Virus record (IMG/VR): IMGVR_UViG_3300030035_000081
Coordinates: 64,001-128,000 of that record
Strand: one strand, 5' to 3'
DNA length: 64,000 nt
Origin: a virus
Taxonomy: Duplodnaviria; Heunggongvirae; Uroviricota; Caudoviricetes
The translations under genes were made by a program, and so were the position numbers. Under the pieces are notes generated by a model that worked only from the letters and a program-made list of their open reading frames with translations, did no database searches and was not told the origin of the DNA. Positions 1 to 64,000 of this stretch are shown one piece after another (positions within the stretch are counted from its first letter, which is position 1; each line of letters opens with the position of its first letter).

Positions 1-212
1 TTGTCCAGGAAGCAAAAGTGCCTTCATTTGCCACTGATTCATCCGTTCGGAACGATATCGAAAATACCTTGATATTATTCCGATGCAATATTCCGATAAG
101 CCGACTTTGTTCCGCAAATTGTGGATTGGATTCCTACCAAAGTTTGAAAGCAGAATGTTTCATCTATAGCTGCAAGGCTTTGGTGAGGACGTTCACGGAA
201 TCAGTCCTTGAC

Positions 213-242
213 ACCTCCCACGATTGAAATCGTGGGATTCCC
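213..242 (+). mobile_element. Orphan IS200/IS605-type terminal hairpin
   Basis: cctcccacgattgaaatcgtgggattcc resembles the distal end of both IscB elements (cctcccatgactgaagtcacgggtatcc at 13017 and 55325). Confidence 0.55.
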
Positions 243-423
243 CGGCCTTCGTTTGGTAAATCTAACGGCAGGATACTGCTCAAAGGTACAAATCCTTCAG
301 CAAACGTCACAATCTCCAAAGTCAGCGATTGTTCGTAAATTTATGGGGGACTGCTTTCTTGTTTAGCACCACAATTTGTGATATAATAGCGAAAGAAAAC
401 AATGAATAATGGAGTGCCATAAA

Positions 424-660
424 ATGCAGAAATACGATTTCATCAAGAAGCAATATACGGCGTACACCCCACCTCAGAACGGGCATTGCGACATCATGGT
501 TCATGCCAACGAAGAACTCAATTGTGCTGCGTGCGGACGTACCATCAACGAGCACAACGCATATACGTCTGCGGCCATCCAGAACGATATTGGCATTGGC
601 TATCTGATTTGCAAAAGCTGCTATGAGCACGAGCTCGAAATCAGAAAAGCTGTAAAATAA
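424..660 (+). CDS. Small Cys-containing hypothetical protein
   Basis: GGAG RBS before ATG 424; CxxC...CxxC; terminator follows. Confidence 0.6.
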   Translation: MQKYDFIKKQYTAYTPPQNGHCDIMVHANEELNCAACGRTINEHNAYTSAAIQNDIGIGYLICKSCYEHELEIRKAVK

Positions 661-667
661 GGGTCCA

Positions 668-696
668 GCCGCCTCCATAAGGAGGCGGCTTTTTTG
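668..696 (+). terminator. Intrinsic terminator
   Basis: agccgcctcc-ataa-ggaggcggct followed by T-run. Confidence 0.85.
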
Positions 697-739
697 CTTG
701 TAAAAATATGTATAAACTGTTACCATTTAGCGCTTTCCG

Positions 740-768
740 TTGTGAGAAATTGCGAATCGCGGTATAAT
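740..768 (+). promoter_or_regulatory. TGCGA-type promoter (no leader)
   Basis: ttgtga-gaaat-TGCGA-atcgcgg-tataat. Confidence 0.7.
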
Positions 769-800
769 GAAAAAGTAAAAAGTGAAAGGATTTTTTCCGT

Positions 801-1472
801 ATGTACATTGATTTCACGAGCAAGCAGTACTTCTTCATTCTGCACGCTCTTGCCATCATGATAACGTTTTATAGCAACGATTTTTCCTCTATCTGCAAAG
901 AGGTTGGAGAGGCTTATGGAGCAAGCGAAGCAGACATTTCAAGTGCTTGTGCTGCTCTGACAGCTGTGAACGTAACGGCTCCTGTTAAAGACTCTTCTAA
1001 CAAGTGCAGCGCTATCTTGGAAGACATGCTGCATCATGCACGGGAACTGCCGGAAAAGGATGCTCCGTATAAGTACAGCATTGGCTTGGATACTCTTTCC
1101 TGGAAAGTAGTTGCTGATGCACTGGATACATACTCACGTATTTTGATGGGGCAATTTGGCGTCATCTATGAAGCACTTGATATTTCTGGTAACGATGAGC
1201 AGCACCTTCAGGCGTACCATGATGCCCGCTGGAATGGAGTAGGTATCATTGAAACCCGAGACCTTCTGATTCCACAGCTTAAAAAGATTGGCGTTGGCTG
1301 GAACGGAAACTTTGGTATTTCCAATTCAGGACTCGCTTATAACAGCAAACTGGCATATGAGATTCTCAAGACCATTCGATACGCGACAGAGAAACGAGAT
1401 AGCTCCGTTCTGAAAGTCACAGACGAGCCATTGCCGCGTGCTGAAGGTTCTTTCCAAATTAGAGCACTGTAA
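801..1472 (+). CDS. Hypothetical protein
   Basis: 223-aa ORF with AAAGGA RBS. Confidence 0.8.
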   Translation: MYIDFTSKQYFFILHALAIMITFYSNDFSSICKEVGEAYGASEADISSACAALTAVNVTAPVKDSSNKCSAILEDMLHHARELPEKDAPYKYSIGLDTLSWKVVADALDTYSRILMGQFGVIYEALDISGNDEQHLQAYHDARWNGVGIIETRDLLIPQLKKIGVGWNGNFGISNSGLAYNSKLAYEILKTIRYATEKRDSSVLKVTDEPLPRAEGSFQIRAL

Positions 1473-1477
1473 TTAGA

Positions 1478-1705
1478 TTGGAGGCTTCCAGGGTGGGCGA
1501 CCACATCATTTCTTTCTTAGACATCTGCGCCATGCACGGTCAGTCGGTTTTGGCAAAAGCACCGTCCATTCCGGCTATCGATAATAAAACTGTGTATTGT
1601 ACCGGCGCTCACAAGCACGGAGAGGACCGCTGCATTGTCCTTGACGGCGAGGAGTACAGCCAGATTCTTTTTGCTGACGGAACAATAAAACTGTATTGGC
1701 AGTGA
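1478..1705 (+). CDS. Hypothetical protein
   Basis: Short ORF filling the operon gap; true start may be GTG 1493 after GGAGG. Confidence 0.55.
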   Translation: MEASRVGDHIISFLDICAMHGQSVLAKAPSIPAIDNKTVYCTGAHKHGEDRCIVLDGEEYSQILFADGTIKLYWQ

Positions 1706-1714
1706 GGTATCATT

Positions 1715-2791
1715 GTGGACAATATAATTGTGAACAGCGCTCTTTGGTATGCCGAGCAGAGCAGTCAGTTTCTTTTGAATTCTGGGGCCAACAAGCTACT
1801 GGATAAGGGCTATGACTATTATGTGAAAGAATTTATTCCACTTGGGCACCGCCTTATCCAAAACGGTCAGATTGCCGCCGATGCGATGGATGGGGAACTT
1901 GCCGCGCAGTTCTCAATGGCGTATGTTGCAAACTATTGGCGGACAGCGAAAACCGTATACAATTTTGCGCCGGAATTTCTCAGAACATTGGCAGAGACTG
2001 AGGACGCACCGATTTATTCCGATATTATGATGCGGCTGCCATATAGGGATTTTGTCATGAATCTGCCCGCTGGCTCTCATCACGATGCGATGTTTGTTCA
2101 CATTGAGTTCGATGCATCCCATGGTCCGAACAATGTGGATACACTCTTCCTGATTGTTCCTTTTAAGGCAAATCCAAACTTTGACAATATCGAACTTTGC
2201 CAGTGCATGCAGTGGTGTCTCAACGGCAAGAAGCTGATTGAGTCCTATCGGCGCAACAATGATGCTCGCGAGCAGGCATTTCAGAACGGAACTGATTCCG
2301 CCACTGTCAATGACGCCACGATTTCAAATGTACCCGGTGCCGTTCTCAGCGAAGAAGAGCTGGAAAAGCAGCGGGAATTCAACGCCGGCGTTGAGCCGTA
2401 TCTTCGTGTTGCGGTTTCTGCAGCTTATTACCTTGCATCCAAGAATGCTGAAATCAAAGAGGTAAAAATCCCGAAAGAGAAGCGGCCCATCCTTGTTTCC
2501 AAACCCGGTGCAACACCTAAGAAAGTTAATATCAAGACCTACAATGTAGGCTTTGTCATCGGAAAGAGCTTTGAAAAGCAGCTGGCTTCTGGCACGGAAT
2601 ATCAGAAGTCCACAGCAACCGGCACGGGCCGTACGGTCAGACCTCACGTCCGCCGCGCCCATTGGCATCATTATTGGGTCGGAGAAGGTCGAACTCGCTT
2701 AGAAGTTCGCTGGATTGAGCCGACTTTTGTGCTGCCGGAAGGAAAACGTGAGGTTCCGGTTGCTACCGTTAGACGGGTTTTAGGCGCTTAA
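1715..2791 (+). CDS. AcrVA2/FinQ-family protein (putative anti-CRISPR)
   Basis: N-terminal WR...YxF..E...LP and C-terminal RPHVRRAHWHHYWVG...RWIEPTFV match the AcrVA2 pattern (RPHIRRGHWHGYWQG...RWQPAVFV) as I recall it; similar length. Confidence 0.7.
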   Translation: MDNIIVNSALWYAEQSSQFLLNSGANKLLDKGYDYYVKEFIPLGHRLIQNGQIAADAMDGELAAQFSMAYVANYWRTAKTVYNFAPEFLRTLAETEDAPIYSDIMMRLPYRDFVMNLPAGSHHDAMFVHIEFDASHGPNNVDTLFLIVPFKANPNFDNIELCQCMQWCLNGKKLIESYRRNNDAREQAFQNGTDSATVNDATISNVPGAVLSEEELEKQREFNAGVEPYLRVAVSAAYYLASKNAEIKEVKIPKEKRPILVSKPGATPKKVNIKTYNVGFVIGKSFEKQLASGTEYQKSTATGTGRTVRPHVRRAHWHHYWVGEGRTRLEVRWIEPTFVLPEGKREVPVATVRRVLGA

Positions 2792-2802
2792 AGGAGTTTC
2801 AC

Positions 2803-3342
2803 ATGAAAGCAAACTACAAAATTGTCGCAAACAAGCAAAAGATGCTCGAAAAAGAAATCGAAAACTTCGAACCTACCAGCACAATGTCAGTACTGCTAAT
2901 GCGCTATAGCATCATACAGGGACTGCTTCAGGTTAAACCGAACGAAAAAGATGAGAATGGTATCCCGAATATCAGCCCTGTGGATATGGCATACGAGATG
3001 ACCACTTTCTTTGGCGACGCCGTCAATGCTGCGGCTGATGATTTCACAAATGATGATGAGGACGACAGCACAATAAAATTTGATGGCACCGTTGATGAAT
3101 TCCGGCAAGAACTTGCCAATCGCGTCTTAATAACACTCAGTTTGGCGTTTGAACATGAATTCATAAATTTTACAGAGCAAACCGGGATTTCCCGCGCACA
3201 GTATGAAATTCTTGCGGCTGAATATATTGCTCATGCGGAAGACGATGGCAGTAAAGTATCCGAAATGTTCAAAGGCGACAGCTCTGAAAAACACAAATCT
3301 AAGGGCTGGACCAACGCGATGCCAAAAAACAAACGAAGCTAA
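2803..3342 (+). CDS. Hypothetical protein
   Basis: 179-aa ORF, AAGGAG RBS. Confidence 0.8.
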   Translation: MKANYKIVANKQKMLEKEIENFEPTSTMSVLLMRYSIIQGLLQVKPNEKDENGIPNISPVDMAYEMTTFFGDAVNAAADDFTNDDEDDSTIKFDGTVDEFRQELANRVLITLSLAFEHEFINFTEQTGISRAQYEILAAEYIAHAEDDGSKVSEMFKGDSSEKHKSKGWTNAMPKNKRS

Positions 3343-3351
3343 AAAAGCCAC

Positions 3352-3488
3352 TTGCACAAATGTGCGAACCGCCTAAAATAATAATTGCATAACAGATACC
3401 ATCACTTACCTCCTAATTGAACATTAAGTTAACAATCTGTCATGCATAAGTAAGCAGACTCTCTTTTGAGGGCCTGCTTCTTTTTTTT
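3352..3488 (+). promoter_or_regulatory. Degenerate copy of promoter-leader-terminator module
   Basis: ttgcac-N5-TGCGA-N6-taaaat, cagatacca, GCAGACT...GGCCTGC-T run; lacks GTAC arms. Confidence 0.65.
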
Positions 3489-3534
3489 GTATGTATTGAT
3501 TAGAAACAAAAATATTTCAGAAAGGATGAATACT

Positions 3535-3777
3535 ATGACCACAAATACCAAGAACAGCTTTACCAGGTTCGCGGCTGCCGCAAAAGATTGCTTCTATGTG
3601 AATTCTTTTCGCGCAGACTTAGTTCAGTGCGACAGGGCCTTGAAAATGGACGGCGAGATGCACGTCGAAGCGGAATGCTGGATGAACATTTTGGATGCCC
3701 TGGACGATAACGACATCAAGATGTATGTCGATAACGAATACCGTCCCGGACTTTTGAACCCGTTCCATAAATGGTGA
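3535..3777 (+). CDS. Hypothetical protein, paralog of 19410..19655
   Basis: Shared AECW...L....D..I..YV...Y.PGLLNPF. Confidence 0.8.
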   Translation: MTTNTKNSFTRFAAAAKDCFYVNSFRADLVQCDRALKMDGEMHVEAECWMNILDALDDNDIKMYVDNEYRPGLLNPFHKW

Positions 3778-3791
3778 CGCTCCAAAAACAA

Positions 3792-3823
3792 GTCAATAAC
3801 CCACGACTAAAGTCGTGGGCTTG
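3792..3823 (+). mobile_element. Orphan IscB-element end (omega-RNA-proximal hairpin)
   Basis: gtcaataacccacgactaaagtcgtgggcttg, 1 mismatch to 11427..11458. Confidence 0.85.
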
Positions 3824-3882
3824 CGTCAGTAAGAAATCCCACCAAAAATAAAAAATACCCGAAGTGTGAAAGGAGCATAACA

Positions 3883-4365
3883 ATGCTTAATTCAAATATC
3901 AATAAAGCCCTTGAAATCAACTCGAATAAAGCCGTTCTTCTCAGCATCAAGAAGCAATGGCTTGAAAAAATTCTGAGCGGAGAAAAGACTATTGAGGTCC
4001 GAAAAACTATGCCGTGGGAAATTAGCTATCCTTTTGTAGTATTTTGCTACGAAACCAAAGCTAACGGTGGTGCTGGAAAAGTGACTGCCGCATTTGTTTG
4101 CCGTGACATCAATACACTCGATTGCCTGCGTGAGCTTCCGGCATATGCTATTGGTACGGAAGTGACCGCAAAGACCGCTCAATTCGTGAAGGACAGCTGC
4201 CTTACCGCAAATGAGCTGATTGCATACGGCAATAAGTCCGGCACTCTTTATTGCTGGAACGTTTCTGATGTCCAATCTATGGATATGTCGCTGCGAGAGC
4301 TCGGCGTTAAGCGAGCACCACAGTCCTGGATGTATCTGCGGATTCCCGATAACAAGACGTTCTGA
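3883..4365 (+). CDS. ASCH/PUA-domain protein
   Basis: LLSIK..W...ILSGEKTIEVRK and APQSW.Y motifs. Confidence 0.85.
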   Translation: MLNSNINKALEINSNKAVLLSIKKQWLEKILSGEKTIEVRKTMPWEISYPFVVFCYETKANGGAGKVTAAFVCRDINTLDCLRELPAYAIGTEVTAKTAQFVKDSCLTANELIAYGNKSGTLYCWNVSDVQSMDMSLRELGVKRAPQSWMYLRIPDNKTF

Positions 4366-4517
4366 ACGATGTCTGTTTGGGCTGGCTACGTGTACAAGCC
4401 AAACAAAATATCAACCACACGATAAAAACACACTCGAATGAATGATTCATCGTGCGAACAACGCAGACTCTCGATTCTTGAGGGCCTGCTATTTTTTTAT
4501 TTCAGGAGGAAACATCA

Positions 4518-5057
4518 ATGATTCTTTATCATATCATGGCAGACACCGGATGCCTGCCGGACGATGTTGTTCCGCAGATACCAACGAATCGGATGAAAGG
4601 GGAGGACCAGGAAATCCCAAGAATTTGTCTTGGGCATACCATTGACGACTGCCTGACCAGCATCGGCATTGCGCATTTTGTCTCAAAATTCCTGCTCGCT
4701 GAGCTGCGTCAGAACAAAAAATACTCCAAGGACATGCCGTTACCGTTCATTATCCGAATGTACAACATCAAGGACGAAGACCCGAATCTCTTGACCGAGG
4801 AAGAAACACAGAAATATGTGGCGGATTCTGTCGTGACCAGTGAATGCTGGCTCACAAGATACGAGAAACCCGTCAAAATCCAGAAACTTTGGCTTGTGGG
4901 CGGCGAAGTGGTGCTTTGGCCCTATATCGTTGACGGTGTTGTATACAATTACCCAATCGTCCGTAACTCAATTTGGGCAGACAGCAAAACCTTGCCGGAC
5001 CCGGAATTTCAGAATCAAATCATGGATATCACTCAGAAATGGCTTAACGAAGCCTGA
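4518..5057 (+). CDS. Hypothetical protein
   Basis: 179-aa ORF, AGGAGG RBS; preceded by GCAGACT/GGCCTGC terminator at 4463..4498. Confidence 0.8.
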   Translation: MILYHIMADTGCLPDDVVPQIPTNRMKGEDQEIPRICLGHTIDDCLTSIGIAHFVSKFLLAELRQNKKYSKDMPLPFIIRMYNIKDEDPNLLTEEETQKYVADSVVTSECWLTRYEKPVKIQKLWLVGGEVVLWPYIVDGVVYNYPIVRNSIWADSKTLPDPEFQNQIMDITQKWLNEA

Positions 5058-5079
5058 AAAAGAAGCACATCAAAAGCTC

Positions 5080-5216
5080 TTGCACATCCTTGCGAATTCC
5101 ATAGTATTAAAGTTGTACGACAGATAACATCTACTTGGCACACCGCGTGCTCGTACAATTCATAATTCTGTTCTCATTTAAGGCAGACTCATCTTCATGA
5201 TGGGCCTGCCTTTTTT
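5080..5216 (+). promoter_or_regulatory. Promoter-leader-attenuator module copy
   Basis: TTG-N8-TGCGA, ttgtacga...tcgtacaa, aattcataat, GGCAGACTCA..TGGGCCTGCC-T6. Confidence 0.9.
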
Positions 5217-5272
5217 GTTTTCAGGAAGCCGTCATCCACCCATTTTAACAGCGACTGATAAGGAGGTCCGCT

Positions 5273-5470
5273 ATGTCTATTTTCAAACATTTTACTCCGA
5301 AAAACACCCGCTTCGCCATCTATGCCGGTAACCCAGGTTTTTCCGGCATGGTTATCTGCTCCGATTTTATCGGGTATGTTAAAGCCCCAACGCTCAGCGA
5401 CGCCTATGATGCAGCGTATCGGTATCTTGCCAACAGCGGATATACCGCCATCGTAGTTCGTGAAGCATGA
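5273..5470 (+). CDS. Small hypothetical protein
   Basis: AAGGAGGT RBS, 65 aa. Confidence 0.7.
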   Translation: MSIFKHFTPKNTRFAIYAGNPGFSGMVICSDFIGYVKAPTLSDAYDAAYRYLANSGYTAIVVREA

Positions 5471-5552
5471 AGTTTTTCCAACAACCGAACATCTATCACA
5501 TCCCGCCAGACAGTTATTGTCGGCGGGAACTTTATTTAAAGGAGTAATCACA

Positions 5553-6347
5553 ATGAACGACAAATTGAAATTCTATGCCGGAACCATCGCTTTCATGCTC
5601 AGCGTTATCACCATTATCGGCTGCATAGCCTGCTTTTTCTCGACGCCTGCGTATGCTACGCCGGTAAAGACAGCTAACGATTCCGATATCGAGTATGTCA
5701 CGCCGTTGGAGGTCCATCTTCGGGAGCTCAACGCTCAGCCGCCTTTCGCGCCGGTACTGCCTGTACCTGAACCGGAAACGACTGAGACGGAGCCTGAATC
5801 TGAGCCCTCTGTAGAGACGGCAGAGACTGCGGTGGAACCTGCAGAAGAACCTGTGACGAACACGATTCCTCAGAACCTTTCTGACAATGAGTACGCCATC
5901 TACACAGCATTGCGGGATGTGGGTCTTTCCAAGGCCGGTACTGCCGCAGTGATGGGCTGCATGTCGATGGAAAGCGGTCTTAAAGCCTCGGCCGAAAACC
6001 CTTCGGATGGCGGCTATGGACTCCTGCAATGGACTTATAGCCGAAAGACAGACCTTTTCAACTGGTGTTATGGCAATGGCTATGACCCCAACACCGTTAC
6101 GGGACAGGTGATGTTCTTCGTGTATGAGCTCAATAGCACATACAGCAAGGCCGCCAAATACTCATATCCGGTGTACGAAACTCTCACTACAAGCGACAGC
6201 CTGGAAGATTGCCTTTCGATGTTCTTCTCCCATATGGAAGCAGGAACCAACGTGATAATCTCTTCCCGCAAAGTCTATGCAGGAGGGCTGACCACGTTAG
6301 ACCTGTACCGCAAACGCTTAACTGCCGCTTACAAATACTTCATTTGA
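5553..6347 (+). CDS. Secreted/anchored phage-tail-type lysozyme-domain protein
   Basis: N-terminal hydrophobic segment, Pro/Glu linker, AAVMG.M..ES...GGYGLLQWT..R (Phage_lysozyme2-like). Confidence 0.75.
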   Translation: MNDKLKFYAGTIAFMLSVITIIGCIACFFSTPAYATPVKTANDSDIEYVTPLEVHLRELNAQPPFAPVLPVPEPETTETEPESEPSVETAETAVEPAEEPVTNTIPQNLSDNEYAIYTALRDVGLSKAGTAAVMGCMSMESGLKASAENPSDGGYGLLQWTYSRKTDLFNWCYGNGYDPNTVTGQVMFFVYELNSTYSKAAKYSYPVYETLTTSDSLEDCLSMFFSHMEAGTNVIISSRKVYAGGLTTLDLYRKRLTAAYKYFI

Positions 6348-6364
6348 ATTAGGAGGAAATCACA

Positions 6365-6700
6365 ATGAAAACAACCGTTTATCTGTCCCGAAAACTCTTG
6401 AACCAGTTAAAGGTAAAAGAAACCGAAAGCAAAGACCTTATGCTAACCCATAACCTACACAACATCATCATCAACGGTAAGCGTGTTGGCTGCTCTGGCC
6501 ACATTCAGAACGTTCTCAACAATAAGTGCGTTTACGTCAGCACTGAAAAGAGTTGCTATCAGCCCTTGTCTGACAAGAACATGGTTCGCTATGCCGCCAG
6601 TATGAAAGATTACTCCTCTGTATCGCTCGGCGCAAAAGGACGTAATCAGTTCGTGACCAATGATGAGTTGGTTGGGAAAATTATTGATATGCTCCGATAA
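6365..6700 (+). CDS. Hypothetical protein
   Basis: AGGAGG RBS, 111 aa. Confidence 0.8.
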   Translation: MKTTVYLSRKLLNQLKVKETESKDLMLTHNLHNIIINGKRVGCSGHIQNVLNNKCVYVSTEKSCYQPLSDKNMVRYAASMKDYSSVSLGAKGRNQFVTNDELVGKIIDMLR

Positions 6701-6727
6701 GGGCATAAACAGAAAGAGAAAAAACTC

Positions 6728-6898
6728 ATGAAAACCGGCATCAAGAGTCAGATAGTAATAGTATCTGCTGTGGCAGCTGTTCTGCTCATTGTTATGAGCG
6801 TCTGCGCAATTGCGGAGAGCATTACCTTTGAGAAGGTTGCTGCTCTCACTGCAAGCGCACTTACCTTAAACAAATGCTGCGGCATCCTGTTAAACTAA
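6728..6898 (+). CDS. Small membrane protein
   Basis: 56-aa hydrophobic ORF below the ORF-track cutoff, fills the operon gap. Confidence 0.5.
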   Translation: MKTGIKSQIVIVSAVAAVLLIVMSVCAIAESITFEKVAALTASALTLNKCCGILLN

Positions 6899-6910
6899 GG
6901 AGAAAAAATC

Positions 6911-7495
6911 ATGAAGAATAAATACAAAGTTGTTGCCTTGGTTCCTTTGGAGTTCTCTGTTGAGGGAAACTCCGATTCCAAAGAGGCAATCGAATCCGTC
7001 AAAAACATTTTCGAAACGTGTCGGGATGATAACGACTGCGCGGACATCGTTTTTAATGGCATCGAAGAGTCACTTCGTCACGACAGTATCGAGTACAAAG
7101 TTGAAGCCGCCCAGCCTGAACCTGAGGTGAAGGCAAATTCCGATATCCGTTCTGTTGCCTCCGATATCTGCGACGTCTTCGAAAACTATCTCGACGAAAA
7201 CGGTGTCTATATTGTGTGTGACGATGCAGACGAGGAGCAAGACCGAAAAGCAAACGAAAGCGGCGCGATGTTGTATGGCATGGAATATTGGCATCTTGTC
7301 GAAGATGTCGAGTTCCGTGTGAATCATATAAATGCACAATACAAGCTGTTCACCGTCTTTGATATTATGGAGGTATTTGATAAACTTCTCATTTCCAAAA
7401 AGCTTGGTGACTTTGTACCGAGCGGCGAAAATCGTTACCGTTTGTATGCAAAAATCCTGAGCTGTCTGCGTTCTATCAGGGAGGAATTGTCATGA
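6911..7495 (+). CDS. Hypothetical protein
   Basis: AAGGAG RBS, 194 aa acidic. Confidence 0.8.
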   Translation: MKNKYKVVALVPLEFSVEGNSDSKEAIESVKNIFETCRDDNDCADIVFNGIEESLRHDSIEYKVEAAQPEPEVKANSDIRSVASDICDVFENYLDENGVYIVCDDADEEQDRKANESGAMLYGMEYWHLVEDVEFRVNHINAQYKLFTVFDIMEVFDKLLISKKLGDFVPSGENRYRLYAKILSCLRSIREELS

Positions 7496-8019
7496 AAGGC
7501 TGGAATAGTTCTAAGCACCTCATTCTCACCGCAAACCAGATGCCTGCGCCGATTCATTGGAACCCAATGAACGAGGATTGGAAAATGCGGCTTACCAAAA
7601 GCCAGATTTACAACACCTCTTCTGGTTTCGATACTCAAACGCTCGATGCTATGAAGAAGCTGCATGACAAAATCCTCACATTTGGCGGGGATGAAGTCTG
7701 CATGACGGAATTTGACGAAGACGCCCCAAAAATCCTCAAACGCGGCCGGTTCTTTTATGGCAGCAGCTATATGAGGAAAGGCCAGGATTGCCAGTGCCAT
7801 TACAATTCTGCACGGCTTTGGTATAAAAACAAAGACCAGTGCTTTATTGCAACGGGCTATGCTCTTTCCGAAGACGGGCTCTGGCGCTGTCATTCCTGGG
7901 TCGTTCAGCCAATGGCACGCACCGTTCGCGTGTGGGAAACCACCGTCAAGCGTGTTGCCAATTTCGGCGTGGTTTTGACCAGCGAGGAATGCGAAGACTT
8001 TGTCGAGAACAACACATAA
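7492..8019 (+). CDS. Hypothetical protein
   Basis: ATGA overlap; CH.N...TGYALS.DG.W..HSW motif. Confidence 0.8.
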   Translation: MKGWNSSKHLILTANQMPAPIHWNPMNEDWKMRLTKSQIYNTSSGFDTQTLDAMKKLHDKILTFGGDEVCMTEFDEDAPKILKRGRFFYGSSYMRKGQDCQCHYNSARLWYKNKDQCFIATGYALSEDGLWRCHSWVVQPMARTVRVWETTVKRVANFGVVLTSEECEDFVENNT

Positions 8020-8040
8020 CAATTGGGGAGGTTACCCAAC

Positions 8041-9042
8041 ATGGGTGAACAACTACATTTCAGTATGGATGGTGAGTTCCTCACCGCCATTGCACGTGAC
8101 TGGTTCTGGAACATGGACAAGCCGTATAAAAAGTGTGAGGAGCTGCTGCTCTCCTGCATGATGGGTGGCAACGAGGAAGAAAAAAGGCATGTTTGCCAGG
8201 ACATTATCGAAGGCCGGAAAAAACTTGTTGGTGTCAATGAGTTTGAACTTGTCGATGACAATGTTCATGTTCGTTCCCTCGGGCAGAAGGTTGAGGAGCT
8301 TCAACACAAGATGCTGGTCAGTCAGATTCGTGAGGATATGATTGTGCATCCACTCAAGTACATCGACCGTTTCGCTATGTCATTCGATTATGATACGCTT
8401 TGTAAGGATGTAGAGCGTCATTATATCGATTATAGCTATGACAGCATCAAGGACTATGTTATTGGCGATGCGGGTTACCCCGATACCTTTAACAATGGTG
8501 CGTGGCTGCTCAACCGTCCTGACCTTGTGGCAGAATTCAACGGCGAACCGCTTCCTGAGCAGGAATCCAACCCGGAATTCTACAAAACCGATTTTTGGAC
8601 CAAGCTTGCCTCTTGGATTGAAGCAAACATGAAAGGCACATCCGTTGAACGCCGTCAGCGACTGTACAACAGCTATATCAGTGATAGACCCATTCAGCAT
8701 CAGCTGACCGAATATGGTCTGATTGCTCCCGATGGCACCTGGTATGCCTGCGAGTTTGGCGAGCACGCTGCCCTGGCTGGCCGCATCATCATGCGCAATC
8801 GAGAAACGTTTGGTCTTTCTGACCATGAAGTTCTCAATATGGCGTATGACTGGAGCGGCAAGGGTCTCGATTTCCTATATAAACGCGGTTGGATTGCCAT
8901 TCGTAATCCTTCGATGGGCAATACATTCCTCGATATGGATGAGACCAAAACCGCAACAAAAGCTCAAGTAAATACCATTTTTGACTATATTTCTAAATTT
9001 AACCGCTATGACATGAATGTTTCCAAGGTCATGGCTGACTAA
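8041..9042 (+). CDS. Hypothetical protein
   Basis: GGAGGT RBS; G.I.PDG.....H...GWI motif. Confidence 0.85.
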   Translation: MGEQLHFSMDGEFLTAIARDWFWNMDKPYKKCEELLLSCMMGGNEEEKRHVCQDIIEGRKKLVGVNEFELVDDNVHVRSLGQKVEELQHKMLVSQIREDMIVHPLKYIDRFAMSFDYDTLCKDVERHYIDYSYDSIKDYVIGDAGYPDTFNNGAWLLNRPDLVAEFNGEPLPEQESNPEFYKTDFWTKLASWIEANMKGTSVERRQRLYNSYISDRPIQHQLTEYGLIAPDGTWYACEFGEHAALAGRIIMRNRETFGLSDHEVLNMAYDWSGKGLDFLYKRGWIAIRNPSMGNTFLDMDETKTATKAQVNTIFDYISKFNRYDMNVSKVMAD

Positions 9043-9059
9043 AAAAGGAGATTTTTATT

Positions 9060-9635
9060 ATGACTTCCAATATGACTATGACCGCTATTTCCATCTGTAA
9101 TTTTCTGAAACTCATCGTGAAAAGCACGGTTGAGCATTACACCGAGGATTTCAAGCTGGACATAAAGATTTTTAAGCGCTATGCAAAAGAAGCGCAGGAA
9201 ACTGGAAAGCCCGTATCGATGCTCTGGCTCTGCCGCTCTTGTGGAACGTATCTCTGCCCTGAGGAAGATGCGTACAAGAAAGATACTCCCATGTTCATCA
9301 CGTTCAAATACTATGATGAGCAGGAAGAGGAAGAAGCCCGGACCATTAAGGCTTTTCTGGTCACCGTGACAGGGATGGAAGGACAAAATCCAGTTGGCTA
9401 TATCACTCCCATCAACTATGCGGATGAATGTGACCGCATTCGCCGTTACGCAGTACCTGCCGAAAAGGTCGAGCTTGTCTATGATAAAGGTTCCCTTGTC
9501 CAGAACAATGGCAACTATACGATTCTGAAGCATCCCAAGCTTGGTACACTTCAGAAAACGAAATTCTTGGCCGATGACCCTGACGCGCTTGATTATGCGC
9601 TGCATATGGCTCGCAATGAGAGAAAGGCAGGGTGA
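9060..9635 (+). CDS. Hypothetical protein
   Basis: AAGGAG RBS, 191 aa. Confidence 0.8.
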   Translation: MTSNMTMTAISICNFLKLIVKSTVEHYTEDFKLDIKIFKRYAKEAQETGKPVSMLWLCRSCGTYLCPEEDAYKKDTPMFITFKYYDEQEEEEARTIKAFLVTVTGMEGQNPVGYITPINYADECDRIRRYAVPAEKVELVYDKGSLVQNNGNYTILKHPKLGTLQKTKFLADDPDALDYALHMARNERKAG

Positions 9636-9640
9636 CAGCC

Positions 9641-9916
9641 ATGAAAACGATGGTTACATTGACTCACGAAGAAGCCCAAAGCTATTTGGCGTACGCTCTG
9701 ATTTGCGAAACGATGGAAGGAGCCTTTTGGAATTCCGGACGCCGTCGCAGACTATACAGCAAGACGTTTACCGAAGCCGAACAGAGGCAGATTCCCCGCA
9801 TCAAAGCCACTGCTCACAAATGGTGTTTTGTTACTGGCGTTCCTGAAAAGGTACGCATGAGATACAGCACCTATTTGCTGTGGCAGAAACTCGCGATGTT
9901 CTGCGCTGAAATTTAA
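9641..9916 (+). CDS. Hypothetical protein
   Basis: Last gene of the operon before terminator 9926..9954. Confidence 0.75.
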   Translation: MKTMVTLTHEEAQSYLAYALICETMEGAFWNSGRRRRLYSKTFTEAEQRQIPRIKATAHKWCFVTGVPEKVRMRYSTYLLWQKLAMFCAEI

Positions 9917-9955
9917 TTTTTCATTACCGCTGCCCATTTGGGTGGCGGTTTTTTG

Positions 9956-10086
9956 TTGCGGATTTATGCGAACGGCCTATAATCAAAAATGTACGATAGA
10001 TAACAGTTATCGAAAAGGCACCCTGCCCTTCGCACACTTAACAATGCGCTTTAGGCGAACTTCCCATTTGGGTGGTTCGCCTTTTT
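9956..10086 (+). promoter_or_regulatory. Promoter-leader-attenuator module copy
   Basis: TGCGA-N6-tataat, tgtacgatagataaca, GGCGAACTTCCC..GGTTCGCC-T5. Confidence 0.85.
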
Positions 10087-10113
10087 GCGTATAAAAGAAA
10101 GGAAGTAATCAAA

Positions 10114-10353
10114 ATGAATGAGTACGAAGCAACAATACAAATCAACCCAACCGACGATATCAAGTTCATACTTGAGGAGCCCGGCTGCTATGAGTCTGAA
10201 ATTGAAATGATGAAGGCCGGTGGCACCTATGATGCGTTTGTCAAGCGTGTCTATGATGCCATCGACTGGTCTCATCTGTTTGAGCGTATTGCTCAGATGG
10301 AAAACGAAGCCATCACGGCAGCTATCGACAAATTGTCTGATAGCATGATTTGA
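10114..10353 (+). CDS. Hypothetical protein
   Basis: AAAGGA RBS. Confidence 0.75.
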   Translation: MNEYEATIQINPTDDIKFILEEPGCYESEIEMMKAGGTYDAFVKRVYDAIDWSHLFERIAQMENEAITAAIDKLSDSMI

Positions 10354-10372
10354 TTGTTAGGAGGTAAATACT

Positions 10373-10945
10373 ATGTACATTCTCATTAAAAACCAGGAAG
10401 GCGAAAACATGAATCTGCTTTCCCAGAACACCGATTTCAACGCCCTGCTGGCAGCCATGAAAGCTGACATTGAGGCAGAGTACGAAAAGGCAACAGGCTC
10501 TGCGATTAACCTGGATGAAGATTCCGGCATCGATTATGAAGTCGGTATCAACGTTGAGGACAGTGCTGCTGAAGGTTTCTGCCTCGCATCCGGGTATATG
10601 TACGGCGCAGACAGCAATTTTGACTGGGGTATTTTCAAAGTAAAGTCTCAGAAAAGCAATACCGCAGCAAAACCCTACATTGGCTTGGATATGAACGAGT
10701 TCTTTCGGCAGAAAATGCTGCTGATTGACTTGTCGGCAAAAGTGAAGGACCTCGGCTATGACCTTCTGGCCGATGAACTTCGGGGCGCAATCGGTGTCTT
10801 CGACGCTGTACAGGATTCAGCTGAAGGAGACGGTGTTTTCACTGCTCCGGAAGCGGATGAAGAAACCGGTCTGTTCCTTGACGATTTTTATAACGACGTT
10901 CTGGAAAAGATTCTGAACGCCGACAAGAAAAAGGAGGAAAAGTAA
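10373..10945 (+). CDS. Hypothetical acidic protein
   Basis: AGGAGGT RBS, 190 aa. Confidence 0.8.
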   Translation: MYILIKNQEGENMNLLSQNTDFNALLAAMKADIEAEYEKATGSAINLDEDSGIDYEVGINVEDSAAEGFCLASGYMYGADSNFDWGIFKVKSQKSNTAAKPYIGLDMNEFFRQKMLLIDLSAKVKDLGYDLLADELRGAIGVFDAVQDSAEGDGVFTAPEADEETGLFLDDFYNDVLEKILNADKKKEEK

Positions 10946-10948
10946 GCC

Positions 10949-11434
10949 ATGAAACTCTACATCCAAGGCGAACACGGTAAGCTCCTAACTTTCACCCCGG
11001 AAGAAATCAAGGAAAAGCTCGGTATTCCATTCGATATCGCTGCTCTTGGCATCGAGGTAGATGATGGCGACACCACCATCAGGGCTCAGTCATACCCCAA
11101 ATGGGATTATCAGAACGGGAACCCGCCCATTGACCTCTGTGTCAATGAAATGCAGGTTGGCTCACTGGCTATGCCGACGCCCAACATTCCGGCTCCCGTC
11201 ATTTATCTTTATGATGAACAGGGGCAGGATGAATCGGATTGGTTTGCATGTACCAGCTTTGCACCCCGTGCATCTGGTGACGAAAGTTCTCACGTCGTCT
11301 TCTGTGACATGAGTTTTGGCAATGCGTTTGCGACCACAGACGTTTTTGTGAATTCGCGCACGGGAATTCCTTTCGTGCAGTGTTCCACTGAGAATCAACT
11401 TTCTGATTTCAGGAAAGCTGATTCCCGTCAATAA
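10949..11434 (+). CDS. Hypothetical protein (paralog family A); last codons supplied by the IS end
   Basis: P.P...YLY...E.DW motif shared with 14964, 44277, 45017. Confidence 0.8.
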   Translation: MKLYIQGEHGKLLTFTPEEIKEKLGIPFDIAALGIEVDDGDTTIRAQSYPKWDYQNGNPPIDLCVNEMQVGSLAMPTPNIPAPVIYLYDEQGQDESDWFACTSFAPRASGDESSHVVFCDMSFGNAFATTDVFVNSRTGIPFVQCSTENQLSDFRKADSRQ

Positions 11435-11725
11435 CCCACGACTAAAGTCGCGGGCTTGCATCAGCGAGTCTACGCTTTAGAAATGTCCGAAAGGATATGT
11501 TGACTACCCTAAGTGCTTCGAGCACTCCGTTATAAGCGAATAGATAGTTACCGTGCGGCGTTAATCCTAACTGCACGCTCTAAGGCAACACATCAAAGAA
11601 ATCTGAGGTAAAGACAACAGGTGTGGCTGCATTAAACCGCTTATAACTTTGGGGAAGGATTAGCTTCTTCGGAAGTAACTCCTCTTCGGAGGAGAGGACA
11701 GCTTATCATTAGCTGTCACACAAAT
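11427..11725 (+). ncRNA. omega RNA (HEARO-like) scaffold
   Basis: ~300-nt structured non-coding region upstream of iscB, conserved with compensatory changes in copy 2. Confidence 0.85.
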
Positions 11726-11743
11726 AGAAAGGAGCATGGTATC

Positions 11744-13006
11744 ATGCAATATGTGTATGTGCTTAACAAACACGGCGAACCTTTGATGCCGTGCTCTCCA
11801 CGCAAGGCTCGCTTATTGTTAAAGCAGAAGAAAGCATGCGTTGTAAAACGCACACCGTTTACAATCAAGCTCCTGTATGGAAGTACAGGATACAAACAAC
11901 CTATTACTTTGGGCGTAGATGCAGGCAGCAAACATATTGGCATATCTGCTGCCACTGAAAAGTACGAGCTCTATTGCGAAGAGGCAACTCCACGCAATGA
12001 TGTGGTTGATTTGCTTTCTGCACGCCGTGCTTTCAGACGCAGCAGGCGAAACCGCAAAACCCGTTACCGTGCGCCGCGTTTCAACAACAGAGTGCATAGC
12101 AAGCATAAGGGCTGGTTAGCGCCATCAGTGGAGGTCAAGATTCAAGAACACATTACGCTTATCAAGCGAGTATGTCGTATTTTGCCGGTTACGTTCGTCA
12201 GAGTAGAAACAGCAGAGTTTGACACACAACGTCTAAAAGCAATGCTGGAAGGTAAACCTCTGCCGGTAGGCACAGACTATCAGCTTGGTGAAATGTACGA
12301 TGAGTACAATGTACGCCAGTATGTGTTAAAGCGTGACAATTATACGTGCCAATGCTGCGGTGCGCATCCAACAAAAACAAAAGCTGTAAAGCTGCATGTG
12401 CATCATATCGAGACCCGTAGAACAGGTGGCAATGCGCCAAACAACCTTATCACGCTATGCACAGCTTGCCATAAAGCTCTACACGCTGGAAAAGTAACAC
12501 TTGACGGCAAAAAACGTGGCAGGTCTCTCAAAGATGCAGCTTTTATGGGGGTTATGCGTAAGACACTTATGGAACGCTTGCTTAAAGAGCTGAAGATTCC
12601 GGTACAAGGGACTTATGGCTACATAACCAAGTACTTGCGTGAGAAGCATAGTATTCCTAAAAGTCACACCAACGATGCACGCTGCATTAGCAAGAACCCA
12701 TTGGCCATACCTTGCGATACTTGCTACTACACGAAGGCTATACGCCACCATAACAGACAGCTGCACAAAGCAACTATCCTAAAAGGTGGTATACGCAAGG
12801 CTAATCAAGCTCCGTACACCGTAAAGGGTTATCGTCTTTGGGACAAAGTATCCTATAATGGCTCAGAATGCTTTATCACAGGCAGACGAACTTCTGGATA
12901 CTTCGCTCTTAAAAAATTGGACGGTACTGTTGTTTCTAATAGCGCGTCCTACAAAAAAATGCGGCTACTAGAAGTCGCAACAAATTATATTACAGAAAGA
13001 ATGTGA
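11744..13006 (+). CDS. iscB: IscB RNA-guided endonuclease
   Basis: PLMP N-terminus, RuvC-I GVDAG, Arg-rich bridge helix, RuvC-II VE, HNH (CxxC..HHI..N..C..CH), RuvC-III HTNDA. Confidence 0.95.
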   Translation: MQYVYVLNKHGEPLMPCSPRKARLLLKQKKACVVKRTPFTIKLLYGSTGYKQPITLGVDAGSKHIGISAATEKYELYCEEATPRNDVVDLLSARRAFRRSRRNRKTRYRAPRFNNRVHSKHKGWLAPSVEVKIQEHITLIKRVCRILPVTFVRVETAEFDTQRLKAMLEGKPLPVGTDYQLGEMYDEYNVRQYVLKRDNYTCQCCGAHPTKTKAVKLHVHHIETRRTGGNAPNNLITLCTACHKALHAGKVTLDGKKRGRSLKDAAFMGVMRKTLMERLLKELKIPVQGTYGYITKYLREKHSIPKSHTNDARCISKNPLAIPCDTCYYTKAIRHHNRQLHKATILKGGIRKANQAPYTVKGYRLWDKVSYNGSECFITGRRTSGYFALKKLDGTVVSNSASYKKMRLLEVATNYITERM

Positions 13007-13127
13007 AGGAACAATTCCTCCCATGACTGAAGTCACGGGTATCCTTGCCCAGCTCAATGAATAATATCTGACTCGTATCTTTGCGGTCGCTCCTTTTGGA
13101 GCGGCCGCCTTTTTTGTTTTCAGTTTC

Positions 13128-13156
13128 CTTGCGCAAATGTGCGAGTCTCATAAAAT
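13128..13156 (+). promoter_or_regulatory. TGCGA-type promoter (no leader)
   Basis: ttgcgc-aaatg-TGCGA-gtctca-taaaat after terminator 13083..13115. Confidence 0.75.
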
Positions 13157-13177
13157 GAAAATTAGGGAGGTGCTGTT

Positions 13178-13474
13178 TTGAAAATTCAGAGAATCATGCC
13201 TGCAACTACTCATTCCATGAAAGACGCGTTACCGCTTGGGACTATCCTGACGGTGAAAAATGTTGCAGACCAGAAATATATTGTGGTCGGCTATGACACA
13301 AGTTCTGTTCCGCACAACTACTATGCGGTTCCCTGGCCGCAAGGGTACATGGGTGAAGAAAATATGTACTTGGTAGGATTTGATGATATTGCGAAAGTTC
13401 TGTGTCGCGGCGGAATCAATGAGGAATCCAGAGTTTTCTTGCAGGCACTGGATGATGTGTTGAACGGGAGGTGA
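13178..13474 (+). CDS. DUF4176-like protein
   Basis: LPLGTI...IVVG....Y.AVPWPQG.....DI pattern. Confidence 0.7.
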   Translation: MKIQRIMPATTHSMKDALPLGTILTVKNVADQKYIVVGYDTSSVPHNYYAVPWPQGYMGEENMYLVGFDDIAKVLCRGGINEESRVFLQALDDVLNGR

Positions 13475-13478
13475 CACG

Positions 13479-13694
13479 GTGACGGTAAAAGAGCTGAAGC
13501 ATATGCTTGAGAACGCAGACGACAACGCTATCGTCGTTGTACAAAACAACTGGGCTCCGGCAGAATTCCTGAATGCCTCTGCTCGGAAGATGGTGCTTGT
13601 AAAAGCAAATGGCAAACTTATGACGCCGAAATGGGCCGAAGCGAACGGATATATCTGTGAAGGTCCGGCTGTATCGGCAATTTTATTCGATTAG
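13479..13694 (+). CDS. Hypothetical protein
   Basis: GGAGGT RBS; MTVKEL...L N-terminus. Confidence 0.7.
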   Translation: MTVKELKHMLENADDNAIVVVQNNWAPAEFLNASARKMVLVKANGKLMTPKWAEANGYICEGPAVSAILFD

Positions 13695-13705
13695 GTGGTG
13701 AAAAA

Positions 13706-14035
13706 ATGTCTGACAAGAAAGTGGCTGCGCAAGCATCCGATGGGCCCTGGGAACGCGAAACCATCATCACGTTCAACGATGCAGAGAAGAAAGCGTCTTA
13801 CTACACCTGCAATAAAGTTCGTATGGCACAGCTGAAAGAGCTTGCCAAAGAGTATCCTGATGCTGTTAAAATTACGCGAAACAAGGATTGGTGTGTAGAA
13901 GTGGATTTGCCCAAGAAATGGGTCAAAATCAAGCCGCCTCGCAAACTGACCGAAGAGCAATATGCGGAACTGGTCAGACGCGGCAAAGAACTTGCAGAAC
14001 GGCAGCGGCAGCTAAAAAACGAAACGAAGAAATAA
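13706..14035 (+). CDS. Hypothetical protein
   Basis: 109 aa; ERETII.FN...PK.WVKI.PPR.LTEEQ. Confidence 0.8.
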   Translation: MSDKKVAAQASDGPWERETIITFNDAEKKASYYTCNKVRMAQLKELAKEYPDAVKITRNKDWCVEVDLPKKWVKIKPPRKLTEEQYAELVRRGKELAERQRQLKNETKK

Positions 14036-14069
14036 ACCGGCTTCATATGCCGGAAGAGGAGAATATAAA

Positions 14070-14687
14070 ATGTACAATTCTTACAGCGCATTGAATCTTT
14101 TGGGCGGTATGCTCTATACGATGATTCTTCTGGTGATAGCGTATTTTGTGCTCAAAATCGTCGCCAATTGGAAAATTTTTGAGAAGGCCGGGCAGCCTGG
14201 CTGGGCATCCATCGTCCCGTTCTACAGCAACTACATCGAATTCAACATTTACTGGGGGAACGGCTGGTTGTTTCTGATTCCGGTCGTGCTGAGCCTTTTG
14301 TCTGGCATTCCGCTGCTCGGCAATCTGTTCCTGGTTGTTGCTCTCATCATCGGTGCTATTACCAACTACAAGAAAGCTGTTGCGTTCGGTGAAGGTATTG
14401 GTTTCACGATTGGTCTTTGCCTTCTGAATCCGGTGTTCAACATGATTCTTGCTTTCGGCCATTATGAGTATCACGGTATCCCGCAGGATGGCTATTCCTA
14501 TTCTCAGCTCAAGACTAAATATGAGGAAAAGAAAGCCGAACAGCAGAACAACCCCAGTGCCGTTCAGTACCAGGCCCCCGAAACTCCCAAAGAGCCGAGC
14601 CAGAATGTTCAGTATCAGACTCCGAATGCTCCTGCTGAAGTCAAGACCCAGCCGACTCAGCAAAATCAAAATCAGGACAATGGCTGA
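14070..14687 (+). CDS. DUF5684-like membrane protein
   Basis: WKIFEKAG.PGWASIVPFY motif, TM helices, Gln/Pro tail. Confidence 0.8.
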   Translation: MYNSYSALNLLGGMLYTMILLVIAYFVLKIVANWKIFEKAGQPGWASIVPFYSNYIEFNIYWGNGWLFLIPVVLSLLSGIPLLGNLFLVVALIIGAITNYKKAVAFGEGIGFTIGLCLLNPVFNMILAFGHYEYHGIPQDGYSYSQLKTKYEEKKAEQQNNPSAVQYQAPETPKEPSQNVQYQTPNAPAEVKTQPTQQNQNQDNG

Positions 14688-14880
14688 TATTATTTGGGTC
14701 GTTGTGTTTCTCTGCGTTCTCATCGCGTCCTGCTTTGGAATGTACTATTTCCAGGGTGAGAACAAACAAAAATTTGTGTTTTGCTTTTTGCTGGTAGCAT
14801 TATCTTTTGGAGTTCTTGCGTTTCGACTCCTGGATATTGCCTACACAATGATAAACGCAGCTGTCAAAGCCGCACAATGA
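14680..14880 (+). CDS. Small membrane protein
   Basis: Two hydrophobic segments; overlaps the upstream stop. Confidence 0.6.
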   Translation: MADIIWVVVFLCVLIASCFGMYYFQGENKQKFVFCFLLVALSFGVLAFRLLDIAYTMINAAVKAAQ

Positions 14881-14963
14881 CCTTTTTGCAATTCTCAAAC
14901 TGTTTTTTGGCAGACCTTCCAACCGAGGGCCTGCCCTTTTTATTGTTGCCAGGAGGAAAATCT

Positions 14964-15845
14964 ATGAAAATCCGATTCTATACAACCAACAAGGAAGCTA
15001 TTGTATTCGACCTTGAGGATATTTTGAAGCAGCTCAACATTGAAGAGCAGGTAGCCACTGTCGGCCTTGTCATTGAAAAAGACGAGGCCGAGGTTGAGGC
15101 AATCGCTCAGACAATACAAGACGATTATCCGAACATGTATCTCCAGGCAAAAGAATACGGGCGAAATCTGACCTTGGCTTGTGCGGAGCTTCCGAACCCT
15201 ACTAACCCGGATATTGTAACCTACCTCTATGCGGGCGATGATGCTACGGAAACTGACAGTTGGATTGCGAAAGTGAACAACACAATTCGTGCGCAAGGGG
15301 ATAACAGTGAACGGCTCATCCATATTGACTCGAATCTCGCTGCCGTGGTAGAAGCAAACGAAACGGAACAAGGATACTATGCTTCCACCGTGGCGCAGCA
15401 TGACAAGGCTACAAACGAAATGCTGAGTTTTCGACAGATTGCAGAGTCGTTGGAAGCTGTTGGGGATAACTACAAGTACCAGAGTACAAACAATATTCTG
15501 ACTTCAAGAACCAAAGCGGAAAGGAACTACATTGTCCGGCTTATCAAGATGTATTGCGACGATACCAAATACCTTTCCGGTGCTATGCCGCAAAGTGAGT
15601 ACCCATTCTGTGTCCAGAACGTTGACGCTCTGAACCAGCGTGATGCGCAGTGGTCCGAAATCAAAGAGTATCTTGCACAGGACGAGAATCACAACAAGCT
15701 GGATGTGATTCTTGGCTTCGTTCCGGATGCGGAGAGCGACAAGACTCTAATTCTGCACAGCATTGAAGAAAAAGGGAAGGCCATGTCTGATTCTGAAATC
15801 GAAAAAGCATATAATTTGCTGTTTGGTGACTGTAGCAATGAATGA
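14964..15845 (+). CDS. Hypothetical protein (paralog family A)
   Basis: YP..YL...ELPN....YLYAGDD..ETD. Confidence 0.85.
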   Translation: MKIRFYTTNKEAIVFDLEDILKQLNIEEQVATVGLVIEKDEAEVEAIAQTIQDDYPNMYLQAKEYGRNLTLACAELPNPTNPDIVTYLYAGDDATETDSWIAKVNNTIRAQGDNSERLIHIDSNLAAVVEANETEQGYYASTVAQHDKATNEMLSFRQIAESLEAVGDNYKYQSTNNILTSRTKAERNYIVRLIKMYCDDTKYLSGAMPQSEYPFCVQNVDALNQRDAQWSEIKEYLAQDENHNKLDVILGFVPDAESDKTLILHSIEEKGKAMSDSEIEKAYNLLFGDCSNE

Positions 15846-15851
15846 ATAATC

Positions 15852-15981
15852 TTGCGCTTTCGTGCGAGACCCGTATAATTTAGCTTGTACGATAGATACC
15901 ATCTACTAAGCACACTGTGTGCTCGTACAATTCACACTTCGCTTTAAGGCGGACTTCCCACACCGGGAGGTTCGCCTTTTT
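15852..15981 (+). promoter_or_regulatory. Promoter-leader-attenuator module copy
   Basis: ttgcgc-N5-TGCGA-N6-tataat; ttgtacga-tagataccatcta-gcacac/gtgtgc-tcgtacaa; GGCGGACTTCCC terminator. Confidence 0.92.
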
Positions 15982-16007
15982 GCGTACAAGAAAAAAGGAG
16001 TGTTATA

Positions 16008-16412
16008 ATGGATAACGTATGGACAAATCTTGGCAACCGACTCGAAACTGCTTGGAAAAGACCAACAAGGCCCAACTCTAAACGCCCGAAAGACGGTGAA
16101 ATCATCGACGAAGAGAAATCGGTGCGCTGGAACAGGGAAGAGGCCGTTCGCCGACAGAAAGCCTGGGATGCGGAATGCTCTCGGCTGAAGAAGGCGCAGA
16201 ATGCAGAAATTGAACACATCTCGGAAGCTATCGAACTTCAAATTCAGGAAGACATCAAAGCCGAAACGAAACGCAGCATTTCCAAAAAGGCTGCAACCAT
16301 TCTCTGGCAAAAAGCCTACGACCGTGGCCACTCCTATGGTTTCGCTGACATCTACTGTGCCATCGAAGACTACGAGGAGCTGGTTGTTGCCGTATTCACA
16401 AACGCTCGTTGA
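16008..16412 (+). CDS. Hypothetical protein
   Basis: DEEKSVRWNRE...AYDRGHSYG; AAGGAG RBS. Confidence 0.8.
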   Translation: MDNVWTNLGNRLETAWKRPTRPNSKRPKDGEIIDEEKSVRWNREEAVRRQKAWDAECSRLKKAQNAEIEHISEAIELQIQEDIKAETKRSISKKAATILWQKAYDRGHSYGFADIYCAIEDYEELVVAVFTNAR

Positions 16413-16428
16413 AAGAAAGGAAAATACC

Positions 16429-17238
16429 ATGAAGCTGAATGAATACCTCGCTAAAAATGCCGTCAAGCTGATGATTAAGGGCTCTGGAGAAAAGAATCCT
16501 ACGCGCCAGACCAATGACCTCGGCATGTACGATTATGTTGAGAACCTTGAAAGCGTCCTCGGCAAAATGGTCTGGATTTGCGATTATCGCGCAAATGCGG
16601 ACCCGACCAAAAAGCCGATTCGTAACATCAAACCTACCCCGGTTGTTGTAACGGACGCAAAAGAAACGAGCAAAACCATCTATTATTCTCCGGTCTATTT
16701 TCGGCCGGTAAATCGGGGTAAGATTTCTTCAACCGTCATTGCCCCATTGGACAACACCGGGTATCGCTGCTGCTCCGGCACTTCCGTCAACATCTTCTAC
16801 ACGAAAGAAGAGTGCGTGAAGTGCTATCGGGAGCAGGTTCGACAGGCAAACGAGATTTATGAGAAAGAGAAGGCTCGCATCATCAAAGAGTTCGACGCTC
16901 GCATGCAGATTCTCAATGATTCTCTCACGCCGTTCAACGATGTCCCGCAGAGCGACTACACCGTTGTTGCAAAAATGGATGTTACGAACGATTCTCTCGG
17001 ATACAATGAGAAAAATCGGCATTTTTATCTCGAGACGACCCGAACCATGATTCCGACTCGCTATACCATCGAAATGCTCAAGATGCAGGCACTGATTGGC
17101 CTGGTGGATGAACTCCGTGCAAACACCACCTGGCAAAAGGGCATCCCTTTCCGTATCCTTATCAGAACAACAGTTTTCGTGGATGGTATTGAAGATGTCA
17201 GCCAGGCCACAACGGAATCTCAAACCATTACCCTTTGA
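16429..17238 (+). CDS. Hypothetical protein
   Basis: AAAGGA RBS, 269 aa. Confidence 0.8.
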   Translation: MKLNEYLAKNAVKLMIKGSGEKNPTRQTNDLGMYDYVENLESVLGKMVWICDYRANADPTKKPIRNIKPTPVVVTDAKETSKTIYYSPVYFRPVNRGKISSTVIAPLDNTGYRCCSGTSVNIFYTKEECVKCYREQVRQANEIYEKEKARIIKEFDARMQILNDSLTPFNDVPQSDYTVVAKMDVTNDSLGYNEKNRHFYLETTRTMIPTRYTIEMLKMQALIGLVDELRANTTWQKGIPFRILIRTTVFVDGIEDVSQATTESQTITL

Positions 17239-17254
17239 TGAACCATGAAGAGCG

Positions 17255-17297
17255 CACGCCCCGTCTATAGCCGTAAGGCTTAGGTGGGGAGGTTCAC
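17255..17297 (-). mobile_element. Orphan IS200/IS605-like end / REP-like hairpin
   Basis: Reverse complement gtgaacctccccacct...ggggcgtg; same frame as 40673..40703. Confidence 0.5.
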
Positions 17298-17328
17298 AAA
17301 AAAACAAAACAATACATATGTGAGGTAA

Positions 17329-19395
<2,067 letters not shown>

Positions 19396-19409
19396 GGAGG
19401 TCTTGTGGT

Positions 19410-19655
19410 ATGTATGACTTCGACCGCATCGTAAAAGCTGCGGAGTCCTGTGACTTTCACGACGCATTTGCCTCTGACATCAAACGCTGTGAAAATGCTC
19501 TTGGCATGGGTGGCCTCATGGCAATCAATGCTGAATGTTGGCTTGATGTCTTGAGCGCCATGCCGGACGCTGAAATCGCAGAGTATGTCCACACTAAGTA
19601 TAAGCCCGGTCTCTTGAATCCGTTTAAGGGAACGTCCTTGTACATCAAATCTTAA
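19410..19655 (+). CDS. Hypothetical protein, paralog of 3535..3777
   Basis: AAGGAGGT RBS; PGLLNPF motif. Confidence 0.8.
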   Translation: MYDFDRIVKAAESCDFHDAFASDIKRCENALGMGGLMAINAECWLDVLSAMPDAEIAEYVHTKYKPGLLNPFKGTSLYIKS

Positions 19656-19692
19656 CCTCTTGCCGCTTGCCCTTCACAGGGTGAGCGGCTTT

Positions 19693-19720
19693 TGCTAATA
19701 TGTGCGAATCGCGTACACTA
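19693..19720 (+). promoter_or_regulatory. TGCGA-type promoter (no leader)
   Basis: ttgcta-atatg-TGCGA-atcgcg-tacact after terminator 19662..19694. Confidence 0.6.
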
Positions 19721-19745
19721 AAATAATAGAAAGAAGGCATCAATA

Positions 19746-20348
19746 ATGAAATCACATGAAGCTCCTGTTACCGAAAGCATGCAGCAATGTATCGACTATA
19801 TCAAGCAGAATGAAGATGAAATCGCAGAATATGTGAATTCGCTTTTTCTTGCTCAGAAGGATGTAATTAGAGAGCAGCTTTTGGAGAGTTTGGCAGCAAT
19901 GCTGAACCCCATTCCCACTCATTATGAATGGCGCAGCAATGATTGCCCGTATGATTATTCTGGTGAATTGTACGAAGATGGAAAGGTATCTTTGGAGCAG
20001 ACTGTTAGTGAATTTCTCGAGAGCGAATATACTGGTGCAAGCCGCGCAACCTATGTATCTCACTATGGTCTATCATATAACACATATGGGGATAGTCTCT
20101 CGGACGACACCCTTGAGATTGGCTGCTCCATTATGACCGATGGAATTAAAGATTTCGTACAGAGGAATGCAGGGATTCCGTGTGAACGATTCTCCCGTGA
20201 AGAATTTTTCGACATCAAAACCGAATGTAACGAATTTGACCCGATATACGACGAATGCCGCGCCAGCGATTTCTTTTGGGCTACTGCCGCTGTAGAATTT
20301 GCAGGCATTGACAAAATGACTTTGAAAGAAGTTCTCGCCGCAGTATAA
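19746..20348 (+). CDS. Hypothetical protein
   Basis: 200-aa acidic ORF followed by terminator. Confidence 0.8.
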   Translation: MKSHEAPVTESMQQCIDYIKQNEDEIAEYVNSLFLAQKDVIREQLLESLAAMLNPIPTHYEWRSNDCPYDYSGELYEDGKVSLEQTVSEFLESEYTGASRATYVSHYGLSYNTYGDSLSDDTLEIGCSIMTDGIKDFVQRNAGIPCERFSREEFFDIKTECNEFDPIYDECRASDFFWATAAVEFAGIDKMTLKEVLAAV

Positions 20349-20653
20349 ATTGTCACGAAAGCCGTTCACCGTTTGGTGGACGGCTTTTTCTTTTTGACAT
20401 TTTTTGCGATTTCCCGATAATAGTGGAAACACCCAAAACAACGTGAAAACGTGACGATGCCTTGGCTAGTATCACCTCAAACTATACGGTGAAAGCAAAT
20501 CTGACTCCAGGTGATTGGAGTGGTACAGTATCTTTTGTTTGCTCTGTATCGGAGAACTAAACACAATGTTGCACGACTTTGCACGATGTTGTAACATTCT
20601 AAAAAGCCACTAACACGCGTGCAAACTTTTTTCAAAAAAGTTTATACAGCTTC

Positions 20654-20778
20654 TTGACGGCGTGTGCGACACCCATAAAATAGATAATGTAACAGAGATA
20701 TCATTGATTTGCCATAGTTCATATACCTCCTGGAAGAAGGACAGATGCCCATATTGGGTTTCTGTCCTTTTTCTTTTT
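20654..20778 (+). promoter_or_regulatory. Degenerate promoter-leader-terminator module
   Basis: ttgacg-N5-TGCGA-N6-taaaat, tgtaacagagatatca, aaggacaga..tctgtcctt terminator. Confidence 0.55.
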
Positions 20779-21005
20779 GAGGATTCCCGCAGATTTTCTG
20801 CGTTTAATATAGATTCATCCCACGGAATGTGGACTTCTGACAGCCGAAGGAAAGGCTGATTATATAGAATTGCTATGCTAATCAACATAGCACGCGTACA
20901 CAGCGTCAATGTGTTTATATAAATGTTCCTGCACGCGAACGCCGCGTTAAGAGCGTATTTATATATACCGTATAACAATTACAAACCTTCAAGGAGGACT
21001 TTACC

Positions 21006-21374
21006 ATGATTCGAAACATAATTTAGCGAGTAGACGCCATCATCAGCAGCCACGAAGCCAAAGCCAAACAATATACAGCTGACTATGGTTCATTCGTTCA
21101 CGGTCTAATTAAGACCTAGCTGAGCAAAGATGGTGTGATACTCGCGCTCCTGCTGGAGCAAGTGAAACTGACCGATGCCGCGAAATTTCTGCTGCTTTTG
21201 GCAGTAGTATCAATCGCTGGCGCATTTCTTGTCAAGAAAGTCTTCAAAAATTACAGCCACATCAAAGGATTGGCCGAAGACTTTCTGAAATCAGCTGACG
21301 TTTTCGGAGCTGTCAAAGAAGCGATTTCTGATATCGCCAGCGGCTCCTGCAAAACAAACAACAAAAAAGAATAA
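21006..21374 (+). pseudogene. Membrane-protein ORF interrupted by two in-frame TAG codons
   Basis: AAGGAGG RBS + ATG 21006 is in frame with ORF 21135..21374; TAG at 21024 and 21117. Confidence 0.5.
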
Positions 21375-21380
21375 TAACAT

Positions 21381-21458
21381 CCCCGATATATGGGGCTCAC
21401 ATTGCTGTGGAGATAAATTCGAGAGCAGCACGGCAGCCCCACGTTACGGGGTTATATT
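21381..21458 (+). promoter_or_regulatory. Structured 5'-UTR motif, copy 1 (pair with 60809..60883)
   Basis: gggg..cacattgc.gtggag...agagc.gcacg...cccc.cgtta.gggg directly before ATG. Confidence 0.7.
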
Positions 21459-23039
21459 ATGGCTAAGAAGAATAACAACGTCACTTTCAACGTCGGCATC
21501 ACCAACCATTACTTTGACGCTATTTCGCGCCAGAAGTTACCCATGAGCGATGCCGCTTGTGAACCGGTTGATAATGCCATCTCTAATTGCAAAGATGCCA
21601 TTAACATCTTGGTCGCGATTGTGAAAGGCCATGCCAAAAACCTAATCGGTGTGGTTATTGCCGACTGGGGCAATGGTATGTCTAAGGAAAAGCTGCCGGA
21701 AAACCTACAGTTTGGCAACGGCCACAGCAATGAGGGCCCGCTGTGCATCCATGGCGTTGGCCTGAATAATTTCATTTTGGTTGCCACCCGCAACAAGTAT
21801 CCCTGGTTCATCGCTTCCAAGCAGCCTGGAGAGGACAGCTATCACCGCGTTGACGGCCCGTTCGCCACGACCATGACGATGTCCGAGCAGGAAGAGATTC
21901 CTATGGCAGATGTCGTTATGCGTGAGCAGTTTAAGGCTCTTGGCGCTCCTTCTACCATCATCTATGTGGAGATGGACAAGGCTACCGCCAGCACCATGCT
22001 GACCAAGAACGGCAGCTGCGCTGAGAGCCGGGTCACCAGCCTGAACGTGCTGCGTACCTGCCTGGCTGAGCACTTTGGTGTCAAGTACCGCAATTACTTG
22101 GCACCTGACGCTACCGGCGTTGCTCCCGCCCGTATCCTGATTCCTGATTTCCATATGGCGAATGGCAAGACGTGCGATGTGCTCGTCAAGCCCATTTTCC
22201 AGCCGTATAAGGAGAAGCAGAAGGAAAAGAACTTCACTGTTGACTATGATGGGTACGAGATTCCTGTCAAGGTTGAGTGTGGTCAGCTGGATACGGATGC
22301 GACCAAAGGTGTTGTTACTGGTGGCTATGACTTGAAGCATTTCTACCAGAACAACATGCTTACGCAGGGCTTGGATATCCAGCTCGGCGAGCGTGTTATC
22401 GCCACCGCTCAGTTTGATACCATCTGGGACAAGGCTCGTCACCCGGCCTTCAACGCTTTCACCGGCGTTGTTGCTGTTGATATTTCCGGTCTGCCGCGTG
22501 GGTTCTTGAATACCCTCGCCAACAAGTCGGATATCGACCTGAGCGACAAGGGATGGCGTAAAATTTTCGACGCTATTGCCGAAAACGTGAAGCCTCTCGA
22601 AAGCGAGCCTCTCACTCTTGAGAAATATGCGCAGGATTTTGCAAATCGGCTGGTTGCAGACACCGGGAATGAAGTTGAACTCCAGTTCCCTCTGTACGCA
22701 AACCGGACTCGTATCGACGTTCTGGAACATATCGACGAGTCCCACTGCAAGATTTATGACTTCATGAGCGGCGTTGCTACTTTGAAGTCTGTAACCGAGC
22801 TGCGGACTCATTGGGATGGCATGGTTGCACAGGGCATTCAGCCTGTTTCGGCTGTGATGTTCTGCAATAAGCGCGGTCCTATGCTCAAACATACCTGCGA
22901 CGAGATGAATACTCTCGTGCAGGCTATGAATGACGAGGACTTCTACATGACCCTCGAAGCTGCTGGTGGTGATGCATCTAAGATGCCGCACTACAACTTC
23001 GATGTTATTCTTGACCAGAATATCCCCGTGAAGAAATAA
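21459..23039 (+). CDS. GHKL (HATPase_c/MORC-like) ATPase domain protein
   Basis: E.VDNA (N box), DWGNGM (G1), HGVGL (G2); possible nuclease-like C-terminus (RIDVL). Confidence 0.75.
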   Translation: MAKKNNNVTFNVGITNHYFDAISRQKLPMSDAACEPVDNAISNCKDAINILVAIVKGHAKNLIGVVIADWGNGMSKEKLPENLQFGNGHSNEGPLCIHGVGLNNFILVATRNKYPWFIASKQPGEDSYHRVDGPFATTMTMSEQEEIPMADVVMREQFKALGAPSTIIYVEMDKATASTMLTKNGSCAESRVTSLNVLRTCLAEHFGVKYRNYLAPDATGVAPARILIPDFHMANGKTCDVLVKPIFQPYKEKQKEKNFTVDYDGYEIPVKVECGQLDTDATKGVVTGGYDLKHFYQNNMLTQGLDIQLGERVIATAQFDTIWDKARHPAFNAFTGVVAVDISGLPRGFLNTLANKSDIDLSDKGWRKIFDAIAENVKPLESEPLTLEKYAQDFANRLVADTGNEVELQFPLYANRTRIDVLEHIDESHCKIYDFMSGVATLKSVTELRTHWDGMVAQGIQPVSAVMFCNKRGPMLKHTCDEMNTLVQAMNDEDFYMTLEAAGGDASKMPHYNFDVILDQNIPVKK

Positions 23040-23173
23040 CATCACTTGCCGTCATCCGAAAGGGTGGCGGCATTTTTTTGTTGAGCCATTGCTCAAACAT
23101 CGAGATTCCTCATGTGGGATATAGCGTTTTGTACAGATATATGCTATAATTGGCACAAAAAGGAGGAACCGAC

Positions 23174-23554
23174 ATGGCAGAAAATAATAACAACGGTGGC
23201 AAAAACACTAATATCATCACCAAAATCAACGATACCATTTCCAAAGTCCTGGGCGATTTCCCGCCCGTTGTTCAGACAATCGCAAAAATCGTTGTCTTCG
23301 GTGGGCTCATCCTGCTTATCGCCAAAGCCATCGGCTATATTTTCCCGGTTATTGTGAACGTTCTTTTCAACCTCTTAGTCAAAATCGTTGGCTTCTGCAT
23401 TCTGGCAGCCTTTCTTTACGGCTGCTGGTACGAGGTAAAACTGCAAATGACTCGCGATGAAAACTCCTTCCTACTGAATGAACGTCTCAAGTATCAGAAA
23501 AAAGAATACGAGGAACGTGAGCACAGAAGACAAGAACGAGATAACAGACGATAA
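23174..23554 (+). CDS. Membrane protein
   Basis: AGGAGG RBS, 2 TM segments. Confidence 0.8.
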   Translation: MAENNNNGGKNTNIITKINDTISKVLGDFPPVVQTIAKIVVFGGLILLIAKAIGYIFPVIVNVLFNLLVKIVGFCILAAFLYGCWYEVKLQMTRDENSFLLNERLKYQKKEYEEREHRRQERDNRR

Positions 23555-23611
23555 TACATAATCATAAATAGGCTGTCCAGCTTCGGTTGGGCAGCTTTTT
23601 TTATTTTCCTG

Positions 23612-23639
23612 TTGCAGGCTCTTGCGAATTGTATACCAT
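23612..23639 (+). promoter_or_regulatory. TGCGA-type promoter (no leader)
   Basis: ttgcag-gctct-TGCGA-attgta-taccat after a terminator. Confidence 0.6.
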
Positions 23640-23662
23640 AAAAAGTATGAAAGGAGTTTATC

Positions 23663-23911
23663 ATGAAAACACTTGAATCCTTTTTTAGCAGAACTGCACA
23701 GTTTGGCTTGCTCATTTATCTGACCGGCTGCTTTGGCCTGTTGATTGTTTTAGGCGCTGCAGTCGCAAAATGGTTTAAACTCATCGACGTAATTCAATAT
23801 ATTGCCTTTGCTTTTGGACTTGGACTCCTCACTTTGCTTATCGGCGTGGTGGGTCTCTCACTCCTCGGCATTAGGCAAAACCGCAAACATAAGGAGGTAA
23901 AACGCGCATGA
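23663..23911 (+). CDS. Small membrane protein
   Basis: 2 TM segments, AAAGGAG RBS. Confidence 0.75.
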   Translation: MKTLESFFSRTAQFGLLIYLTGCFGLLIVLGAAVAKWFKLIDVIQYIAFAFGLGLLTLLIGVVGLSLLGIRQNRKHKEVKRA

Positions 23912-25122
23912 GTAAAAAGATTATCAATATCACCGCAGCTGCCATGGCACTCGCCGTGACACTTTCCGGCTGCGCCACAGCTGTGGTTCAGGAACGGAAA
24001 GACCAGGCAGCCGCAGCAGCAAGCGCAGAAGCAGCACAGGCTGCCGTCACAGCAACACCGGAACCGACAGCAGAACCGACCCCGGAACCCATCAATGCCT
24101 GGTCTTTGTTGTCGAATCTCCCGGATTTCACGCCCGGCACGCTGGACAATCCTGACACTACCTGGCCGGACGGTATTCCGATGGGGCAGAGTCCTTTGTC
24201 TTACGATGACGGCAGCAAGTTCTATTCGCTGCGCAGCGTTGATACCGGCAAGACACTGGATATCACGGACGTTGCATTACAGGATGTACGGGATTTGCCT
24301 GTAAAGGGATATCTGAAATTGAACGAACTTGAAAACGGTGATACAGTCATTGGTGAAATCAATGCAGAATCCACAGGCGAAGGCGTAGAAAAGGAAATCA
24401 GTGATTTTTCCATTCACACTGCCAGCAAGGATGACGGCTGTGACTATTATCCGATTGGATATAACGGCGGCTCACTGACCTTGATGCTGGACGGTCGTGC
24501 AGCCAATGACGACGGTATCGATATTGGTGATGCGTTCCTTGACGGTCTCTATTATTCGTCTGTCACCCCGGATAAACTCGAAGGCTATCCGACCGACGGA
24601 GAGCCGGAGGAACAGTTCAACTTCCTGTATGGTTTGTTTGGCAATCCGTCCGGTCTCTACTGGACAAACAACGATTCTGTCGCTTTCAATTCCAGCAAGC
24701 AGTATCGTACCTTTGAAGATTTCCGAGATGCAGATTATGATGTTGAAATTGGCGGCAAGAACTTCTATCTGGTTTGGAACTATGACGGGTATAGTGTTGT
24801 TGCGGCGTGCAACGATACCTTTGACAGCGCTAATGTGAAGGGCACTACGATTCAGGATATCTACTTGTTCCCGAACATGACAGAAACCAAGTACCTCGTC
24901 GAAAATTCCGGCAGCCTGATTAGCGGTTATCTGGGTTATGGTGAAGTTCCCGTCATCTTGACTGGTACATACGCATCAGTCAACAGTGATTCGACTGCCG
25001 AACAGGATACAAGCGCGGAAGAAAACACCGACGCTGAATCTGGTGACAATTCCACGGCGGACGAAAACGCTGAGTCCAGTTCCGATGATAACAGCGACAG
25101 CTCGGAAAATTCAGATTCCTAA
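23908..25122 (+). CDS. Lipoprotein, acidic
   Basis: Lipobox LSGC, Ala-rich/TPEP linker. Confidence 0.85.
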   Translation: MSKKIINITAAAMALAVTLSGCATAVVQERKDQAAAAASAEAAQAAVTATPEPTAEPTPEPINAWSLLSNLPDFTPGTLDNPDTTWPDGIPMGQSPLSYDDGSKFYSLRSVDTGKTLDITDVALQDVRDLPVKGYLKLNELENGDTVIGEINAESTGEGVEKEISDFSIHTASKDDGCDYYPIGYNGGSLTLMLDGRAANDDGIDIGDAFLDGLYYSSVTPDKLEGYPTDGEPEEQFNFLYGLFGNPSGLYWTNNDSVAFNSSKQYRTFEDFRDADYDVEIGGKNFYLVWNYDGYSVVAACNDTFDSANVKGTTIQDIYLFPNMTETKYLVENSGSLISGYLGYGEVPVILTGTYASVNSDSTAEQDTSAEENTDAESGDNSTADENAESSSDDNSDSSENSDS

Positions 25123-25139
25123 TTCTTAAAAAATAGTTA

Positions 25140-25255
25140 TTGCGTATTCGTGCGAAACGCATACAATAAAAATTGTATGATAGATAACAGCACATATACG
25201 CTATAATTTCACAATTCTGAGAAGCAGACTATCCGTTTGGAGGTCTGCTTTTTTT
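25140..25255 (+). promoter_or_regulatory. Promoter-leader-attenuator module copy (short)
   Basis: TGCGA-N6-tacaat, ttgtatgatagataaca, ttcacaattctg, AGCAGACT..GGTCTGCT-T7. Confidence 0.8.
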
Positions 25256-25320
25256 GTTGGAATTTTGCGGTGCTTTGCTGACGTTTATCGTAACTAATCA
25301 CTACAAGGAGAAATAAAAAG

Positions 25321-25644
25321 ATGACCGTAACAAACACTGTAACAGAAACAGAACACTTAACTCCCCTGCGTTCCGCTGTAGAGCACATCAACTGGAATAC
25401 TTTGTACCAGCAGAAAATGGCTCTCGAAGAAGTCTCTGACATGCTCTATGCCAAGAGAAAAGAGGATGACACGTTTGGCAAGGCTTCCGCCTGGCTCGAA
25501 AGCGTCATTGCACTCATGGAACGTTTGGGGGATGCAGCAGAAGAGGAAGGAAAGTTTAATTATCCCGAACGGGATGAAAACGACAAGCACCTGGATGATA
25601 GGTTCAATCATGTGTTGAATCAGTACCCGGATGTGGATATCTGA
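25321..25644 (+). CDS. Hypothetical protein
   Basis: AAGGAG RBS. Confidence 0.75.
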   Translation: MTVTNTVTETEHLTPLRSAVEHINWNTLYQQKMALEEVSDMLYAKRKEDDTFGKASAWLESVIALMERLGDAAEEEGKFNYPERDENDKHLDDRFNHVLNQYPDVDI

Positions 25645-25665
25645 CCAGTTCATATCAGGAGGACA

Positions 25666-25911
25666 ATGATGCGGATTAACAGCAGCTGTGTGCTTCACAG
25701 CACCACGAGTCTCAACGCAAGAGTTCTTCCGCTCATTGGACGGGTCGGAACTCTTGAGCTGTCAAGTGGGCAGCCACTCGTATTCAAAACAACAACACCA
25801 AAACAACAAGACGTCCTGCGTACCAGCACAGTAAAAGCTATTGGCTTTGCAGGAAGCAGAATTTTTGTCAAAACCGAAAGAGGAACCCAATACACATTTG
25901 AATTTCAGTAA
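25666..25911 (+). CDS. Hypothetical protein
   Basis: AGGAGG RBS. Confidence 0.7.
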   Translation: MMRINSSCVLHSTTSLNARVLPLIGRVGTLELSSGQPLVFKTTTPKQQDVLRTSTVKAIGFAGSRIFVKTERGTQYTFEFQ

Positions 25912-25991
25912 CAACCAAGCGGCCACTAATCTCATTTTTTTATAGATTGGCGGCCGCTATTTTTTTATCAATTTGAAAGGAAGTTTTTATC

Positions 25992-26876
25992 ATGAATTTC
26001 ATCAATGCCGCCACCAAGAAAGAACGCACCCATGTAGAAGAAATTATCAAGTCTCAGCCTGTTATGCCTCATGAAGGCATAACTGCCACTGAGATTGGTA
26101 TTTGCGGCAAGCAGAATCTTTTCATGGACGTTTATCGCCCGGATAACGATGCCGAAAAGCATCCGATTATCATCAATATCCATGGCGGCGGCTTGATTGC
26201 TGGCCGGAAAGAACAGAATCAGAACCTGGCAACCTGGCTCGCTAAGGAAGGCTATCTCACCTTTGTGCCGGATTACCGTCTGGTCCCTGAAACCAACATC
26301 TTTGGCCAAATCACTGATGTCATCAATGCGTTTGCTACTGTAGCTGAACGTGCTGAAGATTTCGTTGGTGACTTGAATCAGGTCTTTGTAGTTGCCGACA
26401 GCGCTGGCGCATTCCTTGCCTGCATGGCAAGCTCTATTCTCCGCTATCCTGTCAAGATGCAGCCGGTAGAGGACGAACTGGAAGAGAACGTACCCGAGGC
26501 AGCCAAGAAGCTCGTCATCAACGCGATGGGCCTGCAGAGCGGTATGTATTACATCTACAAGGGCCAGGTAGGTTTGCTTCAGAACTACTATATGTCTAAG
26601 GGCTGGAAGAATCACAGTTATGCTGAGTTCATCAAGCCTGAGACCTATTCCAAACTCATCCCCCCGTGCTATATCTGCACCGGGAAAAAGGACTTTCTCA
26701 AGAAACAGACTTTCGGATTTAAGAAGTGCCTCGAAAATGAGCGCGTTCACCACGATTACGGGTTTGTTTCCAAGAAGGAAACCGTTCATGCTTTTGCAGC
26801 ACTGTATCCTGAATCCGAATCAGCAGTCGGTGTAAACCGCGAGATGATTCGGTTCTTCGACAGTTTCAAAAAATAA
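25992..26876 (+). CDS. Alpha/beta hydrolase (HSL-type esterase/lipase)
   Basis: HGGG oxyanion motif, DYRL.PE, ADSAG nucleophile elbow, D and H triad residues. Confidence 0.9.
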   Translation: MNFINAATKKERTHVEEIIKSQPVMPHEGITATEIGICGKQNLFMDVYRPDNDAEKHPIIINIHGGGLIAGRKEQNQNLATWLAKEGYLTFVPDYRLVPETNIFGQITDVINAFATVAERAEDFVGDLNQVFVVADSAGAFLACMASSILRYPVKMQPVEDELEENVPEAAKKLVINAMGLQSGMYYIYKGQVGLLQNYYMSKGWKNHSYAEFIKPETYSKLIPPCYICTGKKDFLKKQTFGFKKCLENERVHHDYGFVSKKETVHAFAALYPESESAVGVNREMIRFFDSFKK

Positions 26877-26914
26877 TAAAACCAAAAAAACAAATAACAA
26901 GGAGGCATTTCATA

Positions 26915-27325
26915 ATGACTCACAATGAGTTGGTTCATGACCTCTGCACTCAAGATTCGATTGTGGTGCAGAACTTTGCTGAGCTGATGCGGTTTGTGCT
27001 CGACGGCAAAGCGGAAGTTATTTACGACGGTTGGATTAACGTCTATGTTCCTATCTGGTTTGATGCAGACAAAGCATTTGGCCTTGATTTGAACTCAGAA
27101 GAAAATGCAGATTGGATTAACATGTACATTGACTGGCATCCGGACGATACCATTCATGCCTATGTATCTTACTGCAACAGTTCTACTGACGACCCCGACT
27201 TTACTCTTGAAGTCATCATGAGCCCTCACCACCGGGAATTGTTCAATGCGTATTTCAAAGAACAGTTTAAGGCGGTTTATCACATGAGTGTCGAAGAAGC
27301 GTGGGCTAAATTCGGCACCGAATAA
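26915..27325 (+). CDS. Hypothetical protein
   Basis: AAGGAGG RBS. Confidence 0.8.
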   Translation: MTHNELVHDLCTQDSIVVQNFAELMRFVLDGKAEVIYDGWINVYVPIWFDADKAFGLDLNSEENADWINMYIDWHPDDTIHAYVSYCNSSTDDPDFTLEVIMSPHHRELFNAYFKEQFKAVYHMSVEEAWAKFGTE

Positions 27326-27344
27326 TATAGTGAGGAGATATATC

Positions 27345-27833
27345 ATGGCACGTAAAGAAATCAAAATTTTCATGGACGCCAAGGAAGCTGCCAGTTTCCT
27401 GAAAACTATCGATTGGTCCTGGCTGTTCGGCTTTCTCAGTGAGCGCTATAACGTTTCGCTCAGCCCTCACAAAGAGCTGAAAGACAACGGCGCAGCAATC
27501 ATCAAGGTCGAATGGCCTGATGAACTGATTGAAAAGTGCGGAATGATGGCTGATGTCTTCTCGTCAGTCAAGCTCGTCACGTTCGATTCGTATTTCAAGG
27601 AAATCGTGGAATACGATGAAGATAAGTTCAATGAAGAACGTGAAGCATGGTTTACCAATCCGACAAAGACGTTCAGCTATCTCGATTGCGATGGCGTCGT
27701 CAAGGAACGGACTCTTGCGCTGAACATCTCCCTTCGCTATACGCTGTATGACGGAGGCTACAATTTCGCAACGCTGCTCTATGCGGTTTATTCCGATGTG
27801 AACGGCTGGACTATCCAAATGGAAAAGGAGTAA
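27345..27833 (+). CDS. Hypothetical protein, paralog of 52307..52822
   Basis: IDW..LF.F....Y...V.WP..L..KCG...GGYNFA.L..A.Y....GW. Confidence 0.8.
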   Translation: MARKEIKIFMDAKEAASFLKTIDWSWLFGFLSERYNVSLSPHKELKDNGAAIIKVEWPDELIEKCGMMADVFSSVKLVTFDSYFKEIVEYDEDKFNEEREAWFTNPTKTFSYLDCDGVVKERTLALNISLRYTLYDGGYNFATLLYAVYSDVNGWTIQMEKE

Positions 27834-28381
27834 TGGCAATGGTTGAAATGGCATTCAAAGTAAATCCCGGTTCCGAATTCTACAAAAATTATTTTTCGAC
27901 AAAGGAGGAAAAAGCGCACTTCGTTGAAATTGCGAAGCAATTCTTCGACAAATATTTTCCCGGTGAGAAATTCTCGTATGTCTTGAATGACCGGTTGACG
28001 GTCGAATTGACACCAGAGCTGTTCGCCAAATACGAATCTCAGGTCATGAAACGCCGTGACCCTCACGGTTTTGTCATCTTTAAACAGCGTTCGCCCATGA
28101 ACTGCCTGTGGGAAGATGAGGTCTGTAAGAACGTGAACGGCAAGAAATTCCTTGCCAACCAGTTCTGGTGGGCCGACTTCAACGGTTCTGGCCGCATCAC
28201 TACGGAGCTGTGGGATGATGAGCAGGGAAATATCTACGGATATTATTCCTGCGAATATGCAACTCGCAGCACCAAGGTTCCAGACACCGTTACGCAGATT
28301 AAGCTGAGTGAATATTACGCGGCTTACGAAGCATACACGGAAGCCAAAAAAGCAACTGCTGACGCCGCTGCTACAGCTTGA
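27833..28381 (+). CDS. Hypothetical protein
   Basis: TAATG overlap with the upstream gene. Confidence 0.8.
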   Translation: MAMVEMAFKVNPGSEFYKNYFSTKEEKAHFVEIAKQFFDKYFPGEKFSYVLNDRLTVELTPELFAKYESQVMKRRDPHGFVIFKQRSPMNCLWEDEVCKNVNGKKFLANQFWWADFNGSGRITTELWDDEQGNIYGYYSCEYATRSTKVPDTVTQIKLSEYYAAYEAYTEAKKATADAAATA

Positions 28382-28507
28382 CGCTGCTTGCGATGCCGGT
28401 AAAATTGTGAATGTACGATAGATAACATCTGCGCATTTCAGCGCTCGTACAATTCACAAACTGACACATTAGGCAGACTCATCTTCACGATGGGCCTGCT
28501 TTTTTTT
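28378..28507 (+). promoter_or_regulatory. Promoter-leader-attenuator module copy
   Basis: All sub-motifs present. Confidence 0.9.
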
Positions 28508-28528
28508 GTTTGAAAAGGAGTAAAAAGC

Positions 28529-29098
28529 ATGAACACAAAACGAATCAAAGAACTGGCTGCGCTGACCGATGGTGAACTTGCAAGGAAACTTCTCATCCAG
28601 GAGTTTGGCAATGACTCTGAAGCCCATTGGGGAAACAACGCACACGATGAACGTGTGATGGTTACTATCAATCCAGACGGAATCGCTCAAAGGACCTGGG
28701 AAGCCGACCATTGGGTTCGCCTTGACGAATTCGACAAAGACGGTTTCTATGCCCGTGAGATTTACGAGGGAAAATGGGTCGATGAGCCATTGCCCAAAAA
28801 CGTCATTGCACGAAATGTCACAATTGCTGCACCGAAACCTATTCAGCAGGAATCCAAAGACACTGAAATTCTTCGAGCGGCACAAGTCCTGTGCAAGCAG
28901 CTGACCGGAGATGACACCTTTGGATGGAATCCTGAGCTTCTTGCACAGATTGCGGATTGCACGGCAGCTTTGCTTGCCACCAACGGAATCAGCTCTCATT
29001 TTCCGAGCGCCAATACTGAACCCATCTGCTCTTGGGAAAAGCCGGTCGTCGAATATCAGCGTCCGGATTACGCCCTGGAGTATGGTACTAACTACTAA
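28529..29098 (+). CDS. Hypothetical protein
   Basis: AAGGAG RBS. Confidence 0.8.
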   Translation: MNTKRIKELAALTDGELARKLLIQEFGNDSEAHWGNNAHDERVMVTINPDGIAQRTWEADHWVRLDEFDKDGFYAREIYEGKWVDEPLPKNVIARNVTIAAPKPIQQESKDTEILRAAQVLCKQLTGDDTFGWNPELLAQIADCTAALLATNGISSHFPSANTEPICSWEKPVVEYQRPDYALEYGTNY

Positions 29099-29113
29099 AA
29101 CGAGGAGGATATC

Positions 29114-29500
29114 ATGGCAAAAAACTATTTTGGTGTCGTTCTGACCACCAAGGAACACGATAAATATCGTCTTGTAGTATACCGCTACAAGGACCCTGGC
29201 ATCCTTAATACCTGCCCGATGTGTCAGCTGCTTCGGGCCATTCACAAATTCCAGCAGGAATACGCTGAAATTCACCGCGAACATTGCAGCCGTATCCCGC
29301 CTCGCAAGTGGTACGAGCTTGGCAGAGTAATGCCGAGTATCGTTCTGCGGAAATACGGCCTGGAAAAGCATTACGAGATGTCATTTGAGCCGAGTCGCGT
29401 GCCTCCAGCTTCTGCGCTGAAGCTCATCCATGGTGCGACCGCTTCTAACTGGAAGCAGTACATCTGGTATGTCGATGGGGACGTGACGATGCTTGGCTAA
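29114..29500 (+). CDS. Hypothetical protein
   Basis: GAGGAGG RBS. Confidence 0.8.
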   Translation: MAKNYFGVVLTTKEHDKYRLVVYRYKDPGILNTCPMCQLLRAIHKFQQEYAEIHREHCSRIPPRKWYELGRVMPSIVLRKYGLEKHYEMSFEPSRVPPASALKLIHGATASNWKQYIWYVDGDVTMLG

Positions 29501-29506
29501 AGACCA

Positions 29507-29639
29507 TTGCACATTCGTGCGAGACCCATACAATTAGAATTGTACGATAGATACCAGCAATTGAAAAGGTGCTTTGCCTTTCGTACAATTCACATTTCGC
29601 TTGAAGGCGAACTTCCAATATCTGGAGGCCCGCCTTTTT
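29507..29639 (+). promoter_or_regulatory. Promoter-leader-attenuator module copy
   Basis: All sub-motifs; perfect antiterminator ttcgc/gcgaa. Confidence 0.92.
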
Positions 29640-29668
29640 GCGTACTTACAAAAAAAGGAGTGTAAATT

Positions 29669-29959
29669 ATGTTTATCATCACAAAAACTTTTACCGATGA
29701 CGAGGGCCATCTTTTCACAAAGGTAAATCCAAAGCAGTATTCCACTCCCGGAGAAGCATACGATGCTATGCGTGAGGATTACCTCAATGAGCTCAAAAGC
29801 CGAGGTCTTGAGGACAACGGCGGTTCCAATGAAGATGGCGAATCCTGCCCTGGCGGATACATCATCAGCGATGAGGCTCAAATCTACGATTTTGCCCAAT
29901 ACACCCCGTATGAACAGCTTCTTCCTGCTGTTTTGTTCGGAGTCCATCGGATTGGTTAA
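29669..29959 (+). CDS. Hypothetical protein
   Basis: AAGGAG RBS. Confidence 0.75.
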   Translation: MFIITKTFTDDEGHLFTKVNPKQYSTPGEAYDAMREDYLNELKSRGLEDNGGSNEDGESCPGGYIISDEAQIYDFAQYTPYEQLLPAVLFGVHRIG

Positions 29960-29970
29960 GGAGAATCGCA

Positions 29971-30777
29971 ATGGCTAAAAAGCGTACTATCAAAGAAATT
30001 ACAAAAATCAACCAAAAGCAAGCAGCACTCGAAGGCTATTCCTACGAAAGGGCCTATCATACCGCCAAGCAGGCAGGGGAACCCTCCTACCGATTTGCTG
30101 TCGGCGACAAGGTACAGGTAGGTTATCTTCTGAACTGTGTTGTTGATGAGATTCTGGAAGACGGGCACATGTACCTTATCCGCAGTGGTGCAAATTGTGA
30201 CGACTATTCCTGCTGGGCCTGGACAAGTGTTCGCCCACTGGATAATGGCAATAGCACGCATTTTGCCAAACGCAATTCTGCACTGTTCCGCCTGCACTAC
30301 TCAAACCGCAGCATGTACTCTCTGCTCAGCTTCCAATACCTGTTCGGCGTTGATTTCAACCCTGATTATCAGCGTGGTTCTGTTTGGGGTGATGAGGACA
30401 GGGAAAAGCTGTTGGACAGCATCTTTATGGGTCGCGAGATTGGTCGTTTCGTCTTTAAGCAGCTGCCATTCACTCGCACAAGCAACGATGGCAACTACTA
30501 TGAAATCGTTGATGGCAAGCAGCGTATGTTGACCCTGCTTGCTTTTTACGAGAACCGATTCCCGTACAAAGGCGTATTTTACAACGACCTTTCCGCACAG
30601 GACAAGAACTGGTTTATGGATGCCTCCATTGGCGTTGCTGAGATTGACCAGAGCGTAACTCGCGCAGAAGTCTTGGAAATTTTCCTTGCCATGAATGAAG
30701 GCGGTAAGCCTGTCGCAAAGGAAGTCCTCGACCATGCACGCGAATTGCTAAACGAAGAGAAGGGAGAAGGATTATGA
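29971..30777 (+). CDS. DUF262 (ParB/Srx-like) domain protein
   Basis: PDYQR..VW, LLDSI..G..IG, IVDGKQR, F..MN.GG. Confidence 0.85.
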   Translation: MAKKRTIKEITKINQKQAALEGYSYERAYHTAKQAGEPSYRFAVGDKVQVGYLLNCVVDEILEDGHMYLIRSGANCDDYSCWAWTSVRPLDNGNSTHFAKRNSALFRLHYSNRSMYSLLSFQYLFGVDFNPDYQRGSVWGDEDREKLLDSIFMGREIGRFVFKQLPFTRTSNDGNYYEIVDGKQRMLTLLAFYENRFPYKGVFYNDLSAQDKNWFMDASIGVAEIDQSVTRAEVLEIFLAMNEGGKPVAKEVLDHARELLNEEKGEGL

Positions 30778-31451
30778 TTCCTATGTTCAAGCAAAAGGTC
30801 GGTATGACGAAAATTTATGCAAAAGGAATCGCAGAACTCTTTCTTATTCGCTGCAATCCCTATCATTGGGACGGCAGCGGGGAAGTGCCTGACAACATCA
30901 GTTTCGATGTGTACAAGCGCAAAATCGATGAAACATACGATGGCTGCACACTCGAAATTCAGCTTTGCAAACCTGATGGTTGTCTTTGCTATGTGGCTTC
31001 TGTTCACCTGTATGAAGGCGGATTCTGGACAGGGCACGGCATTGGCTGTTTCGACAAGACTGCGATTTGCAACGACCCTGGTTCTGTCGATGCCTTGACA
31101 AGCGCCATCATGCGAGTGTGCATGATATACGAAAATCTCACAAATTTCCGCAAGGTTTTCGTCAAGTGCCTTACCATCAGCCAGAAACGAATGAACGAAA
31201 TCAAGCAGTATACCGATGACGGCAAAGAGCAGGATGAGATTGAGTTCGAATCCGTTATCTTCGCCGATGGTATGCACATGGATGTTCGCTGCATCCCACG
31301 CCACAATGGACCTTCCTGGTGCGAAGCGGCTATTTATCGTGAGGATGAGGATATCGTCACGTCTGAGCCGAGCAACTCGTTCTACAACCATTGGGTTTGC
31401 CAGACGGCAAACGCCACCTACCATCTTTATATAGGTATTGCTGACGAATGA
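30774..31451 (+). CDS. Hypothetical protein (C-terminal domain shared with family C)
   Basis: FADGMHMDVRC....W.EA......SEP...F..HW. Confidence 0.8.
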   Translation: MIPMFKQKVGMTKIYAKGIAELFLIRCNPYHWDGSGEVPDNISFDVYKRKIDETYDGCTLEIQLCKPDGCLCYVASVHLYEGGFWTGHGIGCFDKTAICNDPGSVDALTSAIMRVCMIYENLTNFRKVFVKCLTISQKRMNEIKQYTDDGKEQDEIEFESVIFADGMHMDVRCIPRHNGPSWCEAAIYREDEDIVTSEPSNSFYNHWVCQTANATYHLYIGIADE

Positions 31452-31454
31452 AAC

Positions 31455-31589
31455 TTGACGCGCCTTGCGAACAGCATATCATAGAAATTGTACGATAGAT
31501 ACCAGCAATCGAAAGGGCGTTTTGCCTTTCGTACAATTCACAATTTCGCATGAAGAGCGGACTTCCCACATCGGGAGGTCCGCCTTTTT
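31455..31589 (+). promoter_or_regulatory. Promoter-leader-attenuator module copy
   Basis: All sub-motifs present. Confidence 0.92.
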
Positions 31590-31619
31590 GCGTTATAACA
31601 ACAAAAGGAGTGTATTTTT

Positions 31620-31916
31620 ATGAAAATGACAATCACAGGCCAAATTGATGGCAAATCCGTGCCAATAACTATTCCGATTGAAAAAGTTATCGAAGCTTTC
31701 TGGCCTTACGCCACCAAACCTTCTGCTCTCTCTGTTTCCACTGAGCTTGACGCAGACGGCATCAGTGCTAACTTCATGCTCGGCCAGGAAACGAAGGATT
31801 CTTATCCCGGTATCTGGCTCACCAGCAAAAACAGCAATACCGGTCGTGCAGGTTTCTGGTTCTGTTTGGAGCTGCCAAACAGTCGAAGCGCGTGCTTTGG
31901 GTGGATGGGTCGTTAA
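31620..31916 (+). pseudogene. Truncated family A paralog
   Basis: Aligns with 45017 up to ELPN, then diverges and stops. Confidence 0.7.
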
Positions 31917-32056
31917 CTCACGTTGAACCTCTAACCGACAACTATCTGAAACGCCAAGGCGCTGCCACCGAAAAGCAACTCGATGAGTACGACGCTTGAA
32001 CTGATACCATAAATTTCCCCACCTAACCAAAAATAACAAATAAGGAGAGTAAAACT

Positions 32057-33085
32057 ATGTATCTCGAAACTATTGATGAAAAAGCGTTCCGTTCTTTTCT
32101 TTCTAATCCTGCTATTTCCGTTCTGGACGGTAACGTTCTGGATAAGCACTACAACTCGAATTTCTACCGTTTTGTCCGCGTTCCCCTTTCCGATGGCGAG
32201 CATAGTGTCGAGGCATTATTTGGGCAAATGTGCAGTAACTATCCCACCAGCATGAGCAAAAACCATTTTTATGAACAGCATAACCTTGAGTTTATGGCTT
32301 ATGTTGTGGACCACGAAAAGACCTATGCTGAAAGCTATGAGTTCCTGCGATTGTTTGATGCCACCTCTGCTTACACTGGTCCCCATTCCGCAATGGGTGA
32401 GATGACGAAAACGCTGTGGGATTATCTGGAGCAGAAAACAATTCTCGACCCTGACTATCTGAACACGCCCGAATTGCAGAACGAGGCTTATGAAAACGCT
32501 GTCAAACAGTATGTCCTGCAAAAGAAAGACACCGCATTTGAAGAAAGCCTTCGTAAATTTCTTGAGCACATTGATGACACCGCGACCATCGAGTTCTTTG
32601 CTAATCCTACCGGATGGGCGGAAAGGGTAGTCAATGTCCTCGATAAGAATCTCACTTCTCGCGATGGCACACCTTTCAGCGAAAGCATCGGGAAAAAATT
32701 CGTTGCCGTCCAACGTCTTACCCAATCAAGGATGCTGGAGTTCCAGTCCAAGCCACATTGTTGGGAAAGTGAGTGCCGTAGTTTGTTTGCTGCGACTGCA
32801 AAAGCAAAAAACATTCGGCTCGTTATTGAAGCCAATGGAAAAGAAATGCAGGTGCAATATCCTGTTTCCAACCTGATTACTTTTGAAATGATTAAGAATA
32901 AGGTCATTTCTGCATGGGCTATTGCACCGCGCAAGCTCAGCGATGAGGTGAAAGAATTTCTTGCAGAGAACTGCGCTGGCTACAGTAAATACTGGTCTGA
33001 TATTCCCATGAAGACTGTCTCTCGCATTGAAAGTGGGCGCAAAGTTCTTTGGGAGAATCCTTACTTTGAGGGAAACAGAAAATAA
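32057..33085 (+). CDS. Hypothetical protein (paralog family B)
   Basis: RFVRVPL..GEH.VEAL and ANPTGWAER shared with 37941, 39426, 45774. Confidence 0.85.
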   Translation: MYLETIDEKAFRSFLSNPAISVLDGNVLDKHYNSNFYRFVRVPLSDGEHSVEALFGQMCSNYPTSMSKNHFYEQHNLEFMAYVVDHEKTYAESYEFLRLFDATSAYTGPHSAMGEMTKTLWDYLEQKTILDPDYLNTPELQNEAYENAVKQYVLQKKDTAFEESLRKFLEHIDDTATIEFFANPTGWAERVVNVLDKNLTSRDGTPFSESIGKKFVAVQRLTQSRMLEFQSKPHCWESECRSLFAATAKAKNIRLVIEANGKEMQVQYPVSNLITFEMIKNKVISAWAIAPRKLSDEVKEFLAENCAGYSKYWSDIPMKTVSRIESGRKVLWENPYFEGNRK

Positions 33086-33164
33086 TGATAGCCGTCAGAA
33101 CAAATTGTGCCGACACTTGATTTGCTTCACCAGAGTCCTGCAGAAATGCGGGGCTCTTTTTTTA

Positions 33165-33303
33165 TTGCCAAAATATGCGATTCGCCTAAAATGAAAGTTG
33201 TACGATAGATACCATCTACTTGGCGCGTTTTTTTTGCGTTCGTACAATTCATAATTCTGCAAGCAAAGAGCAGACTCACCGTCTTGGTGGGCCTGCCTTT
33301 TTT
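33165..33303 (+). promoter_or_regulatory. Promoter-leader-attenuator module copy
   Basis: All sub-motifs present. Confidence 0.92.
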
Positions 33304-33335
33304 GTTTGCGCAACTATAAAAAGGAGTGTAAAAAA

Positions 33336-34661
33336 ATGTTTATTGGCTACAAAGACGGTTCTATCATTTTCGGTGGAACCACCAACCAACCCCACGATAA
33401 CCTTGTCATAACGCTTGACGAGATGGAACAGCTGGCCGCATTCTACCAGCATGAGCAGGACAAAACGGCAGTCAAGAAATACCTCAAAACCGCTATTAAC
33501 ATTCTGGGCTCGGCGGAGATTTCTACAGAGCTCGCCAAGAAGTATCTGTACGACGCCGGGCTGCTCGACCAACTTGTCGAGGAATCGAATCACAGCCAGG
33601 AAAATTTCGGCGATAACTTCCTCACATCCATCGCAAAGGGCATCGAGGCGCTGGAAAAGAAGCTCGATGTCAAGAAATGGGAAGGCTTGCCGGAACCCGT
33701 TGCCAATCGGATGGCTCACGAGTTCATCGCAGAACGGAATCCTTGCCGTTGGACCGGTTCTGGTGATGCTCCTGACGATGTAGGTTTCGAACCCCTGAAC
33801 TTTCCGATTGACGACATCTATCCTAAAGGTGATAAGCCAGTGTTGCGTATGCAGCTTATCGGCACAACCTTCCCAAAACTCCATTACGTCTATGAGTGCA
33901 GCATCATTGAAAACGGCGTAGACCTCTGGGCTCGCCGGACGCAAGATACTATGACCGCTGGAAGCATCGAAAGCTTGGTGGACACTATCCTGTATGTGGC
34001 TCGCGCATATGAGCTGAGCAAGGGCTTTGAGCGAGTGTATGTTCAGCGCTCGACTCTTGACAAGGAGGAATATGACGGAATCATTGCCGGGTTTCGCTAT
34101 GGTGCAAACTTCGACAAAAACAGCTTCATTTCTGTCAGTGGCTTTTTCCCGGATGACATCGACATGACTATCACTTGGAAGTGTGATGATGACGGCAAAG
34201 TATACAATGAGGCTGTCCTTCACAAGAATTCCTCTGAAGAAGTCCTGGCTTATTCCGGCCGCATGTACAAATTCTGCAATCACTACGTCCTGCCGTACAA
34301 GGGTGCAGAATATCATGTGATTGTCAATGTCCTTCCTGAACCCCACGTTCTGGAAAAAACCGTTTACATCAGCGAGAAACGTGCCAGAACCATTGAAAAG
34401 TATCTTCGCGGCAAAGAGCTGCAGGGGATGGGCGCATCGTTGAGTGAGACGGCTACGTTTCCGGACGGTTTCAGCCTGGATATTCGCTGCTGTGGTACGG
34501 AGGACGATTCTTTCGCCGAAGCCATTCTCTACGACTGCGAGGGCGAAGAGGTGGCTCTTACCGAACCCTGTGACGCTTTCACTGGTTGCTGGGAACTGGA
34601 AGATGAAACCACTGGCACTACTTATCGTGCCCATGTCATGACAGAGTCTGACTACAACTAA
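33336..34661 (+). CDS. Hypothetical protein (family C), paralog of 48247..49566
   Basis: Extensive identity (ERNP.RW.G.G, PLNFPI.DIYPKG, YRAHVMT). Confidence 0.85.
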   Translation: MFIGYKDGSIIFGGTTNQPHDNLVITLDEMEQLAAFYQHEQDKTAVKKYLKTAINILGSAEISTELAKKYLYDAGLLDQLVEESNHSQENFGDNFLTSIAKGIEALEKKLDVKKWEGLPEPVANRMAHEFIAERNPCRWTGSGDAPDDVGFEPLNFPIDDIYPKGDKPVLRMQLIGTTFPKLHYVYECSIIENGVDLWARRTQDTMTAGSIESLVDTILYVARAYELSKGFERVYVQRSTLDKEEYDGIIAGFRYGANFDKNSFISVSGFFPDDIDMTITWKCDDDGKVYNEAVLHKNSSEEVLAYSGRMYKFCNHYVLPYKGAEYHVIVNVLPEPHVLEKTVYISEKRARTIEKYLRGKELQGMGASLSETATFPDGFSLDIRCCGTEDDSFAEAILYDCEGEEVALTEPCDAFTGCWELEDETTGTTYRAHVMTESDYN

Positions 34662-34719
34662 TCTTAATCACATTAAGCCGCCTGCCTTCGGGTAGGCGGC
34701 TTTTTCTTGTATATCTCGC

Positions 34720-34850
34720 TTGTAGGAACGTGCGAGCTGCATAAAATAGTATTTGTACGATAGATAACAGCCTATGCCTACTTGGTCGTACAATTTACAA
34801 TTCTGCAAATAAATGGCAGACTCACCGTCTTGGTGGGCCTGTCTTTTTTT
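34720..34850 (+). promoter_or_regulatory. Promoter-leader-attenuator module copy
   Basis: All sub-motifs present. Confidence 0.9.
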
Positions 34851-34878
34851 GTTTGCACATCTAAAAAGGAGGAAAATT

Positions 34879-35427
34879 ATGAGTCCTACAAATGATATGA
34901 AGGCACGTTTATTCGTCGATATGGATGGCACTCTCGCCGTCTGGAAGCAGGCGGCCTGCTTTGAGGACCTGCTTCAGCCGGGCTATTTCAGAGATTTGCC
35001 GCCCTATCAGACGGTTTTGGATGCTGTGAAGATTCTTTGTACCACGAAGCCGGAACTTGATGTGTATGCACTTTCCGCCTATATTCCGGAAAACCAATAT
35101 GCGGTTTCTGAAAAGAATGCCTGGCTTGACGCTTATCTTCCAGAAATTGATTCCGAACACCGCATCTTCGTTGCGTGCGGCAGCAGCAAGGCCAGAGCCG
35201 CAGCAAACCGCTTGAAGACACCGTGCATCGACAACTCTTTTGTGTTGCTTGACGACTACTCGGTGAATCTTCATGAGTGGAAAGCCAATCGCGGCAGCTG
35301 CATTAAGCTCCGCAACGGTATCAACGGCAACGGCGGAACCTGGAAAGGTGAATCTGTCACTCGATTCGATACCGCCGAAAACATCGCAGACCGTATTTGG
35401 AGTATCATCAAAAAACAAATGCAATGA
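34879..35427 (+). CDS. HAD-superfamily 5'(3')-deoxyribonucleotidase-like protein
   Basis: FVDMDGTL motif I, K..WL, LLDDY..NL..W. Confidence 0.85.
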   Translation: MSPTNDMKARLFVDMDGTLAVWKQAACFEDLLQPGYFRDLPPYQTVLDAVKILCTTKPELDVYALSAYIPENQYAVSEKNAWLDAYLPEIDSEHRIFVACGSSKARAAANRLKTPCIDNSFVLLDDYSVNLHEWKANRGSCIKLRNGINGNGGTWKGESVTRFDTAENIADRIWSIIKKQMQ

Positions 35428-35444
35428 GCTAAAGGAGAAATACT

Positions 35445-35660
35445 ATGTTTCCAAATATCAAAATTGTCGAAGCCATCCGCAAAGAATACCCCGCTGGAAC
35501 GCGGGTTCGGCTTGTCAAAATGGATGACATCCAGGCACCACCTCTTGGTACAGAAGGTACGGTTGTTGGTGTCGATGATACCGGCAGTCTCCTGATGCAC
35601 TGGGACAATGGTTCGCATTTGAACATTGTTTATGGTTCGGATGAGGTTGAGAAAGTCTGA
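35445..35660 (+). CDS. DUF4314-like protein
   Basis: YPAGTRVRLV.MDD..APP.GT.GTV..VDD.G.....WDNGS.L. Confidence 0.85.
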   Translation: MFPNIKIVEAIRKEYPAGTRVRLVKMDDIQAPPLGTEGTVVGVDDTGSLLMHWDNGSHLNIVYGSDEVEKV

Positions 35661-35669
35661 CAAGCAGAC

Positions 35670-35798
35670 TTGCTCAAACGTGCGATTCCACTAAAATTGA
35701 AATTGTACGATAGATAACAGCCCTATGGCCGAAATGCGTACAATTTACAATTCTGCAAGACAATCAGCAGACTCACTATCTCGGTGGGCCTGCTTTTT
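35670..35798 (+). promoter_or_regulatory. Promoter-leader-attenuator module copy
   Basis: All sub-motifs present. Confidence 0.9.
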
Positions 35799-35827
35799 GC
35801 TTTCAAACAATAAAAGGAGAAATAATT

Positions 35828-36673
35828 ATGTATTGCATTCAGTATGACGAAATCTGCAAAAAGCACAATTTTGAGCTGAAACACGATGCCCTTGGTGAAC
35901 GCGTAACCCTCGAGTACCCAGCCGATTCTGTCCCGAAAGATACCCTTCGTCTTTTTCAAAATCATCTTCCTGAGGGAGTATCGGCTATGGCTGAAAAGTA
36001 CAGCAGCGACCGTTTTGCCATGTTCATGTACAATGCTGCAGCGGCAGCAGGGAACACCATCAGTCTTACTGAGACCCTGGAGAAAAACAAAAAGGTTTCC
36101 GCAGCTCTCTCTGATTTGGCGGACGACCTGAAACAGGCAGAGCTGGAAGCCAAGACTTGGGTTTGCACCGACCCTGATACATGCCAGTGGCGACGTCAGG
36201 TTGGCGGAACCCGATACGAACTATACGACATTTTCGAAGCTCCAAATGGCACCTATTTTGTCGTACACGGTGAAGTAGACCCGACCGAGCTTGACCCGGA
36301 TGACTACGACCAGCTGCTGGAGGCATATTCCGGTTTGCTGGACTCTGCCAACTGTGAAAGCGAACGCTGGGCATTGATTGCTGAGGCGCAGTTTGAGACA
36401 GAAGAACTCTCGATGGAGCGCGAACGCTTTTCAACTTTTGAAGGAGCCGAAAGGGCAATTTGGAAAAAGGTTGGGGCTGACGTTTCAGATGAGAATTCTG
36501 CGACCGAAACCCGCCTTGATGCGATTCGGAAACTCGATAAGTTTCATCTTGCCGTCTTTCTGAACGATGTTCACAGCGGTGCAAAAGACTTTCCTTCCAA
36601 CAACATGAGCTGGTGTGACTGGCTCAATAAGCCTGATGATGGTCATTTGTTGGATGTGAAGACTGCTCGATGA
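35828..36673 (+). CDS. Hypothetical protein
   Basis: AAGGAG RBS, 281 aa. Confidence 0.8.
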   Translation: MYCIQYDEICKKHNFELKHDALGERVTLEYPADSVPKDTLRLFQNHLPEGVSAMAEKYSSDRFAMFMYNAAAAAGNTISLTETLEKNKKVSAALSDLADDLKQAELEAKTWVCTDPDTCQWRRQVGGTRYELYDIFEAPNGTYFVVHGEVDPTELDPDDYDQLLEAYSGLLDSANCESERWALIAEAQFETEELSMERERFSTFEGAERAIWKKVGADVSDENSATETRLDAIRKLDKFHLAVFLNDVHSGAKDFPSNNMSWCDWLNKPDDGHLLDVKTAR

Positions 36674-37158
36674 AACAAGTATGCGTTAGAGCTGATGATA
36701 GCCAAACCATCACTGCTATATATGAATTTCTGCACGACTTGGATAATGAGTATAGCAATTTTAGTAAATGGTACTATAGTACAGTCGTTCCCGAATTGGC
36801 AAGTGAAAATCGGATAATTTATACTGTTCTGGACGATGGGAAAATAGTTGCCGTTCTAATACTAAAAGATTCTGATGAAAAGAAGATTTGTACATTAAGA
36901 GTAGCTGAACATTACCGATGCCAAGGGATTGCTACAAAATTGCTAAAAATCGCACATCAGGCATTACAATGTACAAATCCACTCATTACCGTTTCATCAA
37001 TTCATATCAACGAATTTGAATTTCTGCTAAAGAAAAACGGCTTTACCCTTTATAAAAAATACGAAAACTACTACAAGCAAGGAATTGTAGAATATGCTTT
37101 TAACGGCTTATTGCCTGAAAAGCAAAACGATTGCCGCTTGTCGCAAAATGTGGTATAA
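36670..37158 (+). CDS. GNAT-family acetyltransferase
   Basis: KICTLRV...YRCQGIATKLL acetyl-CoA motif; AT-rich. Confidence 0.8.
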   Translation: MKQVCVRADDSQTITAIYEFLHDLDNEYSNFSKWYYSTVVPELASENRIIYTVLDDGKIVAVLILKDSDEKKICTLRVAEHYRCQGIATKLLKIAHQALQCTNPLITVSSIHINEFEFLLKKNGFTLYKKYENYYKQGIVEYAFNGLLPEKQNDCRLSQNVV

Positions 37159-37176
37159 TAGTAAAGAGGTGATACC

Positions 37177-37734
37177 ATGAAAATTTACACTCTGATTGGC
37201 GGCGTGAATGGCGCAGGAAAATCCAGCTTAACCGGTTCTTTGCGTTCTGAGCGTAACGATTTCGGCATTGTGGTTGACCCCGACAAACTAACCATTCAGT
37301 GTGGCGGTGACGAATACGAAGGCGGCAAACTCGCTGTTGAGCGTATCGAGCGTGCCTTAATGGACGGTGTGAATTTCACACAAGAGACGACGCTTTCCGG
37401 TGGATATCCCAAGCGGCTTTGCAAACGTGCAAAAGAAGCTGGATATTATATTCGTCTGTACTATGTCGGTCTTGATACCGCCGAAGAAAGTATTCGACGA
37501 ATTCGAAACCGTGTAGAGCGTGGGGGGCATGATATTCCCACTAAGGATGTCAACGCCCGTTTTTCTCACCGTTTTGAGGATGTCCTCAAAATTTTGCCAT
37601 ACTGCGATGAAGCTAAGTTTTTCGATAATGACAATGGATTTGTACTTGTTGCAGAATATCGCAACGGGCAGCTTCTTCCTATTGGAACATATCGACCAAC
37701 TTGGCTCAGTCAACTTCTGAATCAAGCCCAATAA
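37177..37734 (+). CDS. Zeta-toxin/AAA_33-like P-loop kinase
   Basis: GGVNGAGKS, ETTLSG, R...RV.RGGHDIP, FDN. Confidence 0.85.
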   Translation: MKIYTLIGGVNGAGKSSLTGSLRSERNDFGIVVDPDKLTIQCGGDEYEGGKLAVERIERALMDGVNFTQETTLSGGYPKRLCKRAKEAGYYIRLYYVGLDTAEESIRRIRNRVERGGHDIPTKDVNARFSHRFEDVLKILPYCDEAKFFDNDNGFVLVAEYRNGQLLPIGTYRPTWLSQLLNQAQ

Positions 37735-37774
37735 CATTTTTGCCGTTCATCTTCGGATGAGCGGCATTTTTTGC

Positions 37775-37910
37775 TTGCCATACTTTGCGAATGGCATAGA
37801 ATAGTTATTGTACGATAGATACCAACTTGTGCAGCACTTTCGCTGCCGTACAATTCACAACCTGCAAGCATCGAGCAGACTTGTCCTTTATGGATGAGTC
37901 TGCTTTTTTT
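37775..37910 (+). promoter_or_regulatory. Promoter-leader-attenuator module copy
   Basis: All sub-motifs; preceded by terminator 37741..37772. Confidence 0.9.
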
Positions 37911-37940
37911 GTTTTGCAAACCGAGAAAGGAAAATGTCAT

Positions 37941-38957
37941 ATGACTATCAGCAAGATTACCAAAAAGAATTTCAGTATCTTTCTCAAAACCGAAGTTCAG
38001 ATTATTGATGGCGACATCATTTCTGACTCTGGAAAGAACAAAGGGCATTATTATTTTGTGAAAATACCCATCAGTGAAAAGGTATGCGCTTTGTACGGGC
38101 AGAAGTTCCGGCGCAACGAACTGCTAAATTACCGGAAGGAGCTCATTTACTTCGGCCTTGTTTCTAAGGAGGGTGACGTAGCCTTCTATTCGTGTAATTA
38201 CGCCAACCTGTTCCTGGATTGTTATTCCGGGAGTGCAGACAAGGAAACTTATCTGAAAATGGCTGAGTTGTTGTACGAAAAGCTGTGCGAAATGAACCCT
38301 GAAACGGAAGTGGAAACGCACAACCCTTACTATATTGCCATCGCGCAAAAGATTGCTTTCCAGCGGGCTGTCTGCGGGAATAGCAACTATAAGAACGCTC
38401 TGATGTATCTGGCGGAAGTTGCTCAGGCACCTCTGCCGCGAGCATATGATAATCAACCTAGCTTCGACCTTTTCATTCATTATCTGGAATCTCCTGAAGA
38501 CTGGGCAGATTATGCTATCGATACGATTGACAAGTTCTATGTCGATGGCAAATATCCAGCATTCAGCGCAAGCGTAGGCCGAGATGCCGTAAGTGTTGAA
38601 CGCATGGCACGGCGGTACATTGCCAAATACAATGAACCTGGAAGCAAAGAGAACGCTTACAAGAAAATGTTCTCTGCTTTTGGTGACGCGCTAACCGTGC
38701 GTTTGAAACTCGAAATTGACGGCGACATGAAGAAGGTTCTGTATCCGGCAGCTGAAATAGCCTGTCCGCAGACAGTTGAGAAAGATTCCGTGCCTACGGA
38801 ATATATTTATCCTCTGCGTATGCGGAAAGAAGTAGAGAAATTCCTTGCAAAACATGGTTTGTCGAATGACAGGATTCCCATTGGTTGTGTCAAGGCAATC
38901 TATTATGGGAACCAGACATTCTGGAAAATTTCTGAGCCTAGAGCAGATACACAGTGA
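37941..38957 (+). CDS. Hypothetical protein (family B, divergent)
   Basis: F..FL....IDGDI...YYFVKIP...ALYGQ; YL.SP.DWA; IP...V..I.YG...W. Confidence 0.8.
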   Translation: MTISKITKKNFSIFLKTEVQIIDGDIISDSGKNKGHYYFVKIPISEKVCALYGQKFRRNELLNYRKELIYFGLVSKEGDVAFYSCNYANLFLDCYSGSADKETYLKMAELLYEKLCEMNPETEVETHNPYYIAIAQKIAFQRAVCGNSNYKNALMYLAEVAQAPLPRAYDNQPSFDLFIHYLESPEDWADYAIDTIDKFYVDGKYPAFSASVGRDAVSVERMARRYIAKYNEPGSKENAYKKMFSAFGDALTVRLKLEIDGDMKKVLYPAAEIACPQTVEKDSVPTEYIYPLRMRKEVEKFLAKHGLSNDRIPIGCVKAIYYGNQTFWKISEPRADTQ

Positions 38958-39080
38958 AGCTGTACCATTTGACCCTTTGCACCGTGCATGAGCCAACAGC
39001 GATAATCCCACAAACGTCAAATTTATAAAGAAGATTCTCTGAAAGAATCCAAAACCCAAAAATCAAGAGAGGAGTCCATC

Positions 39081-39398
39081 ATGCTTCTTGTACTATATCC
39101 TATAATGATAGTCTTTTCGGTAATTCTTGTTTTGCGTGAAAAATTTTCGGCAAAGGAAACAGTCAAGCTTATCATCGAACTTGTAACAATAACCACGAGC
39201 CTTTTCATAGGTGCGCATCTGATGTACAGCATGAATCTAATCACAGCATTCGTCGGATTTTATATCCTTGTAATGACTGACGCAGCTTCGATAATTTCCT
39301 GCGACAACCCATCGAAAAAGAAAATGCTAAAACAGATTGTAATCACCGCCATAATTTTCGCCATACTTCTTGTGCTTGCGTATTTTATGGTAAACTAA
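39081..39398 (+). CDS. Membrane protein
   Basis: Hydrophobic, AT-rich, GAGGAG RBS. Confidence 0.7.
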   Translation: MLLVLYPIMIVFSVILVLREKFSAKETVKLIIELVTITTSLFIGAHLMYSMNLITAFVGFYILVMTDAASIISCDNPSKKKMLKQIVITAIIFAILLVLAYFMVN

Positions 39399-39425
39399 TT
39401 TTGTAATTTTGGGAGGAAAAATATC

Positions 39426-40448
39426 ATGGCAAACAATATCAACCGTGAGGGGTTCAAAACGTTCCTCGAATTCGGCGCTCCTTCATTTGAAGGCAATATC
39501 ATTCTTGATTCCGGTGAGCTGTCCGAGTACTACTACCGTTTTATGCGCATTCCGCTCGCCTATGGTGAGCACAAGGTAGATGTTCTGTACGGGCAGCGGT
39601 TTTATGGAACCTGGGAAAATAAACCCGTAACATTCAACCAGGAGATACGCTTCCTTTGCCTCGTTGTCGACAATGCCAAAACCGTCAATGAAACACAGGA
39701 CTTCAAAACGATTTTCTGCCGTTCTTCTTTTACCTCGGATTCTGTCATAGAGGAAATGGCACAGAAGCTGTTCGATATGTTCCGAGAGAATGTGACGGAA
39801 GAAGACAAGAAGAAAATTCTCAAGGGCAGTTATTACGACAAGATAGCACGACAGAACGCTTTCTGTCGCATAATAAAGGGGTATAAGAATTATCGCAGCC
39901 CTATTGACAGCATTGTCGATGAGATTGGAAAAGGGTCTTGCTTTGGCCTGACATCCACAAATGCCGATGAACTGGTAGTGGATTATCTTGCTAATCCCAC
40001 CGGCTGGGCTGAACGGACGATGAAGAGAATCATGAAAGCGAACCTTAAGTATTCCGGGCTCCAGTTCTGGATTACATTGGCCGTGACGGAGGAGTTGACG
40101 GAAGAGTACGTGAAAAAGTACAGCAATCCCGATACTCCTGAAGGGAAATTCAAATCCTTAACAGACAGCATCAAGAACTATAAGAACGTCCACCTTGGCT
40201 TGGACGTCAACGGAGAAATCGACTCTGTCAAGTACCCCGTCGACAGAATTTTCAATCTGGATGCCATGTATGATGGATATCTCGATACATGGAACATTGC
40301 TCCGCGTAGTGAAGAGGAACGCATTGAGGAATTTTTAGAGGAAAACGATGCCGCTCTCGAAAACCAGCATAAGATTCCGTTCAAGTATATTTCGGATATC
40401 CATTACGGAAAGAAAGTGGTCTGGAGGAATCCGAATTTCGAAAACTAA
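39426..40448 (+). CDS. Hypothetical protein (family B)
   Basis: RFMRIPL.YGEH.V, DYLANPTGWAER. Confidence 0.85.
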   Translation: MANNINREGFKTFLEFGAPSFEGNIILDSGELSEYYYRFMRIPLAYGEHKVDVLYGQRFYGTWENKPVTFNQEIRFLCLVVDNAKTVNETQDFKTIFCRSSFTSDSVIEEMAQKLFDMFRENVTEEDKKKILKGSYYDKIARQNAFCRIIKGYKNYRSPIDSIVDEIGKGSCFGLTSTNADELVVDYLANPTGWAERTMKRIMKANLKYSGLQFWITLAVTEELTEEYVKKYSNPDTPEGKFKSLTDSIKNYKNVHLGLDVNGEIDSVKYPVDRIFNLDAMYDGYLDTWNIAPRSEEERIEEFLEENDAALENQHKIPFKYISDIHYGKKVVWRNPNFEN

Positions 40449-40672
40449 CAACTAACAAAGCCGCCCACGACACATTTCAGTGGGCGGCTTTGTTAGATAG
40501 GAAAAACCCGATGTCCGAGGCAAACAAAAAAAAGGAATAAGGTAGCCGACAGGCTATCTTGCTAATTTTACTGAATCACGCAGAACGAACCCGCAATTGA
40601 TACTTGGTCGTACGGACAGAACCGTGCTATAAAAATCCATTGAGTGAGAATTATTGGAATTCTGCGGGATTT

Positions 40673-40703
40673 CACGCCCCCTCCTTCAGGTGGGGTAGTT
40701 GAC
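40673..40703 (-). mobile_element. Orphan IS200/IS605 (IscB-type) end
   Basis: Reverse complement gtcaactaccccacctgaaggagggggcgtg has the GTCAA..ACCC-hairpin-GGGC.TG form of the IscB ends here. Confidence 0.6.
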
Positions 40704-40746
40704 GGGGGAAAGCATATCAAACAAAAACAAAAAAGGAGACCACAAA

Positions 40747-41334
40747 ATGTTTATCGTGATTAAGAGCGAACACTATGATTGCACGAACCTTATCTGCAAG
40801 AAGGACACACTGGAAGAGGCGGTCACCGCAGTAAAGGACAGCATGGCACAGCGCATAAACAAGAACTATCATGCAGGTCTTACCGGTGCCGATATCACGC
40901 ACGAGAATGAGGAGCGCTACAGATTCTCTTTCGATTTCGATGAAAACTGCCATGCTGACAACAGCGAGCCCAGAGTACATGCTACCTATGACTTCTGGAA
41001 AGGAGACGACGAAGAAAGCGTCGAATGGGCTGTTTTTGAGGTCACGACTGACAAGCCTTTCTTCCTTCTCTCTTATGAGGAATACGAAAGCATCGAGCTC
41101 ACAGGTTTCTACGACACCTTCGACGAGGCATTCGGGAAAATGAAAGAGTTGATTGCGGAAAGCGTCAACGATGTCTTTGACGAAGATGCCACGGCTGATG
41201 ATGTCGAGAACATGGAAGACTACAACGTCTTCGTACACTCCAACAAAAACAGCCAAGACAACGGTGCTCCGCTCGCTTTTGCAAGCTTCTGCGACGATTA
41301 TCCCAACCGTGAATGGACTGTTTTCCACATCTGA
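40747..41334 (+). CDS. Hypothetical acidic protein with internal repeat
   Basis: Two similar halves (DT.EEA...K...A...N ... EW.VF). Confidence 0.8.
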   Translation: MFIVIKSEHYDCTNLICKKDTLEEAVTAVKDSMAQRINKNYHAGLTGADITHENEERYRFSFDFDENCHADNSEPRVHATYDFWKGDDEESVEWAVFEVTTDKPFFLLSYEEYESIELTGFYDTFDEAFGKMKELIAESVNDVFDEDATADDVENMEDYNVFVHSNKNSQDNGAPLAFASFCDDYPNREWTVFHI

Positions 41335-41407
41335 TATCAGACCCACTCTCAAGCAATTCGTTTAACATTTTTTTGCCGCTCGTCTTCGAATGAGCAGCAT
41401 TTTTTAC

Positions 41408-41544
41408 TTGCCAAAATGTGCGAAACAAGTAGAATGAGTATTGTACGATAGATACCATTCCAAATCAAAAAGGCTTTCTGCCTTTCGTACAATTCACAAT
41501 TCTGCTTGAAGGCGGACTTCCCGATTTTGGGAGGTCCGCTTTTT
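41408..41544 (+). promoter_or_regulatory. Promoter-leader-attenuator module copy
   Basis: All sub-motifs present. Confidence 0.92.
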
Positions 41545-41578
41545 CATGTCAGAAAATGTCAGAAAGGAAGATTTTTCA

Positions 41579-41878
41579 ATGGAAAAAACAGCAATGTGCG
41601 AAGCCTATTTTTATTTCGCCTGCACCACGGGCGAAAGCTACGATTTTACCGTCCGCAAAGAATACCCCTCTGACAACGAGGACAGGCTGCTAAATCGGCT
41701 CCGGGATTACGCCGAGGCAGAGTTCAACAAGGAATGTAAGCGACTGTTCGGCAGTAAGACAGTGTCTTTCTCTGGCTACTCGGATTACGCCTGTAACCGG
41801 GAATGGCTGGATGCGGAAGAATTCACCGCCACCTACAACGGAGAAAAAGTCGTAGTCGAAGAATGCATTCCGTTCTGA
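41579..41878 (+). CDS. Hypothetical protein
   Basis: AAAGGA RBS. Confidence 0.75.
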   Translation: MEKTAMCEAYFYFACTTGESYDFTVRKEYPSDNEDRLLNRLRDYAEAEFNKECKRLFGSKTVSFSGYSDYACNREWLDAEEFTATYNGEKVVVEECIPF

Positions 41879-41900
41879 AAACAAACCAAGGAAAAATTGT

Positions 41901-41966
41901 TATTTCGACCCGGAGGAAGATAAGCGCAATGGCGAGGCGAATTCTCTGACGGGATACTACTATGTC
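41901..41966 (+). pseudogene. Relic of the 3' end of a 44277-type gene
   Basis: Near-identical to 44910..44976 (YFDP.ED.RNGE..SLTGYYYV). Confidence 0.75.
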
Positions 41967-41991
41967 AAAATCAAAAACGGAGGAAAACCAA

Positions 41992-42564
41992 ATGAAGGTA
42001 AAAAGAATGATTAAGTCTGACGTTTCCACTTTCAAGGTTGGAGATATTATCAAGGTTAAACTCACCGATGGTGAAAAGGCACAGGCTATGGCAGTGCAGC
42101 AGGAAGAGGACGGCATGATTTTCTGCCTGGTTGATTGTCTGGCTAAAGAGTACCCGATGAATGAAACTTGTACCAATGAGGGTGGCTATGAAGCGTCCGA
42201 CCTGCGTAAGAAGCTGAATGGTGAAATCCTTGACCGCTTCCCGGCAGACCTCAAAGCACTCATGGTTCCGTTCGACAACGGTGACCTGCTCCGTCTGCCG
42301 ACTGAGAAAGAGATTCTCGGAGAGAACTACCACGGTGAGTATGAAAGCCCGTATGTGAAGCAGTGGAAGCCTATGAAGAAACGTAGAAACCGTATGGCGT
42401 TCGATGGCAGTAAGAATGAGAACTTGCAGTGGTACTGGCTGATGAACAAGGTCAGAGAATCCGTTTCTGGCTTCTCCGATGGCAGCAGCATCGGTGGCGC
42501 GGACTGCGGCAGCGCTTCTTCCTCTGGTGGCGTTCGCCCCGCTTTCAAACTCAAGAACCATTAA
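41992..42564 (+). CDS. DUF6273-like (CLec-fold) protein, putative DGR target 1
   Basis: GY..SDLRK.LN, LPT..E, WYWL...GVRPAF; hypervariable 42460..42540. Confidence 0.8.
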   Translation: MKVKRMIKSDVSTFKVGDIIKVKLTDGEKAQAMAVQQEEDGMIFCLVDCLAKEYPMNETCTNEGGYEASDLRKKLNGEILDRFPADLKALMVPFDNGDLLRLPTEKEILGENYHGEYESPYVKQWKPMKKRRNRMAFDGSKNENLQWYWLMNKVRESVSGFSDGSSIGGADCGSASSSGGVRPAFKLKNH

Positions 42565-42588
42565 CGCTTTTTGCACAAACTCTTTTTC

Positions 42589-42722
42589 TTGACCTTTTGT
42601 GCGAACGGCATAGAATAGTATTCGTACGATAGATACTATCCGCATGGACGCTATTTGCGTTCGTACAATTCACAATTCTGCTTTAAGGCGGACTTCCCGA
42701 TTTTTGGGAGGCCCGCCTTTTT
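42589..42722 (+). promoter_or_regulatory. Promoter-leader-attenuator module copy
   Basis: All sub-motifs; arms read ttcgtacga / ttcgtacaa. Confidence 0.92.
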
Positions 42723-42748
42723 GCATTTATCAGAAAGGAAGATTCTAA

Positions 42749-43315
42749 ATGACCGTTTACGATTACCGAGAAATCACCCTCAAAGATGACTTGTGCCTCG
42801 AAATAAGCCGTGACACGGACATCGAAAACCCACGCGAAAATGACTGCAATGCAGCCACTTTCTATTGTCTCAAAAGCCCTCGTCGCAAGATAGGCGACAT
42901 CATCGACAGTTCCTACTACCTGAACGAAACAAAGCGAACACTTGCGAAAACAGGTGAATATACTATTCTGCCCATTTTTTTCCGCGAACACAGTGGCATT
43001 GCACTCCGCACAATTCCGTTTCCTGACATTTGGGATTCTGCCTGCATCGGCTTTGCGGTCGCTAATATCAACGACTTCATGAAGCAGGGAAATTCCGATA
43101 TGCCCGTATCCCGCTGTGAAGCAATGTCCCGTGCTAAGGACTGCATCCGCAGCGAGCTCGAAGCATACAGCGACTATCTGCAGGGAAATTGCTGGCAATA
43201 CTGCATCACGGATGAGGACGGCAATGTCGTTGATTCCTGCAGCGGTTTTATCGGCGACGACCTTGAAAAGAACGGTATGCTGAACTACATCTGCGACTAC
43301 ATCGAGAAAAGATAA
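42749..43315 (+). CDS. Hypothetical protein
   Basis: D.D.ENPRE, HSGI, WDS..IGF, YL.G, DSC.GF.G pattern. Confidence 0.8.
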   Translation: MTVYDYREITLKDDLCLEISRDTDIENPRENDCNAATFYCLKSPRRKIGDIIDSSYYLNETKRTLAKTGEYTILPIFFREHSGIALRTIPFPDIWDSACIGFAVANINDFMKQGNSDMPVSRCEAMSRAKDCIRSELEAYSDYLQGNCWQYCITDEDGNVVDSCSGFIGDDLEKNGMLNYICDYIEKR

Positions 43316-43327
43316 GGAGAAAAGACG

Positions 43328-43930
43328 ATGAAAGTAAAAAGAATGATTAAGTCTGATGTTTCCACTTTCAAGGTTGGAGATATTATCAAGGTCAGACTCA
43401 CCGATGACGAAAAGGCACAGGCTATGGCAGTGCAGCAGGAAGAGGACGGCATGGTTTTCTGCCTGGTTGATTGTCTGGCTAAAGAGTACCCGATGAATGA
43501 AACCCGTACCAATGAGGGCGGCTATGAAGCGTCCGACCTGCGTAAGAAGTTGAATGGTGAAATCCTTGACCGCTTCCCGGCAGACCTCAAGGCACTCATG
43601 GTTCCGTTTGATAACGGTGACTTTCTCCGTATTCCTACTGAAAAGGAAATCCACGGAGAGAACTACTACGGGGAGTACGAAAGTCCGTATGTGACTCAGT
43701 GGAAGCCTATGAAGCTGCGTAGAAACCGTATGGCACTTAAGGGCAAGAATGGGAACATGCAGTGGTACTGGGTTCAGAACAAAGTTCGTGAGTCCGCTGC
43801 TACCTTTGCTTATGTCTACTCCAACGGCAATGCGGCCTGCTACAACGTTTCTCTCTCTATGGGCGTTCGCCCCGCTTTCAAAATCAGAAGCACCGTTGCG
43901 AAAAATCAACGAATCACCCATAGCGACTGA
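43328..43930 (+). CDS. DUF6273-like protein, putative DGR target 2
   Basis: Paralog of 41992; variable region 43793..43873. Confidence 0.8.
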   Translation: MKVKRMIKSDVSTFKVGDIIKVRLTDDEKAQAMAVQQEEDGMVFCLVDCLAKEYPMNETRTNEGGYEASDLRKKLNGEILDRFPADLKALMVPFDNGDFLRIPTEKEIHGENYYGEYESPYVTQWKPMKLRRNRMALKGKNGNMQWYWVQNKVRESAATFAYVYSNGNAACYNVSLSMGVRPAFKIRSTVAKNQRITHSD

Positions 43931-43989
43931 CAAAAACCGATACCACTAGCCATCTGCACTCGTTGCGGATGGCTTTTTGCTGTTCGCGC

Positions 43990-44121
43990 TTGCATTAACG
44001 TGCGACTGGCATACAATAGTAATTGTATGCCAGATACCATTTTACTTTGGGCGTTTTTCGCTCGTAAAATTTACAATTCTGCTTTGAGGCGGACTTCCTA
44101 ATTTTGGGGGTCCGCCTTTTT
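43990..44121 (+). promoter_or_regulatory. Promoter-leader-attenuator module copy
   Basis: Slightly degenerate arms (ttgtatgc / tcgtaaaa). Confidence 0.85.
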
Positions 44122-44276
44122 GCGTCAACAAAAAGAAAGGGGTGTAATAAATTTGCGGAAGGCAGTTTTTGGATTGCGATTGTTTGAATGACTTCGATTT
44201 TGCTGCACTGACCGTCTAAAAGGGTGTACTAAACTATATCCGTGACTACATCGAGAAAAGATAAGGAGAAAACACT

Positions 44277-44984
44277 ATGAAAATCACATTAAAAAGCAAT
44301 AACGGCAAGAGCGTCACCATCCCCATGGAAGACCTAATTCAAAAATACTGGGCAGACGAAAATGACAAGCCCAACCGCATCGAGATGTCTGCCACGGTTA
44401 AGGATGAGACCGTTCTTGCCGCCATGACGATTTGCGATGAGAAGGAGGAGAACTACCTGAGTGTTGACCTTGAGAGTCGAAATGAAAAGTTTGACACCGA
44501 AGCGCTCTGGTGTTCTCTTGAAGCTCCGAATACGCTGAATCCGTTCGTGACCGGATACTTGTATTCCGGCAACAACGAAACGGAAAGCGATGATTGGCTG
44601 GTTCGTATTGTGGACGGCTATCGAGCATCTGATGACGATTCTCCGCGAATCGTTTTCGCGAACAGAAGAACCATCAGCGTTCAGGATTTCCGTGAAGAAT
44701 CCGAGGGTGAAAACAAGTATAAGTGGTTTGCCGCCACGGAAAAACAGTTCGACAAGCCGTTCAGCTACGCTAATTTCGGAACACGCTTGGAGGAAGCCAC
44801 GCACGGCTATGTAGAGCGTATTCAATCCCTGATTGTCTCGAAGGATGAGGCTACTGTAAACCGCATTGCGGATATGCTGGATTCCATGGGTTTCGATGCT
44901 GTTACCGGATATTTCGACCCCAAGGAAGACGAACGCAACGGCGAGGTGGATTCTCTGACGGGATACTACTACGTCGATATCTAA
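44277..44984 (+). CDS. Hypothetical protein (family A)
   Basis: LEAPN....GYLYSG..ETESDDW; C-terminal TGY.DP domain shared with 45017. Confidence 0.85.
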   Translation: MKITLKSNNGKSVTIPMEDLIQKYWADENDKPNRIEMSATVKDETVLAAMTICDEKEENYLSVDLESRNEKFDTEALWCSLEAPNTLNPFVTGYLYSGNNETESDDWLVRIVDGYRASDDDSPRIVFANRRTISVQDFREESEGENKYKWFAATEKQFDKPFSYANFGTRLEEATHGYVERIQSLIVSKDEATVNRIADMLDSMGFDAVTGYFDPKEDERNGEVDSLTGYYYVDI

Positions 44985-45016
44985 AAACAACCAATTATAA
45001 CAAGGAGTACATTAAC

Positions 45017-45757
45017 ATGGAACTGAAACTTTCTTCTAATTTCAGCGAAAAACCCGTATCTGTCGTTGTCCCTATCGAGAAAGTTATCGAGGTGTTCTGG
45101 CCGAATGACGAGAAACCGCCTATTTCTCTTACCGTATCAACAGTTCTTGGCGCAGACAGTGCCAATGCGGAATTTTCTCTTGGTGAAGAAACCAAAGAGT
45201 CCTATCCCGGCATTTGGCTTACGACCGATAATGTTAAAAGCCATCGCCACTGTTCTTGGTTCCGCCTCGAGCTGCCGAACGATACAAACGACATCGTAAT
45301 GGGTCATCTTTACGCCGGTGATGATGATATGGAGACTGACCAGCCTCTTGCCATCATTGCTGACGGTATTCGTGCTGACGGGGATGAATCAAAACGCATC
45401 CTTTGGGTCGATGAAGATGTAACATGCGTTAAATCCATGAATGACGATTATCTGAATCGTCAGAAAGCCATCACCGAAAAGCAACTCAGTGACCTTTCTT
45501 CCGGGATTTTTCTTCAAAATTTCGATTATATCGTTTACGGCAAGCGCCTTGCATCCAAATCTGAAAACACTGTGGAGTTCGTGGAAAACACTATCGTTTC
45601 CCACAACAAACAGGAGCTCGATGTGGTTGCGAGCGGCATGGAAGCTATGGGGCTTTCGGTCGAGACGGGTTATTACGACCCAGACGACGAGTCCTCCGTT
45701 GATGTGCCAAAGCAGCTCGTCGGCTTCCATTACGTCGTTCTGAAGAAAAAGGTCTAA
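45017..45757 (+). CDS. Hypothetical protein (family A)
   Basis: YPGIWL, LELPN, LYAGDDD.ETD. Confidence 0.85.
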   Translation: MELKLSSNFSEKPVSVVVPIEKVIEVFWPNDEKPPISLTVSTVLGADSANAEFSLGEETKESYPGIWLTTDNVKSHRHCSWFRLELPNDTNDIVMGHLYAGDDDMETDQPLAIIADGIRADGDESKRILWVDEDVTCVKSMNDDYLNRQKAITEKQLSDLSSGIFLQNFDYIVYGKRLASKSENTVEFVENTIVSHNKQELDVVASGMEAMGLSVETGYYDPDDESSVDVPKQLVGFHYVVLKKKV

Positions 45758-45773
45758 CCCATAGGAGGTTTAT

Positions 45774-46664
45774 ATGCACTACAAAACTATCACAAAGGAA
45801 ATCTTCGATTCCTATATCGCAAATGACTCGGATACCGTTCTGGAAGGTGCTGTCACCAACACTTTCGGAAACACTACTTTTTGGCGCTTTGTGCGCGTTC
45901 CTTTGGCTAAGGGAGAACATTATGTCGAAGCCCTCTACGCGCAGAGCTCCTTCTCTTTCCCTCTGGCTATGGGCGTGAACCATTTCAGCATTAAGAATGG
46001 TCTCGAGTTCATGGCGTTCATCGTTGACCACAAAGAGACCTACTGCAAGTCTGTTGAGTTTGCTCTGCTCTTTGACGATTATAGGCAGGCTAATTCTAAC
46101 TGGGTCACGGCTGAAATGAGAGAAAAGTTTCTCGCATACATCGAGAAGAACTACACTCCCTCCGCCGAGGTGATGAAGGACAAGAGGTTTCAGTCCTTGA
46201 CATACGACAACGCCATCAAGCAGTATGTTTATGACCGGAACAACGATACCACTTCGCTCGATGTGATGTTGAAACTTCTGGAGAAATTCGATGATTCTGT
46301 TGTCGTTGACTACCTTGCAAACCCCACCGGATGGGAAGAGCGGTTTGCCAAGGTTCTGGAACAGTCTGGAATTTGGGATTCGTTCGCCAAGGAGTTTGCC
46401 GAACCTTTTGTGGCATATCTGGTTCAGGCCCGGCAACATCTGGATGCGTTCAGCGCGGACCCTTCTTGCTGGGAAAGCGTCTGTAAGAATCTGATGGCTG
46501 CTGTCTAAGACCGCAAAAATGTTCGTCTGAACATTGAAGCTGGCGGCAAGTCGATGCAAGTCGTGTATCCTGCTGTCGGTATTGAGTCCTACGATACGAT
46601 TAGGACTAAAAGTCTTAGCGGATGGATATTACGACACAAACGGCAACTCATATTCATCTGGTAA
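45774..46664 (+). pseudogene. Family B paralog with in-frame TAA and truncated 3' end
   Basis: After TAA 46506..46508 the frame continues DRKNVRLNIEAGGKSMQVVYP, matching KNIRLVIEANGKEMQVQYP of 32057. Confidence 0.8.
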
Positions 46665-46784
46665 ATGTAAGTTTGTTGCCAAAAACAAAGGGATTGTTTT
46701 TGCATAAATTGGTAGACCACCAATTTTCGTAAGAAATCCCACCAAAAATAATAAATATCCCAATCTAAAACGGAGGAAAACAAA

Positions 46785-47357
46785 ATGAAAGTAAAAGGAA
46801 TGATTGAGCCTGACGTTCATGCTTCCAAGGTCGGAGACGTCATCGATGTCAAACTCGCAGGTGGTGTAAAGGTGCAGGCTATGGCAGTGCAGCAAGAAGA
46901 GGACGGCATGATTTTCTGCTTGGTTGATTGTCTGCCTGGTGAGTACCCGATGAACAGCACCCGTACCAATGAAGGAGGTTACGAAGAGAGTGACCTGCGT
47001 AAGAAGCTGAATAGTGAGATTCTGAATCTCTTCCCGGCAGAACTCACGGATATGATGACTCCGTTTGACAACGGTGACCTGCTCCGTCTGCCGACTGAGA
47101 AGGAGATTTTCGGTGAGAACTACTACGGTGAGTACGAAAGCCCGTATGTGAAGCAGTGGAAGCCGATGAAGAAGCGCAGAAACCGCATGGCGTTCGATGG
47201 AACTAAGGAAGAGAACTTGCAGTGGTACTGGCTGATAAACAAGGTCAGAGAATCCGCTGCTTCCTTCTCCTCTGTCTCCGGCAACGGTTATGCGCACGCC
47301 AGCTTCGCTTCTTCCTCTTATGGCGTTCGCCCCGCTTTCAAACTCAAGAACCATTAA
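46785..47357 (+). CDS. DUF6273-like protein, putative DGR target 3
   Basis: Paralog of 41992; variable region 47253..47333. Confidence 0.8.
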   Translation: MKVKGMIEPDVHASKVGDVIDVKLAGGVKVQAMAVQQEEDGMIFCLVDCLPGEYPMNSTRTNEGGYEESDLRKKLNSEILNLFPAELTDMMTPFDNGDLLRLPTEKEIFGENYYGEYESPYVKQWKPMKKRRNRMAFDGTKEENLQWYWLINKVRESAASFSSVSGNGYAHASFASSSYGVRPAFKLKNH

Positions 47358-47381
47358 CGCTTTTTGCACAAACTCTTTTTC

Positions 47382-47474
47382 TTGACCTTTTGTGCGAACG
47401 GCATAAAATAGTATTCGTACAATTTACAATCCTGCTTCGAGGCGGACTTCCCGATTTTGGGAGGTCCGCTTTTT
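47382..47474 (+). promoter_or_regulatory. Collapsed module copy (leader interior deleted)
   Basis: Matches 42589 copy but has only one ttcgtac. Confidence 0.9.
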
Positions 47475-47501
47475 GCGTTCAAAAAAGGAGTGTATTTGAA
47501 A

Positions 47502-48227
47502 ATGGTGAACAAAGCAACCAGTACCACTTGTCATTCATGCGACAATCCGTACTTTGTGCGAGCACAAATCATCGCAAAAAGCGCTGGTAGTCCCGCGTAT
47601 CGGTTCGGAATCGATGAAAGCGTAAGTCTTCCGGGGAACCAGCATGGCTTTGTCAGAGACATACTTGACGGCGGAAAGATATATGTCGTGCAGATGTTCG
47701 AATCTACCGAATACCGCTGCTATGCGTGGCTCGATATGAGACCGGAATACGGATACAAAGACATCGGTTCCGTTTACGGGAAACCGAATCCTTACAAGCC
47801 GCTTCCGGTCAGCAACTACAATCACACGGTCCGATTTTTGCTGGGTTTTCTGTACTTCTATGATGTTGACATGACGCCTGGCTATCAGAGCCGTTACGCC
47901 TGGAATGAGGCTCGAAAGGTCGCATATCTTGCCGATATTTTCGCCGGGAAAAGCGCCGGAGAAATCGTATTTCAGGAAATTCCGTCGTCTGACCCGATGC
48001 CAAAGTATCAACTCATCAAAGGAGAGCAGGAAGCCATCACCCTTCGAGAGTTTTACGAGAATCGGCTTTTGTACAAAAAAGCATGCTACAACGACATTCG
48101 TGCAGATGATATTTTCTGGTTCAGACAGACCATGTTGCGAATGATTGTCTACAACGCAAAACACGAACCTTCCACCGAGCACGAAGACATTGCGATTATC
48201 GGCGGGATTCTTTTCGGAAGATACTAA
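47502..48227 (+). CDS. Degenerate DUF262-like paralog of 29971
   Basis: AG.P.YRF, IL.GG..Y, C.AW, P.YQ...W; DG.QR degenerate. Confidence 0.75.
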   Translation: MVNKATSTTCHSCDNPYFVRAQIIAKSAGSPAYRFGIDESVSLPGNQHGFVRDILDGGKIYVVQMFESTEYRCYAWLDMRPEYGYKDIGSVYGKPNPYKPLPVSNYNHTVRFLLGFLYFYDVDMTPGYQSRYAWNEARKVAYLADIFAGKSAGEIVFQEIPSSDPMPKYQLIKGEQEAITLREFYENRLLYKKACYNDIRADDIFWFRQTMLRMIVYNAKHEPSTEHEDIAIIGGILFGRY

Positions 48228-48246
48228 TACAAAAAAGGAGAATATT

Positions 48247-49566
48247 ATGAAAATCCAAAAAATCAACACAGGCATCCTTATCACCAAAACCGCGAAGCAG
48301 CCGAGCATGAAAATCGAGTTTTCTCTGGATGAGCTCGATGCGCTTTCGGAGTTCTGCGAGAGATTGCAGGACGAAAAGGATATCAGAGAATACCTCAACA
48401 CTGCGGTGACTATTCCGGATTCTGCCGAAGTATCGGCTCCCGTTGCTGCCAAGTATCTGCGCGATGCAGCCCTCTTTGAGCAGCTCGTGGACGAAACCAG
48501 ACGGAATCAGGAAGAAAACCAGAGCGATTTCCTCACTGCCGTCAGCGATGCGGTTTCTTCCATCGAGAAAAGCCGCGATGTCAAAGAATGGCATGGTTTG
48601 ACGAAGGAGACTGCGGAGCGTTTCGCCCGTGAATTCATGGCAGAACGGAATCCCGGTCGTTGGTCGGGGTTTGGTGAGGTCCCTGAAAGTGTCAGTTTTG
48701 ACCCCCTCAATTTTCCCATCAATGACATTTATCCCAAAGGCAACAAACCCGCCCTTCGTATGCAGCTTATCAGTGTGACCTATCCCAGCCTTCACAGAGT
48801 TTGTGAGTGCAGCATTATCGAGGATGGTGTTGACCTGTGGGCCCGCCGTACGCTGGATTCCATGACAGCCGGAACTGTCGAGGATTTGGTCGAGACTGTT
48901 CTGTATGTGGCACGCATGTACGAGAGAAGCAAGTGCTTTGAACGCATCTTTGTGAACCGCATTCAGATGGAGGAGTCGGAATACGATGCTCTTATCCGCC
49001 ATCTCAATGACCCTGACAGCATCGACGACGAGTATCAAATCAGTGATGTCGTCTTTGCTGCAGACAACACCATTGCTTCCGTCCTTTGGAAAGGAAACAG
49101 CAAAGATGGTGTTTCTGGTATGGTAACGCTTGCCATGAACGGCAAGACGGTATACAAGACAAAGAACACCAAGGCATTCTGCAACCATTGGATTCTTCCA
49201 TACAACGGTGCCGAATACCATGTTCTTGTCGATGTACTTCCAAAGAAAACCGTTCTGGAAGAAACTATATATGTCAACAAACCGTATGCTGAGCGCATTA
49301 AGAAGTACCTTCGCGGCGCGGAAGTGCAAGGCGATGGTTCTTCGCTGAGCAAGACTGCGAAATTCTCCGACGGGTTTGAAATGGACATCCGCTGCTGCGG
49401 CGGCAAGGACGATTCTTGGACTGAGGCTATCCTGTACGATAATACCGGCAAGGAAGTTGTCGCCACTGAGCCCTGCGATGGCTTTACCGGCTGCTGGGAA
49501 TTGAAGGACGAAGACACCAACACGGTATATCGCGCCCATGTCATGACAAAATCAAACCTCAACTAA
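48247..49566 (+). CDS. Hypothetical protein (family C)
   Basis: Paralog of 33336. Confidence 0.85.
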   Translation: MKIQKINTGILITKTAKQPSMKIEFSLDELDALSEFCERLQDEKDIREYLNTAVTIPDSAEVSAPVAAKYLRDAALFEQLVDETRRNQEENQSDFLTAVSDAVSSIEKSRDVKEWHGLTKETAERFAREFMAERNPGRWSGFGEVPESVSFDPLNFPINDIYPKGNKPALRMQLISVTYPSLHRVCECSIIEDGVDLWARRTLDSMTAGTVEDLVETVLYVARMYERSKCFERIFVNRIQMEESEYDALIRHLNDPDSIDDEYQISDVVFAADNTIASVLWKGNSKDGVSGMVTLAMNGKTVYKTKNTKAFCNHWILPYNGAEYHVLVDVLPKKTVLEETIYVNKPYAERIKKYLRGAEVQGDGSSLSKTAKFSDGFEMDIRCCGGKDDSWTEAILYDNTGKEVVATEPCDGFTGCWELKDEDTNTVYRAHVMTKSNLN

Positions 49567-49611
49567 CCAATAGCATTCAGCCGTCTGCCTTCGGGTGGGC
49601 GGCATTTTTTC

Positions 49612-49746
49612 TTGCCAAACTATGCGAACGGCATAGAATAGTTATTGTACGATAGATATCATCTACTAAGGCGCAATCCTGCGTTCGTACAATTCATAAT
49701 CTGCAAACATTCAGGCAGACTCATCTCCGGGTGAGCCTGCTTTTTT
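49612..49746 (+). promoter_or_regulatory. Promoter-leader-attenuator module copy
   Basis: All sub-motifs present. Confidence 0.92.
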
Positions 49747-49776
49747 GTTTGCGAACGACAAAAAAGGAGCTTTGCA

Positions 49777-50040
49777 ATGAAAACATTTATTCTCGAAAAC
49801 ATCTACATGAGCGATATGTCCGCCCCGTCCGTTTGTTCTACCGACCGGTTCCCCACATTTGAATCGGCTATGGAAGAAGCCCACAAGCAGTTCAAGGAAG
49901 AAGCGAAAACTTATCGTAAATCCTACGGGGCTGATAACATCACCACTGAGGAATGCTATCGCGACCTCTATATCAAAGGCCCCGATTTCATCGATTGGTG
50001 GACAGTTGTTGAGGTCCCGACTACCGAGGAGGAGAACTAA
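49777..50040 (+). CDS. Hypothetical protein
   Basis: AAGGAG RBS. Confidence 0.75.
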   Translation: MKTFILENIYMSDMSAPSVCSTDRFPTFESAMEEAHKQFKEEAKTYRKSYGADNITTEECYRDLYIKGPDFIDWWTVVEVPTTEEEN

Positions 50041-50519
50041 TGAGCACACCAAGCTTTATCGGAGTTCTTTGCAAAGAAGGAATCATCAAGTTCGTCTATT
50101 GCCATTCTGATGGCTACCCGTCTTATCTTGGCAAGATGCTTCTTGAGCATTACAACACCCCGGAACTTGCAACAGCACTCGTTGACCTCGGAAGCCTTTC
50201 AATGGTTCGTGAGCGTCTTGCCCCGGACGATGGAGAAACGCACGGATTTGATACACCTGTTCGTCACGGTACTAAAGGTGGCATAACAACTGCCTATCAT
50301 CGGGACAGAGGAGACGACTTGGAAATCGACAGCGTAGTAGTCGATACTCCTGTTGTTTTGAAAAACGCTGAGACTCTATTCCTGAACATTCTCAAAGAGG
50401 AAAACATCACCTATGGTTATCTGTACAATATTGCAGATAAACTCTGGTATGCCGCTGATACAGTTCAAGACAACAGCTTCTTTGTTCTGGACGAGAACTT
50501 CATTAACGCTCACACTTAA
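50040..50519 (+). CDS. Hypothetical phage-type protein
   Basis: MST...IG....YCH.DGYP..LG..L..HY, AYHRDRG. Confidence 0.8.
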   Translation: MSTPSFIGVLCKEGIIKFVYCHSDGYPSYLGKMLLEHYNTPELATALVDLGSLSMVRERLAPDDGETHGFDTPVRHGTKGGITTAYHRDRGDDLEIDSVVVDTPVVLKNAETLFLNILKEENITYGYLYNIADKLWYAADTVQDNSFFVLDENFINAHT

Positions 50520-50758
50520 CCAAATGGGAAAGAGCCCGCAAACAACAGCAAAACGGCTCTGGAGGATGCTTTTAAGAAGCTGGTCAAACGCGACAGCAAA
50601 GGTCGTATCGACTATTCTTACAACGATGGGTTTGACGGTTTTCGGTATGGTCAGGAGCTTCTGTGCTTCTGCGATATCGAGACTGCCGCTCAGCGCCTTA
50701 GCATCTGACACCTATACCACAGACCTAAAACCAGTCATACAAAAAGGAGTTCAATACC

Positions 50759-51418
50759 ATGAGTTACGGTTTTGACATGGGCTTTGCGCAGGCGAACAGT
50801 TTGCAGGAAGCTATGGCGATTGCGCTGGAATACACGCAATCGCAAATGACCGAAAAGAATGTCAAGAAGAGCATTAGGGACAATCTGTATTATATTCCAT
50901 CGGTTCGTACCGGATACATTGCTGATGAAGAAAGCAAAACACGCAGGGCTGATGTACTTGCAGACACTGCCGACAGGTATTGGCTCGAAGCACTGTTTAC
51001 TTTTCGCTTTCTGTATTGGAAAGAACATAAGTTGCTTGGTATCGTCATGATGCCACCTGAAAGTGTAAACGAAAAGTGGCCGCTGAGTGTGTATTTCCAG
51101 AATTCATGCGACCAAGATTATCCTCTCTCTGACTGGAAAGAAGGGAACATCCCGTTTTTTGCGAATGCCGCTGCAAAAGCAGAAAACTATACGGCAGAAG
51201 AAATCCGTGCAAAGGTTGATTACGAAATCGAAGATGAGGACCTTGAATATTATCGTCGCAGCACTTGCTACAATGACATTTTTGAGACGCTCGCTCTCGA
51301 ACCGTGGCTGTACAGCCATTGTACGGATGTGCCATTCGTAACTTTTGCTTTGCAGGGGATTCAGAACGAAGCCGAGCGATACCGGTATCTGCAATGGCTG
51401 AAAGCCGAAATCCAATAG
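50759..51418 (+). CDS. Hypothetical protein
   Basis: AAGGAG RBS; YFQNSCDQDY. Confidence 0.8.
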   Translation: MSYGFDMGFAQANSLQEAMAIALEYTQSQMTEKNVKKSIRDNLYYIPSVRTGYIADEESKTRRADVLADTADRYWLEALFTFRFLYWKEHKLLGIVMMPPESVNEKWPLSVYFQNSCDQDYPLSDWKEGNIPFFANAAAKAENYTAEEIRAKVDYEIEDEDLEYYRRSTCYNDIFETLALEPWLYSHCTDVPFVTFALQGIQNEAERYRYLQWLKAEIQ

Positions 51419-51425
51419 CTGGTAC

Positions 51426-51559
51426 TTGCCCCAGTGTGCGAACCGCATAAAACAGTAACTGTACGATAGATACTATCTAAAGCACAATTCGTGTTCGTAC
51501 AATTCACAATCTGCAAACAAGCGGACTTCCCAAATTCTGGGAGGCCCGCTTGTTGTTTT
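51426..51559 (+). promoter_or_regulatory. Promoter-leader-attenuator module copy
   Basis: All sub-motifs; weak T-tract. Confidence 0.88.
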
Positions 51560-51577
51560 ACGACGAAAGGAGTTTTT

Positions 51578-52300
51578 ATGAGCAACCCAAAAAGACCAGT
51601 TTCTACGGTCGAAGAGTTTATTAAGGTTTTCCATGAGATGAGCGCCCGATACGGTCGCAGCGAACTCTGGTATGACTACATCGACATGCATACCATTGCA
51701 CTTGCGAATACCTGTGATTTGCGTTGCAGAGACACAAGAGAGGAACAGTACAATGCCATCGTCCAGAAATACGACGAGAATACGGTACAGCAGTTTGCGG
51801 TGCTTACCGCCATCACAATGACCGCGCTCTTGGAAAACCCTGAGCAGGATTTTCTTGGCACCGTTTACCATAATCTCGGATTAAGCAAAAGCCAAGCAGG
51901 GCAGTTTTTCACGCCATACAATGTCGGACAGATGATGGCACGCATAAACATGCCGGATTCTCTTGTTCTGGACAAGTCCCGTATCCTGCGGGTGAACGAC
52001 CCGTGCTGTGGTGCCGGATGCCTGCTTCTGGCGGGGTACAATGTGATGCGCGAACAGTTGGAATCCACTGACCCGGACTGGGACAAGTATGTTCTGTTTG
52101 TGGCACAAGACATTGACCCTCTGGTCTGCAAGATGTGCTACATTCAAATGTGCTGTATTGGCGTTCCCGGAGTTGTCGTAGTAGGCAACTCTCTGTTCCC
52201 GGACGCAGAGCGGGCACCGACAGATTTTTGGTTCACGCACAAGTATTTTGCTTTGGACGAGAAAGCCTTCGAAAATGCATACCAACAAACAAAGGAGTGA
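51578..52300 (+). CDS. N6-adenine DNA methylase-like (SAM-binding) protein
   Basis: DFLG, GQFFTP, DPCCGAG, QDID, GNSL; no NPPY/F visible. Confidence 0.8.
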   Translation: MSNPKRPVSTVEEFIKVFHEMSARYGRSELWYDYIDMHTIALANTCDLRCRDTREEQYNAIVQKYDENTVQQFAVLTAITMTALLENPEQDFLGTVYHNLGLSKSQAGQFFTPYNVGQMMARINMPDSLVLDKSRILRVNDPCCGAGCLLLAGYNVMREQLESTDPDWDKYVLFVAQDIDPLVCKMCYIQMCCIGVPGVVVVGNSLFPDAERAPTDFWFTHKYFALDEKAFENAYQQTKE

Positions 52301-52306
52301 TACGAA

Positions 52307-52822
52307 ATGCATATGGTCACCAAAACCTACCAGCTCAGCGATGGCGAGAAGCTGACTGAATTTTATAATTGTATCGACTGGAAGTCGCTGTTTGAGTTCG
52401 TCCGACGCTATTACGGTATTGGCGTTGAGCAGCCTCCTGTAACATGCCTCAAACCCAACGGTTGCATTGAGGTGCATTGGCCGGAGAATCTGCGCGATAA
52501 ATGCGGTCTTTTCGGCCATACATACTGCGAAGTGCATCTGCAGACATTCTCGTCCTGCTGCTTCCACGACATCACCTACGACAAGGACATTGTCGACAAG
52601 TACCTCGCTCGTCCGGACTTTTACCGTTTGAATATTTCTTTGGAAAATGACTGCAACGGCACTTCTTCGGATGCTTATACGCAGCTGACATTTTCCCTAA
52701 AATACATCGAATTTTCCGGAGGGTACAACTTCGCAAGCCTGTTCAGTGCTGAATACCGTAAAGATACAGGCTGGTATGTTGTTTCCGGAGAAGGCGAAGT
52801 TCTCATGGGGGCGAAGAAATAA
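52307..52822 (+). CDS. Hypothetical protein, paralog of 27345
   Basis: See 27345. Confidence 0.8.
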   Translation: MHMVTKTYQLSDGEKLTEFYNCIDWKSLFEFVRRYYGIGVEQPPVTCLKPNGCIEVHWPENLRDKCGLFGHTYCEVHLQTFSSCCFHDITYDKDIVDKYLARPDFYRLNISLENDCNGTSSDAYTQLTFSLKYIEFSGGYNFASLFSAEYRKDTGWYVVSGEGEVLMGAKK

Positions 52823-52866
52823 GAAAAAGATTTGCCGCTCATCTTCGGATGGGCGGCATTTTTTAC

Positions 52867-53001
52867 TTGCCAAAATGTGCGAACCGCCTAGAATGGTATT
52901 TGTACGATAGATACCATCTACTAGGCACTTTTTGTGGTCGTACAAAAATTCATAATTTCGTTGAGGCGGACTTTCCGGAGAATCGGGAGGTCTGCCTTTT
53001 T
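52867..53001 (+). promoter_or_regulatory. Promoter-leader-attenuator module copy
   Basis: All sub-motifs present. Confidence 0.9.
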
Positions 53002-53021
53002 GCGTAGAAGGGAGTATTTTT

Positions 53022-53747
53022 ATGTCAACCAGAAAAATCTTATTCCGTGGTCAGACTCGGCGCAAGGGGGAAAAGACCTCCATATCCGGTAAACCTCTGC
53101 CTGGCATCTGGGTCGCGGGCGGCGTCTTTCCTCAGAACAAGGGATATGATTACGCGATAATCTACCAGCAGAACCCGAAGATTGAAAAGTACGTTGTACA
53201 TGCGGACACTATTGGCCAGTATACTGGCATCAACGATTCTCTCGGCAATTTCATCTTTGAAGATGACATCATCACTTTCTGGCTGAAGAATGATGCGACC
53301 CGAACATGCCGCAAGGGTGTAGTCGAGTATTCTGAATCGTCGGCCCGTTTTATGGTTCGCGTTTGCGAATCCACGGACGTTGTCATGCTCAAGGATTGCT
53401 GCTGCATTCACGTGATTGGGAATGTCTTTGACGGTGAATTCGACAAGAGTGAAAGCGAAATGAAGCAACTTTATACGGAATGCTTGAACCTTGCAAAATT
53501 CATTGACGCTATCATGCTCTGCTACAGCCCGGACATCGACGCTCTCAAAGCTGAAAATCTTTCTGATATGGCTGTGCGCTTGCTCGATGGAGTTTCCCGC
53601 CGTGACGTTGTCAAGGACTTAGAGGATTTTCGTGACAAGTGGAGGCATTACAACGAACAGACAGCAGCAGAATCTCAAGTGATTCTTGACAAAATTTCTG
53701 AGCTGTTCGAAAAGGATGGTGATAGCAAGTCAATAACCCACGACTGA
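53022..53747 (+). CDS. YopX-family protein (last codons from the IS end)
   Basis: R.ILFRG, TIGQYTG..D..G..IFE.DI, VIGNVFD. Confidence 0.85.
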   Translation: MSTRKILFRGQTRRKGEKTSISGKPLPGIWVAGGVFPQNKGYDYAIIYQQNPKIEKYVVHADTIGQYTGINDSLGNFIFEDDIITFWLKNDATRTCRKGVVEYSESSARFMVRVCESTDVVMLKDCCCIHVIGNVFDGEFDKSESEMKQLYTECLNLAKFIDAIMLCYSPDIDALKAENLSDMAVRLLDGVSRRDVVKDLEDFRDKWRHYNEQTAAESQVILDKISELFEKDGDSKSITHD

Positions 53748-54033
53748 AGTCGCGGGCTTGTGGAAACACGAGTCTGTGATTTCAGCTGTGCCCGAAAGGG
53801 TGTGTTGACTACCCTATGCGCATTAAGTTGCGCCTCGTTATAAGCGAATAGATAGTTACCGTGTAGCGTCAATCCTAACTGCACGCTCTAAGGCAACACA
53901 TCAAAGAAATCTGAGGTAAAGACAACAGGTGTGGCTGCATTAAACCGCTTATAACTTTGGGGAAGGATTAGCTTCTTCGGAAGTAACTCCTCTTCGGAGG
54001 AGAGGATAGCTTATCATTAGCTGTCACACAAAT
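53729..54033 (+). ncRNA. omega RNA (HEARO-like) scaffold
   Basis: Homologous to 11427..11725. Confidence 0.85.
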
Positions 54034-54051
54034 AGAAAGGAGCATGGTGTC

Positions 54052-55314
54052 ATGCAATATGTGTATGTGCTTAACAAACACGGCGAGCCTTTGATGCCGT
54101 GTTCCCCACGCAAGGCTCGCTTATTGTTAAAGCAGAAGAAAGCATGCGTTGTAAAACGCACGTCGTTTACAATCAAACTCTTGTATGGAAGTACAGGATA
54201 CAAGCAACCTATTACTTTGGGCGTAGATGCAGGCAGCAAGCATATCGGTATATCTGCTACTACTGAAAAGCACGAGCTCTATCGTGAAGAAGCAACTCCA
54301 CGCAATGATGTCGTTGATTTGCTTTCTGCACGCCGTGCCTTCAGACGCAGCAGACGAAACCGTAAAACCCGTTATCGTGCGCCACGTTTCAACAACAGGG
54401 TACATAGCAAGCACGAAGGCTGGTTGGCACCATCGGTAGAGGTCAAGATTCGGGAACACATTACGCTTATCAAGCGTGTGTGCCGTATCCTGCCTGTTAC
54501 GCTCGTCAGAGTGGAAACAGCAGAGTTTGATACACAACGTTTGAAAGCAATGCTGGAAGGCAAGCCTCTGCCGGTAGGCACAGACTATCAGCTTGGTGAA
54601 ATGTACGATGAGTACAATGTACGCCAGTATGTTCTGAAACGCGATAACTATACGTGTCAGTGCTGTGGAGCACATTCTACCAAAACTAAAGACGTAAAGC
54701 TGCATGTGCATCATATTGAGACCCGTAGAACAGGTGGCAATGCGCCAAACAACCTTATCACGCTATGCACAGATTGTCACAAAGCGCTTCATGCCGGAAA
54801 GGTAACACTTGACGGCAAGAAACGAGGCAAGCCTCTTAAAGATGCGGCTTTTATGGGCGTTATGCGCAAAACGCTTATGGAGCGCCTGCATAAAAAGTTA
54901 AAGATTCCTGTACAAGGAACTTATGGTTACATAACCAAGTACTTGCGTGAAAAGAATGGTATCCCTAAAAGCCACACCAACGATGCACGCTGCATTAGCA
55001 AAAATCCATTGGCTATACCTTGTGATACTTGCTACTACACAAAAGCGGTGCGTCACCATAACAGACAACTGCATAAAGCAACCATTCTGAAAGGCGGTAT
55101 ACGCAAAGCTAATCAAGCGCCGTACATCGTAAAAGGCTATCGTCTTTGGGACAAGGTATCCTGTAACGGCACAGAATGCTTTATTACAGGCAGACGCACT
55201 TCTGGATACTTTGCTCTAAAGAAGTTGGACGGTACTGTTATTTCTAACAGTATATCTTACAAAAAGCTACGGCTATTAGAAGTTGCAACAAATTATATTA
55301 CAGAAAGAAGGTGA
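54052..55314 (+). CDS. iscB: IscB RNA-guided endonuclease
   Basis: Same motifs and length (420 aa) as 11744. Confidence 0.95.
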   Translation: MQYVYVLNKHGEPLMPCSPRKARLLLKQKKACVVKRTSFTIKLLYGSTGYKQPITLGVDAGSKHIGISATTEKHELYREEATPRNDVVDLLSARRAFRRSRRNRKTRYRAPRFNNRVHSKHEGWLAPSVEVKIREHITLIKRVCRILPVTLVRVETAEFDTQRLKAMLEGKPLPVGTDYQLGEMYDEYNVRQYVLKRDNYTCQCCGAHSTKTKDVKLHVHHIETRRTGGNAPNNLITLCTDCHKALHAGKVTLDGKKRGKPLKDAAFMGVMRKTLMERLHKKLKIPVQGTYGYITKYLREKNGIPKSHTNDARCISKNPLAIPCDTCYYTKAVRHHNRQLHKATILKGGIRKANQAPYIVKGYRLWDKVSCNGTECFITGRRTSGYFALKKLDGTVISNSISYKKLRLLEVATNYITERR

Positions 55315-55364
55315 AGGAGCAATTCCTCCCATGACTGAAGTCACGGGTATCCTTGCCCAGCTCA

Positions 55365-55637
55365 ATGACGACCGAAACTGAATACCAAAATGCCGTGAAC
55401 TACCTCACCAAGCTCCTGAATGGCGGCTTGATGGGGGAGCGAGGCAGTAAACCTTTGCGTATAGCCATCGAGGCTTGTGAGCTGCAAATTCCAAAGCAGC
55501 CCATCTCGAAAAGCTGGTCTCCGAACCTCTGCCCACATTGCGATGCGGACTTAGGCGGGGACTGCAACGATGGGTACTACCAGAATCCACATTATGAGCG
55601 ATGCCCTGTTTGCGGACAAAAACTCAAATACATCTAA
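55365..55637 (+). CDS. Small Zn-ribbon protein
   Basis: QIPK.P...CPHC...CP.CGQKL. Confidence 0.75.
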   Translation: MTTETEYQNAVNYLTKLLNGGLMGERGSKPLRIAIEACELQIPKQPISKSWSPNLCPHCDADLGGDCNDGYYQNPHYERCPVCGQKLKYI

Positions 55638-55755
55638 CCGGCAGGGAGCAATCGTTCCCTGGAAATCATTACCCCGCACAGGCCCCAATGATGCCTGTGC
55701 ATGATTTTTTCATTTTATAAAACTACCAATATTTTCAAAAGGAGTATGTAAACAC

Positions 55756-56139
55756 ATGATTACTTTACCTACTAACCATCCCTATTTCTTCACTTGCCCG
55801 TCTTGTGGCTGCAAGCTTATTTCCGTATCCAGCGGTGTAAAGGCTAAACCGCATTGTCCGGAATGTGACTATTCTGCTGATGACGCATTCGTGGTCAAGG
55901 ACCGCGTCATGAACGAAGCTATGAATGTCATCGCCGATAACGCGGAACTGGCTGAAAATTTTGCCGAAACTATCAAGAACGAAATTGCAAGCGATGATGA
56001 TGCCTATGCACACATCGGGTTTCATCTAGCAAACGATATCCGGAATCAGAGTCCCGCATCCGAGGTGCTCTTGACCCTTTGCGGCTGGAACATCGACACG
56101 CTGCTCGACAAAACGCCTCCCATCGCTATCGAGGACTGA
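55756..56139 (+). CDS. Zn-ribbon hypothetical protein
   Basis: CPSC...CPEC; AAGGAG RBS. Confidence 0.75.
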   Translation: MITLPTNHPYFFTCPSCGCKLISVSSGVKAKPHCPECDYSADDAFVVKDRVMNEAMNVIADNAELAENFAETIKNEIASDDDAYAHIGFHLANDIRNQSPASEVLLTLCGWNIDTLLDKTPPIAIED

Positions 56140-56186
56140 CGCCATTGGTACTGTCCAGAACGTCAAAACTTTAGCACAAATACGCC

Positions 56187-56323
56187 TTGCTGATACGTGC
56201 GAATCAGAGATAATAATATTTGTACGATAGATATCATTTGTCTTTGACAAGGTCTCTTGTGCATGTACTATTCACAATTTCGTTGAAGAGCGGACTTCTT
56301 GTTATTCAGGAAGCCCGCTTTTT
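56187..56323 (+). promoter_or_regulatory. Promoter-leader-attenuator module copy
   Basis: All sub-motifs, slightly degenerate 3' arm. Confidence 0.85.
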
Positions 56324-56351
56324 ATATTAAATTTTAAGGAGTGTATTATCT

Positions 56352-57410
56352 ATGTCTAACAAAACAAACCAATCCGTTCTGGTCAATGACACCAGCAGCT
56401 ACTACCTCAAGCAGTATGCAGCTCTGCAGTTCCCGGGCTCCGTTGACAATTTCGGGACCAAGACACCCATTCATCTTTTGCAGCAACAAGAAGAATCTGA
56501 GCACAGCGTATCCTTACGTGAAGCTTGCGATTCGGACTATGACCTCGATGGTGCGCAGTTCTTGTTCGAGGGCGCGACTTATGACTCGGTGACAGATTTG
56601 GTCAAGGACAATCTGTGCCTTGACGACGAAGAATCGATTCAGGAATACAATGAGCATCCTCGGTTTGACCCGTTCATTTCGTATGAAGAACTGGTTGACA
56701 AAAAGAATGCCGACAGGGAAGACATCCGCGATATTCGTGATTCGCACCGTCTCGACACGATGGCCGACTATGTCGATATGTACTCCACGGCAAGCGGGTA
56801 TGATACAGCAGATGATATCACGGTTCTGCTTCCTTCTTCCTCGTATGAAACCATAGGCATGGCGTTCACACATCAGGCTCTCAAACAGTATGAGAAGTCG
56901 ATTGACAATCATCTATTCCGCAAACATCGCTGCTATGCGGCGTGCGGAGAAGACTATAGCCGTGAAGCTGGCGACTACTACCCCATCATGAATTTCATTC
57001 GTGATGCAGGGGAGCAGCTGCTGATTCAGGACCTCGAGAACTTTGATGTCAAAGTGATGGAGCTTGCTTCCGACGATGAAGTCGCTGACTTTTATTGCGA
57101 ACATCCTCACGAGTTGTTTCGAACTGCTTATATCAAAGTCTCTGAAAAAGACACCATTGGCAAATGCTATTCTCGTCTGTACGTCTTTTGCTCCGGTCAC
57201 GAGGAAACCTTCTCTGACGGAAGCAGTTTCCCGGTTTGCGACAGCCATTATGTCAAGGCCGTCAAGGAAGGGAAGGAATACAAAGTTCCTTATCCTTTTG
57301 ACTGCAACCGTTTCGCCGATGAACTGAACAAAAAGTCCAATGAAAAGGAACGCTTGACACCCGCTCAGCGCCTTTTCTTCTGGACTGAGTACAAAAAACC
57401 TATCGAATAA
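56352..57410 (+). CDS. Hypothetical protein
   Basis: 352-aa acidic ORF, AAGGAG RBS. Confidence 0.85.
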   Translation: MSNKTNQSVLVNDTSSYYLKQYAALQFPGSVDNFGTKTPIHLLQQQEESEHSVSLREACDSDYDLDGAQFLFEGATYDSVTDLVKDNLCLDDEESIQEYNEHPRFDPFISYEELVDKKNADREDIRDIRDSHRLDTMADYVDMYSTASGYDTADDITVLLPSSSYETIGMAFTHQALKQYEKSIDNHLFRKHRCYAACGEDYSREAGDYYPIMNFIRDAGEQLLIQDLENFDVKVMELASDDEVADFYCEHPHELFRTAYIKVSEKDTIGKCYSRLYVFCSGHEETFSDGSSFPVCDSHYVKAVKEGKEYKVPYPFDCNRFADELNKKSNEKERLTPAQRLFFWTEYKKPIE

Positions 57411-57428
57411 CAAAGAGGAGAAATTGCT

Positions 57429-57629
57429 ATGAAAAGCTTTAATGTTGTTGTGACCGTTTCCACTACCATCTGCGTTGATGCCAACACCCCTGAGGATGCC
57501 ATCAAGAAAGTACAGAAGGCACTTGACGCCAACGATGCTGGGACTGCCATGCAGCTTGGCGAAAACCTGTCGTGTGCTTTGCGCGATGGCGGCTATCAGG
57601 TGACTAATGCCGTTGAAGTGGACGAGTAA
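57429..57629 (+). CDS. Small hypothetical protein
   Basis: MK.F.V.V......V.A...EDA pattern. Confidence 0.7.
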   Translation: MKSFNVVVTVSTTICVDANTPEDAIKKVQKALDANDAGTAMQLGENLSCALRDGGYQVTNAVEVDE

Positions 57630-57642
57630 GGGGAGATGCGAT

Positions 57643-57831
57643 ATGACAATCCCTTTAATTCCTTGTCCTTCCTGTAACTTTACGCTCAAGCCTGTCTGGT
57701 TCTTAGAAAAGGAGCTGGACAATCACGGCATCCCGACCGGACGCACTCGCAAGGCTTGCAGCTGCTTGCTCTGTGATATGTGCGGATACAAAGAAACAGT
57801 AGACGATTCAATCGATGAACCGTACAAATGA
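57643..57831 (+). CDS. Small Zn-ribbon protein
   Basis: CPSC...CDMCG. Confidence 0.7.
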   Translation: MTIPLIPCPSCNFTLKPVWFLEKELDNHGIPTGRTRKACSCLLCDMCGYKETVDDSIDEPYK

Positions 57832-57848
57832 TTTAAGGAGCAAAAGAA

Positions 57849-58025
57849 ATGATTAGATTTTATATTCAGAATTTAGAGGATTTTGATGAGGCTTGTGAGG
57901 CTCTTGACTCCTGCGGTGTTAAATTCGAATTGGACGGTGGCGACCGCATTATGGTTGAAGATGAACTTCGTCAGGATGCGCTCAGTGTCTTCGACGAATA
58001 TGACATTGATGCTGAGGAGGTCTGA
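57849..58025 (+). CDS. 58-aa mini-protein (family D)
   Basis: AAGGAG RBS; MIRFYIQNLEDFDEACEALDSCGVKFELDGGDRIMV...; not in ORF track. Confidence 0.75.
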   Translation: MIRFYIQNLEDFDEACEALDSCGVKFELDGGDRIMVEDELRQDALSVFDEYDIDAEEV

Positions 58026-58028
58026 ACT

Positions 58029-58241
58029 ATGCTGCGTCCCAACAAAATCAGTCCCCAAAAACCATGCCCATTCTGCGGTGCCTTTCTCGAAAATCAAGCA
58101 CCCAGCGTCCTCTGGTGCCACCCGCAAAACGGTTGTTTGCTGAGTCTCCGTGCTATCGCCGGAGACGACCAAATTGCTCAGTGGGATACGCGATACGGTG
58201 AGACGGCTGGCAAAAGCAATGTAAATTGTGAGGAACGATAA
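58029..58241 (+). CDS. Lar-like (restriction alleviation) Zn-finger protein
   Basis: KPCPFCG...W.TR signature. Confidence 0.55.
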   Translation: MLRPNKISPQKPCPFCGAFLENQAPSVLWCHPQNGCLLSLRAIAGDDQIAQWDTRYGETAGKSNVNCEER

Positions 58242-58408
58242 TGGCCAGATTTTTCGTTTATAGCACGAAGGAAGCTGCTGTGGCTTTGAAAGAAGCGCAT
58301 ATCCCTTACCGGGTACACGGCGAATGCTGTATATCGGTGAACAATGATGATTACAGCACCGCTGTTGAGGCTTTCTTTCGCAACGATGTAAGTTTTCAAC
58401 CGGAATAA
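58241..58408 (+). CDS. 55-aa mini-protein (family D)
   Basis: GAGG RBS; MARFFVYSTKEAAVALKEAHIPY...; not in ORF track. Confidence 0.7.
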   Translation: MARFFVYSTKEAAVALKEAHIPYRVHGECCISVNNDDYSTAVEAFFRNDVSFQPE

Positions 58409-58422
58409 AGGAGGTATTTCTC

Positions 58423-58599
58423 ATTACAAGATTCTTGGCGTTTGGCCTTGCTGCCGCATGCGCCGCACTTGCTCAGGAAGCGATTCCGTATTCACTTGAC
58501 TGCCATCGACTGATTCTGGTTGATGAAAGCCATTACTTTGAAACCATTGATATTTTCGATGATTACGACATCGATTTCGATGTTATCGGAAATTTTTGA
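58423..58599 (+). CDS. 58-aa mini-protein (family D) with ATT start
   Basis: AAGGAGGT RBS then ATT-TRFLAFGLAAACAALAQEAIPY...FDDYDID. Confidence 0.55.
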   Translation: MTRFLAFGLAAACAALAQEAIPYSLDCHRLILVDESHYFETIDIFDDYDIDFDVIGNF

Positions 58600-58612
58600 A
58601 AGGAGAACTGTT

Positions 58613-58888
58613 ATGTTTACAAAAGAACTCTATAAAATCACATGTACCCGCAACGGTGAAACCAGCGATATCGGCACTTATTTGCTGAAGCCTGGTCCCG
58701 AGGCTCCAATGGACTGCTACCGCAACTTTTTGAACAAAACGGATGTGGCCGTTTCCATCAAAAGCGTACCGGACGGATTTATCGTCACTGATAATTCTGA
58801 ACCTGACACCAGCTACCACCTGATGTTTATCCCGATGGACGACGATTTCTGGGCCCGCTGCGCGGCTGAGAAAGAAACGAAACAATAA
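58613..58888 (+). CDS. Hypothetical protein
   Basis: AAGGAG RBS; terminator follows. Confidence 0.75.
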   Translation: MFTKELYKITCTRNGETSDIGTYLLKPGPEAPMDCYRNFLNKTDVAVSIKSVPDGFIVTDNSEPDTSYHLMFIPMDDDFWARCAAEKETKQ

Positions 58889-58930
58889 TATTTGCCCCTT
58901 CATCCCTTTTGGGATGAGGGGGCTTTTTTG

Positions 58931-59065
58931 TTGACACTGCTTGCGAAAGGCTGATAATAAAAGCTGTACGATAGATACCATCTATAGCGCCATTTGGGCC
59001 GTACGAAAAATTCATAATCTCGCACAATGAAGGCAGATTCACTTTCGGGTGAGTCTGCCTTTTTT
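58931..59065 (+). promoter_or_regulatory. Promoter-leader-attenuator module copy
   Basis: All sub-motifs present. Confidence 0.88.
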
Positions 59066-59098
59066 ATTTGCGCGAACACAAGAAAGGAATTAACAACA

Positions 59099-59320
59099 AT
59101 GATTGCAAACCTAAAAATCGGTCCGTGCCCTAAGTGTGGAAGCACTACGTTCCATGCGACAGCACACGTCACTCAGACCTGGCTTGTTGATGAGGACGGC
59201 GAGTTCATCAAGGCCGAGACCAACTGCGATGAGGTAACTCATTCTCCCGACACTGAGGACTTGTTTGAGTGCTCTAAATGCGGGGCTGAGGTTCCAGCAA
59301 AGTATGTGTACAGCGAATGA
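59099..59320 (+). CDS. Small Zn-ribbon protein
   Basis: CPKCG...CSKCG. Confidence 0.75.
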   Translation: MIANLKIGPCPKCGSTTFHATAHVTQTWLVDEDGEFIKAETNCDEVTHSPDTEDLFECSKCGAEVPAKYVYSE

Positions 59321-59417
59321 TTCCGCGACTACTTTTGCAAAACCATTCGTACATACCATCGTCAAAAAGCAGGCATGGCCTAACGATTTGTTAGGGTACT
59401 TTTTGGAGGGAAATACT

Positions 59418-60179
59418 ATGAAAAATCGTGTACCTGAAGTCTTTTTGTCCGAAATGTTCGGCGAATTGCGCATCATGGAGGATGACAACAAATTCTATTT
59501 TTGCGCCGCAGATGTTTGCTCAGCTTTAGGCTACTCAAACCCAAGCCATGAACTGAACATACATTGCCGCCATGATGGCATCAGGGCTGGCAGAGCGGAT
59601 GTAAACGGCGTTCCCCGCATCATCAAGTTCATCTCGGAAGGCAACGTATATCGTCTAATCTGCCGCTCAAACAAACCCGAAGCGGAAAAGTTTGAGACCT
59701 GGGTTTTTGACGAACTCTTGCCCCGGATTCGCCAGACCGGCGGTTATGTAAATGACCCAGTAGTCTTTGTCGATAATTGGCTTCCGAACACGGACGCCAA
59801 AACTAAGGTTTTGCTTGTCACTTCGCTGGAAGCTGTCAAGAATCAGGACAACATTATCGGCGTGCAGCAGGAGAGTGTTGAGTTCCATCGCGCAGTGAGT
59901 GCATCCGTGAACAGCGTCGATTTCGGCGAGTTTGCAAAATGTCTTGCCAACGACCGTATCAACATCGGCCGCAACCGTCTGATGGCGTGGCTGCGCAAAG
60001 AAAAGTATATTGACTCTGCAAATGTTGCTTACCAGCGCTACATCGACCAGGGAATCTTCGAGGTTAAGGAAACGGTGTACTATGTCGGCACCACTTACCA
60101 TACATCGCGTAAGACGCTGATTACTCCTAAGGGGCAGGTATATTTGGCAAAGAAGGTTTCTAAAGAATACAAAGGCTGA
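59418..60179 (+). CDS. BRO-N / KilA-C (ANT) phage antirepressor-like protein
   Basis: FG.LR....F.A.DV..ALGY.N, ISE..VYRLI.RS.KP.A..F..WV, IGRNRL..WLR, T.ITPKGQ. Confidence 0.9.
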   Translation: MKNRVPEVFLSEMFGELRIMEDDNKFYFCAADVCSALGYSNPSHELNIHCRHDGIRAGRADVNGVPRIIKFISEGNVYRLICRSNKPEAEKFETWVFDELLPRIRQTGGYVNDPVVFVDNWLPNTDAKTKVLLVTSLEAVKNQDNIIGVQQESVEFHRAVSASVNSVDFGEFAKCLANDRINIGRNRLMAWLRKEKYIDSANVAYQRYIDQGIFEVKETVYYVGTTYHTSRKTLITPKGQVYLAKKVSKEYKG

Positions 60180-60185
60180 TTTTGC

Positions 60186-60303
60186 TTGACCGCGCTTGCG
60201 GAATGAATAAAATCAGTCTTGTACGATGGATACCAGCAAATCCATAGTTATTCACAACCTGTAGCAGAAAGCAGACTCATCTTCGGATGGGCCTGCTTTT
60301 TTT
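60186..60303 (+). promoter_or_regulatory. Promoter-leader-attenuator module copy (no 3' GTAC arm)
   Basis: ttgtacgatggatacca..atcca, attcacaacctg, AGCAGACTCA..TGGGCCTGCT-T run. Confidence 0.82.
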
Positions 60304-60332
60304 GTTTACATGAAAAAGAAAGGAACGATTTC

Positions 60333-60797
60333 ATGAATTTTAACCCTAATAACCAGAACACTCTTCTCACAAAGAAAGTCGCAGCACTATACGAAGCAAT
60401 GCAGAAGGCTGGTGATAGTGGTCTCGCCTTTATGGTCGTTGACAGTCTCAATAGTCTTGCAAATTATGCCAGTTTTTTGGCTGAACAAGAAATCTTAATT
60501 CAGCAAGCTCGTATCACGATGGATGCTGCAAGCTACCGCATTTTTTATCACAGCGTCGATTCTGCCCGTACCAGTTTGCTCGAAAACGCGGCTGCCAATG
60601 TCGCTTTACTCAACCGGCTGTGCAAGAAATACAACACAGACCAGATTGCTGGAAATGTGGCAGACGCAATTGAAGCCGAAATGAACTCCGGCAACATGTA
60701 TTCTCTTGCTAATTCCCCGGCCTACACTGCATTCGCCAAAGAGGTTCTCAACACCTATTATACGACCGGTTCAGCCGGAAGCATCTGTAACAAGTAA
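60333..60797 (+). CDS. Helical hypothetical protein (DUF3232-like), paralog of 60884
   Basis: NTL...KV..LY.A, I.QAR.TMD, D..R, NRLC.K.NT, FAKEV. Confidence 0.75.
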   Translation: MNFNPNNQNTLLTKKVAALYEAMQKAGDSGLAFMVVDSLNSLANYASFLAEQEILIQQARITMDAASYRIFYHSVDSARTSLLENAAANVALLNRLCKKYNTDQIAGNVADAIEAEMNSGNMYSLANSPAYTAFAKEVLNTYYTTGSAGSICNK

Positions 60798-60808
60798 ATC
60801 AATCCAAG

Positions 60809-60883
60809 CCCTTTACGGGGTCCACATTGCGGTGGAGGCAAAAGCCAAGAGCCGCACGATGACCCCGCGTTAAGGGGAGACGT
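60809..60883 (+). promoter_or_regulatory. Structured 5'-UTR motif, copy 2
   Basis: Homologous to 21381..21458 with compensatory changes. Confidence 0.7.
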
Positions 60884-61306
60884 ATGAGTATCAATCTGAA
60901 TAGCCGCAACAACACCCTCTGCTGCAAGGTCAACGACCTGTACACCGCCCTCATGGCCTCTGAACTGCTGAACGACTGCGTTGATGACGTTGTCGTGATG
61001 CTCAAAACCTGTGTTGATTACGTCAACATAGTGTCGAATCAGGAAGTCCAGATACAGCACGCGCGTTTCACGATGGACGGTGAGGAGTTTCGACAGTACG
61101 TCATGGAACTCGACCGTCATCGCCGTGCGTTGCACGAAGGGCTGATGGCACGGGTGAACTTTGCCAATCGTCTGTGCGTGAAGCTGAACACACCTGTTCT
61201 TGCTGAACGGGTCACGGAAGAGAACCGAGAAACCTATTTTGCTTTCGCAAAAGAGGTGGTCGATTCCTATTTCGGTGAAGCCATGCAGAACGGACGATTG
61301 CTCTAG
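60884..61306 (+). CDS. Helical hypothetical protein (DUF3232-like)
   Basis: LDR.RR..H.......NRL motif. Confidence 0.75.
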   Translation: MSINLNSRNNTLCCKVNDLYTALMASELLNDCVDDVVVMLKTCVDYVNIVSNQEVQIQHARFTMDGEEFRQYVMELDRHRRALHEGLMARVNFANRLCVKLNTPVLAERVTEENRETYFAFAKEVVDSYFGEAMQNGRLL

Positions 61307-61357
61307 GGCAACATTGTCCCAACCCGTTTTAACACTACAACTATGGAGGTATTTATT

Positions 61358-61810
61358 ATGTCTAATAACAAAGAAATTATCTGCAAACTCATCAAAGCCA
61401 AGAACCAGGAGGCCAACAGCTACACAGACCAAACTTGCTACAATGCTGCCTACTGCTACGGCTATGTGGACGGCGCAACTATGGCACTGAACACTTTGAG
61501 CGGCGTACCCGAACGCCATAAGTGCTATGCTATCCTGTCCCATTATTCCAATGAAGATATCGGCACGTTTGACTCCGTTGCAATTTGCGGCGGGGTACAT
61601 ATGAGCTTTGAGTCGGCCAAGAAAGCGGCTGATGAAATGCTTGCGGTCGATAAGGAAAATGGGTGCCACGATGACGCCGTTCCGTACACTCTCGACGATT
61701 GCAAAGAGTTTGACGACCTTCCTCTGTACATTGCAGGCGAGTGGGTCAAGGACAAATTTGAACACTATCACAACTTTTACGCTGTATTTGAACAGGATGC
61801 AGCGCTGTAG
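61358..61810 (+). CDS. Hypothetical protein
   Basis: GGAGGT RBS. Confidence 0.8.
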   Translation: MSNNKEIICKLIKAKNQEANSYTDQTCYNAAYCYGYVDGATMALNTLSGVPERHKCYAILSHYSNEDIGTFDSVAICGGVHMSFESAKKAADEMLAVDKENGCHDDAVPYTLDDCKEFDDLPLYIAGEWVKDKFEHYHNFYAVFEQDAAL

Positions 61811-61835
61811 AAAACAGAACGCTGGAGGTGCTCTT

Positions 61836-62162
61836 GTGTTTAAGGTATTAGGCGGCATTGGCCGTTCCGTTCCACTCTACAACGGCAAGGCTCGAATCCT
61901 TGTCAAGGCAATTATCCCGGTTGCTTCCAGCTACCTCGCTGATATGCAAAGTGTCTGTGAGGCAAACGGCTGGAAATCCGTTCTGGATGAACGCGGTAAC
62001 CTGGTCGTCTTGTCTGTTGTGTCAATTGACGCTTACCGGCTTTCCGACAGCACCTTGATGACCGCATATCTGCACTTTGCAGAAACTGCGGCTCAGAAAC
62101 TTACGGGCTGCAAAAATCGGTATTTGGTCGCTGGTGTTGTGTCTTACGATGCAGCCGCATAA
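61836..62162 (+). CDS. Hypothetical protein
   Basis: GGAGGT RBS, GTG start. Confidence 0.7.
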   Translation: MFKVLGGIGRSVPLYNGKARILVKAIIPVASSYLADMQSVCEANGWKSVLDERGNLVVLSVVSIDAYRLSDSTLMTAYLHFAETAAQKLTGCKNRYLVAGVVSYDAAA

Positions 62163-62175
62163 GGAGGTTAACATT

Positions 62176-62796
62176 ATGAAATACCACGGATTTGAATCAC
62201 CCATCGATTGGTCTCAGTACCTTATCCAGAAAGCAGACAAACACGAATATGAACCGTCTGAGCCGGGGAAGAGAGTCGAGGCTTTACTCGAAAAGCTCTA
62301 CCTGCCGCAGAACTCCTATTCCTACGCAAAGTTTCCTCAATGGTTTGCGGATTCCTCTGACAAGGGGACAGAAGAGGAACAGGTACGGTATGTGATGAAT
62401 CATCTCTGCCCGAATCTGTACCACTTTTATAAAAATCCGACGCAGAAAGATTTTCGTCTGGGGCCTGATGTTGTGAACCTCATGGTTCACCAGCATATGT
62501 GTGAGAACACACAGGCGACCATTCTGAACGAGGATGGTTCTCTTTTTCAGGATGGGGTTCATGATACTCACGAGGAAATCCTTCTGCTGACGTTGTTCTT
62601 TGAACACGAGTTCAACGATATGGATATTCGGTGCGCCCGCGTATCGTATACCTCATCGGACGCTGAAATCAAAGCCTGCTTCCTGCACGCGGTTCATAAG
62701 CGGTTTGGCTTAATGGACCCGGCAGCGGAAAGGCTTTGGCTCAGCAACAAGTCTAACAAAGTTTACCTCATTAAAACAATCCACGGAATCGCTTGA
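62176..62796 (+). CDS. Hypothetical protein
   Basis: AAGGAGGT RBS. Confidence 0.8.
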   Translation: MKYHGFESPIDWSQYLIQKADKHEYEPSEPGKRVEALLEKLYLPQNSYSYAKFPQWFADSSDKGTEEEQVRYVMNHLCPNLYHFYKNPTQKDFRLGPDVVNLMVHQHMCENTQATILNEDGSLFQDGVHDTHEEILLLTLFFEHEFNDMDIRCARVSYTSSDAEIKACFLHAVHKRFGLMDPAAERLWLSNKSNKVYLIKTIHGIA

Positions 62797-62821
62797 ATAC
62801 ATATCAAAGGAGTGCAAAACT

Positions 62822-63370
62822 ATGAAATCTGATACCATTCGCAACGACTACGCTGCAGCTCGAATCTCTGCCATATCCGCTATTATCGCGGCGGAAGCAA
62901 TCGGAGTCACCCTGCTTCTCATTCTGATTCAGTCTCTGCTGAAAGCTGTAACTCCGCTGACGTCGGAATCCATTCTGATGCTGGTCCTGGGTTCTTTTGT
63001 CAGGACCGGAACCACCGCATTCTGCATTTTCGGCGTGCTCTCTGCACTGGCTGCCTTGTACGTGTCAGCTTGTGCGACGAGAGAACGGTATTTTTACATT
63101 GATAAGGACGAGCTCAAATTCATAGCCAAGACCAAAGAAATGTTTGGCTGGCTGAAGAATTCTAAGCCTGCAATTGGCTGCTTTGCAGCGGCAGGAGCGT
63201 TCATAATAATGGCAATATCTCTTATCGCTGATATCGGCATCTTTGATTCCGGTCTCAGCCACGAAACGCTCGGTACTCTCATCAATGTTGCAGTTCTGAT
63301 GCTTCACATCGCCGGTGGCTGTATCGTTGCTTCGGTGGCTTGTGCGGTTTGGGACAGCAATAAGATATAG
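62822..63370 (+). CDS. Membrane protein (4 TM)
   Basis: Hydrophobic segments; AAGGAG RBS. Confidence 0.8.
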   Translation: MKSDTIRNDYAAARISAISAIIAAEAIGVTLLLILIQSLLKAVTPLTSESILMLVLGSFVRTGTTAFCIFGVLSALAALYVSACATRERYFYIDKDELKFIAKTKEMFGWLKNSKPAIGCFAAAGAFIIMAISLIADIGIFDSGLSHETLGTLINVAVLMLHIAGGCIVASVACAVWDSNKI

Positions 63371-63439
63371 GACTCAATATTTTAGACCTGCATATGTCTA
63401 ATCCAGAGCTGTCCATCTTCGGATGGGCAGCTCTTTTTG

Positions 63440-63468
63440 TTGCTCAAATTTGCGAATTGCGGACAATT
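63440..63468 (+). promoter_or_regulatory. TGCGA-type promoter (no leader)
   Basis: ttgctc-aaatt-TGCGA after terminator 63407..63438; weak -10. Confidence 0.5.
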
Positions 63469-63499
63469 AAGACAGCGAATAAAAACTGGAGGAATCATT

Positions 63500-64000
63500 A
63501 TGCTTGCACTCAAAGCCAAAAGGTCAAATAAAACACTCTATCTATTTGCGGCCGTCATTGTAACCGCTATTGCCGTCATTATGGCAGAAAGGCAAGGAGT
63601 CGTTGACAGCGATTATTTCTGGCATCTCACCTTAGGAAAAAGCATCTGGCAAAATAAAGCCATCCCAACTCAGGACACTTTCTCCTGGCTAAGCCCGGAA
63701 CTCAATTTGCAGGAAACCGCCCATTCCTGGCTCAGCAGCCTGATTCTTTACGCATTTTCCTGCATTTCTGTGAATCCTGTTTACGGGATGCTTGCGTTCA
63801 TCGCAGTGACAGTCTTTGCCTACTGTCTGTTCATTGAATATATCTGGGGCAGACAAATCAAAGACCCTTTTATGAATGTCCTGGCTTTGGCCCTTGTCAC
63901 GCTGCCGCTCGACTGGGCAGGAAGACCGCAAAGCATCGGCTTAACGCTCTTTGCAATCGGATTCTATCTGCTGAACAAAGTCTATGAAGAACCTGACACA
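63500..64000 (+). CDS. Integral membrane protein, runs off the window (GT-C-like)
   Basis: GGAGG RBS; TM then DYFWHL.LG..I, D.FSW, HSWL; frame open to the end. Confidence 0.7.
   Translation, partial: MLALKAKRSNKTLYLFAAVIVTAIAVIMAERQGVVDSDYFWHLTLGKSIWQNKAIPTQDTFSWLSPELNLQETAHSWLSSLILYAFSCISVNPVYGMLAFIAVTVFAYCLFIEYIWGRQIKDPFMNVLALALVTLPLDWAGRPQSIGLTLFAIGFYLLNKVYEEPDT

Follow-up and report, generated by a model that had tools for sequence, protein, structure and literature searches.

The window, a 64,000-nucleotide stretch of IMG/VR record IMGVR_UViG_3300030035_000081, contains a dispersed repeat. All of its occurrences lie on the plus strand: 22 copies are full or degenerate, one has an internal deletion and two are 3' halves. 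The element is about 135 bp long with its own promoter, and its RNA leader of about 100 bases carries two conserved single-stranded motifs, AGAUAMCA and UUHAYA, and an intrinsic terminator that precedes the first gene; three helices (P1 to P3) had been proposed around the motifs in an earlier note on this DNA. The parts of a reference copy, the other copies and an example of a leaderless promoter are as follows.

41408..41435, +, reference promoter TTG-N8-TGCGA-N6-TANAAT (16-bp spacer; TGCGA at 41419-41423)
41443..41457, +, reference predicted +1 (G) and 5' motif GUACGAUAGAUACCA (alignment; putative +1)
41485..41490, +, reference P1 3' strand UCGUAC, optional in the family (pairing counts)
41493..41499, +, reference 3' single-stranded motif UUCACAA, family UUHAYA (alignment)
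41501..41516, +, reference antiterminator hairpin UCUGCU/GGCGGA, its 3' strand being the base of the terminator 5' arm
41511..41545, +, reference intrinsic terminator hairpin and U-tract (folding, alignment)
3352..3483, +, degenerate copy spanning promoter to U-tract, P1 absent
4445..4496, +, 3' half without promoter: UUCAUC, competing hairpin UGCG/CGCA, terminator
5080..5216, +, full copy
9956..10087, +, full copy, P1 with a mismatch
13129..13156, +, leaderless promoter of the same type (promoter matrix; others at 19692, 20394, 23612 and 63440)
14890..14941, +, 3' half within an operon: UUCUCAA, competing hairpin, terminator
15852..15982, +, full copy; an NAD-dependent ligase gene lies in the downstream unit
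20654..20773, +, degenerate copy lacking P1; hairpin UCCU/AGGA changed together with the terminator arm
25140..25254, +, copy without P1
28378..28505, +, full copy
29507..29640, +, full copy, UUCGC/GCGAA hairpin type
31455..31590, +, full copy
33165..33303, +, full copy, UCUGC/GCAGA hairpin type
34720..34849, +, full copy, upstream of a 5'-nucleotidase-like gene
35670..35799, +, full copy
37775..37909, +, full copy
42589..42723, +, full copy
43990..44122, +, full copy, 5' end altered
47382..47476, +, deleted copy: 5' motif and P1-P3 lost between two TTCGTAC repeats; 3' motif, hairpin and terminator retained
49612..49746, +, full copy
51426..51558, +, full copy, upstream of an N6-methylase-like gene
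52867..53002, +, full copy, upstream of a YopX-family gene
56187..56324, +, full copy
58931..59065, +, full copy; unit includes a Bro-N/ANT antirepressor-like gene
60186..60302, +, copy without P1

The dispersed repeat module described in the earlier note is confirmed: its 21 listed copies and both degenerate ones all begin with a promoter where it placed them, and the 3' halves that it put near 4463 and 14890 are real, each with a UUHAYA-like motif and a competing hairpin. The copy at 47382, listed there as complete, is the deleted one; this deletion allele was not found in IMG/VR. A profile search recovered copies at E values of 1e-7 to 1.5e-36, against a best match of E 0.28 in five Markov-shuffled genomes. 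The leader is an RNA family absent from Rfam, as the note's failure to recognize a named family had implied: at the gathering cut-offs of Rfam 15 it fell in no family (just two HEARO matches appeared, located elsewhere), and the top hit in the region 28000-53500, Trp_leader, scored 29.9 bits against a cut-off of 41 and covered the terminator alone. PLSDB held no match to the leader, and four motif strings were not found in full-text literature. Six motif strings were absent from 8 supplementary files of PMC8040213 and 6 of PMC10690425; a further 2 and 3 large files, respectively, may contain the motif as an unnamed candidate.

The DNA belongs to a conjugative plasmid carried by Clostridia of the human gut. 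A phage identity was rejected since no capsid, portal or terminase family occurred in the scanned proteins of G000, G001 (1-360 kb) and G159; a prophage at 360-389 kb of G001 has none of these promoters. The plasmid family is present in hundreds of gut assemblies, and in the searches made the leader occurred in this family only. The plasmid carries about 35 leader copies, each placed after a promoter and in front of an operon; in a complete relative of 222 kb, 34 leaders precede roughly half of the genes (105 of 213 genes are leader-headed when assigned by nearest promoter). The first genes after 84 leaders belong to 46 unrelated families, and the idea of a cis-regulatory leader able to gate many unrelated operons with one switch is supported as possible. 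The label of "anti-host genes" given to these operons found no backing, as no anti-restriction (ard-type) or anti-CRISPR family was present in the window proteins scanned.

The near-consensus promoter is specific to the plasmid and occurs replicon-wide, and about half of its copies are leaderless, which separates two parts that the earlier note had treated as a single unit. Its pattern matched 18 times on the plus strand of the window (13129 included) and 0 times on the minus strand; a promoter matrix gave 48 plus-strand matches and 1 minus-strand match in the 142.7-kb record, and 0 in 10 shuffles with the cut-off unchanged. When nine spacings were tried on G159, 23 of the 24 exact matches had the 8+6 spacing. 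A non-redundant set of 173 promoters included 71 with all three leader parts, only 1 with the 3' part but no 5' motif, and 22 with a terminator and neither motif. Judging by a pyrimidine-purine step that follows the -10 box by 7-8 nt, transcription is predicted to start at the G of GUACGA. The TGCGA within the spacer may be a protein site; a by-eye comparison with the consensus boxes for DnaA, Rex and Spo0A gave no fit.

The GC hairpin and T-run proposed as a terminator hold up well, with 95% of cells paired in a 92-row alignment and two-sided changes at 11 of 12 pairs. What the proposed layout missed is a competing 4-7-bp hairpin right after UUHAYA; the base of the terminator 5' arm serves as its 3' strand. 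This hairpin is found in 95 of 95 scorable non-redundant leaders, with no room for it in 4 of 99, and its stem and loop sequences are variable. Its strands co-vary: a CAG arm is matched by CUG/UUG in 36 of 41 cases, CGG/CGA by UCG in 27 of 43, and UGG by CCG in 3, and there are unrelated versions (UCCU/AGGA, CCUGCUU/AAGCAGG, CCCG/CGGG and UGCG/CGCA). Duplexes with their own partners averaged -5.86 kcal/mol versus -4.97 +/- 0.14 for permuted partners (0 of 5000 permutations). A tree-aware analysis agreed in direction (p 0.25) but was underpowered, with only 3-4 supported independent pairs, and 3' halves moving as blocks may confound the covariation. A competing hairpin accompanied 59 of 68 leader terminators versus 54 of 153 others; a weak one occurs at roughly one in three ordinary terminators. 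In an independent set chosen on the two motifs alone, terminator and hairpin were both present in 53 of 55 and the promoter in 50 of 55. Sequence and folding together reveal a conserved antiterminator helix and a terminator that are mutually exclusive, the arrangement of an attenuator, and the element is probably a real terminator/antiterminator switch.

Both motifs are retained across spacers of about 12 to 90 nt, and G9, A10, U11, A12 and A15 of the 5' motif are invariant in the alignment. There was no covariation between the two motifs (n=86), which fits sequence recognition. The helices are less constant. P1 (GUACGA/UCGUAC) does form in 72 of 99 non-redundant leaders, yet it is optional, being absent from about a quarter, and although 84% of its cells are paired in the 92-row alignment, just 4 changed on both sides. 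P2, described earlier as weak or absent in some copies, forms all 5 pairs in only 9 of the 26 leaders of the window's record, and its outer two pairs in 57% of cells (92-row alignment); the compensatory UGGAU/AUCCA at 60227 is real, but it encloses an 8-nt loop in a copy without P1. With P1 optional and P2 not conserved, the three-way junction proposed earlier is secondary to the hairpin and is rejected as the functional core.

Several known systems resemble the element in part. RAT-type protein antiterminators (BglG/LicT/SacY) act at a weak hairpin that shares its 3' strand with the opening bases of a stronger terminator. The leader likewise has a weak hairpin overlapping its terminator and a predicted default-OFF state, but its hairpin stem and loop vary, its conserved bases lie outside the hairpin, its targets number about 35 on one replicon, and no CAT/PRD protein was found among the plasmid proteins scanned. 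T4-type PeSL cassettes consist of a promoter and a stem-loop, occur repeatedly on either side of variable genes and are able to recombine. The element is similar in its repeated, recombinogenic units beside variable genes, and differs in lying on a plasmid and in having a terminator with a competing hairpin; the PeSL-like role suggested earlier is supported because leaders at least 90% alike precede unrelated first genes (11 pairs), and leaders are likely recombination points that shuffle cargo operons. In lambda PR'-tR'/Q and nut/N, promoter, short RNA, terminator and genes follow in order, with a conserved promoter-spacer element and a single-stranded box beside a hairpin. The element shares these traits, whereas no Q, N or NusG-type family was found, its hairpin loop is unconserved and its hairpin overlaps the terminator.

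Establishment-gene sequences are also alike in repeating one conserved sequence before several variable conjugative-plasmid operons. EGeRS1 of pLS20 (420-750 bp, 5 copies, GC-rich, without a constitutive sigma-A promoter) blocks read-through by a mechanism stated as unknown (PMC8708921), EGeRS2/Reg576 of p576 is a DNA operator for a repressor (PMC8708921, PMC6294495), and the CUP regions of pKM101 exceed 400 bp (PMC6294495). The element instead spans about 135 bp, with its own promoter, a terminator/antiterminator pair and about 35 copies, and so falls outside the description of EGeRS1 as 400-750-bp, GC-rich and lacking a sigma-A promoter, a separation by description and not by aligned sequences. 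EGeRS2/Reg576 and CUP/ArdK are marked by promoter-borne repressor operators followed by anti-restriction genes; here TGCGA may be a protein site, and the scanned proteins included no ard-type family. The pLS20 cATT zipper attenuator (PMC13401043) has a long stem, occurs once, in front of the conjugation operon, and is read through by default; it resembles the leader as a leader attenuator on a Gram-positive conjugative plasmid, but the conjugation operon promoter here (G159:57519) has no leader. There was no significant match to ConAn1 either (first pLS20 conjugation-operon gene, assigned by position; best E 0.32), and the element falls outside the conAn/zipper-attenuator type.

A search for the regulator found no sigma70 region 2 or NusG family in five records, and no ANTAR, HutP, Q-type or, as above, CAT/PRD family among the plasmid proteins scanned. 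In G159 and G001 there was no inverted copy or conserved intergenic complement that could be an antisense partner, though short split sites could escape. A plasmid 628-aa HTH protein, present in G000, G001, G002 and G159, matches RNA polymerase beta' 260-328 (E 2.9e-8; also by fold search), a surface common to sigma and NusG (PMC3382729). Atlas searches returned its own HTH clusters only, or nothing. This protein with its beta'-clamp-like domain is a candidate regulator.

Tentatively, we favor a default-OFF transcription attenuator opened by a bound, probably plasmid-encoded protein, a polarity and kind of ligand that could well be correct. RNA would start at the G of GUACGA and the small hairpin would form first; naked RNA would then swap to the terminator, predicted to be about 10 kcal/mol more stable, and termination would release an RNA of about 70-150 nt. 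A factor reading AGAUAMCA and UUHAYA, which either P1 or a short spacer would place near each other, would hold the small hairpin until polymerase passes the U-tract, and one such factor could open all of the roughly 35 operons together. However, a gate that stays OFF until a plasmid protein acts is hard to reconcile with expression immediately after transfer, and the polarity of a switch that works during transcription does not follow from equilibrium energies. Alternatively, the gate may be ON by default and closed by a plasmid factor, a form of zygotic induction at the RNA level: the first-formed hairpin, stacked on the upper terminator stem, would pass polymerase in a new host, and a later plasmid protein would bind UUHAYA, block the hairpin and let the terminator form. 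We consider this unlikely, though leader-headed units contain SSB, primase, YqaJ-type nuclease, RecD2 and ligase genes together with a large variable cargo, as in establishment regulons (PMC6294495, PMC8708921); the leaderless conjugation operon promoter and an A-C mismatch at the switch point of the terminator in 37 of 92 rows are also consistent with it. Against it, the hairpin contributes only about -1 to -10 kcal/mol, which is weak relative to the gap between forced-hairpin and free folds (median 10.3 kcal/mol, n=93), and leaders are distributed over most of the plasmid circle, on which no leading region is defined since no relaxase was found among the scanned proteins and neither relaxase nor oriT was located.

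The conserved motifs could also act in DNA, as pause or loading sites. Lambda Q loads while sigma pauses polymerase. Two stretches are -10-like, namely positions +2 to +7, which vary as TAnnAT, and the YAYAAT at the end of the 3' motif, so sigma could pause polymerase here while a plasmid factor loads, possibly the 628-aa protein with its match to the sigma/NusG surface. The 27 leaders without a folded P1 retain T2 (23), A3 (25), A6 (26) and T7 (20), with positions 4-5 variable, as such sites might. Processive antitermination, however, needs no covarying hairpin at each terminator, TGCGA is common to leaderless promoters and the protein-leader link is hypothetical, which leaves this reading distinctly improbable. 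ZTP and fluoride riboswitches have a comparable expression platform, and the two motifs plus the hairpin might form the pocket for a small molecule. The two-part design with a variable linker, the invariant unpaired bases and a weak hairpin invaded by the terminator suit a riboswitch, but we doubt it strongly given the lack of tertiary covariation, an optional P1, first genes too diverse to indicate a pathway and restriction to one plasmid family. Finally, the leader may not switch at all, being a copied promoter-terminator cassette with low fixed read-through, a short-RNA family and a recombination point for cargo. Near-identical leaders before unrelated genes and the 22 promoters with a terminator but neither motif accord with this, yet the hairpin survives wholesale sequence change at a fixed place and both motifs persist over widely ranging spacers, and we consider this reading very unlikely.

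Under our preferred reading of the leader as an attenuator, roughly half of the plasmid's genes lie behind a single kind of short, mutable RNA gate, and the element bears on the timing of accessory genes on large Gram-positive gut plasmids. Natural variants mark which parts are needed (the two motifs, hairpin and terminator) and which are dispensable (P1-P3), making the switch, factor and trigger directly testable, and the leader model can locate the regulon in any relative. Speculatively, and rather improbably, control could be two-tiered and plasmid-wide, with no described precedent: the HTH/beta'-clamp protein would bind sigma or NusG of the host and use the TGCGA promoters together with the two -10-like leader motifs to flip some 35 attenuators simultaneously. 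In this abundant gut plasmid, half of the genes would then be switched as one programme. The beta'-clamp-like protein would be interesting in its own right.

We rate the leader, the RNA of about 100 bases between promoter and operon, as a genuine RNA family, so far uncatalogued, whose copies form a regulon across the whole plasmid by a mechanism that we infer. All of the copies listed in the earlier note are present where it placed them, on the + strand; that at 47382 is not full, its 5' motif (AGAUAMCA) and P1-P3 being deleted, and the two reported 3' halves are matched weakly by a covariance model. This model gave 23 full-length matches within the window, 22 of them by construction, while a profile built from 20 copies recovered those copies at E 1e-7 to 1.5e-36, together with three further near-full copies outside the window (best match across five shuffled genomes, E 0.28). 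The Rfam search proposed in that note returned no family for the leader, PLSDB and GenBank phages held no match, and the motif strings occurred in no full text searched, nor in the readable supplements of two RNA catalogues (five large files lay outside that search). Tool estimates put motif-bearing stretches at about 690 in IMG/VR and about 830 in metagenomes.

From 288 collected leaders, 100 were non-redundant and 92 were aligned, omitting the longest, the shortest, the hairpin-less and one mis-called leader. Columns G9, A10, U11, A12 and A15, the UU of the 3' motif (UUHAYA) and the U-tract are invariant in this alignment, A15 and part of the GAU having been favoured by the leader selection rule, and the two motifs are separated by a spacer of about 12 to 90 nt. 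The RNA had been proposed to fold as a three-way junction of P1, P2 and P3. This is one common form only and not the core, because P1 folds in 72 of 99 leaders but hardly ever changes on both sides of a pair, all pairs of P2 form in 9 of the 26 leaders of the full record (G000) and not in the rest, and the 5' and 3' motifs show no covariation with each other. One variant is longer:

G001:C1:5582, G006:C1:102978 and G159:C1:51735 (three related records): long leader in which a conserved insert, GTCCTCCGGAACCAATCCGGTCG, lies between the motifs

A hairpin of 4-7 bp lies immediately 3' of the 3' motif in 95 of 95 scorable leaders, and its 3' strand doubles as the base of the 5' arm of the terminator; four of 99 leaders have no room for it, and one with a wrong terminator call was removed. 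Its sequence is quite different in several copies, pairing with its own partner beats pairing with permuted partners (0 of 5000 permutations as good), and its strands change together (counts 32, 3, 12, 27; Fisher p 7e-8, inflated by kinship). A tree-aware covariation test, with 71 rows, had too little power. In an independent set picked by the two motifs alone, terminator and hairpin were present in 53 of 55. A competing hairpin was found at 59 of 68 leader terminators versus 54 of 153 ordinary ones, with a few rows mislabelled each way; that about a third of ordinary terminators also have some competing hairpin counts against a switch. The predicted terminator fold is lower than the read-through fold by a median of 10.3 kcal/mol, and in the latter the small hairpin lies directly against the terminator's upper half, with an A-C mismatch at the junction in 37 of 92 rows.

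The leader would work like a terminator/antiterminator attenuator, with a bound ligand keeping the weak hairpin from being invaded by the terminator. Its geometry is that of RAT elements and the ZTP riboswitch, attenuators in which a ligand saves a weak hairpin in just this way. We infer the polarity, factor and trigger of the switch alike, and the mechanism is directly testable. The likeliest ligand is a protein, since the two unpaired motifs are conserved in sequence, the targets share no pathway and the range is a single plasmid family. Searches for an antisense partner (G159, G001), for a plasmid sigma factor or NusG paralogue (five records) and for a ConAn1-like gene found none. Measured against the defining features of each named family tried, the leader does not qualify; its position resembles that of the establishment-gene sequences of plasmids pLS20, p576 and pKM101 (PMC8708921, PMC6294495). 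A putative regulator, with a candidate role at promoter or leader, is encoded elsewhere on the record:

G000:C1:23535-25421 (= L002:4135-6021), - strand, outside the window: 628-aa protein with an HTH domain and a segment like the RNA polymerase beta' clamp

This segment matches beta' 260-328 (family profile E 2.9e-8), within the N-terminal part. The protein's model has a mean pLDDT of 86, and the 50 structure matches listed for it were beta' or gamma subunits only (best E 3.1e-5, low overall TM-scores). The matched beta' surface binds sigma and NusG (PMC3382729), and the protein could bind either. Of 8000 candidates scored, 456 are relatives of the protein, which is present in G001, G002 and G159 and is conserved across the plasmid family.

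The promoter, TTG-N8-TGCGA-N6-TANAAT, is a layer separate from the leader. A matrix of its 13 informative positions matched the G000 record 48 times on the + strand and once on the - strand, with no match in ten shuffles, and its spacing is rigid, 8+6 giving 23 matches, 8+7 a single one and seven other spacings zero. Four relatives supplied 206 promoters, which thinning reduced to 173 non-redundant ones. Of these, 71 are followed by the 5' motif, the 3' motif with hairpin, and a terminator, and four more by both motifs with a mis-scored gene start; five have only the 5' motif and terminator, six only a loose 5' match, one the 3' part alone, 22 a terminator with neither motif, and 64 no leader part. 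As far as tested, the promoter is specific to this replicon, with 32 matches on two contigs of a 3.2-Mb genome (G006) and no more than one match per genome in 150 further members of the G006 family. Imperfect inverted repeats of a single TGCRA unit make up promoter positions 1-22 (the -35 box, TGCGA, then TTGCR) and are most evident where the promoter has no leader. Two other RNAs follow the same promoter, the second possibly with a pseudoknot and, in locus L181, without an Rfam match:

G000:C1:19374, 25658, 38263, 52006 and relatives: second leader class (the 22 promoters), short and A-rich, with neither motif and a terminator before the first gene
G001:C1:222306 (-) and G002:C1:133216 (-): promoter, conserved non-coding RNA of ~105 nt and terminator

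The replicon is a plasmid. G159, a circle of 222,366 bp with a 59-nt terminal repeat, aligns with most of the window at 83-99%. It codes for VirD4, a type IV secretion pilin, a ParM-like protein and VirB4 and also, as orthologues of proteins identified in G001, for the Rep3 initiator, ParA and SSB. Leaders were present in all five VirB4-bearing records tested. Phage identity was rejected: leaving aside a prophage at the G001 end, which has none of these promoters, the proteins scanned included no capsid, portal or terminase family. The label 'conjugative' rests on the secretion genes because no relaxase was found, including anywhere on the G159 circle. Candidate hosts are Clostridia; the two genomes with matches are titled Clostridiales bacterium, and the family matched by the HDV ribozymes is that of F. 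prausnitzii. The plasmids also carry genes for secY, secE, secG and trigger factor (G001, 200-260 kb; G159, 33-36 kb), and G001 has sortases, adhesins of 4,000-7,700 aa, a type I Cas3/5/7 set, tRNAs and a tmRNA.

G159:C1:23877-26334: some 20 iteron-like repeats of AACGTAAATAAYCTC type, scattered upstream of rep, seen by eye
G159:C1:58187-64408: gene of 2073 aa within the conjugation operon; NCBIfam gave no match

On the main strand of G159, 34 of 60 promoters have a leader (one more, insert-bearing, was missed by the rule), and 105 of 213 called + strand genes are nearest to a leader promoter; the promoter of the conjugation operon lacks a leader. SSB, primase, a YqaJ-type nuclease and RecD2 are encoded in leader-headed units, and those of the window hold ligase, nucleotidase, methylase-like, GmrSD-N, lysozyme and antirepressor-like genes; most products have no family match. 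First genes fall into 46 families behind 84 leaders, and 11 leader pairs at least 90% alike stand before unrelated genes, which points to involvement of leaders in cassette shuffling. The unit of copy 3352 encodes an ASCH-like protein that is kept in relatives, and HEARO RNAs occur at three places:

window 3883-4365: ASCH-like, possibly RNA-binding protein, with a weak Pfam match and a PADLOC PDC-M11B match
window 11427-13006 and 53729-55314: one HEARO RNA in each, with an RRXRR/HNH (IscB-type) gene after it
L001:6182-6442 (an extracted locus): third HEARO

Follow-up and report, generated by a model that had tools for sequence, protein, structure and literature searches.

At position 29507 of the window, the whole 64,000-nt stretch of DNA analysed here, a promoter-like element with a TGCGA box inside its 16-nt spacer precedes a structured leader, a terminator hairpin and a 96-aa ORF with its own ribosome site (Table 1). 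This promoter-leader unit (the cassette) occurs 23 times in the window. Its consensus promoter (TTG, a 16-nt spacer holding TGCGA, and TAnAAT) is followed by GTACGAT with the 5′ arm of helix P1, box 1, a variable hairpin, CGTAC, box 2, strand A, a linker, the terminator B:C, a U-tract, strand D and the ribosome site. The TGCGA box lies at about -23 to -19, between the -35 and -10 elements, and is a putative loading site only. The bases of the P1 5′ arm also read as a -10-like hexamer, TACGAT (29543-29548), whose distance from the start of the -10 element is a constant 14 nt. Box 2 directly adjoins strand A, and the distance between the two boxes ranges from 21 to 64 nt. The predicted terminated leader is 79-124 nt long (median 101; 63 cassettes).

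Table 1. Features of the cassette at 29507 and promoter positions of the other cassettes in the window
Feature	Position	Strand	Description
Promoter-like element	29507..29534	+	-35 TTGCAC 29507-29512, TGCGA box 29518-29522, -10 TACAAT 29529-29534
Predicted leader 5′ end (putative start site)	29542..29548	+	P1 5′ arm GTACGA
Box 1, AGATA(C/A)CA	29549..29556	+	G-A-T-A and last A invariant in 63/63 representatives, themselves found by a box-1 pattern
P2, variable inner hairpin region	29557..29580	+	
P1 3′ arm TCGTAC	29581..29586	+	86.5% of cells paired, 3 pairs with both-side changes
Box 2, (A)ATT(C/T/A)A(C/T)A(A/T)T	29587..29595	+	8-17 nt ahead of terminator
Strand A (antiterminator 5-mer) TTCGC	29596..29600	+	Partner B, or D after read-through
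Terminator hairpin	29607..29633	+	Strand B GCGAACT 29607-29613, strand C GGCCCGC 29627-29633
U-tract and strand D	29634..29642	+	U-tract 29635-29639; D = GCG 29640-29642, pairs with A and linker after read-through
Shine-Dalgarno AGGAG and start codon, 96-aa ORF	29656..29671	+	Shine-Dalgarno 29656-29660, start 29669
Further cassette promoters (span 3352..28531)	3352, 5080, 9956, 15852, 20654 (divergent), 25140, 28378	+	
Further cassette promoters (span 31455..60335)	31455, 33165, 34720, 35670, 37775, 41408, 42589, 43990	+	
Further cassette promoters	47382 (box 1 and P2 deleted), 49612, 51426, 52867, 56187, 58931, 60186	+	

The terminator covaries strongly, with 93% of cells paired and both-side changes at 7 of 11 pairs; bases B1-B7 are more conserved than the rest of its stem. 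Covariation of P1 is modest, and no intact 3′ arm was found in 27 of 72 cassettes. CGTAC is conserved while the AAT directly after it is not, which supports P1 as an RNA helix. Two other candidates were tried and rejected: a second, internal promoter whose -10 would be the P1 3′ arm (no -35 enrichment), and a single-stranded-DNA promoter, whose arms are unequal and whose upstream AATT is not conserved.

Box 1 is a marker of terminator-bearing promoters. A leader terminator lies within 140 nt of 65 of the 68 promoters with box 1, as against 19 of 81 without it; two of the remaining three have a terminator further downstream and one is a false box 1. The TGCGA box is also present at 62 promoters that have no leader terminator. 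In 3 of 72 cassettes (two independent loci, two of the copies being orthologous) both boxes are kept, the terminator follows right after box 2 and A:B pairing is absent. Thus, the boxes are more universal than the A:B helix. Both boxes also persist where all sequence between them has diverged.

Distribution of the cassette and nature of the replicon

HMM searches counted 27 cassettes in the source record (G000), 37 in a 389-kb relative (G001), 17 in the contig G004:C1 and, within the 180 of 268 kb examined, 36 in G002. Some 35-40 operons of the replicon stand behind a cassette. A strict pattern located at least 159 cassette loci in viral contigs and a second pattern at least 128 in metagenome contigs; the metagenome loci inspected, among the matches listed, were mostly true cassettes, with six chance matches. 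The TGCGA promoter is plasmid-specific, all 34 matches in two MAGs lying on three cassette-bearing contigs. Cassettes recombine. A sequencing run of isolate size (X15) contains a relative.

The cassette at window positions 47382-47498 has lost box 1 and the inner hairpin between two copies of GTAC, and retains TACAAT at the hexamer position, box 2, strand A and the terminator. No exact match to it was present in viral contigs; judging from this, the deletion is probably recent. This copy is a natural test case. The divergent cassette at 20654-21459 is followed by ~700 nt without a long ORF, and related G001 cassettes at 141-144 kb also stand ahead of long non-coding stretches.

We read the cassette-bearing replicon as a conjugative megaplasmid of gut Clostridia, not a phage. 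G001 encodes a Rep3 initiator, ParA, an actin-like protein, VirD4, a VirB4-like ATPase (TraG P-loop), a sortase and pilin-like proteins, along with SecY/E/G, SSB, NrdD and a type I-C Cas set. It therefore holds the gene set of a conjugative plasmid (initiator, partition, coupling protein, VirB4-like ATPase) with no virion genes of its own. The source record is a fragment without these backbone genes, and VirD4 is also encoded by G002 and by the cassette-bearing contig G004:C1. A terminase (PF03354) was found in one of five records, only at the end of G001, where a block with terminase and portal follows a serine recombinase. The VirD4 of G001 (353-357 kb; L183 2519-5640) adjoins this recombinase and prophage block and is 565 aa long, compared with 720-730 aa in G002 and G004. 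As far as gene order and length can tell, a prophage has probably inserted in virD4 of G001, which would explain the virus label. G001 segments L175 13499-19537 and L177 15437-18545 carry cas3-cas5-cas8c-cas7 and the replicon's own secG, secE, trigger factor and secY.

At least 1000 contigs, with lengths reaching 410 kb, carry the replicon initiator. Nucleotide searches (blastn) of PLSDB and INPHARED gave no match, and a literature search found no description of this plasmid family; pMMCAT, a Bacteroidales plasmid, was ruled out. Downstream of cassettes lie SSB, the operons of a YqaJ recombinase and of a primase-like protein, RecD2, NrdD, an antirepressor, a methylase and numerous unknown genes, and no metabolite is common to this set. 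The core transfer operon has the promoter and lacks the box-1 leader; TAGAGT occupies its hexamer position and a terminator lies within the operon.

Pairing of strand A with the terminator

An earlier note on this DNA had proposed that a 5-mer in each leader (strand A) complements the first strand of its own terminator (strand B). All nine pairs it named are present: TCTGC..GCAGA at 33256, 34802, 35752 and 49700, TTCGC..GCGAA at 29596, TTCGC..GCGGA at 15938 and 31545, and TCTGC..GCGGA at 41501 and 42677. The exact motif said to precede the 5-mer in each copy did not hold up, as AATTCACAA occurs at only 6 plus-strand sites of the window; box 2 is better described as TT(C/T/A)A(C/T)A(A/T)T.

The pairing was better than in controls with 5-mer and linker shuffled. 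The mean A:B energy was -3.56 versus -1.08 kcal/mol, with 0 of 200 shuffle sets as low (53 representatives, being 80% clusters of 158 leaders parsed from 173 unique ones; one mis-parsed representative was left out here and in the swap test, and parsing left out 15/173 and 16/117 cassettes). Positions 1-5 of the helix were paired in 50, 62, 60, 62 and 55 of the 62 whole-replicon representatives (of 66) with a register, under a register rule that by itself requires a pyrimidine at positions 2 and 3 and a G at 4. In a census of 303 redundant matches, TTCG (n = 121) went with GCGGA in 118 cases, GCAGA in 2 and GCAAA in 1, and TCTG went with both types. TTCG thus shuns GCAGA while TCTG accepts both, the one-way bias that pairing predicts. 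Bulged variants keep and extend the A:B helix where B is GCAGAT, and B5 remains A even in those copies, about half, where C stands opposite it in the terminator.

The further claim that the two strands change together held between the GCAGA and GCGGA subfamilies (swap p < 1e-4, n = 53) but not within them (p = 0.92 and 0.56). Columns aligned with MAFFT, in which some rows are misregistered, contained one A:B pair changed on both sides, a level that 431 of the 500 shuffles also attained. A tree of 62 rows, itself poorly resolved, yielded no independent A:B change events. The only Watson-Crick double change among the pairs first listed, TTCGC..GCGAA at 29596/29607, is present, but its GCGAA is private to the source record, all 12 of 12 orthologous cassettes having GCGGA. 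Judged from sequence, the A:B antiterminator is real as a helix and weak as covariation. Its stem is 5 bp long, with a loop of 3-13 nt without consensus in length or sequence. A protein therefore cannot be reading the hairpin itself.

Energetics of terminator and antiterminator

Nearest-neighbour predictions for 59 cassettes, with the U-tract withheld, gave the terminator an advantage over the open state of 8.7 kcal/mol without strand A and 4.3 kcal/mol with it. The A.C mismatch that had been noticed in many terminators is present in 28 of the 59 and weakens the predicted terminator margin to 1.8 kcal/mol, compared with 6.5 kcal/mol in the 31 copies without it. The mismatch sits at the first terminator pair to be displaced, the predicted point of invasion. 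At 29596 the open A:B state is predicted to win (-12.4 versus -10.2).

These predictions qualify three proposals of the earlier note. The short hairpin and the terminator were taken to be mutually exclusive; this applies to the lower 4-5 terminator pairs, which A:B replaces, but the upper stem coexists with A:B. A default-off state is favoured in 31 of 59 copies (gap -6.5 kcal/mol), is marginal in the 28 mismatch copies (-1.8 kcal/mol) and is not the predicted state of the copy at 29596. Expression-platform logic stands as a structural prediction, with the energy gap roughly halved and the mismatch at the invasion point. The corresponding position is the one that tunes the Clostridium pfl ZTP riboswitch, where mismatches close to the nucleation site increase read-through and barriers adjacent to it do so most strongly (PMC10085676).

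A second partner of strand A beyond the U-tract

Together with the linker, strand A has a second set of pairing partners downstream of the U-tract (strand D). Both-side changes of A:D include TGCA/TGCA, TGTA/TACA, TGGC/GCCA, TCGGC/GCCGA and a perfect 13-bp stem in one G001 cassette of the 141-144 kb group. Across 57 leaders, A:D complementarity was -4.09 versus -2.89 permuted (0/5000), and it holds within subfamilies (p about 2e-4). It is specific to these terminators: as a group, 157 other terminator-like hairpins lack such pairing (p = 0.12), with something similar at a few ordinary terminators. Pairing of C with D was rejected, as it was not above permutation.

D is transcribed past the termination point and therefore cannot decide termination. 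The predicted openness of the ribosome site was 0.59 in the refolded state (A:D with B:C), 0.27 with A:B forced and 0.41 with A blocked (45 cassettes). D alone could account for the kept GC of strand A. At its first two positions, A is complementary to B and usually not to D, and some divergent copies keep A:D with A:B broken.

Search for a controlling factor

Pfam scans of 166 G000 and 259 G001 ORFs and PHROGs scans of 119 contained no antiterminator-type regulator. NusG (PF02357), CAT_RBD (PF03123), the ANTAR domain and ArpU (TIGR01637) were each found in 0 of 5 records; note that a host-encoded CAT_RBD protein would escape this search. No Q-family protein (PF06530) scored over cut-off in the five records, the best match being a tandem-HTH gene (E 0.2), with remote homologues liable to escape. 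A pairwise search with the pLS20 gene taken as conAn1 by position gave no ConAn1 match, and no plasmid antisense or small RNA against the boxes scored above shuffled controls.

The leader itself resembled no catalogued element. At gathering score, Rfam 15 contained only HEARO in the window; the best match in the 25-45 kb region (E 0.015) was Trp_leader on the terminator alone. An upstream ORF with ribosome site and start was present in 0 of 63 leaders, and the reading frame to box 2 is not kept (27/20/16). The UGGN bulge of T-boxes is not conserved (UGG anywhere in the region in 6/66), ANTAR-type A1/G4 hexaloops were found in 0 of 19 six-base loops, and RNAalifold gave no consensus structure for the 5′ domain. 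BglG/RAT membership, to which the earlier note had likened the leader, is disfavoured by the 5-bp stem with its variable 3-13 nt loop and by the lack of a CAT domain in the five records. Since neither Rfam nor the searches for NusG, CAT/BglG, ANTAR, Q, ConAn1 and antisense partners gave a match, we conclude that the leader is not a RAT.

A tandem-HTH (Mor-like) operon with an AAA ATPase (G000 52.0-55.1 kb, L003 14008-17099; also in G001, L174) is the first candidate regulator. The operon has a TGCGA promoter, in which TA occupies the hexamer position, and is preceded by a leader terminator of its own; its protein resembles Mor-family clusters only, with scores under 0.9. The ORF at 3883-4365, in a cassette-controlled operon and with a homologue in G001, has a weak ASCH-domain match (E 0.006, below cut-off) and is a possible RNA-binding protein. 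At G004:C1 110590-110461, a TGCGA promoter is followed by ~110 nt to a terminator with no long ORF; its transcript is a candidate small RNA.

Proposed mechanism and alternatives

The leader is a real, uncatalogued, regulon-wide attenuator with a RAT- or riboswitch-like platform, and by the tests run it is a member of neither family. We tentatively favour a mostly-off attenuator opened by a putative plasmid factor, in which case one plasmid-encoded factor would likely open 35-40 operons at once. Strand A is predicted to capture B while B is emerging from the polymerase, after which the upper terminator stem would nucleate and C would displace A. The A.C mismatch at the first displaced pair (28/59) is predicted to slow displacement, so that copies would differ in leakiness. 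A trans-acting protein may recognise the two conserved boxes and either hold A:B or shield the terminator base until the polymerase has passed the U-tract. After read-through, the RNA is predicted to refold to B:C extended by A:D, freeing the ribosome site. From its gene content (single-strand binding protein, recombinase, primase-like protein, ribonucleotide reductase, antirepressor, methylase and many unknowns), the regulon may be an establishment or replication programme of the megaplasmid. Against a mostly-off attenuator stand the lack of a regulator in the five records, the tie of compensatory change to subfamily, the 3 of 72 cassettes without A:B and the divergent copies in which only A:D is kept.

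Processive antitermination of the Q/AlpA type is the main alternative, though a rather unlikely one. A plasmid protein would bind the TGCGA box and load onto polymerase held by sigma at the hexamer (+3 to +8); the loaded polymerase would ignore the leader and later terminators, and A:B would only tune the leak. The TACGAT hexamer stands at a fixed distance in 59 of 63 cassettes, and its lambda counterpart is AACGAT. The layout resembles that of lambda pR′ and of the Pseudomonas AlpA promoter. In the latter, a box lies between the -35 and -10 elements, CACGAT forms the hexamer (-1 to +5) and a terminator follows downstream (PMC9371919). Lambda pR′ carries GGG in the discriminator at +7-9 and pauses at +16/17 (PMC5001585). 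Features in common with both systems are the position of the box, a putative -10-like hexamer in the first transcribed bases, a discriminator G and a terminator ahead of the first gene (PMC9371919 and PMC5001585).

Among promoters without box 1, TAnnnT occupies the hexamer position in 6 of 19 with a leader terminator versus 3 of 62 without (p = 0.004); however, this enrichment amounts to about 3-4 independent loci, and a classification that overlooked some terminators gave weaker values (TA, p = 0.03; xAxxxT, p = 0.15). In cassettes that have lost P1, A2/T6 survive in 43 of 54 and C3/G4 in 30 of 54 (p = 0.013; one false box 1 left out), though GC-to-AT mutation bias could account for the faster decay of C3/G4. 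Orthologous promoters retain TA..T while the middle changes, the transfer-operon promoter combines TAGAGT with its internal terminator, and 80 of 87 G001 promoter matches lie on one strand. On the other side, no Q-family protein exceeded cut-off (best E 0.2) and ArpU was absent from the five records, the TGCGA box recurs on the 62 promoters without leader terminator, and T6 is C in 7 of 63 hexamers. The cassette also differs from Q/AlpA in its tens of promoters rather than one, its Gram-positive host and its structured RNA leader, and such a mechanism would leave P1, box 2 and the A:B bias unexplained. To our knowledge, Q systems are rare in Firmicutes. A hybrid is possible, in which the pause gives time to load the reader of box 1. 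Plausible, if less likely than not, is a new antitermination system behind the 35-40-operon programme: a plasmid factor of no known family would load at a sigma-dependent pause, here in a Gram-positive host, and read a two-box leader with a three-state RNA switch (A:B passes the terminator, A:D releases the ribosome site).

It is improbable that the leader is on by default and repressed in trans. Here A:B would win kinetically in a new host, and a plasmid RNA-binding repressor would later cover box 2 and A so that the terminator forms. This is the logic of TRAP, an RNA-binding repressor that lets a terminator form, and would give zygotic induction. The direct abutment of box 2 and A, the near-equal energies of the 28 mismatch copies and the likeness of the regulon to establishment genes fit such a scheme, as does the pLS20 attenuator cATT, which is antiterminated by default (PMC13401043). 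However, the terminator is favoured by ~6.5 kcal/mol in 31 of 59 copies, cassettes without A:B would be off anyway and yet keep both boxes, and no repressor was found.

A new class of small-molecule riboswitch, with P1, box 1, box 2 and the A:B helix as its aptamer, is a poor fit. Invariant unpaired bases, a ZTP-like strand-displacement geometry and the conservation of B1-B7 above the rest of the terminator stem would suit an aptamer, but P1 is not intact in 27 of 72 cassettes, the boxes are 21-64 nt apart without a consensus fold, the downstream genes have no metabolite in common and Rfam gave no match. Slightly poorer still is the reading that there is no switch and that leaky terminators tune strong promoters, A resembling C through hairpin symmetry (A:D) and repeat copying. 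The absence of A:B covariation within subfamilies, the ability of A:D to account for the GC of A, the similar distal pairing at a few ordinary terminators and the recombination of cassettes agree with it; in contrast, bases 1-2 of A pair with B and usually not D, TTCG with GCAGA is missing in one direction only, and both boxes persist where all between them has diverged. That box 2 reads a tRNA anticodon loop in T-box-like fashion (CAC/CAU, His) is barely credible; its middle triplet (CAC 30, CAT 16, TAC 4, AAC 3; n = 53), the best score of tRNA-His among 84 tRNAs and the plasmid tRNA arrays without His are set against the lack of a conserved UGGN (UGG in 6/66), copies with TTCTCAAT, TTTTCAAT or TTATCAAT that break the codon, and host tRNAs drawn from mixed MAGs.

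Comparison with known systems

The favoured attenuator shares with the BglG/SacY/LicT RAT a weak upstream helix that overlaps the 5′ strand of a stronger terminator. RAT antiterminators are hairpins with two asymmetric internal loops whose weak helix needs a factor to form (PMC3105407). The leader differs in lacking a hairpin with two internal loops, in its 35-40 plasmid copies and in the second partner D beyond the U-tract. With the platform of the Clostridium pfl ZTP riboswitch it shares a terminator that, as predicted here, nucleates at the top and displaces an upstream helix (PMC10085676), but it contains no ZTP aptamer or other Rfam family, and P1 is dispensable. ANTAR dual-hexaloop attenuators illustrate that one protein can open several leader terminators, but neither A1/G4 hexaloops nor an ANTAR domain is present here.

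On conjugative plasmids of the pLS20 family, a repeated regulatory sequence also precedes several operons (EGeRS1/EGeRS2), and EGeRS1 blocks read-through. In contrast to the cassette, EGeRS1 is 420-750 bp long with no promoter, and EGeRS2 uses a DNA-binding repressor (PMC8708921). The cATT/conAn system of pLS20 is another case of attenuation on a Gram-positive conjugative plasmid; that attenuator, however, is a single long zipper that is on (antiterminated) by default (PMC13401043). There is also no conAn1 match here, and the transfer operon is without the box-1 leader.

Few forms of early or establishment gene control are known on conjugative plasmids (single-stranded promoters, a DNA repressor, EGeRS1). 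Here, one attenuator cassette is used 35-40 times by a replicon whose initiator is so widespread, and the mechanism is open to direct test through naturally occurring variants of the mismatch, the helix and the boxes. The putative factor lies outside the antiterminator families searched; its identification would bring to light a new regulator and perhaps a Q-like mechanism in Firmicutes. Three forms of the 5′ motif were not found in the papers searched, nor was the leader found in the parts searched of the candidate-structured-RNA supplements of PMC10690425 (files 1, 2, 4) and PMC8040213 (files 7, 8), the large files lying outside the search.

Additional observations

Two near-identical elements, each a HEARO RNA with IscB (RRXRR, HNH), lie at 11427-13006 and 53729-55314 of the window. 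An array of 18 tRNA genes occupies 57.2-63.6 kb of G000 (L004 211-6564); G001 has a similar array plus a tmRNA call (L173-L174), and tRNA-His is absent from both. A second type of leader, which combines a long 5′ stem (GUACAAGCGG/CCGCUUGUAC-like) with a terminator, occurs at G001 331286, G004:C1 5334 and G000 5916, and sits upstream of a flotillin-like gene in G000 and G001.
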